Source: Candidatus Heimdallarchaeota archaeon AB_125
GTDB lineage: Archaea; Asgardarchaeota; Heimdallarchaeia; Heimdallarchaeales; Heimdallarchaeaceae
Length of the DNA stretch: 40,319 nt
Assembly: GCA_001940755.1 (NCBI GenBank)
Contig: MEHH01000001.1
Coordinates: 1 to 40,319, forward strand
Reading direction: 5' to 3'
In this document: positions 1 to 40,319 of the stretch, piece by piece
Layout of the letters: every line of letters starts with the position of its first letter
How positions within the stretch are numbered: the stretch's first letter is position 1
Position numbers and translations under genes: made by a program
The notes under the pieces: model-generated
The model's input: only the letters and a program-made list of their open reading frames with translations
Told to the model about the DNA's origin: nothing
The model's database searches: none

Positions 1-170
1 TCACCAACTTGTTGAAATCGTAAATCATCTGCAAGTGAAGTTTGAATCCATAGTTCTTTACCTCTTTTCTTCAGCATTTGAGATAGATTAGTAATTTCCT
101 CTTGATGTGATTCTCTGAATGAAGCTAAATCACATAAAATATCAATCTTTGGAGGTGCTAACTTCTTCAT
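1..170 (-). CDS. hypothetical protein, N-terminal fragment running off the left window edge
   Basis: Not in the ORF track because it is too short. The reverse complement of 1-170 reads ATG(170-168) MKKLAPPKIDILCDLASFRESHQEEITNLSQMLKKRGKELWIQTSLADDLRFQQVG with no stop before the edge. The start overlaps the cofG 3' end by 29 nt, which fits operon continuation. No family recognised. Confidence 0.3.
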   Translation of the reverse strand, partial: MKKLAPPKIDILCDLASFRESHQEEITNLSQMLKKRGKELWIQTSLADDLRFQQVG

Positions 171-1242
171 TTGCTTTGAATTCCTCTACTATTTCGCGTA
201 TTCTAGTGTTTAAATACTTTTCATATTGAGGATAAACAGGAAGTCTCTCAACTAGAGAAAATCCAGCTTGGTGAAGTTCTTCACTCAGATCTAATTCTTC
301 TTGCCATACCAGATTAGGGTTAATATAATCAATTGAAACTGGAGATATTCCACCTAAATCATTTGCACCATGGTTGATTGCAGCTATAACTCTATCTCTA
401 TTTAGATTTGGAGGTATCTGAATACTCACTTCATCAGGTAGAATGAGTTTGGCTAAAGCAATTGAAAAAAGTATATCCTCTTCTTTTGGTGGTGGATAAT
501 TAGCCATTGGAGTGCTTTTTTGTGGATTAAAATTCTGAATTATTACTTCTTGAATGTGATTGTATTTTTTAGCTAAATCTGCTATAACTTTGATGGATTC
601 TATTCTCTCCATCCATGTTTCCCCAATTCCAATAAGTATCCCAGTTGTAAAAGGAATATTGAGCTTTCCCGCATTTTCAATCGTTTCAATTCTCAAACAT
701 GGGTTTTTTCCTGGAGAATGATGATGTGCTTCACCTTCATTCATCAATCTAATACTGCTTGTTTCGAGCATTAATCCCAAACTAGCATTTGTTTGTTTCA
801 GCATCTGTAACTCTTTATAGGACACTAGACCAAGATTGGAATGAGGTAAGAGATGAAATTCTAAAGCTTGTTCACACAGATAGTTAACATACTCAATGGT
901 TGTTTGGAATTCTAGTTTTCTAAGAATATCTTTAGCAGTTTGATATTTTTCCTCTGGTTTTTCACCAAGGGTTAAAAGAACTTCCTTACAATTATTGTTT
1001 TTAGCTATAAGTAAAAGCTGATCAAATGCATCAGGAAAAATCCACGAATTAGAATCATCAGATACAAAACTACAGTACCCACATCGATTACGACATTGAT
1101 GTGTTACAGGTACGAAGATATTCCTAGAAAAAGTAATTTGCTTTCCGTGTTTCCTTTCTCGTTTAATTCCAGCTTTTCTAACTAGCTCAGTAGGATCATT
1201 ATTGAGTAGATGTAAAAAGTCTTCAGAATTCATCTTATTCAT
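142..1242 (-). CDS. cofG: FO synthase subunit CofG (7,8-didemethyl-8-hydroxy-5-deazariboflavin synthase, radical SAM)
   Basis: 366 aa. The radical-SAM motif CRNRCGYC sits in the context ITFSRNIFVPVTHQCRNRCGYCSF. The C-terminal block GANDLGGISPVSIDYINPNLVW is CofG-like rather than CofH/MqnC/MqnE-like. The start overlaps the upstream reductase stop by 8 nt. Confidence 0.8.
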   Translation of the reverse strand: MNKMNSEDFLHLLNNDPTELVRKAGIKRERKHGKQITFSRNIFVPVTHQCRNRCGYCSFVSDDSNSWIFPDAFDQLLLIAKNNNCKEVLLTLGEKPEEKYQTAKDILRKLEFQTTIEYVNYLCEQALEFHLLPHSNLGLVSYKELQMLKQTNASLGLMLETSSIRLMNEGEAHHHSPGKNPCLRIETIENAGKLNIPFTTGILIGIGETWMERIESIKVIADLAKKYNHIQEVIIQNFNPQKSTPMANYPPPKEEDILFSIALAKLILPDEVSIQIPPNLNRDRVIAAINHGANDLGGISPVSIDYINPNLVWQEELDLSEELHQAGFSLVERLPVYPQYEKYLNTRIREIVEEFKANEEVSTSKD

Positions 1243-1915
1243 CTTTCTTCAATTTAAGAGTAACAAGATACCCTTCATGTAACTTTTCAACTGCTCTAAT
1301 CTCAAAACTAAGTGCATTGCCGATATTATGAATTACCTCTTTCTCAAATAGAAGTTTTGCATTCTTTACTCCTACAAAAACTGGAGCATAAAAGATATAC
1401 ATTATATCTACTAAATTCTTATCCAAGAATTGAGTAATTACTGTAGAACCTCCTTCCACCAACACTTTGTCAATATTAAACTGGTCTTTTAATTTCTTAA
1501 GCGTATCTTCTAAATCTAGAAAACGATTATTTTTCTCCATTTTTACAGTAATTACTTTCGAACCAAGTTTTCTGATTTCTTCTTGAATATCTTCTGAAGA
1601 CCCCTCTGATGTAATAATAATTGATGGTGATGTTTCTTGATCTTGTAAAACTTTGGAAGTCAAAGGAATTCTACATTTAGTATCCAAGATTACCCTGAAT
1701 GGCGCTGGTTCTTTAGGTTGGACGTATCTCACCGACAATAATGGATCATCTTTGATAATTGTGTTTACTCCTACTAATATTGCATCTACTGAATTTCTTA
1801 ATTCATGAACCCTTACAAAGTCCTCTGTTGTGGATAATATAAGGGCTCCTTCATCTGAAGCTATTGCCCCATCTAATGAACTTGCCACGTTGATAATTAC
1901 TTCCGGTCTTTCCAT
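1235..1915 (-). CDS. 2,5-diamino-6-ribosylamino-4(3H)-pyrimidinone 5'-phosphate reductase (stand-alone RibD C-terminal-domain type, archaeal form)
   Basis: 226 aa. PEVIINVASSLDGAIAS...VHELRNSVDAILVGVNTIIKDDPLLSV and VLVEGGSTVITQFL match the RibD_C (DHFR-like) reductase pattern. No fused cytidine-deaminase-type domain is present. Confidence 0.75.
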   Translation of the reverse strand: MERPEVIINVASSLDGAIASDEGALILSTTEDFVRVHELRNSVDAILVGVNTIIKDDPLLSVRYVQPKEPAPFRVILDTKCRIPLTSKVLQDQETSPSIIITSEGSSEDIQEEIRKLGSKVITVKMEKNNRFLDLEDTLKKLKDQFNIDKVLVEGGSTVITQFLDKNLVDIMYIFYAPVFVGVKNAKLLFEKEVIHNIGNALSFEIRAVEKLHEGYLVTLKLKKDE

Positions 1916-3054
1916 TTGATCACCTTGCCTTTGTACATCTGAAAACAGATATCTGATTGGTCAGCACGTAGTGTAATAGCTGTATAAACATCTTTAGAAA
2001 ATTTTAGATTATAGCTTTCTAAATCTATTGCAAGAAGGTCTCCACTATAGCCGATTTTGAGCTGACCAATTTTCTGTTTTAGTATCAAACCTGCATTTAC
2101 AGTTATAGATTTCAGCACTTCTTTTGGGGATATATTCTGACAATTAGCTCTTGCATTGTAAAGTGTAAATGCCATTAGTCTGAAAGGATCTGGGTTACAC
2201 GATAGCACATTATCAGTACCAAGACTGAATAAAATATCATATTTTTGAATTAACTCAAGAGGTGGAAACTTCAACCCAAAATACAAACTAGAAATTGGAC
2301 AACAAACAACATCAATATCCCTCTGACTTAGAAGTTTAAGCTCTTCGTCTTTAGAGTAGTTTGCATGTACAACAAAATCAAAAACGTCATTTTCAGTAAT
2401 AATAGATATATCTCTTTTGCCAAATTTTGAAATGGATTCAGCTATTACTTCTTCTGATTCAGAAACATGAATTCCTACTAACATAGAGGGATTATTTGTT
2501 TTTAACTTTGAGAGAGTTGTATAGCCTTCCTGGTTTATATCAAAAACATCTCGTATCCCTAATCCATCACAGTTTTTACTGACTTCGTCAAATGTATTTT
2601 TTTCTGTCTGACGTCCTAGAATTATTCCTCGAATTGGATACTGTTTCAATTCATTTCTTAACAAATCAATACCTCTAATACCTTCTTCTCTAAAGTCTGC
2701 AAAAGAAGTAAATCCATTTTGTATGAGCATCTCTAAGGAGTTCCTTATACTTCCAATTTTTTCTTCAATTCCACTAGTGCTTAGTTTACTATGTTTAATA
2801 CCATTTGGCCCTACAGCTTCCTCCAGAGATGAACCATAAGTTTGATCTTTTAGAAAAGCATCCCCAAGATGTATATGAGCATTTATGAAACCAGGAACAA
2901 TCACATATGAGGAAGGTAAAAGATAATCAGCTGTCTTCTTCTCTTTAGCTATAGATATAATAACTCCTTCATCATCAATTTCTATTGTCATATCCTCGGT
3001 AAATGTTAAATCTGAACCAAGCAAGGCATTTCCACGTATTGAGACCATATTCAA
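1897..3054 (-). CDS. amidohydrolase-superfamily metal-dependent hydrolase, deaminase/chlorohydrolase subgroup
   Basis: 385 aa. Four motifs are present in the usual order: HxH metal motif in PGFINAHIHLGD, HxxE in VGIHVSESEEV, a later His in VVHANYS, and Asp in SLGTDNVLS. This pattern is typical of guanine/cytosine/MTA-deaminase-like members. The gene overlaps the downstream reductase start by 19 nt. Confidence 0.7.
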   Translation of the reverse strand: MNMVSIRGNALLGSDLTFTEDMTIEIDDEGVIISIAKEKKTADYLLPSSYVIVPGFINAHIHLGDAFLKDQTYGSSLEEAVGPNGIKHSKLSTSGIEEKIGSIRNSLEMLIQNGFTSFADFREEGIRGIDLLRNELKQYPIRGIILGRQTEKNTFDEVSKNCDGLGIRDVFDINQEGYTTLSKLKTNNPSMLVGIHVSESEEVIAESISKFGKRDISIITENDVFDFVVHANYSKDEELKLLSQRDIDVVCCPISSLYFGLKFPPLELIQKYDILFSLGTDNVLSCNPDPFRLMAFTLYNARANCQNISPKEVLKSITVNAGLILKQKIGQLKIGYSGDLLAIDLESYNLKFSKDVYTAITLRADQSDICFQMYKGKVIKWKDRK

Positions 3055-3162
3055 AGGAGACAGAAAATTTTAAGCTAATAAAGCTTTGTAGAATTTAAGA
3101 AAAAATGAAGAAACACTATATTTATAATTCAACCTTTTGAAATTAGCCTCAAGCACAATTAT
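3055..3162. promoter_or_regulatory. divergent promoter region between the amidohydrolase operon (-) and the EF-2-family gene (+)
   Basis: TTTATAAT at 3121-3128 lies about 35 nt upstream of the EF-2 start (GTG 3163 / ATG 3166). On the minus strand, TTTATTAG (3082-3075) lies about 21 nt upstream of the ATG at 3054, so that mRNA could be leaderless. These are archaeal TATA-like boxes judged by eye only. Confidence 0.4.
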
Positions 3163-5403
3163 GTGATGAAAATGGTTCGAGTAAAGAATCCAGAAGAAAT
3201 TAGAGATATGATCAAGAATCACCCAATGGAATTAAGAAGAGTTTTTACCATAGCAGCTCATATTGATCACGGTAAAACAACTACAAGTGACTATCTTCTT
3301 CGTAAAGCAGGTCTTATGTCAGATGCCGATGCAGGCAAAAAGGTAATGATGGACTCTGATGAAGAAGAACAAGAAAGAGGTATTACTATCTTCACAAGTG
3401 TTGTTATGTTGAACTATGAATATGAAACTAAAGAGGGAGAAAAAAATTCCTATCTTTTTGAGATTAACGATACACCTGGACACATTAGTTTTACTGGTGA
3501 AGTAAGTAGAGCTCTTCGTGGTTCTGATGGTGTTATTTTATTAGTAGACGCTCTTGAAGGCGTAATGACACAAACTGAAACAAATATCAGATTAAGTTTA
3601 AATGAAAAATGTAAACCTGTTCTATTCATTAACAAGGTTGATAGGCTAATCTCAGAATTAAGATTAGCTCCTGGAGATGTTTTTCAAAAAATCGATAATA
3701 TCCTTAATGAAGTAAACAAACTAATCAGAGATAATGCTCCAGAGGGATTAGGAAAAGATTGGCAAGTTTCCTTTCCAGATGGATCAGTTGCAGTAGGAAG
3801 TGCAAAAGATGGTTGGGCATTTAACATGGGAACCTTACAAAGATTGAAAATCACACCCCAAGATGTTTTTGCAAAATATGATGAAGATGATAAGGATTGG
3901 TTAAGAGAAAACCTCCCATTAGAAGAACCTTTACTTGAAATGGTTATCACACACTTACCAAATCCAATTGAAGGACAAAAAATGAAAATTCCCGCCATTT
4001 GGGGTGGAGATCTTGACTCTCCAGAAGGTCAAGCACTCATGAATTGTGACCGAGACGGTCCACTAATGGGTATGATAACTAAGATTTTCATTGAACCAAA
4101 ATCCAAAAGACCAACACTAATTGGTAGAGTTTTTTCTGGTACATTAAGAAGTTCAGATACTTTGTATCTTGTTGGTAAGAAAACTTCAGCGAGAATTAAA
4201 AGACTTGGTGTGATGGAAATCACAGATATTCTTGATGTTGATGAAGTTCCAGCAGGAAATCTCTTTGCAATTTATGGATTTATTACACCTGCGGGTGAAA
4301 CGTTCATTCGAGAGGAAGATAAAGGCACATTAACTCCATTTGAAGAAATTTCTTATGTAGCAGAACCTGTTGTTAGCAGAACTATTAAACCAAAAGATCC
4401 TCAAGATATTGCAAAACTTGGTGAGGTTGTTTCAAAATGGATTATGGCAGATCCAACTGCTACTTTCAGACATGATGAAGAATCTAAAACATATGTTCTC
4501 TCAGGTATTGATCCTCTTCAAATTGAAATTCTTGTAACTAGAATTCAAGAACAAGTACTAATTGAGGTAAGTGATCCAATTATAGTTTATAGAGAAGTAC
4601 CAACTAAAGTAGGTATTAATGTTCATGCTAAATCTCCAAATGGTCATAACAGACTAATGATTCATGTTCAACCTTTGAATCAAGCATCAATTGATCTAAT
4701 CAACTCTGGTAAAGTAAATAATGATCAAGAAAGGAGAGATCGAGCAAGAATCCTTCAAGAAGAAGGTGGATGGGAAGCCAAAAGAGCAAGAAGAATTTGG
4801 CACATTCAAGATTCAAATATGATTATCGATGCAACTACTGGTGTTCAAAGATTGGATAACATCAAACAATACATTATTCAGGTTTTCATTGATTTCTGCA
4901 GTGGTGCTACTTTAGCGAAAGAACCTCTTATGGGAGCATTATTCACAATAACTGATGCAAAAGTTCACGTTGATCCAGCTCATACTGGATTTACTGAAAT
5001 TTTCCAAATGTGTTTGGCAGCATATCATACAACCTTTCTAACCAGTGACCCACAGTTACTAGAACCTATGCAAATTATTGACATCAAAGTTCCTTCAGAT
5101 TATGTTGGAAATATGTCTAAAATAATTACACAACATAGATGTATTATTCAAAACATGATACAGGAAGGAGAAAACACTAGAATACGAGGAAAATTACCTA
5201 CAGCTGAAACTATTGATCTTGCAGATGAAATTCGTGGAAGCAGCTCAGGCCGAGCTTTCTTTGGCTATGAATTTACAGGATTCGAAAGAGTTCCTACAAA
5301 TTTGGAAGAAGAAACAATTGAAGCAATCCGTGTTCGTAAAGAATTATCTCCTCAAGTTCCAGATGTATCTAATTGGGAACGTTTCATGTACAAACGAACC
5401 TAA
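3163..5403 (+). CDS. translation elongation factor 2 family GTPase (aEF-2 or EF-2 paralogue) with diverged diphthamide loop
   Basis: 746 aa. The GTPase motifs are intact: G1 AHIDHGKTT, G2 RGITI, G3 DTPGH and G4 NKVD. Colinear aEF-2 domains follow. The domain IV tip reads HVDPAHTGFTE where canonical sequences have HxDxxHRGxxQ. The start is GTG 3163 or ATG 3166. Confidence 0.85.
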   Translation: MMKMVRVKNPEEIRDMIKNHPMELRRVFTIAAHIDHGKTTTSDYLLRKAGLMSDADAGKKVMMDSDEEEQERGITIFTSVVMLNYEYETKEGEKNSYLFEINDTPGHISFTGEVSRALRGSDGVILLVDALEGVMTQTETNIRLSLNEKCKPVLFINKVDRLISELRLAPGDVFQKIDNILNEVNKLIRDNAPEGLGKDWQVSFPDGSVAVGSAKDGWAFNMGTLQRLKITPQDVFAKYDEDDKDWLRENLPLEEPLLEMVITHLPNPIEGQKMKIPAIWGGDLDSPEGQALMNCDRDGPLMGMITKIFIEPKSKRPTLIGRVFSGTLRSSDTLYLVGKKTSARIKRLGVMEITDILDVDEVPAGNLFAIYGFITPAGETFIREEDKGTLTPFEEISYVAEPVVSRTIKPKDPQDIAKLGEVVSKWIMADPTATFRHDEESKTYVLSGIDPLQIEILVTRIQEQVLIEVSDPIIVYREVPTKVGINVHAKSPNGHNRLMIHVQPLNQASIDLINSGKVNNDQERRDRARILQEEGGWEAKRARRIWHIQDSNMIIDATTGVQRLDNIKQYIIQVFIDFCSGATLAKEPLMGALFTITDAKVHVDPAHTGFTEIFQMCLAAYHTTFLTSDPQLLEPMQIIDIKVPSDYVGNMSKIITQHRCIIQNMIQEGENTRIRGKLPTAETIDLADEIRGSSSGRAFFGYEFTGFERVPTNLEEETIEAIRVRKELSPQVPDVSNWERFMYKRT

Positions 5404-5507
5404 AATTTCTTTCTTTATTTTTTATTTTTTTTATTTTGAAAATCTATAGTAATTTTCTAAAGTTATGAGAAAAATAAAAAGGACAAAATGAGTGATTTTT
5501 TTTAGTC
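5404..5507. terminator. bidirectional oligo-T terminator region between convergent genes
   Basis: The plus strand has T-runs right after the EF-2 stop (tttctttctttattttttattttttttattttg, about 5406-5440). The minus strand reads TTTTGTCCTTTTTATTTTTTCTC just downstream of the stop at 5508-5510. Archaeal termination typically uses oligo-T tracts. Confidence 0.5.
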
Positions 5508-7022
5508 TTAATCTACACTTTCACCAAATTCATCAGTTAACTGTTCATAGAACAAGTCTTCTTCGGAAATTGGTTCAAGTTCACCTTCTGTAATAATACC
5601 TGGTAGTTCTTCTTCCATAAATTCTTGATCATCTAGTACTGGATCAAGTGCATCCTCAAATCTTGATGAGAATCGCTCTTGAATGTAGCCAATTAATGAT
5701 GTCAGAAGCAATATGAAAACAACTATTGGTATCAACAATAGAACTACACCTTCTGGTTGTAGCATCTCTAGAGAATTATAAACTGAAGGAGGATATCTTA
5801 GAATGAACAATAACACATCTGGATTGAGGATGACATATAATCCTGCTAACATTATTAATACTCTGAATGTTACTGATGTTAGAACATATACTATTGTCAT
5901 CAGAGGTTTAATAATAACAGCAGCTCCAACTAATTTTTCATCAACTCTTGGATCACTGTGAACTAGTCCATCGTGATATCTTTGTAATCGAGATGTAAGT
6001 TTATCCTGTTGTCCACCTGGTCTAGCAAATAGAGAATCTGAAGCTTTCTCTAAGAAATAGGTCATACCCGCAACACCAAATTTTCTAGCTATAGAACTAC
6101 CTGTTGCTTCAATAGAATGTCCTGCTTTTTTCTCCCCTTCATCTTCTTCTGCTTCTGCATCCGCAGTAAGAATTGGACTAGGAGTCGTAGTTCCTGTAAT
6201 TCCAAGTCTAAACTCACTTAACCTATCAAGTGCTCTTAGAACTCTTTGTTGCCTACTTTGCGCCGGATTTAATATCAGAGAAATATAAGATATTTGCAAC
6301 GCTATCTCTAAGAACAAATATGATGATAAGGCTATCAGAACTACATCATTCGTGAACAACTCACCTAAGTTTTTAGTTGGTGAAAATCTGAAATTGCTCT
6401 TGAATAGATGTTTAACACTTCCATAATATACTATAAATTGAATACTAACAAATGCTGCAGCTGCGGAACGCATGTCCGCTCTAAATAGGAAAGCCAATAA
6501 AGATATACCTAGCAATATTACAAAGAACATCAGAATTGATGCCCTGAAAATTGCTTTTAGAGGAAAAATAACTTCCATTGAGAATGCATATTGGAATGAA
6601 GAAAACATATCCAAAGGGTTTGATCCATAGAGCAAATCGGTATCTATCCCTACTGGAGGTTGAATATTGTTGAATAAATCTCCTGTTAGAAATGCTCTTG
6701 CTCCATTAAGGATTGATTCAGCATCACCACCTCCAAACGCTAGAAAAATCATTAGAGGTGCAGTAAAGATAATCAGTGCTATGAGTTCAATAATTATAAA
6801 CAGGAATGACAGAGCATCCATCATATGTCCTTCTGGAAATAAAGCTGGATTAGCGAATTCAATTAAAGAGAATAACTCTACACCTACCCAAGCTATTGCA
6901 CCAATTGCAATTAATCTTCCTATTAAATGTGTCATCAAAGTCTGAATTCTTGCTCCTCTTATTCTGCTTTGTACTCCTCTTATACCCAGGTCAATTATTC
7001 TTGTATCTGATAATGATTCCAT
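5508..7022 (-). CDS. polytopic membrane protein with acidic C-terminal tail (last gene of cassette 1)
   Basis: The track ORF is 5508-7085, but its first 21 codons overlap the DUF58 gene. The ATG at 7022 (MESLSDTRII) lies 7 nt after the DUF58 stop. The protein has many hydrophobic segments, a central soluble loop and a tail DDQEFMEEELPGIITEGELEPISEEDLFYEQLTDEFGESVD. No family recognised. Confidence 0.6.
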   Translation of the reverse strand: MESLSDTRIIDLGIRGVQSRIRGARIQTLMTHLIGRLIAIGAIAWVGVELFSLIEFANPALFPEGHMMDALSFLFIIIELIALIIFTAPLMIFLAFGGGDAESILNGARAFLTGDLFNNIQPPVGIDTDLLYGSNPLDMFSSFQYAFSMEVIFPLKAIFRASILMFFVILLGISLLAFLFRADMRSAAAAFVSIQFIVYYGSVKHLFKSNFRFSPTKNLGELFTNDVVLIALSSYLFLEIALQISYISLILNPAQSRQQRVLRALDRLSEFRLGITGTTTPSPILTADAEAEEDEGEKKAGHSIEATGSSIARKFGVAGMTYFLEKASDSLFARPGGQQDKLTSRLQRYHDGLVHSDPRVDEKLVGAAVIIKPLMTIVYVLTSVTFRVLIMLAGLYVILNPDVLLFILRYPPSVYNSLEMLQPEGVVLLLIPIVVFILLLTSLIGYIQERFSSRFEDALDPVLDDQEFMEEELPGIITEGELEPISEEDLFYEQLTDEFGESVD

Positions 7023-7029
7023 ACTTTTT

Positions 7030-8478
7030 TCACCCCTGTCTTTGCATCCTATTAAATTGAGCCATGATTGTTGGCAGAAAGTCATCAGGTCCTACTGAAA
7101 TAGAAACAGAATCATACCTTCTAAGCATCTTAAACATATTCTGTCTTTCACCTAGTTGCTTTTCAACCATAGCATGACCAATCATCTGTTCAACTGGAGA
7201 TAGTTGCTGAGAAACAATTTCAAACCATGGTCCAAAAGGTGAAATAACTGTTATATTGTGTTTCTGTGCTCTGGCACGTCTTACAGCTTTCACTAATCGA
7301 TCTGGATGTGATTCAAGATCTGATATTATTACGATATAAGCTGACCTTTTCACTCTTTGGAGTAAGTAATTTATAGCAGCTTCAGGATCTGCTTCTCCTT
7401 CAGGTTTTGCATAGGCTAAAGCTTCAAGAAATTGGAACAATCTAGTTCGTGTTGAAGTTAAATCAACCCAATTCCTGATTTTATCGTTAAATATACACAT
7501 CCCCACTAAATCTTTCTTTTCAAAAGCAAGATGTATCATTAAAACTGCACTTCGGATGGCATATTCTAGTTTTGTATTTCTTGGTAATCCAGCACCCATA
7601 CTAGCTGAAGAATCTAATAGAACTACTAATCGGATATTTTCTTCGGATTCAAATTCACGAACCATCATTTTCCCAGAACGGGAAAAAGCTTTCCAATCGA
7701 TGAATTTGAAAGGATCACCTGTCTGATACTTGCGGATACCCCAGAAATCTGATCCCATTCCTTTGAGTTTAGTTCTGTGGAAACCAAATAGCAATCCAAG
7801 TTGTCTTTTCTTGCCTACCATATCTAGTTTCTTGATATCTTCATAACTTGGATAAACAAGAATTTCAGTTTTCGATCTTATCTCACCTTCTGTTGCATAG
7901 AAACCCATTCTATCCCTAATTATTACTTTAGTAGGACCTATTTCAAATAGTCCTCTAATAGGAATTCTGACAACATATCCATAGGAGATGGTTTGTCTAG
8001 GATTTAGTTGAGTTACGATGAAATTTTCTCCTAAAATTAAATCAAAAACTTCAGGTATGGCATCATATATTTCAATAGCAGGTAGTTGATTAACTGATTT
8101 GTTTCTGGCAGTTACTTCGATATAGAGGTAATCACCAGCGAAGGCTTTAGGTTTTGATACTCTTCTTTTAATTTCTATAGATTTTGGATTTGATCCAAGC
8201 CTATAGAACGGCAGTCCTAGTAGAACTGAGAAGATTAACATCACTCCACCTATTATGAAAAACCAGATGAGAGTTCCTTGTATATCTATATAGAAATGTA
8301 GGAAATCCATAACACCGAAACCTTCGGGATTGGGTTCAAAATCTGGATGATTTATTTGTGGATTGAAACCAAAAGAGTCCAACATCACATTTAGTGATAA
8401 GTACCCTGCAAGTGCAAAGCCTGCGCTAATCATGATGATTCCAGCAAAGATTAGCCAGCCACCTCGGCGCGTAAACAA
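7030..8478 (-). CDS. DUF58 family protein (vWA-like domain) with N-terminal transmembrane segments, cassette 1
   Basis: 482 aa. The DUF58 signature DFWGIRKYQTGDPFKFIDWKAFSRSGKMMVREFESEE is followed by VVLLDSSASMG, a DxSxS MIDAS-like motif. There are two N-terminal hydrophobic helices. The TTG start is preceded by AGGTGG. Confidence 0.8.
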   Translation of the reverse strand: MFTRRGGWLIFAGIIMISAGFALAGYLSLNVMLDSFGFNPQINHPDFEPNPEGFGVMDFLHFYIDIQGTLIWFFIIGGVMLIFSVLLGLPFYRLGSNPKSIEIKRRVSKPKAFAGDYLYIEVTARNKSVNQLPAIEIYDAIPEVFDLILGENFIVTQLNPRQTISYGYVVRIPIRGLFEIGPTKVIIRDRMGFYATEGEIRSKTEILVYPSYEDIKKLDMVGKKRQLGLLFGFHRTKLKGMGSDFWGIRKYQTGDPFKFIDWKAFSRSGKMMVREFESEENIRLVVLLDSSASMGAGLPRNTKLEYAIRSAVLMIHLAFEKKDLVGMCIFNDKIRNWVDLTSTRTRLFQFLEALAYAKPEGEADPEAAINYLLQRVKRSAYIVIISDLESHPDRLVKAVRRARAQKHNITVISPFGPWFEIVSQQLSPVEQMIGHAMVEKQLGERQNMFKMLRRYDSVSISVGPDDFLPTIMAQFNRMQRQG

Positions 8479-8503
8479 TATTTTCCACCTATTATTTTTG
8501 ATT

Positions 8504-9520
8504 CTATACAGGTACTGGTAGATTTCTCAATATCTCATTGACAACCATTGTACCAGTTGTACCTTCTAATTCCGCTTCAGGTTTCATTGCTAACCTATGT
8601 GCGGAAGCTACTCTTGCAATACGTTTGACATCGTCTGGAATGACATAGTCTCTTCCACGCATTGCAGCGACTGATTTTGCAGCGTTTAATAAAGCAATAC
8701 TACACCTTGGACTTCCTCCAAGAATAAGTCTTGGATCAGTTCGGGTTGATACTGTCAAATCTCGAATGTAATTCATAATGTCTTCATGGACGTATATTCG
8801 AGTCTCAACTGTTTCCATCATTTTAACAATTGTCATTGGAGTAGTAACTCTTCTGACAGTCTGTCGAATCTGGTTGTGTTTCAACCTGATAATATCAATC
8901 TCTTCTTCAGGTGATGGTAAATCCACTAATAGCTTGAACATGAACCTATCTACCTGAGCTTCAGGTAAAGGATATGTTCCTTCTTGTTCTATTGGATTTT
9001 GTGTTGCTATTACTAGAAATGGATCTTCAAGCTTGAAGGTTGTTCCTTCTACTGTTACTTGTTTTTCTGCCATTGCTTCTAAAAGAGCAGCTTGTGTCTT
9101 TGGAGGGCTTCTATTAATTTCGTCTGCTAGAAGTATATTTGTAAAGATGGGTCCTTTTCTCATCTTAAATGTTCCAGCTTTTGGATCATAGATTGTTGTC
9201 CCTACAACATCTGAAGGGAGTAAATCTGGAGTGAATTGCACTCTTTTAAACTCACACCCAAGTGTTTGAGCAAAAGATTTTGCCATCACTGTTTTAGCAA
9301 TACCTGGAACTCCTTCCAACAAACAGTGTCCTCCTCCGATTAAAGAGATAAACATATCTTCTAGGACATCAAGTTTTCCAATGATCACTCTGGCTAGTTC
9401 ACTGTAAATCTCGTCCCATACTCTCTTAACATCTTTAGGAGTTACAACTGCTTCAGTAGCTGCTTTAGCTTTCGCTTTTCCTTTTACTTCTTCATTTTTT
9501 TCTTCACTCATTTTTTTCAC
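8504..9520 (-). CDS. MoxR-type AAA+ ATPase, cassette 1
   Basis: 338 aa. Walker A is GVPGIAKT and Walker B is LLADEINR. The block PPKTQAALLEAMAEKQVTVEG...VIATQNPIEQEGTYPLPEAQVDRF is classical for MoxR/AAA_3. The start is GTG 9520 or ATG 9511. Confidence 0.9.
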   Translation of the reverse strand: MKKMSEEKNEEVKGKAKAKAATEAVVTPKDVKRVWDEIYSELARVIIGKLDVLEDMFISLIGGGHCLLEGVPGIAKTVMAKSFAQTLGCEFKRVQFTPDLLPSDVVGTTIYDPKAGTFKMRKGPIFTNILLADEINRSPPKTQAALLEAMAEKQVTVEGTTFKLEDPFLVIATQNPIEQEGTYPLPEAQVDRFMFKLLVDLPSPEEEIDIIRLKHNQIRQTVRRVTTPMTIVKMMETVETRIYVHEDIMNYIRDLTVSTRTDPRLILGGSPRCSIALLNAAKSVAAMRGRDYVIPDDVKRIARVASAHRLAMKPEAELEGTTGTMVVNEILRNLPVPV

Positions 9521-9530
9521 TTTTCCTTTT

Positions 9531-10712
9531 TTAAACTTCGGGTAATCTATCGATTAAACCCTTGATAAATGCCATATATTTCATGAACATGTGTTCAGGT
9601 AGAACACGAGGCTTTGCCAAATAAGCTTCGATTCTAATTAATGTTTCAAGCAGGTCTTTTTGTCTTAGTGAAGTATCCCTTTCACTGAAGTAACCTGCTA
9701 TTTCTTCTGGAGATGACATTGATTCTTTAGTCATTTTTCTTAGTCCTCTCATCAATGTCCTATAGAGTAGACCTACTGCTTCACTATACGCACCCGTGTC
9801 AACTATTCTCCGTATTTCTCTTTCAAACCTTGATCTTCCCTTTTCTCCTCGATATTTAGTCCAGAGTATTGGAGTTAATCGGGTTTTCTTTGGTATCAAA
9901 CGATATCCCAATATCGCTAGAATAATTGGCATAAATGGTGCATAGAGAGGAAACATAGACATCTCTGTAATAAATCTCATCAGAACCATTGAGTATACTG
10001 TTGCACTATAGAACTTCTGATGGGCATGTCCTTCATCAAAAATTATTGGAACTGCCTTTGTATCAGTTGCATTAATATCTTCTGTAAGATAGTTGAACAA
10101 GTTAATTGTGAATTGTGCATTATCATTCTCTGAGGTTTGTTCAATCCATTTGTTGATGAATACATCCGGATCTCCAATCATAACTATTTTTCCTCGACCT
10201 AAGGGTAATGTCATTATTGGAGCAAACATTGTACCACCCCATTCATCAGCATCGGGGGTTGCTGTTCCATCTTTTGCTGATTGGAAATCTGATTCGAACC
10301 AACTTGATACTGTTGTATAGAAAGGAAGGAATGGTAAGAAGAAATACCCCGCATCAATGCCTAGATGTTCAAGTAAATTGATTGCCTGCAGTGGCATCCA
10401 ATCAGTTTTATGAGATTTTACTGTCTCATCTTCATCTAGGAAGTATGAATGGTTCATTGCAATACTTAATCCTGTTCCAAATTCCATCTGAAGTTCATCT
10501 ACACCAGCTGTTAATGGTGTGGAAATCGCAGGAGTTAGTTTTGGTTGTGCAGGATTGACTGTATAGCTTTCTGCGTCCATCAAAACAGAACCATTAAAAC
10601 CAAATCCTTTAATCTGGGTAAGCATTGAGAAGAAAATGGTTTCTTCAGTTACACCTCCACCATCGTCACCAAATCCGAATAGTTCAGATAAGGTGGGTAT
10701 ACCTCCTTGCAA
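9531..10712 (-). CDS. DUF4350/GldG-like protein, C-terminal portion (downstream of an in-frame TGA), with TM segment and helical DUF4129-like end
   Basis: 393 aa, in the same frame as ORF 10728-11183. GRGKIVMIGDPDVFINKW...VPIIFDEGHAHQKF aligns by eye with GFGTIVVISSMSFLTNDL...LLVCFEESHKRW of the intact copy-2 paralogue (22648-23931). The nominal TTG start has no upstream GGTG-type ribosome-binding motif. Confidence 0.55.
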   Translation of the reverse strand: MQGGIPTLSELFGFGDDGGGVTEETIFFSMLTQIKGFGFNGSVLMDAESYTVNPAQPKLTPAISTPLTAGVDELQMEFGTGLSIAMNHSYFLDEDETVKSHKTDWMPLQAINLLEHLGIDAGYFFLPFLPFYTTVSSWFESDFQSAKDGTATPDADEWGGTMFAPIMTLPLGRGKIVMIGDPDVFINKWIEQTSENDNAQFTINLFNYLTEDINATDTKAVPIIFDEGHAHQKFYSATVYSMVLMRFITEMSMFPLYAPFMPIILAILGYRLIPKKTRLTPILWTKYRGEKGRSRFEREIRRIVDTGAYSEAVGLLYRTLMRGLRKMTKESMSSPEEIAGYFSERDTSLRQKDLLETLIRIEAYLAKPRVLPEHMFMKYMAFIKGLIDRLPEV

Positions 10713-10727
10713 TAATGCAATTTGATC

Positions 10728-11183
10728 TCAAGTGTTGATTATATTAAACAGAGGTTCAAAAATTTCTCCTCCTGTGCCATAATCATCCGCCACCAATAAA
10801 CTGCCACCCCTCGCTAAGAAAGTTATTAGAGAGATTGTGTCAGTCATACTATATTGGGTTGCTGGACCGATTATAGCAAAAACACCTGGATCATGTACTC
10901 TGTTCAATAAGGATAATGAGGACATACCGTTTGTTATGTTTGTAAAACCATCATTTTCAAGAACTTGACGCATACTTGACAATCCATCCCAACTATCACT
11001 ATAGATACTGAATTTTGTTCCAAATCCTCCTAGTCCTACAAGACCTAGAAAGATAGGTACAACTACGATTAGGAACAGAAGAGACATCACAATTGAATAT
11101 TTTGTGAAACTAAATTTAGGTAATCTAAATCTAACTCTTCCTCTTGATTGTCTTTCTTGTTCTGCTTGTTCTTGTTGGCTCAA
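10728..11183 (-). CDS. DUF4350/GldG-like protein, N-terminal portion (TM anchor plus first half of the domain), ended by an in-frame TGA
   Basis: 151 aa. FSIYSDSWDGLSSMRQVLENDGF...FAIIGPATQYS...FLARGGSLLVADDYGTG aligns by eye with YTMYNTSPSGLSTFNTILQERGF...LVIAGGVKNYR...FVGRGGTLLLLGGSGSS of the copy-2 paralogue. The domain therefore continues across the stop codon. Confidence 0.55.
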   Translation of the reverse strand: MSQQEQAEQERQSRGRVRFRLPKFSFTKYSIVMSLLFLIVVVPIFLGLVGLGGFGTKFSIYSDSWDGLSSMRQVLENDGFTNITNGMSSLSLLNRVHDPGVFAIIGPATQYSMTDTISLITFLARGGSLLVADDYGTGGEIFEPLFNIINT

Positions 11184-11571
11184 CTACTTCTACACCCTGT
11201 TCTCTTATTCCTCTGAAACAGATATCTAGTCTCTGGATTGCTTCTTGATAATCATCATAGGATATATCAGCATCAGTATAGCGTGCAATCTCAAATGATG
11301 TTAAGTATTCGTCCATAACTTCATGTGAAATATTAGCTTTGTCTGCTACATTAAAACCAAATTCTCGTCCAGTTTCAAAAGGAGCACGGGCCATATCTAA
11401 AAGACCACCAGCAATATTTGTTAAACCTCCAAATGAGGCTATTACTGCTCCCCTATAGTCTTGTCGTTGTTCAAAAATTCTTACATCTGCCATTACAGTT
11501 GTAAACATTTGGTTCAAAGCCTTAACTTGTTTTCTTTTCTTAAAGAATCCAGAGGATTTACTACGACTCAA
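11131..11571 (-). CDS. small soluble DUF4129-like protein, cassette 1
   Basis: 146 aa with no TM segment. FEIARYTDADISYDDYQEAIQRL resembles the ARY motif of DUF4129 domains, and the C-terminus is basic. The TTG start at 11571 is preceded by AGGTGA. It overlaps the upstream stop by 11 nt and the downstream start by 53 nt. Confidence 0.5.
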   Translation of the reverse strand: MSRSKSSGFFKKRKQVKALNQMFTTVMADVRIFEQRQDYRGAVIASFGGLTNIAGGLLDMARAPFETGREFGFNVADKANISHEVMDEYLTSFEIARYTDADISYDDYQEAIQRLDICFRGIREQGVEVVEPTRTSRTRKTIKRKS

Positions 11572-14500
11572 TTTTCATTTCACCTACTTCAATTTTATCT
11601 ACTATTTTTAGTAAAGCACGAACTCCAGCATTGAAGTCCTTTTCAGTAATTTCTTCAGAACTGTAGCGTGCTTTTTCAAAGTACTCTGACAGAGTACTCA
11701 TGAGCTCTCGCTCAATTTTACTTTTATACGATAATAATCTTGCAAATTCGGTAGGGGTTTGACTCCTATATCTTGGGAGATCAAAGAATTCTCTACCAAT
11801 TCCCTCCACAACACTCCAGGTCTTTAATAGACCTTGCTTATATCTTCCCTCCAATCCATCTTTCTTAATATCATCAATTATCTCCCTCAAATAATCTCTT
11901 AATCTTCTCCTAAATGTTTGTCGCTTTGCATATGTCTGAATTGTATGCCTATTAAACCATAAGAACAAACCACCCAAAATAAGAACGATTGCACCAGCAG
12001 ATCCACCTATGATTGCTCCAAGATTACCAATTTGTAACTCATTGCTTTCATAATCTACAGTTAGACTCTGTGAAACTAATTCAGTATTTTCAACACCATC
12101 TGTTGCTTCTATATCATAAACTAAATCATACGTTCCTGAAGTTCTGAATCTAAATTGTGATAAATCTACAGTTGCAGTGTAAGTATCAGTAGTACCAATC
12201 TGTGTCATTTCAACTAAATGGTCTTCTGTAACTACTGTTGATCCAAGTGTAATTGAAATTGTTAAAGTAACAAGTGATACACTAGTTAGAGCATCTGTAA
12301 CAGTAGCATTAAATGTTAGAATAGAATCTGGATCCGCTGTTCCATTAATTGCACTTACAGTTACTCCAGTAATAACTGGATTATCTGAATCATCTGTTGT
12401 AACAAGAGTCAATGGAGAACCGATATTATAATATACTAGATTAGCATTTGGTGTTGCAGAATCTGCAGCTCCATAAAACCAAACATATTCGTAATTATAT
12501 TCTAAATCAATGTGATATGTCCACTCTACTGTTGAAGGAATGTTTGTCATCAAGTCTACAATATAATCTACTTCAACTTCAGATGTAACAAGATTTGTTC
12601 TATTCACGAAAAGACCAACAGCTGCCATTCCACTATAAACAACACTATCATTTATGAAAACTGAGATGTCTACAAATGGATTAGGAATGTTGCCTGAAAA
12701 AGTTACAGTAGGGGGAGCTTCTTCAACTGGAGCAAAAACATCTCCAACTCTATAATATCCAGATTCAGAATCTGTGTAACCGAAACTTGGATCATCATAC
12801 CAGTATGCAGGATTTGCTTGTAAGCTTCCAAATTCATCTATACCTTGTCCTGCATAATCCTTTACTACAACTGAATAATCAACAAACCATTGGCTTTGAG
12901 CAGGAAGTAATGACAAAGTATCTTCATATGTATCTGGTGCGATATTAATCAATGGTAATAAGTTATTAGATGAAACGAGAACTAAATTTTCATCATATAA
13001 ATTATAAACAACAGTTACAGATCTAACCCCAGAATGAGCATCTGTTGCAACAACTGTGAAAGTTATATCAAAATAAGGATCATGAGAAGCCGTACTGTAA
13101 GGATCAGGAGTGAAATTCAGACTAACTAGTGTAGGAACTTCAGTATCAGGACCATAAATATTGATTGTTTGAGTGATGGTTGGTGCTGGAGCATATGCAC
13201 CTCCAGTAGCAATTAAATCACCAGTATATGCAAAATTATGATTCCATCCAGCGCCCAAATGAGTTTCATCAAAGCGCACCCAATTCTGAGCTCCTGTTAC
13301 TACAAATGAGGCTACTTGACCAGCAAAGGTTATTGAGATACTGGCACCTACAGGATTTCTTGCCCATTGATCTACTACTGATAGTTCATAGTAATCGTTA
13401 TTTGTTTCAAAATCATCCCAAAAAGTCCTATTCCAAACATCTCTTGTAGTTGCATCTAGAGCAGGAGCCCCCTCATTATCTGTCAGTGTTAATGTAAGAG
13501 CATAATACATTTCGAAAGTATCAGAATTAGTTGGAGAAGTTGGTGCATAATACTTGTATGTACCTCCGTCATAATCTAATCCTGTAACTGTAATGGATTC
13601 GGTTTGAGCTTGAACTGCATAGCTTGGTACTACTGAAGTCACATCTCTATCTCCAGTAGCAACTGTGAAGTAGAAGTCGGAAGGTTCTCCAGTAAAATCA
13701 ATCTGAAATCTTGAAAATGGACACAAGTTACTATTTGCATCTTCAATTTCCACATTAAAACCAATTGGTAAACCGACCGTATAGAAATTACTTGAAGGAT
13801 TATCTATAGTGATTCGGACTGTAGTAATATTTACAGTTAATATGGTATCTAAAGAATCACCAATCATTCTAGCTCCAGGAAATTCTGCTTGTACTGCCTC
13901 AAGGTAAATTATCAAACCCTGAGTCACATCAGAGACATTTACTGCTGGATTCAAGTAAGTTGTAACTCTAACAGCTCCAGTAGCATTTGTTGTATATGTT
14001 TCTGGAGAAGTGTGATTGGATCCTTCATAATAATAAATGACAGTTATTGTCTTTCCAGTTTCTAAACCTGTGCTTGAGGACAAATTAGCATCTATTTGAA
14101 AAGTATCACCTATTTCGATTTCTTGTGGTAATTTAGTTAATCCTGAACCTGTGACATAAAAAGCGTCAACCAAAGCGGATTCTTCTGTTGCTCCACCTAC
14201 TGTTAAAGATAGAAGCTCAGAAGGATTAAAGGTTACTGAACCTGTTCTAACAAAGAAACTGAATGGTAATTGAGTTATATCATAATCAGCTGTATAACTC
14301 ACTGTATCAACTCCTGGTCCAGGAGCTGTATTACTGTAGATATGTTGATTTGAAGCAAAACCAGCTGTTCCACTATCATCAGATCCACTATAAGTTGTCC
14401 AATCAACATCATAATCTAGATTGGTGCCATCAGTATCTACAACTGAACCATTGTCATAAAGAACTTGAGTTGTAAATGTATATGGATTATTAGGATTACT

Positions 14501-15211
14501 AACTACAACATCAATATCAAGCTCTAATTGACCATAGAACTCAACTATTACATCTCCAGGGCTTCCTTCTGCCCATTCAGGATTTGTTCCTCCTCTGTAC
14601 CAAGTCAACAGAGTAATTTCTCCTACTTTTGAGAATGGATCAATTTCTAAATTAGAAGTATCCAAAGTAATCGTAAAAATTCCTCCCGCTATTGTAACAG
14701 CTGAACCTACTTCATAATCAGGATTACCATCATAAAACGGTTTGTTTCCCTCATATGTAGCTTTTGTAATATTGTAATAAAGATATACTGTTTCTCCTAC
14801 CCAATAATCGCCTGGTATACCAGACCAAAGAACTCCAGTTACATCAAAAGAATCTCCTCGGAAAAACTGATCAGATGGGTTTGGATATGTTATCGTTTTT
14901 ATTGTACCTACATCAAAATTTCTCAATTTCACATTCAATTTTCCTGCATGTGGTTTTAGTGCATTATCAGAGATTTCACTTATACTCACCTCGGGAGGAG
15001 TTACATCACTACTATAGGGTGACTTAAACTTGAATTCAGACCTGGTTAAGTCAGATTGAAATTCAGATTGAAGAGTAGGAGTATTAAGAGAGATATTTTC
15101 TTCTATCTGCTTGTTTATCATTGCTTCACTGAATACTGGAATAATCAAACTACCAGTTATTGAAACTAGAAAAACAAATGTTAGTAATTGATAGAATCTC
15201 TTCTTATTCAT
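11561..15211 (-). CDS. giant surface protein: signal/anchor, about 1030-aa beta-rich ectodomain, single TM, cytoplasmic DUF4129-like tail
   Basis: 1216 aa. The N-terminus is MNKKRFYQLLTFVFLVSITGSLIIPVFSEA. The ectodomain is rich in T/S/N/D/Y/V, nearly Cys-free and has many NxS/T sequons. The TM segment LGAIIGGSAGAIVLILGGLFLWF maps to about 11954-12022. The 130-aa basic tail contains TPTEFARLL...YFEKARYSSEEITEKDF (DUF4129-like). Confidence 0.7.
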   Translation of the reverse strand: MNKKRFYQLLTFVFLVSITGSLIIPVFSEAMINKQIEENISLNTPTLQSEFQSDLTRSEFKFKSPYSSDVTPPEVSISEISDNALKPHAGKLNVKLRNFDVGTIKTITYPNPSDQFFRGDSFDVTGVLWSGIPGDYWVGETVYLYYNITKATYEGNKPFYDGNPDYEVGSAVTIAGGIFTITLDTSNLEIDPFSKVGEITLLTWYRGGTNPEWAEGSPGDVIVEFYGQLELDIDVVVSNPNNPYTFTTQVLYDNGSVVDTDGTNLDYDVDWTTYSGSDDSGTAGFASNQHIYSNTAPGPGVDTVSYTADYDITQLPFSFFVRTGSVTFNPSELLSLTVGGATEESALVDAFYVTGSGLTKLPQEIEIGDTFQIDANLSSSTGLETGKTITVIYYYEGSNHTSPETYTTNATGAVRVTTYLNPAVNVSDVTQGLIIYLEAVQAEFPGARMIGDSLDTILTVNITTVRITIDNPSSNFYTVGLPIGFNVEIEDANSNLCPFSRFQIDFTGEPSDFYFTVATGDRDVTSVVPSYAVQAQTESITVTGLDYDGGTYKYYAPTSPTNSDTFEMYYALTLTLTDNEGAPALDATTRDVWNRTFWDDFETNNDYYELSVVDQWARNPVGASISITFAGQVASFVVTGAQNWVRFDETHLGAGWNHNFAYTGDLIATGGAYAPAPTITQTINIYGPDTEVPTLVSLNFTPDPYSTASHDPYFDITFTVVATDAHSGVRSVTVVYNLYDENLVLVSSNNLLPLINIAPDTYEDTLSLLPAQSQWFVDYSVVVKDYAGQGIDEFGSLQANPAYWYDDPSFGYTDSESGYYRVGDVFAPVEEAPPTVTFSGNIPNPFVDISVFINDSVVYSGMAAVGLFVNRTNLVTSEVEVDYIVDLMTNIPSTVEWTYHIDLEYNYEYVWFYGAADSATPNANLVYYNIGSPLTLVTTDDSDNPVITGVTVSAINGTADPDSILTFNATVTDALTSVSLVTLTISITLGSTVVTEDHLVEMTQIGTTDTYTATVDLSQFRFRTSGTYDLVYDIEATDGVENTELVSQSLTVDYESNELQIGNLGAIIGGSAGAIVLILGGLFLWFNRHTIQTYAKRQTFRRRLRDYLREIIDDIKKDGLEGRYKQGLLKTWSVVEGIGREFFDLPRYRSQTPTEFARLLSYKSKIERELMSTLSEYFEKARYSSEEITEKDFNAGVRALLKIVDKIEVGEMKIES

Positions 15212-15212
15212 C

Positions 15213-18200
15213 TTAGTATTTCACATCCTTAGTAGGCAATATTGCTAAACAATTTAATTCCGTTAGATGTTCAGTGTTCCTAAGTTCTATCATATGAGAC
15301 ATGCAATCTCTGATACTGAAAGTCATTAGAACTTGTGCAGGTACTGAAGGTTCAATATCCATCAGCGAATAACTCATGTATGCTGGTGGAAAAGTAATCG
15401 TTATTGGTGCAGATATGTTCCACGTGTCTACGTATAAAACTACTAGTCTATAGAAACTCGGACCATATTGCGTTACATTCTCATTAAGAGTTGTATTATA
15501 GAAACCATTTCCGTCAGTCGTTCCTGTAGCAACTATATTTGCTCCATAGGGTTCTCCAGCGCTAGCGAGCACTAAATCAGCTCTTAAAGTTGTTGAATCT
15601 GTTGTATCAGCTGCATCATAGACTGATTGTTTTACTAACCATACTTCAACATCTTCACCAACCATAGGACTTGGTAATCCTCCAGGAGGTTCTTGGTATA
15701 GATAAATATCCACATCAGGTATAAAGAATTCTCCATCGATTCCTTTATTATGGAAATAGTCACTAGAATCTATGGTTGAATATTTACCATCAAAGTATAA
15801 CATAATCGTAAAGGTGTAATTCTGACCAAATATAGCAGCTATATAATAAACTGCACCAGGAGTAACTTGAGGAGTTAACGTTGAGAAGATACTGGTAGAT
15901 CCTTGCATAGTGTGAATAGTTGTATTACCATTTACATCTGTTAATTCTTGTCCTAAAATTCTTAGAGTTGCAGGATCCAGTGTTCCTAGTAATAAATCAT
16001 TTTTCTCATTTTCATCTAAAATATAATAGGTAACTAAACGACCTTCTAGAGGAGATGTAAGATTATCATATTGGAATAGTTCTGTTGAAATCTGGTATTG
16101 AACTCCTCTTTGTACTAAATATAAATCAAATACACCTATAGGAGGTGGACTTGGATTAGGAATAGTTTCTACTGTAGCATTAATACTTACACCTGACAAG
16201 TAACCAGTTGGTACTAAAACAAATCCTGTATAATTTGTTGAAACTAACGTTACATATGCTAGTAAAACATAAACCGTTCCACCAGGATTACTAGGATTAT
16301 AAACATCATACATGAGAGGGTTCCATGTCGTATAAAATTCCGCTACTCCTATCACGTTCGTAACTGCAGAACCTAAACTGCTTGCTACCGCCAACAATGC
16401 AGCTGGGTTACTTGCATATGTTTGCAGTTGACCTGCTGTTACTGTTGCATAATTAACCGTTGCTCCCTCTACTAAACCTGTGTCATCGGTAACTGTTGCT
16501 CTTAGAGTATAGTTTCTGCCATAATCAGTAAAATATACATCTTGACCACCAATGTCTTGCTGAAGAACTGGGAGATATAAGAATGGTTCTCCTAGTATTG
16601 CAATGTCAACATCAAATGAGGAGTAAAGAGTATTTTCACAATAGTATAATGAGCTAGTATCAGGATCAACATAGGGTCCCATTTGGAATTGTCCCCATTT
16701 GTAAGCTATTCCTCCAGCACCATCATCTACTGGTACAAGAGCTTCTACCCAAGCATAAAGATTGTCACTCAAAGAAAGAGTTCTACTTGTTACACTCCCA
16801 TCTCCTAATGCAAAACCTATTACTGGTCGACAAGGTATGTTATTTAATCGTAAAGTCATTATTGCTAGTGCTATGTAAGCAGAAGCAGAAGAATCTGAAC
16901 CTTCTATAAGAAGCTGAGCTCTATCTTGACCATTGTTATCATCATTATCAGCTGTTGGTAGACCAAAATCTGATATAATTTTCTCTAGTATATAATTGGT
17001 CTGTTCATATGCTGAATGACCATTTGTTTTTCCATAGTTAGAAGCAGAAGCAGCGTATGCAGCAACCAGTGGAGAGATTGTTTCATAATTAAGCGGTTTC
17101 TGTAGGAATCGCGCAAACGTTGTATTATACCAGCTTTCATAAATTGCTGGATCAGAATAATCAATAGAAGCAGTTATTATATCGGTGATATTATCATCAC
17201 TAACAAAATAAGGTTGATAGGTAAAGTTACCAAAGAATCCAATTTGGTCTGTTGTAGCTTTTAGAGATATCATATCATTAAGATTGTATTTTACATCTAC
17301 TGTTCCCTCTACTGCTGATACAGTACCGTTTTCATCAACTAAATTATCAGTCCAATTCAGATCATTTGTTAAGAATGGTTCATTGTAATTATTACTCCAT
17401 GGAGTTATTAATTGAGAAAGTAGAGCAGTTTGAACACTGTAGACTAGTTGAGTTATCTCAAGCTGATCATAACTAATAGGAGGATCCGGATGAATTGCAG
17501 GATCATGATTTTCAGCTGTTAAATCAAATCTAGTATCACCACTCGTTTCAACGAAGTCCCACGAGCTTTCTTGATAATATTCCCGTATATCCCACCGATA
17601 AAGATAATTTCCTAGAGTACCAGTAAGAGCATTCACATATGCTATTACATCTATATCAAGATCAGGATCTAAATCCATATTATCTAATAAATCTAAAATT
17701 CCATCTATGTAAAATGGTGCATCTCCTGTAAATATAGAATTGAACCATGATTCATTAGTATCCATCGGTGTGATTTCACCTGGGGGTAAATCACGATATT
17801 TACCAATTAGATTCAAGTAAGGAGTAAAGAATGATAATAACAATGAACCTATAATAAATCCTACAATCATTATTCTTTTCACACTATGTCTTGTATGAAT
17901 TTTTGGGAAGGAGATAGCTTTTGCTTCAAAAGCTATTAGAACCAAAAAGACCTCTAAAATTAGAGCTATTGGAACGAGAAACTTTAGAAATAATTCTGGT
18001 AGAGGAATAGGAATAAATTCTTTGAAATTAGGGCTAATCAATTTTGGAACCAATATACCAATAAAGTTAACAAATGTTACAACCAATAGACCAAGAAAAA
18101 GTGTTGAAAAAACTATATTCCACACTGTTATACCTTTAGGCATCATTGCTGCCATAGGTAACTTTGTCCCTCCTGTTTTTATTTTCCTATATTTAGGAAC

Positions 18201-18278
18201 TACAGCAGGTTTGGTTTTTAGTTTGACTCCCTCTTTTAGTTTTCTCGCACTCTGTGCAGAGTCTTTACTTTCTGACAT
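15213..18278 (-). CDS. membrane-anchored transglutaminase-like (apparently non-catalytic) protein with large beta-rich extracellular region; first gene of cassette 1
   Basis: 1021 aa. It has a basic N-terminus and three hydrophobic helices (about aa 52-157). A TGase-core-like block, SSASAYIALAIMTLRLNNIPCRPVIGF...LYAWVEALV, spans aa 455-535. Downstream segments such as TVTDDTGLVEGATVNYATV and ELTDVNGNTTIHT look like Ig/carboxypeptidase-regulatory-type beta repeats. The stop lies 1 nt before the next gene start. Confidence 0.5.
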   Translation of the reverse strand: MSESKDSAQSARKLKEGVKLKTKPAVVPKYRKIKTGGTKLPMAAMMPKGITVWNIVFSTLFLGLLVVTFVNFIGILVPKLISPNFKEFIPIPLPELFLKFLVPIALILEVFLVLIAFEAKAISFPKIHTRHSVKRIMIVGFIIGSLLLSFFTPYLNLIGKYRDLPPGEITPMDTNESWFNSIFTGDAPFYIDGILDLLDNMDLDPDLDIDVIAYVNALTGTLGNYLYRWDIREYYQESSWDFVETSGDTRFDLTAENHDPAIHPDPPISYDQLEITQLVYSVQTALLSQLITPWSNNYNEPFLTNDLNWTDNLVDENGTVSAVEGTVDVKYNLNDMISLKATTDQIGFFGNFTYQPYFVSDDNITDIITASIDYSDPAIYESWYNTTFARFLQKPLNYETISPLVAAYAASASNYGKTNGHSAYEQTNYILEKIISDFGLPTADNDDNNGQDRAQLLIEGSDSSASAYIALAIMTLRLNNIPCRPVIGFALGDGSVTSRTLSLSDNLYAWVEALVPVDDGAGGIAYKWGQFQMGPYVDPDTSSLYYCENTLYSSFDVDIAILGEPFLYLPVLQQDIGGQDVYFTDYGRNYTLRATVTDDTGLVEGATVNYATVTAGQLQTYASNPAALLAVASSLGSAVTNVIGVAEFYTTWNPLMYDVYNPSNPGGTVYVLLAYVTLVSTNYTGFVLVPTGYLSGVSINATVETIPNPSPPPIGVFDLYLVQRGVQYQISTELFQYDNLTSPLEGRLVTYYILDENEKNDLLLGTLDPATLRILGQELTDVNGNTTIHTMQGSTSIFSTLTPQVTPGAVYYIAAIFGQNYTFTIMLYFDGKYSTIDSSDYFHNKGIDGEFFIPDVDIYLYQEPPGGLPSPMVGEDVEVWLVKQSVYDAADTTDSTTLRADLVLASAGEPYGANIVATGTTDGNGFYNTTLNENVTQYGPSFYRLVVLYVDTWNISAPITITFPPAYMSYSLMDIEPSVPAQVLMTFSIRDCMSHMIELRNTEHLTELNCLAILPTKDVKY

Positions 18279-18731
18279 CTTCTTTCCTCGTGATTATAAA
18301 GATCAAGAGTACCGATGGTTACCCTAATGACTCAATACTCCTACATTATTCAAAAACTTTTTGCGATATAAACACTTGCAAATTGGCCATCAGCCTCGAG
18401 AAAATTAGAAGTTCTAAAATCCCTACTTATAGACTTTGAAAGGGAAATCTGCCAACCAAATATAAAAAGATATCAATTTAAAATTAGATGTTTGAGTTAA
18501 TATATGATTTTGTGGATAATATTATTGAAGTAAGATATTCCTAAAAGTTAGAAAAAACTCTGAAAACATAATACTTTGAGATTAATGAATAAACTACAAA
18601 ATCATTCAATTAAATCCATACATCTTCAACAAAACAAATGCTGAAGGAATGTCATACATTCACTCAAATACTACTCGCATGAATCAACAAATGGTTAACA
18701 TTTCTCATGCTGAGAGTATTGCTAGTCGGAC

Positions 18732-19430
18732 GTGATATACATTCAAGTAAAACTGATTTCTTATCCTAAAGAAACGGATTTGATTGCGAAGATGGCAGCT
18801 GCAATATGCTATTCAGGTGGTCATGATTATGAAGAGATAAGAAAGGAAGCAGAAAGAAAACCTGCTGAATATCTTAGTAAAATTGTTAAGAATGGACATC
18901 TTTCAATTCTCGAACATAATATCTATGTTTTTTATGTTTCAGGTTTAAGTAGAGTTGCGAGTCATCAACTAGTTAGAAAAAGAATTGCTAGTTATTCTCA
19001 ACAATCACAGAGATATGTTGACGCAAAGAATTTTAGAGCTGTTATTCCTGAAACAATTGAGAATTCACAATTCACTGAACAGTATAGCAAAAAGCTAGAA
19101 GAATGTAGTAATCTGTACCAAGAGATGGTAGATAGTGGAATTCCAAAGGAAGATGCAAGGTTTATTCTACCAGGGGCGACTACAACCCAATTAATAGTAT
19201 CAATGAATGCACATTCTTTAGTTGATTTTTTTGTTCAGAGATTATGCGTTAAATCTCAGTGGGAGATCAGGCAACTAGCTGAAATAATGCTTGACGAAGC
19301 TCAAAAAGTATCTCCTCTAATTTTCAAAGATCTAGGTGCTTATTGTGATTTCTATGGATATTGCCCAGAAAATGATAAATCATGTGGAAGGATTAAAACT
19401 CTAAAAGAAATACTACATAATGATAATTAG
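18732..19430 (+). CDS. thyX: flavin-dependent thymidylate synthase ThyX
   Basis: 232 aa. The ThyX signature region reads SHQLVRKRIASYSQQSQRY; the canonical form is RHRxxSxxxxSxR, so His is Lys here. Further ThyX-like blocks are ARFILPGATTT and SQWEIRQLA. GTG 18732 is the only in-frame start after an upstream stop that keeps the conserved N-terminus. Confidence 0.85.
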   Translation: MIYIQVKLISYPKETDLIAKMAAAICYSGGHDYEEIRKEAERKPAEYLSKIVKNGHLSILEHNIYVFYVSGLSRVASHQLVRKRIASYSQQSQRYVDAKNFRAVIPETIENSQFTEQYSKKLEECSNLYQEMVDSGIPKEDARFILPGATTTQLIVSMNAHSLVDFFVQRLCVKSQWEIRQLAEIMLDEAQKVSPLIFKDLGAYCDFYGYCPENDKSCGRIKTLKEILHNDN

Positions 19431-19487
19431 TTTTCTTCTCCTACTTCTTTCTTTAATATGTTAACTATATATTATAACAAGAATAGG

Positions 19488-20303
19488 TTAAGAAATTTCT
19501 TCTTTAAGATCAACAATCTCTTCATCCTCTTCTTTCAGTATAGGGATTTCTTCTCTGATTTTGGGAAAAACTGCATTCATCCTAATAAGAAGGATTGTAT
19601 ATAAAATTGAAACTACAATTAATGAAGGACGAATGATAAATTCTGCAATAGAGTTCTGGGGAATAATATAGTATATCATTAATGAGTATATAATCGCAAA
19701 CAAAACTAGAATTAGAATTGAAATCAATGGCCATAGCATTTTCTTGATTAATATCCACCATTTCTGAGACACATCTAGCTCTTTAATAGATCGTCTCTCA
19801 AAATCTGTTAATGTTAAATTATCTTCATAGTTCTTTACTTGCTCAACTGCATACTCGCCAACAGGTATAACATAAAACCTTTCTTGTGAGTAGAATTCCA
19901 AGAAGAACAGAGACAGAAGCAACCGCACAACTATGCAAATACCTGCAGAAATTTGAAATAATATTATATCTATCCTTCCGAGCGTATCTGGAAAGAACAT
20001 TGAGTTTACATTTGCTAGTAATAGAGATATTCCAGTACCAAGAATTAAAAAAAATCCGAAACTTAATTCATTTTTAAGATTTAAATCTCCTCCTCTGAAT
20101 AGATCTAGCAATAGGTTAATAACACCAATAATAAGCCAAGTAGTGAAAATATAAATATTTAAACTCAAAATAGATTGTAGGATTATTACAGCAATTGCTG
20201 CTATTCCAAAGAGATGATGGCAAAAAATCATGATTTGAGAACTAGGGGCAGTTTTTTTGGTTTTCTCCCAATCACTTTCGAAGACTTTATCTCTGATTCT
20301 CAT
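19488..20303 (-). CDS. polytopic membrane protein with acidic C-terminal tail (last gene of cassette 2)
   Basis: 271 aa with about 6 hydrophobic segments and the tail PILKEEDEEIVDLKEEIS. The start is 1 nt after the DUF58 stop. It is the positional counterpart of 5508-7022. Confidence 0.6.
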   Translation of the reverse strand: MRIRDKVFESDWEKTKKTAPSSQIMIFCHHLFGIAAIAVIILQSILSLNIYIFTTWLIIGVINLLLDLFRGGDLNLKNELSFGFFLILGTGISLLLANVNSMFFPDTLGRIDIILFQISAGICIVVRLLLSLFFLEFYSQERFYVIPVGEYAVEQVKNYEDNLTLTDFERRSIKELDVSQKWWILIKKMLWPLISILILVLFAIIYSLMIYYIIPQNSIAEFIIRPSLIVVSILYTILLIRMNAVFPKIREEIPILKEEDEEIVDLKEEIS

Positions 20304-20304
20304 A

Positions 20305-21696
20305 CTATCGCCCCAATGCTTCTTGTACTAATCTGTGTGATGGAGAGTATTTTTTCATCAACTTATATAATGATAGAATAATATTATCCTCGTATCCATT
20401 AATCTCAATGTAATCTCCACCAATAGAGTAGAGAATTTTTCTGACTTCAGTTTCTCTCCTCAGGTATTCATCTTTCACTAAACTTGGAAAAATTTCATCT
20501 AGAATATCTTGATATTCTTTATTTTGTGCACCACCAACAATCCACTTTGAAGAAGCAAGAATGTTGAAATCCATTGTTGAAAAGTTAACAAATATTACTC
20601 TACTCCCCATTGAATGAAGTAAGTGTAAGCCTTGAAGCTTCTTCTTTAAATCACCCTCTAAATCTGAAAAGATTATTGTAATAGAATGGTTCAACCGATT
20701 CGTTTTAGTAAATTTTACAGCGTTGATGAAATTGCTCTCAACTCCAGTTGGTTCTATGTCATACAAATTCAACATCAACCTTAATTCATTCTTCCCCACT
20801 TGAGGAACAATGAATTTACTTACATTATCTCCATATGCTATTATCGCTAAGTCATGATTTGTCCCCCTGATTAGAGAGGATATTTCAACTGCTGACGACA
20901 AAGAATATTCAAACTTAGGTCCAAACATCGCACTCCCTAAGTCAAGATAAATAAGGAAATGGAGATTTCTTTCATCTTCATATTCTTTGGTAATCAATTT
21001 ATCGTGCCTAGCAGTGGCAAACCAATCTATGTGCTTTACTTCATCTCCTGGGAGGTAATCACGTAAAGCAAAAAACTCATCACCACGTCCTTTGACTCTC
21101 TGTGCAAATTCATGAACCATTTTAAGTAGAAGTTCTTTTTTTGTTTTCCAGGGGATATTGATACGAGGTCTTTGTGGTAGTACCTTTATTGTTTCAACTT
21201 TTTTTAGAATTCTTATATTTTTGAATAATTGTTGATAAGGTCCTATAGCTATTTCTATGGGACCAATTTCAGCATTACCTCTTCTTGCTGCTAACAAAGT
21301 CCAAACGATATTTTGTTCTTGATCTGGTTCTAATTTCAGATATATATGGTCTGATTGGTTAATGCTTCGAAAATGGTATGAAAAATGCAATTGAGTTTTT
21401 ATCCTTAACTTCTTGTTAGACCGATTAGTTAAGATTACTGCAACAGCTAATAATCCTCTACTCCTTAGATGCTCTTTAGATATCCTCATATCTACTTCAA
21501 AAGAAACATTCTGTGTTGTTAAGTAATGTACAAATGCTGAAGATATTATTAACCAGAAAAATAACCCTGGAATAATTAGAAGATAATTATCAATAGATAA
21601 ACCTATAATGACTGATAAACTTCCCAATAGTATGAATATCCTTCCATTCTTTGTTAACTCAAAGAATTGTTCCACTTCCATGTTTATCTTCCTCAA
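20305..21696 (-). CDS. DUF58 family protein with N-terminal TM hairpin, cassette 2
   Basis: 463 aa. The signature is GDEFFALRDYLPGDEVKHIDWFATARHDKLITKEYEDE. It is followed by FLIYLDLGSAMFG, so the MIDAS-like position reads DLGSA and is degenerate. Confidence 0.8.
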   Translation of the reverse strand: MRKINMEVEQFFELTKNGRIFILLGSLSVIIGLSIDNYLLIIPGLFFWLIISSAFVHYLTTQNVSFEVDMRISKEHLRSRGLLAVAVILTNRSNKKLRIKTQLHFSYHFRSINQSDHIYLKLEPDQEQNIVWTLLAARRGNAEIGPIEIAIGPYQQLFKNIRILKKVETIKVLPQRPRINIPWKTKKELLLKMVHEFAQRVKGRGDEFFALRDYLPGDEVKHIDWFATARHDKLITKEYEDERNLHFLIYLDLGSAMFGPKFEYSLSSAVEISSLIRGTNHDLAIIAYGDNVSKFIVPQVGKNELRLMLNLYDIEPTGVESNFINAVKFTKTNRLNHSITIIFSDLEGDLKKKLQGLHLLHSMGSRVIFVNFSTMDFNILASSKWIVGGAQNKEYQDILDEIFPSLVKDEYLRRETEVRKILYSIGGDYIEINGYEDNIILSLYKLMKKYSPSHRLVQEALGR

Positions 21697-21703
21697 ACTA
21701 AAT

Positions 21704-22648
21704 TTAAATTACAACTTCAACTTCTGACAAGACATTTTGGATAATTTCTGAAACTCTAATTTGTTCAATCTCTGCCTCGGGAGAGAGTATTAATCTGTGA
21801 TTCATCACTGGAAAGAAAATTGCTTTGATATCGTCAGGTTCTACAAAATCTCTTCCTCTGATTGCAGCAATAGATCTGCTCAATGTTAACAAAGCTATAG
21901 AACCTCTAGGACTTGCTCCTAATGCGAAAGATGGTACTGATCGAGTAGCTACAACAAGTTTTGCTATGTATTCAAGTATTTGATTACTAAGAATTACACC
22001 ATTTTCAATTTCACTAGCTAATTTCTTCAGAGTATCTTTCTTTGTAACGGCATTTACATCTGCAAACATTTCCTCTTTCTTCTTCACTAACATAGCTATT
22101 TCACCTTGAAGAGAAGGGGGATAAACTGGTATTTTAACAAGAAAACGATCTATTTGGGCTTCAGGGAGAGGATAGACTCCTGTACTTTCAATTGGATTTT
22201 GCGTTGCTATTACCATAAATGGTTCCGGTAGCTTGTATGTTTTCTTTCCCGAAGAAACCTGTTTTTCTTGCATAGCTTCTAGTAAAGCTGATTGTGTTTT
22301 CGGTGGTGCTCTGTTGATTTCATCTGTTAGAAGAACATTCGTGAATACAGGACCTTCAATGAAGTTGAAAGAACTAGTTTCTCTTTCATATATATTCCCA
22401 CCTGTAATATCTGCTGGCATCAAATCGCTGGTAAACTGGATTCGCTTAAACCCTACCTTAATTACTTCTGCCAAAGTGCTAGCCATCAAAGTTTTAGCAA
22501 CTCCTGGAACGCCTTCTAGAAGAACATGTCCTCCACTTAGAAGTGATGCAAACATTAATTCAATGACATTTTCATTTCCAACTATCCTTTTTTTCATTTC
22601 ATCCATTATTTTGTTAAAAATTTCTTTAGTTTCTTGTACTTGTGTCAT
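21704..22648 (-). CDS. MoxR-type AAA+ ATPase, cassette 2
   Basis: 314 aa. Walker A is GVPGVAKT and Walker B is LLTDEINR, followed by PPKTQSALLEAMQEKQV...VIATQNPIESTGVYPLPEAQIDRF. By eye it is about half identical to the copy-1 MoxR between Walker A and Walker B. It has a TAATG overlap with the upstream gene. Confidence 0.9.
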   Translation of the reverse strand: MTQVQETKEIFNKIMDEMKKRIVGNENVIELMFASLLSGGHVLLEGVPGVAKTLMASTLAEVIKVGFKRIQFTSDLMPADITGGNIYERETSSFNFIEGPVFTNVLLTDEINRAPPKTQSALLEAMQEKQVSSGKKTYKLPEPFMVIATQNPIESTGVYPLPEAQIDRFLVKIPVYPPSLQGEIAMLVKKKEEMFADVNAVTKKDTLKKLASEIENGVILSNQILEYIAKLVVATRSVPSFALGASPRGSIALLTLSRSIAAIRGRDFVEPDDIKAIFFPVMNHRLILSPEAEIEQIRVSEIIQNVLSEVEVVI

Positions 22649-23931
22649 TAATATCGCCTTCTTTTTTGTATAATTTCCAATCTCTTAAACAGAAAAAGGA
22701 ACGTATCGTGGTCTAATTTTTTTGTTAATGCGAGCTCAAAAAGCTCTCTCTCTTCCTCTTCATATAGGTGAGATGGTACAAATTTCATCTTCTCTAATAT
22801 GAAATAATTGTAAGCTTTACTTGGATAAAGTTCATGCTGAAAATATAAATAAGAAAGAACTTTTTCCTCAACTGTTGGATTTATTGGAGTTCCAAAAGTA
22901 TCAAATAACTCTCTTCTTCTGCTCCAGATCTTTTTTGATATAAATTTCTTATAGGATTCCTTCGTTCTAAATTCATCTCTAAATCTAGGAGTTATATAAT
23001 ACAAAACCAATAACAGAAGAATTGTTATGAAAATAAAAATCTTTGTTTTTGAATACAAAATAATGTTACCATATGTTTGGTTGATTATACCTTCTGTTGA
23101 AGCAAAAGGCCATCTTTTATGGCTTTCTTCAAAACAAACCAATAACTCTGATCCTCCAGTGTATGAACCTATAAGACTAATTGTAAGATTTATATTATCA
23201 AAACCAGCAAGATATAAATCATTAGTAAGAAAACTCATAGAGGAGATGACAACAATAGTTCCAAAACCTCTACTTACTGCTACTGCTACTTTGTAACTTC
23301 GAGTATCTTCTGCAATCTGATCCCACATCTTATCTCCATTTGTATCAATAAAAACAGTAGGCTCTGTTGAGATAGATTGAACTTCATTTTGTTGATCACT
23401 TGTAGCAACATAAAGTATTGCTTTTGAAAATGCAAAACATAAAGTTCTATTAACAGTTGTAGGAGAATGAGTGAAAATATATTCGGGTGTGGGGTAATAG
23501 TTTTCTGTTGCCAAAAGCATAGAAAAAGACATTGTTATTCCAAAATAATCTGCAAGATCATATGAGGAACCTGAGCCACCGAGAAGAAGAAGTGTTCCAC
23601 CTCTTCCAACAAATGAATCAATAATTTCTTTTTCTGATGACCTATAATTCTTTACCCCTCCAGCAATAACAAGTATTGATGAATCTGGAAGTTTCAAAAT
23701 TGGATCAGTTGATAATATTGTCCGAGTAGTATTAAACCCTCTCTCTTGTAGAATTGTATTAAAAGTTGATAATCCACTTGGAGAAGTATTATACATTGTA
23801 TAAGGAGGAGGAGTATGTGTTACATTGATGCTTAAAGGAATTGTAAAAATAACAAATAGTAATAGAGTTTGGATTACCATTTTAAAAAATGGTGAATATT
23901 TCTTAGAAAAGAAAGCTCTCGATCTCTTCAT
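22648..23931 (-). CDS. DUF4350/GldG-like protein with N-terminal and C-proximal TM segments, cassette 2 (intact)
   Basis: 427 aa. It has an N-terminal TM, GGTLLLLGG and GTIVVISSMSFLTND blocks (class-I amidotransferase-like / ABC_transp_aux-like pattern), a TM segment (IFIFITILLLLVLYYI) and a helical C-terminus. It has an ATGA overlap with the upstream gene. Confidence 0.55.
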   Translation of the reverse strand: MKRSRAFFSKKYSPFFKMVIQTLLLFVIFTIPLSINVTHTPPPYTMYNTSPSGLSTFNTILQERGFNTTRTILSTDPILKLPDSSILVIAGGVKNYRSSEKEIIDSFVGRGGTLLLLGGSGSSYDLADYFGITMSFSMLLATENYYPTPEYIFTHSPTTVNRTLCFAFSKAILYVATSDQQNEVQSISTEPTVFIDTNGDKMWDQIAEDTRSYKVAVAVSRGFGTIVVISSMSFLTNDLYLAGFDNINLTISLIGSYTGGSELLVCFEESHKRWPFASTEGIINQTYGNIILYSKTKIFIFITILLLLVLYYITPRFRDEFRTKESYKKFISKKIWSRRRELFDTFGTPINPTVEEKVLSYLYFQHELYPSKAYNYFILEKMKFVPSHLYEEEERELFELALTKKLDHDTFLFLFKRLEIIQKRRRY

Positions 23932-24698
23932 TCTTCCTCACCTAATTCTTCAGTCTGTGTTATCTGAATATCAACTTCTTTGCCACTCATGTCCTTGATA
24001 GTTTTCAATTCTAGTATGAATCTCTCTAGATCATTATAGTTCATCTGAGATATCCTATAACGAGCTTCATAGAAAATATCTACAATACTTCTAAAATGAG
24101 GTAAAATTTCAGGTAAATTTAGAGACATAGAAAATTCTTTTGGAGTAAGATAAGTTTCTCTTTTAATTCCAAGAACTCTTTTCATATTTTTATCCAGCTG
24201 ATGATAACCAAAAATAATTCCTTCTGCAAAATTACCATGTCTCAAAAATTTCTCTAATAAATCAACTAGTGTTACTATTTGTGTTCTAAACTTATGTCTT
24301 CTTGATTTTAATGTGGTTTGTCTTTGTGTTGTTTTTGTGCTTGAATGACTCACTTCTTTTCTTCTTCTAAAATATAATAAGAAAATCAAAATTATTACTG
24401 CTATACCTATACCTATGGGGAGAACTCTGGAAGGCACACTAGGTTTTTCTGTTTGTATGATTTCACCATTTGAAGTAGGAGAAGGAGTGTCAGTGGGGTA
24501 AGTTGGCCCAGTTGAGGAGGGGAAGGTTTCTGTTGTAGTGTTGAAAGACCCAACATTCGTAGTAATAAGTGTACTAACGGGGACATCATTGATTCCCTCA
24601 TAACTCTCTTGAGAACTATTTATCAAAACAAAAACAACAAGACACGCTACGAGAACAAGAACTCTAAGATTGATATATTTTGTAATATTCCTAGCCAT
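23928..24698 (-). CDS. bitopic membrane protein with S/T/P-rich ecto-stalk and cytoplasmic DUF4129-like domain, cassette 2
   Basis: The track ORF extends to 24728. The ATG at 24698 (MARNITKY) is preceded by AGGTGA and overlaps the upstream stop by 8 nt, so I prefer it. The layout is a TM segment, a stalk of about 70 aa (TTTETFPSSTGPTYPTDTPSPTS), a second TM segment, then LTPKEFSMSL...IFYEARYRISQMNYNDLERF (DUF4129-like). Confidence 0.6.
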   Translation of the reverse strand: MARNITKYINLRVLVLVACLVVFVLINSSQESYEGINDVPVSTLITTNVGSFNTTTETFPSSTGPTYPTDTPSPTSNGEIIQTEKPSVPSRVLPIGIGIAVIILIFLLYFRRRKEVSHSSTKTTQRQTTLKSRRHKFRTQIVTLVDLLEKFLRHGNFAEGIIFGYHQLDKNMKRVLGIKRETYLTPKEFSMSLNLPEILPHFRSIVDIFYEARYRISQMNYNDLERFILELKTIKDMSGKEVDIQITQTEELGEEE

Positions 24699-25677
24699 TC
24701 TTATCACCTTCGAGAGATTCATCAACAATTAATTTACTTTCACTTAGGAAAGCATAAATTCTGCATAATGGCCAATAGTCAGTTAAACAAATCTGATATT
24801 TGTGTTCAGATGTAACATAACCAAGAAATGCACATTTACTATCTGCAAAAAATCTACAATTTTTTTTCTCAGTTGATTTTAATAATGTCTCTACTTTCCG
24901 ATTCATATAAACCATTGATAATGCATGGTACTGCCTGTTATCATATTTTGGAGGTTTGTCCAAATCAAAAATTGTTTGAACAGATAGGGGCATTTTAGGT
25001 TGTATCAAATTAGAAAATGAGATTTTAGCCCCTTTTTTAGGAAGGAACATATTAACAAACAGTTTCCCAAATCGAACACCTACAATTCCTCCTAAAGAGC
25101 ATATTATTAAGAAAGAGAGAGAGAAAATGAAAATAAAGCCTAGATACCAGAATCCTGAAAGGACTCCTGAAATATTTGCGGCCATAGTACTGAATAGGAT
25201 TACTTGTGAGAGATGCAAAGTGATGAACAGCAGAAAAGTAACCACAGCAGAACTAAGAACAAGATCTCTAGCTTCTTCTCCCCAGAGTATAGCACATATT
25301 ATACCTGATATGAAGAAAGGCAAGAAAATGGTAACTATATAGTTAGCTACTAAAGAATCGAGATTTTGTGAAATGAAGGTTGATAGAAAGGGGATATAAA
25401 GAATTTCTTCAGGGCTCCAAATAAGACCATAGAATAATGATAAATCATTGATATAGTACATAATTATACTTAGAACTATAGTTATGGAATAAGCAATTGC
25501 TAGATAAGTTGAGCTTCTTCTTACAAGAATTCCAACATACTCTCGTTTACCTCTGTTCTTCAATGAAGGAAAGAATAATTTGTACAATAAATACTTGAAA
25601 TCAAGCTTAAAAGGCGTATGTTCCGTTTTATCCTTCTTAGGTTGAGGTGGAACATAGGTGGTATCTTGTCTTGCCAT
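24691..25677 (-). CDS. polytopic membrane protein with C-terminal four-Cys cytoplasmic module, cassette 2
   Basis: 328 aa with a basic N-terminus and about 5-6 hydrophobic segments. The C-terminus carries C274-x7-C282 ... C297-x7-C305. It occupies the position held by SpoIIM/DUF95-like genes in related bacterial and haloarchaeal clusters, but I could not verify that by motif. Confidence 0.5.
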   Translation of the reverse strand: MARQDTTYVPPQPKKDKTEHTPFKLDFKYLLYKLFFPSLKNRGKREYVGILVRRSSTYLAIAYSITIVLSIIMYYINDLSLFYGLIWSPEEILYIPFLSTFISQNLDSLVANYIVTIFLPFFISGIICAILWGEEARDLVLSSAVVTFLLFITLHLSQVILFSTMAANISGVLSGFWYLGFIFIFSLSFLIICSLGGIVGVRFGKLFVNMFLPKKGAKISFSNLIQPKMPLSVQTIFDLDKPPKYDNRQYHALSMVYMNRKVETLLKSTEKKNCRFFADSKCAFLGYVTSEHKYQICLTDYWPLCRIYAFLSESKLIVDESLEGDKNG

Positions 25678-25685
25678 AATATCAC

Positions 25686-27401
25686 CTACAAAATGATGAG
25701 ATTTGTCCCCCTTGATGCTTTTACTATGAAATATATGAATAGAGAATCAACTAATAGAATAAGGCTAATACCGATCAGACCAAAGAAAATTTGATAGACT
25801 GATATTATCAAAAAAACAGCAAATATCGATAAGTACAAGGTTGTTATTATTAGAGAAAAAACAACAATAGAAGTAATATTAATTGAAGCTAGAATTGATT
25901 TAACTCTGTTCTTTGAGGAGGCATACCAAGATACGCTTACCCCTAAAGCTATTATTACGTTTAATAGAAAAATAGTGTTCCCCAGAAATTGTAAAGTATT
26001 ATCAATTGTAACGAAAACGACTACGAAGATGATGATTATTCCTATACTTATAATTCTAGCAAATCCAACTGAAAGATTCATGTATAATGGCTGCGATGAT
26101 GACCCCATTTTTTCAAATAAGGTTGGTGTATCAGAACCACATGCCCAACAATTTCTACTAAAAGCTGGAATAACTTGGTTGCAGTTTTCACATTGAAGTT
26201 TAGGAAAAGACCAACAATTACCACAAAATTCTCCATTGTAAAAAGGGTATTGACATTCCGGACATCTAAGCATTTCTGTTGAATTTTCAAAAAGTCTATT
26301 AATTCGTTTCTTCTTTCGAATTTTTTGCTTATATTTATCAAAATTTTTCTCTGTTTTCCCGCAGTTCTTAGTTCTGTGTTCACTGTAACATGAAGGACAT
26401 AATCTCGGGACCTTTAATAAAATCCACAAAGCAAAGAATCCAAAAGCAGCATAAGAGATATATCCCATTATTTGAAGCTGGGATAAAATGAACTTCTCAC
26501 TAAAAACCTGGAAATTATAATTCCAGTATGCATGAAATCCTACAGATGCAAACAAAGTTAGAACAAGGAATATTCTGGGTACAATCTTCCTCTTATCTTT
26601 TCTAGATATAAAGACATAACCTATACCAAAAGCAAGTATCATTGAAGTTATCGTATGTAGAGGAAATATTGATCTCGAATTAATCAGCACATCTATTATT
26701 TCTTGATTAGTTAGAGCAGATGCAAGATATCCTTCAGGAGGATTGCTTAAAATTGAGAAAGATAAGAATTGTTCAAATAAATCAAAAGTAGCTCCATAAA
26801 ACCCTCCTAGTAATATAAATGTTCGATGAGTAGGAATCAAATTGGTTATTATGTTCTTCTTCTTATTATTAATTCTTACAAAATTTCCGAGTAAAATAAG
26901 AAGTGGAAATATTTTAGCAATTTCCTCAATAATTGGAATTATTGAAACATATAGTACAGTATTAGCTGCTTGGTACGTAACTCCAGGTACACCTATTGAC
27001 GTTAAAAGATCTTTAAATGTGAAAACAAGCAGAAATGCTTTGTTCTCAATTACTGTAGCGAAGTAAGCTGTTAATGAAGCTGTAACTAATAGTAAAGGAA
27101 AAATCTTCTTAATAACCGACTTTTCAATATCTGTACCTGTCATCGAGAATAAAAAATAAAGACTTGTGACCCATACTACAAAGAACATTACTATAACAAA
27201 AATTACTATAAATGGAAAGTAATAGGATTTCAAATAGTAACTGAGAAGAGAATAAGAGAGATATAATACGCCAATTAGAACACCGATTATGATTAATTTT
27301 CCTACACTTGAGAGACTAAAGATTCTGTTGTATAATAATCTACTTGGAACCATTAAAGCTGAACTAGACTCGCTAATGCTCTCTTCTGATGTTCGTATCA
27401 T
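25686..27401 (-). CDS. PrsW-like intramembrane protease fused to a cytoplasmic double zinc ribbon and extra C-terminal TM helices; first gene of cassette 2
   Basis: 571 aa. Four PrsW/CPBP-type motifs occur in order within TM regions: IIEEIAK, GGFYGATFDLFEQ, FPLHT and FHAYWNYN. A cytoplasmic segment then carries CPSC, CPEC-x9-CGNC and CENC-x10-CWAC. Four more hydrophobic helices follow. Confidence 0.6.
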   Translation of the reverse strand: MIRTSEESISESSSALMVPSRLLYNRIFSLSSVGKLIIIGVLIGVLYLSYSLLSYYLKSYYFPFIVIFVIVMFFVVWVTSLYFLFSMTGTDIEKSVIKKIFPLLLVTASLTAYFATVIENKAFLLVFTFKDLLTSIGVPGVTYQAANTVLYVSIIPIIEEIAKIFPLLILLGNFVRINNKKKNIITNLIPTHRTFILLGGFYGATFDLFEQFLSFSILSNPPEGYLASALTNQEIIDVLINSRSIFPLHTITSMILAFGIGYVFISRKDKRKIVPRIFLVLTLFASVGFHAYWNYNFQVFSEKFILSQLQIMGYISYAAFGFFALWILLKVPRLCPSCYSEHRTKNCGKTEKNFDKYKQKIRKKKRINRLFENSTEMLRCPECQYPFYNGEFCGNCWSFPKLQCENCNQVIPAFSRNCWACGSDTPTLFEKMGSSSQPLYMNLSVGFARIISIGIIIIFVVVFVTIDNTLQFLGNTIFLLNVIIALGVSVSWYASSKNRVKSILASINITSIVVFSLIITTLYLSIFAVFLIISVYQIFFGLIGISLILLVDSLFIYFIVKASRGTNLIIL

Positions 27402-27592
27402 CTCAATTCTCCTAAAATAGTTTAGCAGATGATGGTACCTACCTGTTGAGAATGGTAGTATTAATACACTTAAATCTATTTTGGGATAAAAATCGAGAAA
27501 AAATACTAAGCTCGCTTTGAGAAAATTTAGTCAACAATAAAAGTGATTCTAAAAGGAAGGGAAAAGAAGTTAGTTTTTGTATGTTCCTTGAA

Positions 27593-27844
27593 TTATTCAA
27601 TTAAGGCAGATTCTGTTATATCTCCGATTGCTTTGAATAAACCAACGAAGAAAATCAGCAAACCAACAATTAAACCAATAAGCCATATATATGCTATGGC
27701 AGATCCGTCGATTGCAACAAATCCTAAATTAAGTATTCCATTATTTAACATAGCTGCAAATGAAAGAATAGCAACTAGTAAAGGAATTAAACCTAGAAAC
27801 AAGAACAGAATTGAAACCTTCAATGATTGTAATATGCTTACCAA
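27593..27844 (-). CDS. small hydrophobic membrane protein (about 3 TM)
   Basis: 83 aa and strongly hydrophobic (ILFLFLGLIPLLVAILSFAAM..., IWLIGLIVGLLIFFVGLF). The TTG start is preceded by GGAGG about 10 nt upstream. I prefer it over the overlapping plus-strand ORF 27543-27926, which is low-complexity. Confidence 0.5.
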   Translation of the reverse strand: MVSILQSLKVSILFLFLGLIPLLVAILSFAAMLNNGILNLGFVAIDGSAIAYIWLIGLIVGLLIFFVGLFKAIGDITESALIE

Positions 27845-27953
27845 ATGTAAAGCCTCCGGTTTTTATTTTGGGAATCTATACCTTAGGAATCTTTTAAATG
27901 TTTGTTTACTTCCCCCAGCAAATTAGATAGAGTATCTATTCAGATTGAGATAA

Positions 27954-28676
27954 CTATATTTTCTTTGTGAGCTTTTCCATCTTAGCTTTTACTTCTTGGA
28001 TTCTGCTCTGAGAGCCGGCTAATTGATAGTTTTGGAGAGCATCTGAATAATACTGTAATGCCAACTTTGGCCTTTCATCTTCTACAAAAAGAGCGTTATA
28101 AAATGCAAGATGAGCTTTTATTATTGGCTCTTCAGATCCTCTTTCTTCAATTAATTCTACTGCTTTTTTGAGATACAATTTTCTTCCTGAGATATGTTTT
28201 TCAGCTGCAGCTCTTGATATATATGATTTGGCTTTACAATCCATTTCATCTGCTTTGTTATTCAACCTCTGATAAGCCATTGCAGCTTGTTCAAAATGTG
28301 ATGCTGCATCTACAAACCTTCTTTCCTGCATTAGTTGCCTGGCTATAACTCTTAGAATTTTCGCTTGCTGTTCGAATACTCTTTGAAATTCAGTGATCAT
28401 TCCTAATCTGTGGTAAAAACCACCTGACCGACCTAAATAATTAGCTGCTTCCAATGCCTTGTTGTATTTTATTGCATCCATTCCAAGATATTCATTTCGT
28501 AATGCTTTAGCCATATCTAATTGTTTTCTATTATCTTCTTCCTTTAAGATTTCAATTGCAGTTTCAACAAATTTGGCAGCATCTTTGTAATTCTTTTGTT
28601 GAGCAGCTAACCTAGCTTTTCCTAATTCTTCATTTGCTTTTTCAGTTGAAGATTTTTTCATTCCTTTAAACAACAA
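27954..28676 (-). CDS. all-helical TPR-like repeat protein
   Basis: 240 aa. It shows repeated helical-hairpin periodicity with small and aromatic residues: KNYKDAAKFVETAIEIL, KYNKALEAANYLGRS, RRFVDAASHFEQAAMAYQRL and LALQYYSDALQNYQL. No enzymatic motif is present. Confidence 0.5.
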   Translation of the reverse strand: MLFKGMKKSSTEKANEELGKARLAAQQKNYKDAAKFVETAIEILKEEDNRKQLDMAKALRNEYLGMDAIKYNKALEAANYLGRSGGFYHRLGMITEFQRVFEQQAKILRVIARQLMQERRFVDAASHFEQAAMAYQRLNNKADEMDCKAKSYISRAAAEKHISGRKLYLKKAVELIEERGSEEPIIKAHLAFYNALFVEDERPKLALQYYSDALQNYQLAGSQSRIQEVKAKMEKLTKKI

Positions 28677-28758
28677 AGGCCACCTCTAACAGAAGGTATA
28701 CAAGCTAGTTTAAATTTATAGTGTTTTTAAATTACTGTTATTGACAATCAGCAATAAC

Positions 28759-29517
28759 TTATCTGAAAAGACGTCGATCATCCTCGAATTGAAGTTCTTC
28801 AACATTAGAAACTGGAGATCTAAACTGCATTCCCCTTACAATAACTACTGGGGTCATTTCACCTGCTTGTCCCATTACAAGTTCTGCAGCTGAACAAACT
28901 TCGTCAGCTAAAGCTATTATTGTTGAAGTAAGTTCATATCCAAAGATATCCGATCTTCCTCTAACATCATCAATTACTGGAAAATTATAAGACCCAATTG
29001 CCACATTAATTGCACCTCGTCTTAAGGCTCTTCCATGAGTATCCGAGACAATAACAGAGATGTTTTTTTTCAAATTATTAGATAGAGTCGAATAAATTTC
29101 CATTGCTGATTTGTTGGAATCATCAGGGAGAGTAACAGCACAATTTGATTGAGCATTGGATTGATCAACAGCAGAATTTGCACAAATCCACCCATGCTTA
29201 GTTTTAGTGATTATGATGTTATTTCTAACCTTAAGAATCTTTGAAGCATCATTAACAATTAATTGCACTAAAGCAGGATCCTTTCCTGTTTTTCTTGAGA
29301 TTATTTCAGCTAAAGGAGAAGGAGCAATTTCTGGTAAAAAAAATTCTTTTCCCTCAGCTCTAGAGATTATTGTATGGGCTATTACAAATACATCTCCTTC
29401 ATTTATCTCTAGTTTTTCTTCTTCAAGAGAGTCAATAATTAGAGAAGCAACATCATCTTTTAGAGCTATAATTGGTAGCTTTAAAGGAATTATCTCTACT
29501 CTTGTTATTGTTCTCAC
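28759..29517 (-). CDS. cofE: coenzyme F420-0:L-glutamate ligase CofE
   Basis: 252 aa. EGDVFVIAHTIISRAEGK and VSDTHGRALRRGAINVAIGS are characteristic CofE blocks, and the size is typical. Confidence 0.8.
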   Translation of the reverse strand: MRTITRVEIIPLKLPIIALKDDVASLIIDSLEEEKLEINEGDVFVIAHTIISRAEGKEFFLPEIAPSPLAEIISRKTGKDPALVQLIVNDASKILKVRNNIIITKTKHGWICANSAVDQSNAQSNCAVTLPDDSNKSAMEIYSTLSNNLKKNISVIVSDTHGRALRRGAINVAIGSYNFPVIDDVRGRSDIFGYELTSTIIALADEVCSAAELVMGQAGEMTPVVIVRGMQFRSPVSNVEELQFEDDRRLFR

Positions 29518-29542
29518 CTGTTGAAATAAAAGTAAAGAAGGA

Positions 29543-30601
29543 TTAATTAGTTTCGATTGGTGGTAAAGATTTAGTGGTTCTCTTTTTGACTGAAGAGAGC
29601 TTAAGAGCTGCTGCTAGAGTTTCTTCCCATTTATCTTGTTCTACTTTTTCAACATCTAGAATATTCTCTTGAAGAGCTAAATCAAATAATTCTTTTCCAG
29701 CTTGAGTACGAATTATAATTAAATTACTATCATCATCAACACCAACATTACCAATAGATATATCGGCAAATTCAGCGGAGAAATCTTTGCAATATTTGCA
29801 TCCTTCAGCTTTTGCTTCAGCACATTCTTTTATTTTTATATCTGTAGTTCCATCTGGAGCTACAAAGAAGAATTTTCCTCGAGCACAATCTGTCTTAGTT
29901 AGTTCTTCTGCATCCAAACCAAGATTTTGGGAAAGAATGTTTCTGAAATCTCTTGGATTATAACTACTCATACAAAAGAGACCAATTTTGTACTTTACTC
30001 GGTGGTCTGCTCCTAGGTTTTTCTTATCAATAACATTTGTCAAGGTATCAATATGACATGGTAATCCTACAACAGCTACTGAATCTTTATGACTTAATTT
30101 AATAGATGTGAGTTTGATAAGTAAAGGATTAAGTACATATTTTGAACGTGCAGATTTTCTTATATCAAGTTCATTTAGTGCTAAACGAGGAACAGGTCCT
30201 AAAAGATCATTAATGTGTCCTGTTACTAACGCACCATCAATATCTCCTTTTCTCATTGCATTTAAGAGTAAAGTTGTAACAATTCCTCCATTCTGTGCTC
30301 TTTCTCTAACGTCCCCATATATTGAATGACCTTTATAGATCTCCATAATTTCTCCTAAACTTGTTTCATCGTAAATAGGTTGTTCTTTTCGTTGTTTGTA
30401 TCTCAAACAAATATCTACACAAGCACCACAAGAGATACAACCTCCAACCAGTTTAGGAATAAGTTGCTCTATTGAAATCACATAAACCGGACATACAGCT
30501 TCACATCCTCCGCAAGACACACAATACCCTGGTTTGATTACTTCTCTATTCAGCATAGCAAAATTTGCTCTTCTTTTCTTCGTTGGTTGTGCTTCACTCA
30601 T
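29543..30601 (-). CDS. FrhB/FdhB/FpoF-family F420-dependent oxidoreductase subunit with N-terminal 2x[4Fe-4S] ferredoxin domain
   Basis: 352 aa. There are two CxxCxxCxxxC-type clusters (CVSCGGCEAVCP, CISCGACVDIC). AQNGGIVTTLLLNAMRKGDIDGALVTG and VAVVGLPCHI then match FrhB N- and C-domain patterns. Confidence 0.75.
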   Translation of the reverse strand: MSEAQPTKKRRANFAMLNREVIKPGYCVSCGGCEAVCPVYVISIEQLIPKLVGGCISCGACVDICLRYKQRKEQPIYDETSLGEIMEIYKGHSIYGDVRERAQNGGIVTTLLLNAMRKGDIDGALVTGHINDLLGPVPRLALNELDIRKSARSKYVLNPLLIKLTSIKLSHKDSVAVVGLPCHIDTLTNVIDKKNLGADHRVKYKIGLFCMSSYNPRDFRNILSQNLGLDAEELTKTDCARGKFFFVAPDGTTDIKIKECAEAKAEGCKYCKDFSAEFADISIGNVGVDDDSNLIIIRTQAGKELFDLALQENILDVEKVEQDKWEETLAAALKLSSVKKRTTKSLPPIETN

Positions 30602-30687
30602 TTTCAGTCAATACCAAAAAAGAACATACAAAAGCCTAACGGTAGGTGATTGTCAAAATAAATAAAATTGAGAATGAAGAAAAAAAA

Positions 30688-31821
30688 CTACAATTCTTCA
30701 ATCTCTTCTAGAATATATCTTTCGCTTCCAGTTTGCCCTCTCTGAATTTCTAGTTCTCTTTCAGAAACAATTTCTCTCTCGATTCTATCTAAAGCAACTG
30801 CAAGGGCACCAAAAACACCATAACCATCAGATCTGGAAACGTAAGTTTTTCCTTTGTTAGTAGAAATTCTTACCCTTACTTGATATAGAATCTCTCCACG
30901 AAACTTTCTCTTAGGTATTGCTTTTGCATGTATAAACAATTGACCAGATGTACCAATGATATCAGCATATTTCTTTACTACTTCAACACCCATGTCAATT
31001 ACAGGTTCCATATCAGAATCATCAACATCTCCAAGAACTCTGAAGTAATAACCTTCAGTTTCTGGTGGCATAGAGACTGTTTCAAGTAAATCGGTTGTAG
31101 TGATTATTCCTACAGGATGATTTTCTTTATCTACAACAATTAATGCTTTATGATCCGCACTATCAAGTTTAACCAGAGTTTCTATTAAGAAATCATTTTC
31201 TGTACAAGTCACCACTTCTTGGGTCATTAGCTCCTTAACGGCTGTTGAAAGCATATCTAGTTTTTTTGGTGATTTTGAGAGAATTAGATCAGTTGTATCA
31301 TGAGGACTCATTATACCTACTAACTCGTTTGATTCATTAACTACTGGAGTTCTAGAAATATTATTAGTTCTACATGTTGCAATAAATTTAGCAACAGAAG
31401 TATCAGAAGTAACAACAATAGGTTGTTTAGTCATGGCTTCTTTGACTTTTTTACTGCCAAAAATATCTTCTGAATCTCTTAGCAAGTCTATATCCCGGAT
31501 AACCCCTATAACCTTACCATTCTCAACTACTGGAACAGAAAAAATCTTTTCCGATAAGATAGCTCGAGCAATCACATCTGGAGCTGAGTCTTTTTGCACA
31601 GTTGGTACTTGTTTTATTAAGCTTGATACTTTTGCGTCTGGTTGAATCTTTGATTGATGTGTAACATATCTTTTTGTTAGATAACCAAGAAACACATCAT
31701 TTTCCTCAAAAACTAGTATTTCTCTTGTTTTCTCTTTGAACATAGATACAACTTTAGATAATGGTTTATTGCCATCAACGGAAACATACTTTGTAATAAT
31801 AGAAGAATCTTTGTCACTCAT
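30688..31821 (-). CDS. four-CBS-motif protein with C-terminal HPF/RaiA-like (ribosome-hibernation-factor-like) domain
   Basis: 377 aa. Four CBS motifs are present: ILVFEENDVFLGYLT, FSVPVVENGKVIGVIRDIDLL, SRTPVVNESNELVGIMSPHD and KALIVVDKENHPVGIITTTDLL. The C-terminal region of about 105 aa follows a beta-alpha-beta-beta-beta-alpha pattern like S30AE/HPF proteins: YYFRVLGDV...VIDMGVEVVKKYADII...LFIHAKA...ILYQVRVRISTNKGKTYVSRSDGYGVFGALAVALDRIEREI. Confidence 0.55.
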   Translation of the reverse strand: MSDKDSSIITKYVSVDGNKPLSKVVSMFKEKTREILVFEENDVFLGYLTKRYVTHQSKIQPDAKVSSLIKQVPTVQKDSAPDVIARAILSEKIFSVPVVENGKVIGVIRDIDLLRDSEDIFGSKKVKEAMTKQPIVVTSDTSVAKFIATCRTNNISRTPVVNESNELVGIMSPHDTTDLILSKSPKKLDMLSTAVKELMTQEVVTCTENDFLIETLVKLDSADHKALIVVDKENHPVGIITTTDLLETVSMPPETEGYYFRVLGDVDDSDMEPVIDMGVEVVKKYADIIGTSGQLFIHAKAIPKRKFRGEILYQVRVRISTNKGKTYVSRSDGYGVFGALAVALDRIEREIVSERELEIQRGQTGSERYILEEIEEL

Positions 31822-31892
31822 GAGAGCTAGTTTTGTCCAAAAATGATAAATCTTGTGTTTTAATACTGAGATTTAGTGCAAATTCAATGAAA

Positions 31893-32480
31893 CTAGAGAG
31901 TAAATTCCTTTCTGAATTTTAGCATTTCGTCTCCAAATTGGTGAGATAATCTACTTGCATGATGAAATATCTTATCCACATTGAAACCAGAAAGAGCTGA
32001 AGTTTCTACATAATCAAATTTATGCAATCTGGTATATTCAAGAATTGTTTCTTTTTCTAAAGATCTGGCTTCATTTAAATCAAATTTATTCCCACAGATA
32101 ATTATTGGGATATCAGGACATTTTGAAACAACTTCATTTACCCAAATTTCTAAATCATCAAACGAACTCTGATTAGTAATATCATAGACAATTACTGCGC
32201 AAGTTGCACCAGCATAGTATTTAGGGCGGAGATAGGTAAACATTTCTTGGCCGCCTGTGTCCCATAAAGAAAGTCTAATAGTTAAGGGATCACTATAGAT
32301 TTCCTTTGTTAAATTTTCATTCAGTTCTTCTGGAGATAATGTAATTGTTTTTGTAAGCCAACTCACCCCTAAAGTAGGAATATAGCTGTGAATAAAAGTG
32401 TTTAATGTAAATCTTCTAGCTAGTGATGTTTTACCAACAAATGCCGAACCAACGCATATTATTTTTTGTAACTGATTCAT
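31893..32480 (-). CDS. Ras-superfamily (Rab/Ras-like) small GTPase
   Basis: 195 aa. All five G motifs are present: G1 GSAFVGKTS, switch I YIPTLGV, G3 WDTGGQE, G4 GNKFD and G5 ETSAL. An insertion of about 15 aa precedes G3. There is no C-terminal Cys prenylation motif. The start is 4 nt after the upstream stop. Confidence 0.85.
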   Translation of the reverse strand: MNQLQKIICVGSAFVGKTSLARRFTLNTFIHSYIPTLGVSWLTKTITLSPEELNENLTKEIYSDPLTIRLSLWDTGGQEMFTYLRPKYYAGATCAVIVYDITNQSSFDDLEIWVNEVVSKCPDIPIIICGNKFDLNEARSLEKETILEYTRLHKFDYVETSALSGFNVDKIFHHASRLSHQFGDEMLKFRKEFTL

Positions 32481-32484
32481 TTTC

Positions 32485-33336
32485 TTACCTCCAAACTGTA
32501 TTTAATACATCTTGTAGTATCCCTAGACCCATCATCCTTTCCCATTCCACTTTAATTGTAGATGGTGATTTTGATGCTACAATCTGTCGCAATTCCTTTA
32601 CTCCAAGTTTATCTTCAATGATATCTACTATTTCCTTTAGCAACAGTAAAAATTCTCTTTTTATCTCAACAGTTGTTCCTCTCTGAATATCAATATCACA
32701 GAAACTGAAGCCATCATCCTCTTCTAGAGAAAATTTCTCCTTGATTAAATATGTGTTTTTCTCAAGATAATCATCTGTAGAGTTCTTGAGCTCTTGTAAA
32801 TAATCATTTGATATCTTTGATTCATTTTCAACAAGATATAATCTAATCCCTAGCCAAATTGAATTTAAGACATTTTCAAAAACTTCAATTAAATTCCTTT
32901 TGTCAATATCTTCTACATGTAAATCTAGAACATTCCATAGCATGAATGAATGTGACAATGATTCAGAAATTTCCCTTCTTTTAATTCCTTCAAGTTCCTT
33001 TAAAAATTCAGTAGCGCTTTTTTCATCTTTTATTTCAAAAGCATTTAAGAACAGTTTCATGAAAAAGAACAATTGTGATGAGATCATTTCAGTTGAGTAG
33101 TTTTGAGGGCTAAGAAGAATAAACAAGAACGAATATTTACTCATGAAGATTACTTTTGATTTGGCAAATCGCAGTACTTGTAAATCCTTTAACAAAGGTT
33201 GTTCTTCAGATTGTTTATAGAAATCTAACAAAGTTTTAACAATAGAATCTACTTCTGTTTCATCTGCTTTAACAGAAAGTGGTCTACAGAATAAGATGTC
33301 CATTTTTTCTTTGTCGATAATATAAAACCCCATCAA
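32485..33336 (-). CDS. longin/roadblock-like N-terminal domain protein with helical C-terminal region (putative GTPase partner)
   Basis: 283 aa. The first 100 aa or so read as beta-beta-alpha-beta-beta-beta-alpha by eye: MMGFYIIDKEKMDILFCRPL, VDSIVKTLLDFYKQ, LQVLRFAKSKVIFMSKYSFLFILLSP, MISSQLFFFMKLFLNAF. The rest is helical. The ORF itself is solid, but the fold call is tentative. Confidence 0.45.
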   Translation of the reverse strand: MMGFYIIDKEKMDILFCRPLSVKADETEVDSIVKTLLDFYKQSEEQPLLKDLQVLRFAKSKVIFMSKYSFLFILLSPQNYSTEMISSQLFFFMKLFLNAFEIKDEKSATEFLKELEGIKRREISESLSHSFMLWNVLDLHVEDIDKRNLIEVFENVLNSIWLGIRLYLVENESKISNDYLQELKNSTDDYLEKNTYLIKEKFSLEEDDGFSFCDIDIQRGTTVEIKREFLLLLKEIVDIIEDKLGVKELRQIVASKSPSTIKVEWERMMGLGILQDVLNTVWR

Positions 33337-33453
33337 ATTTCTAACAACCCTATGATATTAATTCTCCTACTTTATTCTTAAAAATTTGTTTAACATCATA
33401 GCTATTCAAAAGAAAGAAAATTTTATTAAAAAGAATTGAAAGAAGAGAAGTTT

Positions 33454-35649
<2,196 letters not shown>

Positions 35650-35826
35650 TCAGACTGTGGTTCTTAATTCTTATCTATTTTTTTGATTGAGTTGTAACTA
35701 TATAACGGTTTGTTTTCTTCCTAAGTTAACAATAAATTATTGATAATTTAGTATATATAGCTATAGAACATTTGCTGAAATAAAATGGAATAAAGTAAAA
35801 AGAGAAAAATGGAGTTTTTGGTTCAG

Positions 35827-36750
35827 TTAAATTCTGACTGTTAGTTTTAATGCACCTTCTTTACATGCATCAACACATTCACCACAATTTATACACATCT
35901 TATCCGTTACATCCTTATCATACGTAAGTATCGGCACTTGTACAGGACATGCTTTTTCACAACTATCACAACCACTTGTACATCTGTTCTTGTTAACTCT
36001 GAGTCCAAATATACTAAATCGACTGAAAAATCCTAGAAGCACTCCAGTTGGACATATCCATCTGCAATATGCTCTTGGATACAATGTGATTAAGACTATA
36101 ACGATAATGAAGATAATTATTCTTAAGAAGAAGAGGAATTTCCATTGTCCTATTTCAGCTCCAAAGGAAGCATTTTGCATACCCCAGTAAAGATAATAGT
36201 ACAGCGTGGCGAAAAGTGTAGAAGCAGGATCTATAGTGCTATAAGGCATGTCTTTACCTGCACCGAATGTTGTTTTTGTGCCACTATTATTAAAAGTGAT
36301 ACCAATGATGAATGACATTATTAAGATAAAAACAAGTATAGCAGTTCCAATTCTGCTTAGACTTTTGTTGGTTGGACGAGATACTCTCTTTTTCTTTATC
36401 GGAATTAGTCTAAATAAATCTTGAAAGAGTCCAAATGGACATACCCACCCACAGGTGGTTTTTCCCAATATTGATCCAAATAGCATAAATACTGAGAGAG
36501 CTAGATAGGGGAATACCCATGCAGTTAGAAGATATTGCAAAGCTTCAAATGCATTCCATACTGTTGAGAATGGTCCTCCAGTTGGAAAAGCAATTGGTAA
36601 GAGCATTTGTGTTCTTGCTAATCCGAAGATTAAACCATTAAGAAGCCCAAACATTATAAATTGAACAATAAATCTTATGATTCTAATTCTATGATTTTGG
36701 AAAGGTCTGAGAATTGTTGAGAATATTGGTTTTAATTGTTTTGTAGCCAT
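35827..36750 (-). CDS. NapH/MauN/YccM-type membrane-bound polyferredoxin (4Fe-4S binding)
   Basis: 307 aa. Membrane-proximal motifs are CGWVCPFGLFQD and CRWICPTGVLLG. The C-terminal ferredoxin motifs are CTSGCDSCEKACP and CINCGECVDAC. It has 4 or more TM segments. Confidence 0.7.
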   Translation of the reverse strand: MATKQLKPIFSTILRPFQNHRIRIIRFIVQFIMFGLLNGLIFGLARTQMLLPIAFPTGGPFSTVWNAFEALQYLLTAWVFPYLALSVFMLFGSILGKTTCGWVCPFGLFQDLFRLIPIKKKRVSRPTNKSLSRIGTAILVFILIMSFIIGITFNNSGTKTTFGAGKDMPYSTIDPASTLFATLYYYLYWGMQNASFGAEIGQWKFLFFLRIIIFIIVIVLITLYPRAYCRWICPTGVLLGFFSRFSIFGLRVNKNRCTSGCDSCEKACPVQVPILTYDKDVTDKMCINCGECVDACKEGALKLTVRI

Positions 36751-36764
36751 TTCTAATCACCTGT

Positions 36765-36965
36765 TTAGCCTGTTATTGGATTTGGAAAACCAGTTACATA
36801 TGTACTCAAGAAATCCTTCATTACAAAATCAGTAAATGAGCTGATTTGATCGTACCATAGAACTTGACTTTGGACAATAGCGATAATTAGAAAGATAATT
36901 CCTATTGCCAAAAAGAATATCAGGTATATCCTATTTCTCGCATTCATGATGACTGAAGACGTCAA
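36765..36965 (-). CDS. small single-TM membrane protein upstream of the NapH-like gene
   Basis: 66 aa with one clear TM segment (IYLIFFLAIGIIFLIIAIV). It ends 14 nt before the NapH-like start on the same strand. No family recognised. Confidence 0.4.
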   Translation of the reverse strand: MTSSVIMNARNRIYLIFFLAIGIIFLIIAIVQSQVLWYDQISSFTDFVMKDFLSTYVTGFPNPITG

Positions 36966-37038
36966 AAGTTACACCTATTAAAAATTTTGCTTTACGTGGA
37001 GTCTTTGTTTATGTGTATAGAAAACTACTATTTCTTTA

Positions 37039-37374
37039 ATGGGACTTTTAGAGAACAGATTTTTTCTCAAACACAAGGCATTTAAACAATTAAATAAAAT
37101 GTACTTCATGACCCAAAACGGTATGTGGAAAGTTACACCCCTTAAATCATGTATTTTAGCTTTACTAGATAAAAGAGGAGGAGTAATTCTAGAAAGTGAT
37201 TTAGAAAATCCACTGAAAGATATGTATGGAGATTTTTCTGATTCTGAACTTAATAAAGCTCTAATGACACTTGAGAATCAAGGCTTAATCCATGTTAGTT
37301 GGATATCAAAAACTAAACGCCGAATTCAAAAAATGACCAAAGACATGAATTTTTTAGCAGTTGGAGAGGATTAA
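37039..37374 (+). CDS. small winged-helix-like protein
   Basis: 111 aa; the true start may be an internal Met (MYFMTQ or MTQNG). LKSCILALLDKRGGVILESDL...LNKALMTLENQGLIHVSWISKTKRRI has a helix-turn-helix-plus-wing pattern. It is an isolated plus-strand gene between minus-strand units. Confidence 0.45.
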   Translation: MGLLENRFFLKHKAFKQLNKMYFMTQNGMWKVTPLKSCILALLDKRGGVILESDLENPLKDMYGDFSDSELNKALMTLENQGLIHVSWISKTKRRIQKMTKDMNFLAVGED

Positions 37375-37407
37375 TTAGCAAGAAATTTGCTAACAAAACC
37401 ATCTTGA

Positions 37408-38673
37408 TTAGCTTGAATGGTTTGTAAAAATTACTAAATATCTATTAATGACATTATGTTTTCTGCCTATTTGCACTGGTACTGATACATGGAAAAATTC
37501 GCTTCTTTCTTGAATAAGTAAAGAGCACTGATTAGCTATTCTTTCTATGTTAGGATTCACTTCAAGTCCATCTGGATATCGATACACAGGTATTATAAAT
37601 ACAATTTTCCTATTATTTTTCAGAAAACTGGATCCCTCTTGTAAAACTTTAATGTAAAGCTTCTCAAGAGATTTCATAGTTTCTCTTGCTTCTTCTTTTG
37701 AAGGAAGATCTTTCAAAAACGGGCCAAGATGTGGTTCTGTAACAATTGCATCAAGGTTTTTGTCTGTTAGTGTTTTTCCTAAATCTCTTGAATCTTGACT
37801 ATAAACAACCCACTTGTCCTTCATTTTAGCTTTTGCAGGATATTTTAAACTAAAAGCATTAAGATTTTCTTTAGTAGCTCTAAAGCATTTAGGGTCTTTA
37901 TCCACACCAATAGTTCGTATTTTTTGTTTAAGTGCTTCAATCAGAATAGTACCAGTTCCACAAAAAGGATCTAATATTAATCCTTCATCAGATACTTCAG
38001 AAAGAAACACAAGTGTTCTAGAAAGTTTAATTGATGTTCCATGAGTGAAAAGTCTTGTTTGTCTCCCCTCATCTTGTTTGATGTCTAGTAATGGATTAGT
38101 AACCCAGTTAGTAATACCAAAAATAAGTTTAGATTTAACAACAAAACAAATAATCTCAAATCCTCTTCTATGAAGATTCTCTTTGTAAAACTGATATGGT
38201 GTTAATTGAGAGTATGTTTTCTTTATTCCTAGAATTTTTGTAAGTAACTTCATGTCTTTTGAGTAGTTAGTAATTGTTGTTCTTATGAATTCAACAATGT
38301 TATTTCTTAACTCTAGACTTTTTGTTTGAACATCTAAAGCAACTTTTAGTTGTTTATTTTTATCGGATGAATGTTTGTTTATATTCATAACTAAATGATC
38401 TTTAATTTTGAGTTTCCATTCATCTTCCTTCTCAATATTTACTGAAGAATTGATATAACCAGCCTTTACTATACTGCCAGTTTTATCAAGTTGTTTAAAG
38501 AATTTGGTAAAACTATTCCTGTTTAACTTTAATAAAATATAATCCATCCATTCAGTAAAAGCAATATTTTCCACACCAATTTTCTTTAATAAAACAGATA
38601 ACTCTAATTTTGATAGCTCTTTGTTTGAACCAAGTTTTACAAAAATAGAGTAGTTGGAAGACATTTTAATCAT
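37408..38673 (-). CDS. class I SAM-dependent methyltransferase, Trm11/UPF0020-like (putative RNA methyltransferase) with N-terminal extension
   Basis: 421 aa. Motif I is ILDPFCGTGTILIEA, preceded by RLFTHGTSIKLSRTLVFLS (substrate-arm pattern of UPF0020/Trm11). The motif IV position reads VTEPHLG instead of DPPYG. It has a TAATG overlap with the fen stop. Confidence 0.55.
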   Translation of the reverse strand: MIKMSSNYSIFVKLGSNKELSKLELSVLLKKIGVENIAFTEWMDYILLKLNRNSFTKFFKQLDKTGSIVKAGYINSSVNIEKEDEWKLKIKDHLVMNINKHSSDKNKQLKVALDVQTKSLELRNNIVEFIRTTITNYSKDMKLLTKILGIKKTYSQLTPYQFYKENLHRRGFEIICFVVKSKLIFGITNWVTNPLLDIKQDEGRQTRLFTHGTSIKLSRTLVFLSEVSDEGLILDPFCGTGTILIEALKQKIRTIGVDKDPKCFRATKENLNAFSLKYPAKAKMKDKWVVYSQDSRDLGKTLTDKNLDAIVTEPHLGPFLKDLPSKEEARETMKSLEKLYIKVLQEGSSFLKNNRKIVFIIPVYRYPDGLEVNPNIERIANQCSLLIQERSEFFHVSVPVQIGRKHNVINRYLVIFTNHSS

Positions 38674-39710
38674 TATCCGAAAAATGCATCAAGATTTTTC
38701 TGTTTCAAAGCAGTTTCTTGTCCCTTTTTTGCTCTTTGTAGAGTACTAATTACTCTTTCTTTTGCAAATCCTCTCTCTTCACATAGAAATTCAACTGCTC
38801 CTTCAACATCTATTGATTTGAATTTCAGATTAACATCTTCAACAATTGGAGGATTTAGGAATATTTCTCGTATTGCTTCATAATCTGCATTAAGTTCAAT
38901 TTTGGTTTCCTTTTCCAGAACAGTTTCTAAATTTCCATGTAATTTGATGTATTTGTAAGCTGTTTTGGGACCAACTCCTTTAACGCCATCAGGATTGAAA
39001 TCTGTACCAATCAGAATAGACAGATCAACCAATTGTTCTCTAGTAATTTCTAGAGCTTGAAGTAAATCTCTTGTATTAAAAAGCTCAACATTGATGGTCG
39101 TAAACCTATTAGATCGAGGAAGTTTTCTTCTCCCTGAAAGAGTTAGATTTCTTACTAGTAATGGAGACCCAAAAAGTAAACTATCATAATCTTGAGAAGC
39201 AACAGCGTAGACTTTGTTTGTTCTCACTAGATGTGCAGCTTGTGATTCCCCTTCTTGTGGTGCCTCAATAATTGGTATTCCCATCGATGATAAAAGCTTC
39301 TTACTATCTTCAACCATTGATTTTGTAAGCTTGCTCGTTCTTTGAGCAACTGTGCGAGCTCTTTCCATATCCCCTCTTTCTAAAGCATCTTCATACTCTT
39401 CTCTGGCTTTTTCTTTCACTTTAGCTCTTCGCTGAATTTCCTCTCTCTTCAGTTTTGATGGAGCTCCATCAAAAACATAAACTAGCTGAATTCCTTTCTC
39501 AATTAACCTTGCATTTCTATACAATAGTCCAGATAAATGACTAGTTACTGAACCTTCAGAATCGGTTAACAGTCCCCCATCATACCCTCGTATTGATGCT
39601 AGAAACTGGTAAATTATATTATATGCATCAACTGCTAATTTCTTCTGACGTAGTTGATCCAGTTCTATTGGAGTCCCTTGAAAAAGGTCGCTAATTTTTT
39701 TGACACCCAT
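38673..39710 (-). CDS. fen: flap endonuclease 1 (FEN-1)
   Basis: 345 aa. The N-terminus MGVKKISDLF...LAVDAYNIIYQFL is followed by XPG-N/I blocks and an H3TH region (GTDFNPDGVKGVGPKTA). The C-terminal PIP box QKNLDAFF is present. Confidence 0.95.
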   Translation of the reverse strand: MGVKKISDLFQGTPIELDQLRQKKLAVDAYNIIYQFLASIRGYDGGLLTDSEGSVTSHLSGLLYRNARLIEKGIQLVYVFDGAPSKLKREEIQRRAKVKEKAREEYEDALERGDMERARTVAQRTSKLTKSMVEDSKKLLSSMGIPIIEAPQEGESQAAHLVRTNKVYAVASQDYDSLLFGSPLLVRNLTLSGRRKLPRSNRFTTINVELFNTRDLLQALEITREQLVDLSILIGTDFNPDGVKGVGPKTAYKYIKLHGNLETVLEKETKIELNADYEAIREIFLNPPIVEDVNLKFKSIDVEGAVEFLCEERGFAKERVISTLQRAKKGQETALKQKNLDAFFG

Positions 39711-39773
39711 GTGAGTTCACCTAGCAAGTTAATTTCTATAGTTCAGTTAAAAAACTTGCCTAAAAGAAGAAAA

Positions 39774-40319
39774 TCAACCATATTTTCCAGTTAAGGGTAC
39801 AAATGCAACCCCACCCATTTTTTTCTCAGCATATTCATCTTCAGATTCTCTTTTGATAAGTACAAGCTCTTGATAAAACATTCTTCCAAGAGGTAAAACA
39901 AGGATTCCACCAATTTTCAGTTGTTTTAACAAAGGTGGAGGTACTCTTTTACTAGCAGCTGCAACTGAGATAATATCATAAGGAGCTTCTTCAGGATATC
40001 CTAATCCTCCATCTGATTGAAGAACTGTTACACTTTCAGAATAACCTGTTTTATCAATGTTTGTTTTTGCAAACTCAGCAAGTTCAGGAATTATCTCGCT
40101 AGCATATACGTGTCCTGGATTGGAAGAAGCTTCAGGTGCAACCATTTCTGCAAACATAGCAGCATTATACCCGCTTCCCGCCCCTACTTCGAGAACTTTG
40201 TCACCAATTTTTGGGTTTGTACATTTAGGAGAAATATATATCATTACCATATGAATTGCACTTAGGGTTTGTCCAGAAAGAATTGGAAGAGGAGTATCCA
40301 CATAAGCTCGATCTCTATG
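39774..40319 (-). CDS. pcm: protein-L-isoaspartate O-methyltransferase, N-terminus truncated by the right window edge
   Basis: The frame stays open to the window end, where it reads HRDRAYVDTPLPI. The track M at 40301 is a GTG-encoded Val. SAM motif VLEVGAGSGYNAAMFAEMV and the blocks YDIISVAAA and GGILVLPLG are typical of PIMT. Confidence 0.85.
   Translation of the reverse strand, partial: HRDRAYVDTPLPILSGQTLSAIHMVMIYISPKCTNPKIGDKVLEVGAGSGYNAAMFAEMVAPEASSNPGHVYASEIIPELAEFAKTNIDKTGYSESVTVLQSDGGLGYPEEAPYDIISVAAASKRVPPPLLKQLKIGGILVLPLGRMFYQELVLIKRESEDEYAEKKMGGVAFVPLTGKYG

Follow-up and report, generated by a model that had tools for sequence, protein, structure and literature searches.

Deamination of the pyrimidine intermediate is among the steps that still lack a proven enzyme in the synthesis of riboflavin and F420 in archaea. 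The window analyzed here, a stretch of 40,319 nucleotides from Candidatus Heimdallarchaeota archaeon AB_125 taken at its full length, raises the question of whether an amidohydrolase encoded near its beginning carries out this reaction. An earlier note on this DNA had described three overlapping minus-strand genes, encoding the amidohydrolase, a stand-alone RibD_C reductase and CofG, and had put forward the amidohydrolase as the missing deaminase. All three open reading frames (ORFs) are present, and a fourth gene that the note missed, cofH, belongs to the same array (Table 1). The evidence set out below makes it likely, in our judgment, that the first gene encodes the archaeal pyrimidine deaminase of the flavin and deazaflavin precursor pathway, acting as a mononuclear-metal amidohydrolase.

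Table 1. Features of the candidate operon and its upstream spacer, in window coordinates.
Feature	Position	Strand	Remarks
Amidohydrolase-superfamily deaminase, candidate 'PyrD'/MJ0699-type	1897..3048	-	383 aa from ATG 3048; listed ORF starts at TTG 3054
arfC, stand-alone RibD_C pyrimidine reductase	1235..1915	-	PF01872, 148 bits
cofG, FO synthase radical-SAM subunit	142..1242	-	NF004884 and TIGR03550, both above cut-off
cofH, first 56 codons; the contig end cuts the gene	3..170	-	Open-ended ORF, ATG at 170
A/T-rich spacer, probable promoter region	3049..3162		114 bp, between the operon and a divergent EF-2-like gene

The four genes, each overlapping the next, are probably read as one transcript. 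The arfC ATG lies 19 nt inside the amidohydrolase gene, whose stop codon occupies 1899-1897; the overlap between the cofG ATG and the arfC stop (1237-1235) is 8 nt; and cofG and cofH share 29 nt. TATA-like stretches, read by eye, occur in the upstream spacer near 3128-3117 and near 3083-3075; about 30 nt separate the second of these from the amidohydrolase ATG. The amidohydrolase ORF proposed in the earlier note is real, but its TTG start is less well supported than the ATG six nucleotides further in. Homologues are 383 aa long and the ESM Atlas entry for this protein starts at residue 3, which makes ATG 3048 the likelier start. Model scores bear out the identities given to the two neighbors. 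In addition to its RibD_C match, ArfC scores 163.5 bits on TIGR00227 (cut-off 150) and 160 bits on TIGR01508 (cut-off 186), and CofG scores 423 bits on NF004884 and 396 bits on TIGR03550. The truncated cofH shares 62% identity with the N-terminus of the gene that follows cofG in another Heimdall locus (L009). The end of a second contig of the same assembly (C169) carries the same 40 cofH residues followed by a further 318 aa, and the complete 358-aa ORF has 70% identity to the CofH of L009. Contigs from other sequencing runs reach 0.9-3.4 kb past window position 1. A run labelled metatranscriptomic, and flagged as probably DNA, yielded one contig of 184 nt at 2138-2321, too short to serve as RNA evidence.

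The amidohydrolase matches Pfam Amidohydro_1 (PF01979) at 95 bits. Its best model is NF005552 (PRK07213, 'chlorohydrolase'), on which it scores 248 bits; the next best model gives 81 bits. No genome among the 70 of the class reaches the NF005552 cut-off of 294 bits, and two of the four control genomes (M. jannaschii, H. volcanii, S. acidocaldarius and M. acetivorans) do; this model seems to be tuned to a narrower set of proteins. Public databases currently annotate these proteins as 'amidohydrolase family protein'. The HxH, HxxE, His and Asp motifs recognized in the earlier note correspond to H60/H62, H196/E199, H230 and D281. All six residues are invariant among 80 family members, and they align with the catalytic residues of solved deaminases. 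A further eight residues, D65, K87, R122, E123, R148, C252, N282 and R363, are specific to the family, being kept in the window protein and in 99-100% of the 80 members. Among paralogues from the same genome, the DadD-like protein of contig C150 and the MtaD-like protein of contig C10 lack all eight, and that of contig C92 has only C252. Several of the invariant family residues are basic and have no counterpart in these adenosine-type paralogues, as would suit an anionic substrate.

The protein is a TIM-barrel member of the amidohydrolase superfamily, in the mononuclear, COG0402-like deaminase subgroup. Its AF2 model (pLDDT 95) finds its best structural matches among COG0402-type deaminases, with TM scores of 0.85-0.89 at 14-20% sequence identity. 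No close relative was found by sequence among solved structures, where the best single-sequence match scored 46 bits, and its ESM Atlas look-alikes are only generic archaeal amidohydrolase clusters. We compared it with the MTA/SAH deaminases (TM0936, 4f0r), DadD, guanine deaminase (2uz9, 6ohb), the isocytosine deaminase Vcz and AtzA/TrzN. All share with it the fold (TM 0.80-0.89), the metal ligands and the HxxE/His catalytic residues, and the chemistry is therefore presumably the same. They differ from it in length (400-470 aa versus about 383 aa) and at the HxHxxD motif after strand 1 and the DFRE, G-R148, CP and TDN motifs, and the window protein fails all of their family models. It scores 63.6 bits on NF005557 (cut-off 522) and 33 bits on NF012037 (cut-off 779) for DadD and MtaD; 69 bits on TIGR02967 (cut-off 375) and 48 bits on NF006679 (cut-off 351) for guanine deaminase, over the C-terminal half only; and 53 bits on NF005540 (cut-off 444) and 47 bits on TIGR03314 (cut-off 455) for SsnA. 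Membership in RibD/RIB2 was also rejected, as the cytidine-deaminase fold with its zinc-binding H/C-x-E ... PCxxC signature is absent.

A quick tree, which contains long branches, agrees with these scores. With operon-linked proteins from Nitrososphaerota, Bathyarchaeia, Methanobacteria and Asgard archaea, the amidohydrolase makes up a 26-row clade (SH-aLRT 100, branch length 1.06), and the three DadD/MtaD-like paralogues of its own genome lie outside. One locus recovered by the locus search (L053, Leptolinea) fell among the MtaD-like paralogues and is not counted as a family member. Judged by models and tree together, the family is clearly distinct from DadD, MtaD, guanine deaminase and SsnA, the four groups against which the earlier note had proposed to place it. 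Within the family, the Heimdall clade forms a long branch; the window protein is 28-35% identical to the non-Heimdall members that were aligned or matched in the locus search, and its clade has replaced R254 (by I), N256 (by S) and E293 (by L), each nearly invariant in the rest of the family.

Linkage to the reductase gene, which the earlier note suggested looking for in other archaea, is widespread. In 61 of 81 loci, arfC adjoins the family gene on the same strand, and arfA does so in 48. Within 3 kb of the family gene we found ribH in 46 loci, ribB in 45, ribE in 34 and cofG/H in 17. The amidohydrolase-arfC pair is kept across Asgard archaea, Nitrososphaerota, Bathyarchaeia and Thermoproteota, and arfC linkage spans at least five archaeal phyla. 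Nitrososphaerota display the order ribE-ribB-ribH-arfA-X-arfC, in which X, the family gene, is the sole gene without an assigned step; in 42 loci of this phylum it is flanked by arfA and arfC, and cofG/H are not in the vicinity. In Asgard genomes the family gene shares an operon with cofG and cofH, and Loki-, Thor- and Hermod-type loci have mptA, a gene for a pterin enzyme, upstream in divergent orientation. Methanobacteria carry the family gene unlinked to rib genes. In the window's own taxonomic family, the gene adjoins arfC in all 27 genomes.

The presence of the family also follows the enzymes that would consume its product. Across the 70 genomes of the class, RibH or CofG occurs in 49 of 51 genomes with a family member versus 2 of 19 without one; the exceptions are G032 and G033, with a consumer and no family member, and G001 and G048, with the reverse. 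Four genomes (G031, G035, G037 and G038) have the family member and RibH without CofG. In one genus (g14), the family tracks CofG (11 of 12 versus 0 of 7), while ArfC-like genes occur in 18 of 19 genomes. The window's taxonomic family retains the steps on either side of the deamination: RibA is found in 26, and ArfC and CofG in all, of its 27 genomes, and CofH is also present. No credible RibD-type deaminase was found in this taxonomic family, and matches to the deaminase half of RibD reach at most 40 bits in 26 of the 27 genomes. The genome that contains the window has no RibD-type domain, and its proteins of cytidine-deaminase (CDA) fold are limited to one that is dCMP-deaminase-like and a cytidine deaminase. 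ArfA was found in 0 of the 27 genomes, RibB and lumazine synthase (RibH) are absent from 26, one closed genome included, and a CTP-dependent riboflavin kinase is encoded in 25.

These observations are consistent with a route in which RibA (GTP cyclohydrolase II, encoded on contig C2) would supply 2,5-diamino-6-ribosylamino-4(3H)-pyrimidinone 5'-phosphate. ArfC would convert the ribosyl group to a ribityl group, and the amidohydrolase would hydrolytically remove the 2-amino group to yield 5-amino-6-ribitylamino-2,4-pyrimidinedione 5'-phosphate. After a phosphatase has taken the phosphate from the deaminated product, CofH and CofG would form FO from the resulting pyrimidine and tyrosine, and CofD and CofE would extend FO to F420. 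By comparison with homologues, H60, H62, H196 and D281 are predicted to be the metal ligands. E199 of the HxxE motif and H230 would shuttle protons, and a metal-bound hydroxide may attack C2, as in guanine and MTA/SAH deaminases.

Other roles for the protein can be envisioned. The earlier note had itself offered a DadD/MtaD-like deaminase that clears 5'-deoxyadenosine, a by-product of the neighboring radical-SAM enzymes CofG and CofH. MTA/SAH and 5'-deoxyadenosine deaminases have this fold and these catalytic residues too, the Asgard gene shares its operon with cofG and cofH, and in genus g14 its presence tracks CofG. We nevertheless consider this role very improbable. The protein scores far below the cut-offs of the DadD and MtaD models, and its genome already encodes a separate DadD-like protein on contig C150 (485 bits on NF005557) and two MtaD/TRZ-ATZ-like proteins. 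The 42 Nitrososphaerota loci between arfA and arfC and the four genomes with RibH also place the family where CofG is not at hand, and the pathway gap at pyrimidine deamination would remain. A formamide hydrolase that stands in for ArfB and deformylates the product of GTP cyclohydrolase III (ArfA), rather than removing an amino group, would fit the 48 loci in which arfA immediately precedes the gene; ArfB is poorly assigned in many archaea (PMC8305020), and amides can be hydrolyzed by amidohydrolases. However, the window's taxonomic family uses RibA without ArfA, which leaves no formyl group and argues against a deformylase, yet every one of its genomes keeps the gene beside arfC. Moreover, both the nearest folds and the HxxE/His/Asp set belong to the deaminase/dechlorinase subgroup, and we give this explanation almost no credence.

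It is just as hard to credit a deaminase that acts on some unrelated purine, pterin or triazine-like compound, with an arfC linkage that is coincidental or regulatory. The closest structures do include guanine, isocytosine and 8-oxoguanine deaminases, and the divergent mptA gene of Loki-, Thor- and Hermod-type loci could hint at pterins. Such an enzyme would not be expected to sit beside arfC in several phyla or to follow RibH and CofG, and the scores of 48-69 bits on the guanine deaminase models fall far below their cut-offs. An unlikely variant, though less so than the preceding three, retains pyrimidine deamination and changes the substrate or the order of steps: the ribosyl compound from RibA may be deaminated before ArfC acts, as in bacteria, or the substrate may be the dephosphorylated pyrimidine. 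The lineage uses bacterial-type RibA rather than ArfA, its ArfC does not reach the threshold of TIGR01508, the archaeal reductase model, and the Heimdall clade sits on a long branch with its three replaced residues. Against this, work cited in PMC5397151 places deamination after the step of the characterized archaeal reductase MJ0671, and the conserved K87, R122, R148 and R363, which lack counterparts in adenosine-type paralogues, argue for a phosphorylated substrate.

A pyrimidine deaminase of this pathway best accounts for the linkage, the separate clade and the gap between 248 bits on NF005552 and at most 81 bits on any other model, and the protein stands as a candidate for the missing enzyme. 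The idea is not new, as the family was already proposed in 2010 and 2017. Osterman, Overbeek and Rodionov (2010), as cited in PMC5397151, named it as the candidate 'PyrD', and Rodionova et al. (2017; PMC5397151) proposed the same family as the archaeal pyrimidine deaminase on the basis of clustering, co-occurrence and membership in the RbkR regulon (see also PMC8305020). Pfeiffer et al. (2021; PMC8305020) list the candidate HVO_2483/MJ0699 as an open issue, and count pyrimidine deaminase, ArfB and the phosphatase as three gaps in the pathway without a proven enzyme. The earlier note's statement that the archaeal deaminase gene was not firmly assigned is accordingly half right: we found no published assay or experimental proof for any family member in the literature, PMC11665356 included, but a candidate is in print. 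Among the control genomes, both M. jannaschii and H. volcanii contain NF005552 matches at E <= 1e-30, and the papers characterize their candidate by just the gene clustering found here; from these matches and descriptions, MJ0699 and HVO_2483 appear to belong to this family. Our Heimdall finding is a well-supported rediscovery of the 2010/2017 proposal. The window protein shares with 'PyrD' its best model, catalytic set, family-specific residues, place beside arfC, rib or FO genes and predicted step. It differs as a member of the Heimdall clade that scores below the NF005552 cut-off and carries the three substitutions, encoded at the head of an arfC-cofG-cofH operon.

The proposed reaction is that of the N-terminal domain of RibD and of yeast RIB2 (EC 3.5.4.26 and related), namely hydrolytic removal of the 2-amino group from a diaminopyrimidine intermediate, and the partner is again a RibD_C reductase, fused to the deaminase in bacteria and encoded by the neighboring gene here. 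In contrast to those zinc deaminases of CDA fold, the window protein is a TIM-barrel amidohydrolase. If the assignment is correct, an unrelated fold has taken over the job of RibD/RIB2, which would be a clear case of non-orthologous replacement.

What the window adds is an Asgard member of the proposed family and a new context for it, a lineage with RibA, without the ArfA that a deformylase would need and without RibB and RibH, in which FO synthase is the sole consumer of the product. This context sharpens the case for a pyrimidine deaminase. Because RibB and lumazine synthase are absent, the deaminated product in the Heimdall family appears to serve FO and F420 rather than riboflavin. We lean slightly toward the view that these archaea have kept the RibA-ArfC-deaminase branch only to feed FO synthase and are riboflavin auxotrophs that still make F420. 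If so, FO-only Heimdall archaea would be a natural example of the candidate deaminase working apart from riboflavin synthesis, and the residues changed in their clade might reflect this specialization.

We predict that the amidohydrolase gene heading a four-gene operon in the window encodes the missing archaeal pyrimidine deaminase. Genomic linkage, co-occurrence and a gap in the pathway make this, the main reading of an earlier note on this DNA, highly probable. The gene probably adds a new and divergent Heimdall member to a family for which this role has been proposed in print. Clustering on the chromosome and co-occurrence had led Osterman, Overbeek and Rodionov (2010, as cited in PMC5397151) to put forward a candidate deaminase, 'PyrD'. 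Rodionova et al. (2017; PMC5397151) placed it in the RbkR regulons of 15 genomes and described the prediction as still to be tested; Pfeiffer et al. (2021; PMC8305020) named HVO_2483 and MJ0699 as the candidate and called for experimental confirmation. Our literature search found no later assay, in keeping with the earlier note, in which this step had no firmly assigned gene; the published candidate is missing from that note.

The window is a contig end (33% G+C) from a Heimdall-type Asgard MAG, contig C1 of an assembly of 225 contigs that is 86% complete (G000). ORF calling recovered all three minus-strand ORFs described previously, at the same coordinates, with overlaps of 19 nt (amidohydrolase/arfC) and 8 nt (arfC/cofG). 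ATG at 3048 appears a better amidohydrolase start than TTG at 3054, because homologues are 383 aa long and the ESM Atlas entry begins at residue 3. A fourth gene, absent from the earlier note, shares 29 nt with cofG and extends past the contig end; it is 62% identical to the CofH N-terminus of a Heimdall locus. At the end of another contig, C169, 40 of its residues recur and the ORF continues for 318 aa more; this ORF of 358 aa as a whole is 70% identical to that CofH. Contigs of three other sequencing runs reach 0.9-3.4 kb past window position 1. The unit is therefore amidohydrolase-arfC-cofG-cofH.

Genes of the window and of other contigs (C numbers) of the same assembly
Gene or product	Location	Strand	Basis or remark
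Amidohydrolase, candidate pyrimidine deaminase	1897-3054 as ORF, ATG start 3048	-	PF01979
arfC, stand-alone RibD_C reductase	1235-1915	-	TIGR01508 160 bits, TIGR00227 163.5 bits
cofG	142-1242	-	NF004884 423 bits
cofH, N-terminal part, leaves contig end	start 170; also C169	-	ORF, identity to Heimdall-locus CofH
CofE, F420 gamma-glutamyl ligase	28759-29517	-	227 bits; second copy on C43
FrhB/FdhB-family iron-sulfur flavoprotein	29543-30601	-	adjoins CofE
EF-2-family GTPase	3163-5403	+	656 bits on aEF-2, cut-off 738
Ras/Roc-family small GTPase	31893-32480	-	149 bits
CDC48-type AAA ATPase	33454-35640	-	
RibA	C2:8341-8826		
CofD	C143		
mptA	C35:4331-5308		

The linkage between amidohydrolase and reductase is conserved in other archaea. 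Scanning prokaryotes at one genome per species turned up 588 relatives. Around the 80 top-ranking loci retained from these, neighbouring ORFs were called, clustered and named with NCBIfam, and they were counted over 81 loci. On the same strand, arfC adjoins the candidate in 61 of these and arfA (GTP cyclohydrolase III) in 48. Within 3 kb lie ribH (46/81), ribB (45/81), ribE (34/81) and cofG/cofH (17/81). The order in Nitrososphaerota is ribE-ribB-ribH-arfA-X-arfC, where a step has been assigned to every gene except the candidate (X). Asgards of the Loki, Thor, Hermod and Heimdall types show X-arfC-cofG-cofH, often with mptA divergent upstream, and in Methanobacteria X is unlinked. X is the only unassigned gene conserved in these operons. 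Immediately upstream of the operon, Loki-, Thor- and Hermod-type loci (L016, L019, L025, L034, L039, L044, L048, L057, L069, L075 and others) carry a gene for an MptA-type GTP cyclohydrolase, which is divergent in most of them; in two others, L021 and L074, it shares the operon's strand. The window's own genome has mptA elsewhere.

Of 70 genomes of the window's class, each at least 80% complete, 51 have the deaminase family, 58 ArfC, 13 RibH, 46 CofG and 56 RibA. A consumer of 5-amino-6-ribitylaminouracil (RibH or CofG) occurs in 49/51 genomes with the deaminase family and 2/19 without; these genomes are interrelated, and the counts are descriptive rather than a statistical test. Four genomes (G031, G035, G037 and G038) have the family and RibH without CofG. 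In genus g14 the family tracks CofG (11/12 vs 0/7), and ArfC-like genes occur in 18/19 genomes. Six g14 genomes (G044-G047, G050 and G051) carry ArfC-like RibD_C reductases (E about 1e-43 to 1e-51) but lack the deaminase candidate, CofG and RibH alike; a different role is probable for these reductases.

The window's genome encodes RibA, ArfC, CofG, CofH, CofD and CofE, and its gene content indicates that F420 is both made and used in this organism. ArfA, RibB and RibH were not found in this genome. Across the 27 Heimdall genomes of its taxonomic family, itself included, RibA is present in 26, CTP-dependent riboflavin kinase in 25, RibB and RibH in one each, and ArfA in none. The single RibB and RibH share one genome, as a bacterial-type ribH-ribBA cluster. 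This compact ribH and fused ribBA (closed genome G006, C1:242281-243929) score very highly on bacterial-type models, and may have been gained by transfer, since G006 is the sole family member to have them. RibB and RibH are missing from 26/27 genomes, including one of two closed genomes, and RibA, ArfC, the deaminase candidate, CofG and the kinase are near-universal. Judged by these genes, members of this taxonomic family appear to be auxotrophic for riboflavin yet able to make FO/F420. The deaminase branch thus appears to serve FO/F420 only in this lineage, which is the point we add to prior proposals.

What deaminates the pyrimidine? For the deaminase half of RibD, the 27 genomes yielded only weak generic matches (<=40 bits), save a 76-bit fragment in G020, and the two CDA-fold proteins of the window's genome are a dCMP-deaminase-like protein and a cytidine deaminase. 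With no credible CDA-fold candidate, the route from GTP to the substrate of FO synthase needs some other enzyme for pyrimidine deamination, and this genome offers no candidate but the amidohydrolase of the operon. The top curated model for this protein is NF005552 (PRK07213, 'chlorohydrolase'; 248 bits, under the cut-off of 294). The same model hits the control genomes of M. jannaschii and H. volcanii (E <= 1e-30), and MJ0699 and HVO_2483 probably belong to this family too. All remaining deaminase models score at most 81 bits (guanine deaminase 69, DadD 64, SsnA 53, 8-oxoguanine deaminase 40, MtaD 33). The DadD/MtaD-like role that the earlier note offered as an alternative is rejected on these scores and because separate paralogues cover nucleoside deamination: a DadD-like gene on C150 (485 bits on NF005557) and two MtaD/TRZ-ATZ-like genes. 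A deformylase (ArfB-like) role is excluded in this lineage by the absence of ArfA.

The AlphaFold2 model of the proposed pyrimidine deaminase (mean pLDDT 95; alignment of 18 homologues) matches COG0402-type deaminases and dechlorinases (TM 0.80-0.89, identity 14-20%), with 3lnp, 4dzh, 4f0r, AtzA, TrzN, isocytosine deaminase Vcz and guanine deaminases at the top. By profile alignment, H60/H62, H196/E199, H230 and D281 correspond to the metal ligands and proton shuttles of those structures. All six are invariant among 80 family members, as are D65, K87, R122, E123, R148, C252, N282 and R363; the adenosine-deaminase-type paralogues of this genome lack these eight, except for C252 in that on C92. 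The extra basic residues would fit an anionic, phosphorylated substrate. In a quick maximum-likelihood tree, the window protein groups with two Heimdall orthologues inside a 26-row clade of operon-linked proteins (SH-aLRT 100), apart from three own-genome paralogues. The Heimdall clade, the window protein included, forms a long branch and has I, S and L in place of R254, N256 and E293, which are near-invariant elsewhere.

Elsewhere in the window, the GTPase divergent from the operon is probably an Asgard EF-2 paralogue. The Ras/Roc-family GTPase and the CDC48-type ATPase are consistent with an Asgard origin.

What the first reader, a model, noticed from the sequence alone, without database searches (positions are those of the whole stretch)
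5508..27401. Two diverged tandem copies of a DUF4129-DUF4350-MoxR-DUF58-membrane cassette with different head genes
Seen in the sequence: the minus-strand gene strings 18278->5508 and 27401->19488 share the same internal order.
- A TM-anchored protein ends in a DUF4129-like cytoplasmic domain (11561-15211 / 23928-24698).
- A DUF4350/GldG-like protein with an N-terminal TM follows (9531-11183 / 22648-23931).
- Next is a MoxR AAA+ ATPase (8504-9520 / 21704-22648).
- Next is a DUF58 protein with N-terminal TMs (7030-8478 / 20305-21696).
- Last is a polytopic membrane protein with an acidic tail (5508-7022 / 19488-20303).

Gene junctions are ATGA/TAATG overlaps or 1-10 nt gaps, so each string is probably one transcript. 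The two MoxR proteins are only about half identical by eye between Walker A and Walker B. This is therefore an old duplication, not an assembly artefact.

Established knowledge: MoxR-DUF58 pairs with DUF4129/DUF4350 neighbours recur in bacterial and haloarchaeal genomes. They often sit with TgpA-like transglutaminase, SpoIIM-like or RDD proteins. No biochemical function has been assigned to the module.

Inference: this is a MoxR-driven machine that assembles or remodels a membrane or surface complex. It is present here in two specialised versions, one with giant ectodomains and a pseudo-transglutaminase, the other with an intramembrane protease.
Basis: partly seen in the sequence, partly recalled or inferred. 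Interest (0 to 1): 0.8.

Follow-up and report, generated by a model that had tools for sequence, protein, structure and literature searches.

The report
Twin MoxR–DUF58 envelope operons in Heimdallarchaea
Two neighbouring operons in a Heimdall (Asgard) archaeon each pair a cytoplasmic AAA+ motor and its adaptor with membrane-spanning surface proteins; this is a lineage-specific version of a widespread module that has been predicted from genomes but never characterised, so it is interesting but not a new kind of system.

Summary
Two minus-strand operons (A 18278→5508, B 27401→19488) both encode DUF4129-tail protein → DUF4350 → MoxR (AAA_3) → DUF58/vWA → polytopic membrane protein. Their head genes differ: A has a pseudo-transglutaminase plus a 1216-aa ectodomain protein, and B has a PrsW-type protease.

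Corrections:
- The A DUF4350 gene carries an in-frame TGA. It is TGG in a 99.6%-identical assembly and in orthologues.
- A 146-aa DUF4129-like gene (A3) was overlooked.
- The two terminal membrane proteins are not detectably homologous.
- thyX lies between the cassettes on the other strand.

The whole arrangement recurs in every related Heimdallarchaeaceae contig I could read across it. Cassette A's six-gene core recurs in an Odinarchaeota MAG and one further, unidentified MAG. Cassette B was found only in Heimdallarchaeaceae. A MoxR tree gives no support for a lineage-specific A/B duplication.

DUF4129→DUF4350→MoxR→DUF58 is also the commonest order around related MoxR genes elsewhere, and was predicted in 2015 to form an archaeal secretion or membrane-remodelling complex.

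Best reading: a cytoplasmic MoxR–vWA chaperone pair acts on the conserved cytoplasmic tails of fast-evolving surface proteins. In B it is coupled to intramembrane proteolysis. The mechanism is inferred. This is a new variant of a known kind, of moderate interest.

The parts
25686..27401 (-). B1: PrsW-type intramembrane protease (about 8 TM) + cysteine-rich zinc-ribbon loop + 4 C-terminal TM; 571 aa
   Evidence: Pfam PrsW-protease 2.5e-10, 40.7 bits against a cutoff of 23.5. E159, E160, K163, F206, E210, H249, H290 and N294 are invariant or nearly so, together with three Cys4/Cys3His knuckles, in 21 homologues. The family has 33 members, all Heimdallarchaeaceae-type. AF2 pLDDT 78, no PDB fold match.
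24691..25677 (-). B2: 328-aa membrane protein (about 5 TM) with a basic N-terminus (KNRGxREY motif) and a C-terminal tail carrying 4 invariant Cys; no family
   Evidence: Only a weak Pfam hit (DUF5518, 5.8e-3). Orthologues lie in the same position in L161, L163 and L165. Conserved motifs.
23928..24698 (-). B3: 256-aa bitopic protein: TM, short Pro/Thr/Ser-rich ectodomain, TM, cytoplasmic DUF4129-like tail (LTPKEF...FYEARY)
   Evidence: Pfam DUF4129 1.7e-3, below cutoff. hhalign to the A2 tail 70.7%, E 3.8e-5. Topology, motif conservation. The ATG at 24698 matches the 256-aa orthologues.
22648..23931 (-). B4: DUF4350/GldG-like protein: N-terminal TM, 250-aa ectodomain, TM, 109-aa cytoplasmic tail
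   Evidence: Pfam DUF4350 4e-15. Weak hits to ABC_transp_aux (4e-5) and IFT52_GIFT (0.011). Topology.
21704..22648 (-). B5: MoxR AAA+ ATPase (314 aa), Walker A GVPGVAKT, Walker B DEINR
   Evidence: Pfam AAA_3 6.7e-64 and AAA_lid_2 2e-22. 48.7% identical to A5. Orthologues 70-95% identical.
20305..21696 (-). B6: DUF58 protein: N-terminal TM hairpin + cytoplasmic beta-sandwich/vWA body with a degenerate MIDAS (DLGSA)
   Evidence: Pfam DUF58 1.5e-18. MIDAS alignment. Topology and composition.
19488..20303 (-). B7: 271-aa polytopic membrane protein with an acidic C-terminal tail; orphan family
   Evidence: No Pfam or NCBIfam hit. 33 homologues, all Heimdallarchaeaceae-type. Not related to A7.
18732..19430 (+). 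thyX (flavin-dependent thymidylate synthase): an unrelated housekeeping gene lying between the cassettes on the opposite strand, in a conserved position
   Evidence: Pfam Thy1 1.7e-60. Same position in L161, L163, L165 and L013.
15213..18278 (-). A1: 1021-aa protein: basic N-terminus, about 3 TM, about 860-aa acidic ectodomain containing a catalytically dead transglutaminase-like core (residues about 417-540)
   Evidence: Pfam Transglut_core 5e-6, 27.2 bits against a cutoff of 23. Triad replaced by Ser/Phe, Tyr and Gln in all orthologues when aligned to a canonical TGase. Ectodomain K+R 3.6%.
11561..15211 (-). A2: 1216-aa type-I-like protein: signal/anchor, 1028-aa ectodomain with no known domains, TM, 130-aa cytoplasmic DUF4129 tail
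   Evidence: Pfam DUF4129 8.7e-8. The ectodomain is 35-41% identical between orthologues and the tail 62-84%.
11131..11571 (-).
   Evidence: Pfam DUF4129 3.2e-3. hhalign A2 tail vs A3 95.9%, E 5e-9. 73-88% identical in orthologues. The Odin and L171 counterparts match at 1e-10 to 1e-14.
9531..11183 (-). A4: DUF4350/GldG-like protein (550 codons) interrupted by an in-frame TGA at 10728-10730; N-terminal TM, 349-aa ectodomain, TM, 124-aa cytoplasmic tail
   Evidence: Pfam DUF4350 on both halves. The codon is TGG (Trp) in L001, L013 and the 99.6%-identical L173, whose gene is intact.
8504..9520 (-). A5: MoxR AAA+ ATPase (338 aa), Walker A GVPGIAKT, Walker B DEINR
   Evidence: Pfam AAA_3 1.1e-66. 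Orthologues 84-94% identical in Heimdallarchaeaceae, 64% in LC_2 and 54-57% in Odin and L171.
7030..8478 (-). A6: DUF58 protein: TM hairpin + cytoplasmic vWA body with an intact MIDAS (DSSAS)
   Evidence: Pfam DUF58 3.3e-32 and VWA_2 5.9e-11. DxSxS is kept in all A-type orthologues. Positive-inside topology.
5508..7022 (-). A7: 504-aa polytopic all-helical membrane protein with a conserved 115-aa loop and an acidic tail (EEDLFYEQL); a small, probably Asgard-centred orphan family
   Evidence: No Pfam, NCBIfam or PADLOC hit. 79 homologues, all Heimdall. Only 87 clusters among 1.84 billion representatives, one of them Odinarchaeota. It sits after DUF58 in L169, L171, L003 and L167. AF2 pLDDT 67, no PDB fold match.

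Best explanation
These are two separately transcribed operons of a Heimdallarchaeaceae archaeon. Each encodes an envelope-spanning complex built around the same cytoplasmic engine.

The engine is a MoxR AAA+ ATPase plus a membrane-tethered DUF58 protein. The DUF58 vWA body faces the cytoplasm and acts as the substrate adaptor. I infer that its clients are the strongly conserved cytoplasmic tails of bitopic envelope proteins. These are the DUF4129-type tails of A2 and B3, the soluble A3 paralogue, and the tails of the DUF4350 proteins. Their ectodomains face outward. ATP-driven remodelling of these tails would assemble, quality-control or switch the state of the surface complex.

Cassette A is found in Heimdall and Odin lineages and may be Asgard-wide. 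It displays very large, fast-diverging ectodomains, including an inactive transglutaminase-like domain that probably only binds peptides.

Cassette B was found only in Heimdallarchaeaceae. It has minimal ectodomains and couples the engine to a catalytically competent PrsW-type intramembrane protease. That protease most likely cleaves one of the operon's own membrane proteins.

Shown here: gene content, order, homology, topology signals and conservation patterns. Inferred: physical interactions, the direction of action and the substrates.
For: - Families and order in both strings. Tight junctions of -53 to +25 nt.
- Conserved synteny of B1-B7, thyX and A1 in four related Heimdallarchaeaceae loci (three distinct contigs), down to 35% B1 identity.
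- Full cassette A in Ca. Heimdallarchaeum endolithica and another genome.
- The A-type six-gene core (giant protein, small DUF4129-like protein, DUF4350, MoxR, DUF58, A7-like protein) in an Odinarchaeota MAG and one further, unidentified MAG.
- Topology. The DUF58 bodies follow a TM hairpin with basic flanks. They have 14-15% K+R, like MoxR. The predicted ectodomains have 2-6% K+R and are rich in Ser, Thr and Asn.
- The cytoplasmic parts are the conserved parts. MoxR and DUF58 are 84-95% identical between orthologues, against 29-51% for A1 and A2. The A2 tail is 62-84% identical, against 35-41% for its ectodomain.
- Both ATPases keep Walker A and B motifs. A6 keeps the MIDAS motif DxSxS in all A-type orthologues.
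- The PrsW catalytic residues are invariant. The TGL triad is lost in all orthologues.
- Established knowledge, as summarised in PMC7159879 and PMC3495828: MoxR-vWA pairs such as RavA-ViaA and midasin work as a chaperone with a peptide-binding co-chaperone. From my own knowledge, not checked here, CbbQ-CbbO and NorQ-NorD are further examples.
Against: - No interaction, expression or biochemical data exist for any of these proteins.
- A cytoplasmic location for the DUF58 body contradicts the 'likely secreted' annotation in Makarova et al. 2015. It rests only on the positive-inside rule and composition.
- B6 has a degenerate MIDAS, so metal-dependent ligand capture may not apply in cassette B.
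- The A4 and B4 tails are not detectably DUF4129-like, nor related to each other.
- In this window A4 carries a stop codon, so cassette A may be impaired in this strain.
- The PrsW substrate is unknown.
- AF2 models of A7 and B1 gave no informative fold matches.
Confidence: 0.5

Rival explanations
1. It is a novel archaeal secretion system, as proposed by Makarova, Galperin & Koonin in 2015. The DUF4350 (GldG-like) protein, the vWA protein and accessory surface proteins would form an export apparatus. MoxR would assemble or regulate it, and the giant A1 and A2 proteins would be cargo or structural parts.
For: - PMC5898192 section 3.2 describes arCOG01314 (DUF4350) + MoxR + vWA operons with surface proteins and proposes a secretion system.
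- The DUF4350-GldG similarity is reproduced here by weak ABC_transp_aux and IFT52_GIFT hits.
- The giant ectodomain proteins are encoded in cis.
Against: - No channel-forming or ABC/ATPase-translocon component is encoded. The polytopic proteins A7 and B7 have no transporter fold match.
- A1, A2 and the DUF4350 proteins have ordinary N-terminal signal or anchor segments, compatible with export by the general Sec pathway.
- The accessory arCOG02884/pfam07760 proteins of the published model were not detected here.
- Cassette B has almost no ectodomain cargo.
Confidence: 0.12
2. It is an outside-in surface sensor, like the actinobacterial Esr/PFNA pathways and Aravind's MoxR-vWA 'thresholding' systems. 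The variable ectodomains would detect viruses, partners or ligands. The MoxR-vWA pair would set a threshold and relay the signal, with PrsW cleavage as the output in cassette B.
For: - Esr (bioRxiv 10.64898/2026.09.08.750141) comprises a filamentous surface protein, MoxR, a vWA protein and a transglutaminase that anchors the sensor.
- PFNA comprises FN3, MoxR, DUF58 and Tgm.
- Here the ectodomains diverge about twice as fast as the tails, as expected for surfaces under diversifying pressure.
- From my own knowledge, not checked here: PrsW is a signalling protease in Bacillus, where it makes the site-1 cut of the anti-sigma factor RsiW.
Against: - No kinase, phosphatase, FHA, effector or toxin genes are present.
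- No PADLOC hit apart from a marginal DolB match.
- Both MoxRs score far better against AAA_3 than against bpMoxR.
- The cassettes sit at a fixed place in a housekeeping syntenic block (cofE, cofG/H-type radical SAM genes, thyX, an EF-2 paralogue, Cdc48) in all relatives. That is unlike patchy defence islands.
- The TGL domain is inactive, so it cannot anchor a sensor covalently as EsrD is proposed to do.
Confidence: 0.2
3. It is a membrane-proximal ATP-dependent protein degradation system, as proposed by Zhang & Aravind in 2012. The vWA protein would recruit substrates, MoxR would unfold them, and the linked peptidase would cut them. That peptidase would be TGL in bacteria and PrsW in cassette B here. 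Cassette A would be a non-degradative derivative.
For: - PMC3495828 proposes this for the widespread MoxR-vWA-YebA/TgpA operon.
- L018 in my set shows MoxR, DUF58 and a canonical TGase.
- Cassette B has an apparently active peptidase as its head gene.
Against: - In cassette A the TGL triad is lost in all orthologues and the domain is predicted to be extracellular, away from the ATPase.
- From my own knowledge, PrsW-type enzymes cut at or within the membrane and are not known to need an unfoldase.
- MoxR family members are not known to thread substrates into proteases.
Confidence: 0.13
4. The two cassettes are functionally independent. Their adjacency is historical accident, with no joint function or specialisation.
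For: - They are separate transcription units, split by thyX on the other strand.
- The MoxR tree does not unite them.
- Cassette A occurs without a detectable B in Odin, in L171 and in LC_2-type loci, and no B1 or B7 homologue from the closed H. endolithica genome was returned.
Against: The adjacency B7-thyX-A1 is retained in the four related loci read across this junction (three distinct contigs), down to 33-35% identity of B1 and A1. However, the whole region is syntenic, so this does not prove functional coupling.
Confidence: 0.3

Closest known systems
arCOG01314 (DUF4350)-MoxR-vWA 'putative novel secretion / membrane remodelling complex' of archaea (Makarova, Galperin & Koonin 2015, PMC5898192)
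   Same: Both have a DUF4350/GldG-like bitopic protein, a COG0714 MoxR ATPase and a DUF58-type Ig+vWA protein in one operon with additional membrane and surface proteins. Both are archaeal. Both rest on prediction without experiment.
   Different: The published accessory families (arCOG02884/pfam07760 S-layer-like proteins) were not detected here. Instead there are DUF4129-tail proteins, a pseudo-TGL giant protein, the orphan families A7, B2 and B7, and a PrsW protease. My topology analysis places the vWA body in the cytoplasm rather than outside. Asgard genomes were not available in 2015.
Bacterial MoxR-DUF58(vWA)-TgpA/YebA transglutaminase-like triad (Zhang & Aravind 2012, PMC3495828). From my own knowledge, P. 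aeruginosa TgpA is the studied example.
   Same: MoxR and DUF58 sit next to a membrane-anchored transglutaminase-like protein. DUF4129 is the C-terminal cytoplasmic domain of TgpA-type proteins (my recollection of the Pfam description).
   Different: Here TGL and DUF4129 are on different polypeptides (A1 and A2). The TGL catalytic triad is lost. The proteins are 2-3 times larger. DUF4350 and A7 are added.
PFNA operon of bifidobacteria and the Esr threat-sensing pathway of Schaalia (PMC8430577; bioRxiv 10.64898/2026.09.08.750141)
   Same: A large repeat-rich surface protein is encoded with MoxR, a vWA/DUF58 protein and a transglutaminase-like protein.
   Different: There is no Ser/Thr kinase, phosphatase or FHA output. 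No beta-propeller or FN3 was detected. The TGL is inactive. The organism is an archaeon, with no peptidoglycan to anchor to.
Bat (Bacteroides aerotolerance)-type MoxR-DUF58-BatA/BatB operons
   Same: The MoxR (AAA_3) and DUF58 pair. Several of the closest MoxR sequence relatives at about 50% identity sit in this context: vWA/BatA/BatD families were found after DUF58 in 4-7 of 108 loci, and DUF4381 in 13.
   Different: No BatA or BatB vWA membrane proteins, TPR protein or DUF4381 are present here. The upstream DUF4129 and DUF4350 genes are absent from Bat operons.
PrsW site-1 protease of Bacillus subtilis (cleaves the anti-sigma factor RsiW; my own knowledge, not checked here)
   Same: Pfam PrsW-protease is above its cutoff, and the EExxK and HxxxN motifs are invariant.
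   Different: B1 is about 2.5 times longer, with an inserted triple zinc-knuckle loop and four extra TM helices. It is encoded with MoxR and DUF58. Archaea have no sigma/anti-sigma partners. No solved structure was available to compare.

Membership tests
MoxR AAA+ ATPase, MRP-type (Pfam AAA_3) | AAA_3 core and AAA_lid_2 above the Pfam cutoffs; Walker A GxxGxxKT and Walker B hhhhDE present | tested here: met
   A5 scores 223 bits and B5 214 bits against a cutoff of 27. The lid scores 75 and 79 bits. The motifs were read.
MoxR AAA+ ATPase, MRP-type (Pfam AAA_3) | A DUF58/vWA partner gene lies immediately downstream | tested here: met
   A6 and B6 follow after gaps of 25 and 7 nt. 69 of 80 related MoxR loci show the same pairing.
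DUF58 (PF01882) / vWA | DUF58 above cutoff; vWA fold with a MIDAS motif DxSxS | tested here: met
   For A6, DUF58 scores 112 bits and VWA_2 43 bits, and DSSAS is conserved in all A-type orthologues.
DUF58 (PF01882) / vWA | Same features in the cassette B copy | tested here: inconclusive
   B6 scores 67 bits for DUF58 (above cutoff). It has no VWA Pfam hit, and its MIDAS is degenerate: DLGSA, DLSST or DLGST.
DUF4350 (PF14258) / arCOG01314 | Pfam match above cutoff; N-terminal signal or TM, large ectodomain, C-terminal TM | tested here: met
   B4 scores 57 bits and the A4 N-terminal half 34 bits, against a cutoff of 30.4. Topology. A4 is interrupted by TGA in this window.
DUF4129 (PF13559) | Pfam match above the cutoff of 24.8 bits | tested here: met
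   A2 tail scores 32.6 bits.
DUF4129 (PF13559) | Pfam match above cutoff for B3 and A3 | tested here: inconclusive
   B3 scores 18.8 bits and A3 17.9 bits, both below cutoff. Profile-profile comparison links them to the A2 tail: A3 at 95.9% and B3 at 70.7%.
Transglutaminase-like enzymes (PF01841) / TgpA | Catalytic Cys-His-Asp triad | tested here: not met
   The fold-level match is above cutoff (27.2 against 23 bits). The triad positions are Ser (or Phe), Tyr and Gln in the window and four orthologues when aligned to a canonical TGase from L018.
Transglutaminase-like enzymes (PF01841) / TgpA | TgpA architecture: N-terminal TM bundle, TGase domain, TM and DUF4129 in one polypeptide | tested here: not met
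   The TGL domain is in A1 and DUF4129 is in A2.
PrsW family intramembrane protease (PF13367) | Pfam match above cutoff; conserved EExxK/R, FxxxE and HxxxN/D motifs | tested here: met
   40.7 bits against a cutoff of 23.5. E159, E160, K163, F206, E210 (nearly invariant), H290 and N294 are conserved in 21 sequences.
PrsW family intramembrane protease (PF13367) | Proteolytic activity on a membrane-anchored substrate | not testable with these tools
   No substrate could be identified. The fold search found no solved homologue.
Makarova 2015 arCOG01314 'secretion complex' | Accessory S-layer-like or Ig-like proteins of arCOG02884 / pfam07760 in the operon | tested here: not met
   No such Pfam hit in any of the 14 proteins, even at E up to 5.
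Esr / PFNA signalling cluster | Ser/Thr kinase (plus phosphatase and FHA protein) in the cluster | tested here: not met
   No kinase or FHA domain in the cassettes or in the other window ORFs scanned with Pfam. The remaining flanking ORFs were annotated only through their orthologues in related loci.
Aravind MoxR-vWA ternary conflict systems (VMAP, iSTAND, beta-propeller, FtsH) | A third conserved component (VMAP, iSTAND, propeller or FtsH) and effector domains | tested here: not met
   No such domains. PADLOC gave nothing significant. bpMoxR hits are much weaker than AAA_3.
Bat aerotolerance operon | BatA/BatB TM-vWA proteins and a TPR BatC downstream of DUF58 | tested here: not met
   The genes after DUF58 are A7 and B7, which have no vWA, BatA or TPR hits.

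The most novel reading that the evidence does not exclude
Cassette B would be an ATP-gated regulated-proteolysis switch known only from Heimdallarchaeaceae. The MoxR-DUF58 pair would hold or present the DUF4129-tailed anchor B3, or B2, to the zinc-ribbon-bearing PrsW-type protease. This would release a cytoplasmic fragment as a signal. Cassette A would be the ancestral, possibly Asgard-wide surface complex under the same kind of inside-out control.

A still more remote reading also stays open. Cassette A combines MoxR, an inactive TGL domain and a GldG/GIFT-like domain. Eukaryotic relatives of these three (dynein and midasin, ciliary TGL proteins, IFT52) act together in cilia. The Asgard module could therefore be close to the prokaryotic source that Zhang & Aravind proposed in 2012.
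Probability: 0.12. Interest if true: 0.75.

Novelty: new variant of a known kind. Interest (0 to 1): 0.45.

Why it matters
MoxR-vWA (DUF58) modules are among the most widespread uncharacterised operons in prokaryotes. Their link to DUF4350 and DUF4129 membrane proteins has only been predicted from genomes.

The Heimdall versions offer three things:
- A clean natural comparison. The same engine serves a giant-ectodomain surface complex in one cassette and an intramembrane protease in the other.
- Explicit candidate interfaces. The cytoplasmic tails are conserved about twice as strongly as the ectodomains they anchor.
- Candidate major surface proteins for Asgard archaea. Their envelope and cell-cell contacts matter for models of eukaryogenesis and, to my knowledge, are molecularly almost unknown.

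If the mechanism were established, it would probably transfer to the many bacterial DUF4129-DUF4350-MoxR-DUF58 loci.

Tried and rejected
- The look-up of encoding contigs with the window's own A5 protein found no exact match.
- The metagenome scan with B5 found no orthologue. The best hit was 50% identical, and those hits were closer to A5 than to B5.
- A first Biopython bootstrap run timed out. I redid it with my own distance code.
- The AF2 model of A7 (pLDDT 67) and of B1 (pLDDT 78) gave no PDB fold match with E below 0.4. A7 therefore remains an orphan, and PrsW membership rests on sequence alone.
- A sequence search of A1 against the PDB gave nothing.
- NCBIfam and PADLOC added nothing.
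- The bacterial promoter and terminator scan was no better than shuffled sequence, as expected for an archaeon.
- Pfam at a relaxed E-value found no Ig, FN3, CARDB or PKD domains in the A1 or A2 ectodomains.
- Rejected: selenocysteine or other recoding at the A4 TGA. Orthologues and a 99.6%-identical assembly have TGG.
- Rejected: a recent tandem duplication or assembly artefact.
- Weakened: the acidic tails of A7 and B7 as general MIDAS ligands. A7-type proteins in the LC_2-type loci have strongly basic tails instead.
- Not resolved: whether the A4 and B4 tails, or the B2 tail, are DUF4129-like. hhalign probabilities were below 2%.

Full report
**What is in the sequence**

The window comes from a Heimdallarchaeaceae (Asgard) genome. 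The cassette A MoxR is 91-94% identical to proteins of three 'Candidatus Heimdallarchaeota' MAGs.

All genes of the finding are on the minus strand.

Cassette A, 18278→5508:
- A1, 15213-18278, 1021 aa.
- A2, 11561-15211, 1216 aa.
- A3, 11131-11571, 146 aa.
- A4, 9531-11183.
- A5, 8504-9520.
- A6, 7030-8478.
- A7, 5508-7022.

Cassette B, 27401→19488:
- B1, 25686-27401.
- B2, 24691-25677.
- B3, 23928-24698.
- B4, 22648-23931.
- B5, 21704-22648.
- B6, 20305-21696.
- B7, 19488-20303.

Junctions inside each string run from a 53-nt overlap to a 25-nt gap. GGTG/GGAGG-like motifs precede many start codons.

thyX (18732-19430, plus strand) lies between the strings. It is convergent with B7 and divergent from A1. 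A and B are therefore two transcription units, not one.

**Checking the observation**

Pfam recovers the same families in the same order in both strings. Those families are DUF4129, DUF4350, AAA_3/AAA_lid_2 (MoxR) and DUF58. The head genes carry Transglut_core (A1) and PrsW-protease (B1). The B3 and A3 matches to DUF4129 fall below the curated cutoff. Profile-profile comparison nevertheless ties them to the A2 tail (A3 95.9%, E 5e-9; B3 70.7%, E 4e-5).

Similarity of positional counterparts (profile comparison):

| Pair | Result |
|---|---|
| MoxR (A5/B5) | 48.7% identity, E 7e-106 |
| DUF58 (A6/B6) | 24.7% identity, E 2e-17 |
| DUF4350 (A4/B4) | E 1e-3; ectodomain profiles 93.8%, E 2e-7 |
| DUF4129 tails (A2/B3) | E 3e-3 |

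Four corrections are needed.
- A4 is interrupted by an in-frame TGA at 10728-10730. Orthologues L001 and L013 have Trp at this position. An independent assembly that is 99.6% identical over 7.3 kb (L173) has TGG and an intact 550-aa gene. The stop is therefore a single G→A change, either a strain-specific nonsense allele or a consensus error. It is not recoding.
- A3, a soluble DUF4129-like paralogue of the A2 tail, was overlooked.
- A7 and B7 share position, polytopic topology and an acidic tail, but no detectable homology (BLASTP E 1.6; hhalign of 23- and 22-sequence profiles, probability 0.4%).
They match the N-termini and lengths of the orthologues.

**Conservation elsewhere**

The B1 family has 33 members and B7 has 33. 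Nearly all named members are labelled Heimdallarchaeota or Heimdallarchaeaceae. Two B7 hits carry other labels, 'Thorarchaeota' and 'Asgard group'.

I read four related loci carrying B1 orthologues, from three distinct contigs (two of the loci encode the same B1 protein). Their B1 proteins are 81%, 47% and 35% identical to the window's by BLASTP. All show the same layout:

Cdc48 – x – Ras/Arf-family GTPase – CBS – FrhB-like – CofE – x – x – B1…B7 – thyX (opposite strand) – A1.

A B7 homologue also lies on a 132,329-bp contig, the same length as the contig that carries the L013 copy of cassette A.

Cassette A is complete, and followed by the same EF-2 paralogue and cofG/H-type genes, in:
- L013.
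- Ca. Heimdallarchaeum endolithica, closed genome CP084167.1.
- GCA_054387835.1.

A profile search with A7 against 1.84 billion representatives found only 87 clusters. One is from an Odinarchaeota MAG. Its locus reads: 2001-aa protein – 176-aa TM+DUF4129-like protein – DUF4350 – MoxR – DUF58 – A7-like protein. A second MAG of unidentified lineage (L171) has the same order. All of these components are recognisably orthologous to A3-A7.

Heimdall LC_2 and L170 carry only a MoxR + DUF58 + A7-like set, in a different gene order, inside glycosylation gene clusters. In L170 the DUF58 gene appears truncated. Their A7-like proteins have basic rather than acidic tails.

**Duplication or not**

Each cassette A component is more similar to its Odin or L171 counterpart than to its cassette B counterpart.

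| Component | A vs Odin/L171 | A vs B |
|---|---|---|
| MoxR | 54-57% | 49% |
| DUF58 | 39-42% | 25% |
| DUF4350 | 27% over the full length | 26% over the N-terminal 113 residues only |

An NJ tree of 68 MoxR sequences with 100 bootstraps gave these supports:
- A clade: 100.
- B clade: 100.
- A + LC_2: 100.
- A + B: 0-1.

Even the loci retrieved with B5 as the query are closer to A5 than to B5. B is therefore either a fast-evolving ancient paralogue or a separate acquisition. The data do not show a lineage-specific tandem duplication.

No B1 or B7 homologue from the closed H. endolithica genome was returned. This hints that B has a narrower distribution than A, but I could not scan that genome directly.

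**The module is a known recurrent neighbourhood**

- DUF58 follows MoxR in 69 of the 80 genome loci, three of which are the Heimdall orthologues.
- DUF4350 is the commonest family immediately upstream of MoxR (21 of 97).
- DUF4129 is the commonest family two genes upstream (12 of 64).
- Downstream of DUF58, the partners include DUF4381 (13 of 108), vWA/BatA/BatD families (4-7 of 108) and, in L018, a canonical transglutaminase.

Relevant literature:
- Makarova et al. 2015 (PMC5898192) described arCOG01314 (DUF4350) + MoxR + vWA operons in archaea. They proposed a novel secretion or membrane-remodelling complex.
- Zhang & Aravind 2012 (PMC3495828) proposed that the MoxR-vWA-TGL triad is a membrane-proximal degradation system.
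- The bifidobacterial PFNA operon and the recently described Esr pathway combine a surface filament, MoxR, a vWA protein and a transglutaminase in signalling.
- A full-text search for 'MoxR' together with 'Asgard' returned one paper, whose title does not concern these cassettes. I did not open it.

**Anatomy bearing on mechanism**

Hydropathy and the positive-inside rule give the following topologies.
- MoxR and A3 are soluble.
- The DUF58 proteins are N-in TM hairpins followed by a roughly 390-aa body.
- A2, B3, A4 and B4 are bitopic, with an outward domain and a 110-145-aa inward tail.
- A1 has a basic N-terminus, about 3 TM helices and an 860-aa C-terminal domain.

Composition separates the two sides sharply. 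The predicted ectodomains have 2-6% K+R and 21-43% S+T+N. MoxR, the DUF58 bodies and the tails have 11-21% K+R. On this evidence the vWA body is cytoplasmic, next to the ATPase. Makarova et al. annotated it as 'likely secreted', so the two views disagree.

Conservation is inverted relative to size.
- MoxR and DUF58 are 84-95% identical between Heimdallarchaeaceae orthologues.
- A1 and A2 are only 29-51% identical.
- Within A2, the tail is 62-84% identical and the ectodomain 35-41%.

Catalytic and binding sites:
- Both MoxRs keep Walker A and B motifs.
- A6 keeps the MIDAS motif DxSxS in every A-type orthologue. B6 has DLGSA, DLSST or DLGST.
- A1's transglutaminase triad is replaced by Ser/Phe, Tyr and Gln in all orthologues.
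- B1 keeps E159, E160, K163, F206, E210, H290 and N294. It also has three invariant Cys-rich knuckles in a 109-aa basic loop.

**Most likely mechanism (inference)**

A MoxR hexamer with a membrane-tethered vWA adaptor works on the cytoplasmic face. Its clients are the conserved helical tails (DUF4129-type and the DUF4350 tails), and perhaps the conserved loop or tail of A7. Through them it would assemble, proof-read or switch an envelope complex whose outward parts evolve quickly.

Cassette A presents giant ectodomains, including a peptide-binding pseudo-TGL domain. Cassette B has almost no ectodomain and adds an apparently active PrsW-type protease. I therefore expect MoxR-controlled cleavage of one of its own membrane proteins.

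I put about 0.5 on this general picture and much less on any specific substrate.

Rival explanations:
- A secretion system. No conduit or translocation ATPase is encoded, and the published accessory families are absent.
- An Esr-like outside-in sensor. The fast-evolving ectodomains fit. However, there are no kinase, FHA or effector genes, the cassettes sit fixed in a housekeeping syntenic block, and PADLOC gave nothing significant.
- A degradation machine. This is conceivable for B but not for A.
- Simple functional independence of A and B.

**Novelty**

The kind of system is known as a genomic prediction. The following appear to be new:
- The Asgard versions themselves.
- The orphan families A7, B2 and B7.
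- The PrsW-zinc-ribbon head gene.
- The split and inactivated TgpA-like architecture.
- The conserved twin arrangement around thyX.
- The evidence for a cytoplasmic vWA body.
- The asymmetry in conservation between tails and ectodomains.

I rate this as a new variant of a known kind, with interest about 0.45.

The most novel reading not excluded is an ATP-gated regulated-proteolysis switch in B, with A as a possibly Asgard-wide surface complex under inside-out control. More remotely, A combines MoxR, TGL and a GIFT-like domain, which could relate to the proposed prokaryotic roots of the eukaryotic set of dynein and midasin, ciliary TGL proteins and IFT52. The only evidence for the GIFT link is the known superfamily similarity and a sub-threshold IFT52_GIFT hit.

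Noticed in passing
window 10728-10730: An in-frame TGA splits the cassette A DUF4350 gene. Orthologues and a 99.6%-identical independent assembly (L173) have TGG (Trp) and an intact 550-aa gene. It is a single G→A nonsense allele or a consensus error.
   Followed up: yes
It overlaps A2 by 11 nt and A4 by 53 nt. It is 73-88% conserved, and the Odin and L171 loci have counterparts that carry a TM segment.
   Followed up: yes
L163 and L164, 17923-19716: The thyX between the two cassettes is 597 aa in these relatives, against 232 aa here, and has a faint LAGLIDADG_3 hit. It probably contains an intein.
   Followed up: no
window 3163-5403 (plus strand): An EF-2/EF-G-family GTPase paralogue (746 aa) lies convergent with A7. 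It keeps about 90% identity and the same position in all Heimdallarchaeaceae loci examined.
   Followed up: partly
window 31893-32480 and 33454-35640 (minus strand): A Ras/Roc/Arf-family small GTPase (195 aa, Ras 8e-44) sits upstream of cassette B. So does a 728-aa ORF whose orthologues in the related loci hit Cdc48 domains. Both are typical Asgard eukaryote-like genes in a conserved syntenic block.
   Followed up: partly
window 27954-28676 (minus strand): A 240-aa protein just upstream of B1 has sub-threshold HEAT_Nup120 and TPR hits. Its orthologues hit TPR_12 or SNAP weakly. Its function is unknown, but its position is conserved.
   Followed up: no
L167 (Heimdall LC_2, MDVR01000060.1) 5101-9452; L170 6912-11428: A DUF58 + MoxR + A7-like set lies inside a glycosylation gene cluster (glycosyltransferases, epimerases, an NTP transferase). 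It lacks DUF4350 and DUF4129, and the A7-like protein has a strongly basic rather than acidic tail. In L170 the DUF58 gene appears truncated.
   Followed up: partly
L167 13907-14746: A 279-aa protein in the LC_2 locus hits Pfam CCDC47, a component of the eukaryotic ER multipass translocon.
   Followed up: no
window 24691-25677 (B2), C-terminal 60 residues: Four invariant cysteines (CxxxxxxxC…C…C) and an invariant N-terminal KNRGxREY motif occur in an otherwise orphan membrane protein. This could be a metal or disulphide site.
   Followed up: partly
window 28759-29517; 142-1242; 1235-3054: Genes of F420-biosynthesis type flank the cassettes on both sides. On one side is the orthologue of a CofE/F420-ligase gene. 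On the other are a radical-SAM gene whose neighbour in the related loci carries CofH_C, plus RibD_C and an amidohydrolase. The cassettes are embedded in a housekeeping block, not a mobile island, and GC content is even (0.32-0.38).
   Followed up: partly
L018 (Syntrophomonadaceae MAG) 4472-8823: A bacterial MoxR and DUF58 are followed by a canonical 747-aa transglutaminase with an intact GxC…HAWVE motif. I used it as the reference for the triad comparison.
   Followed up: yes
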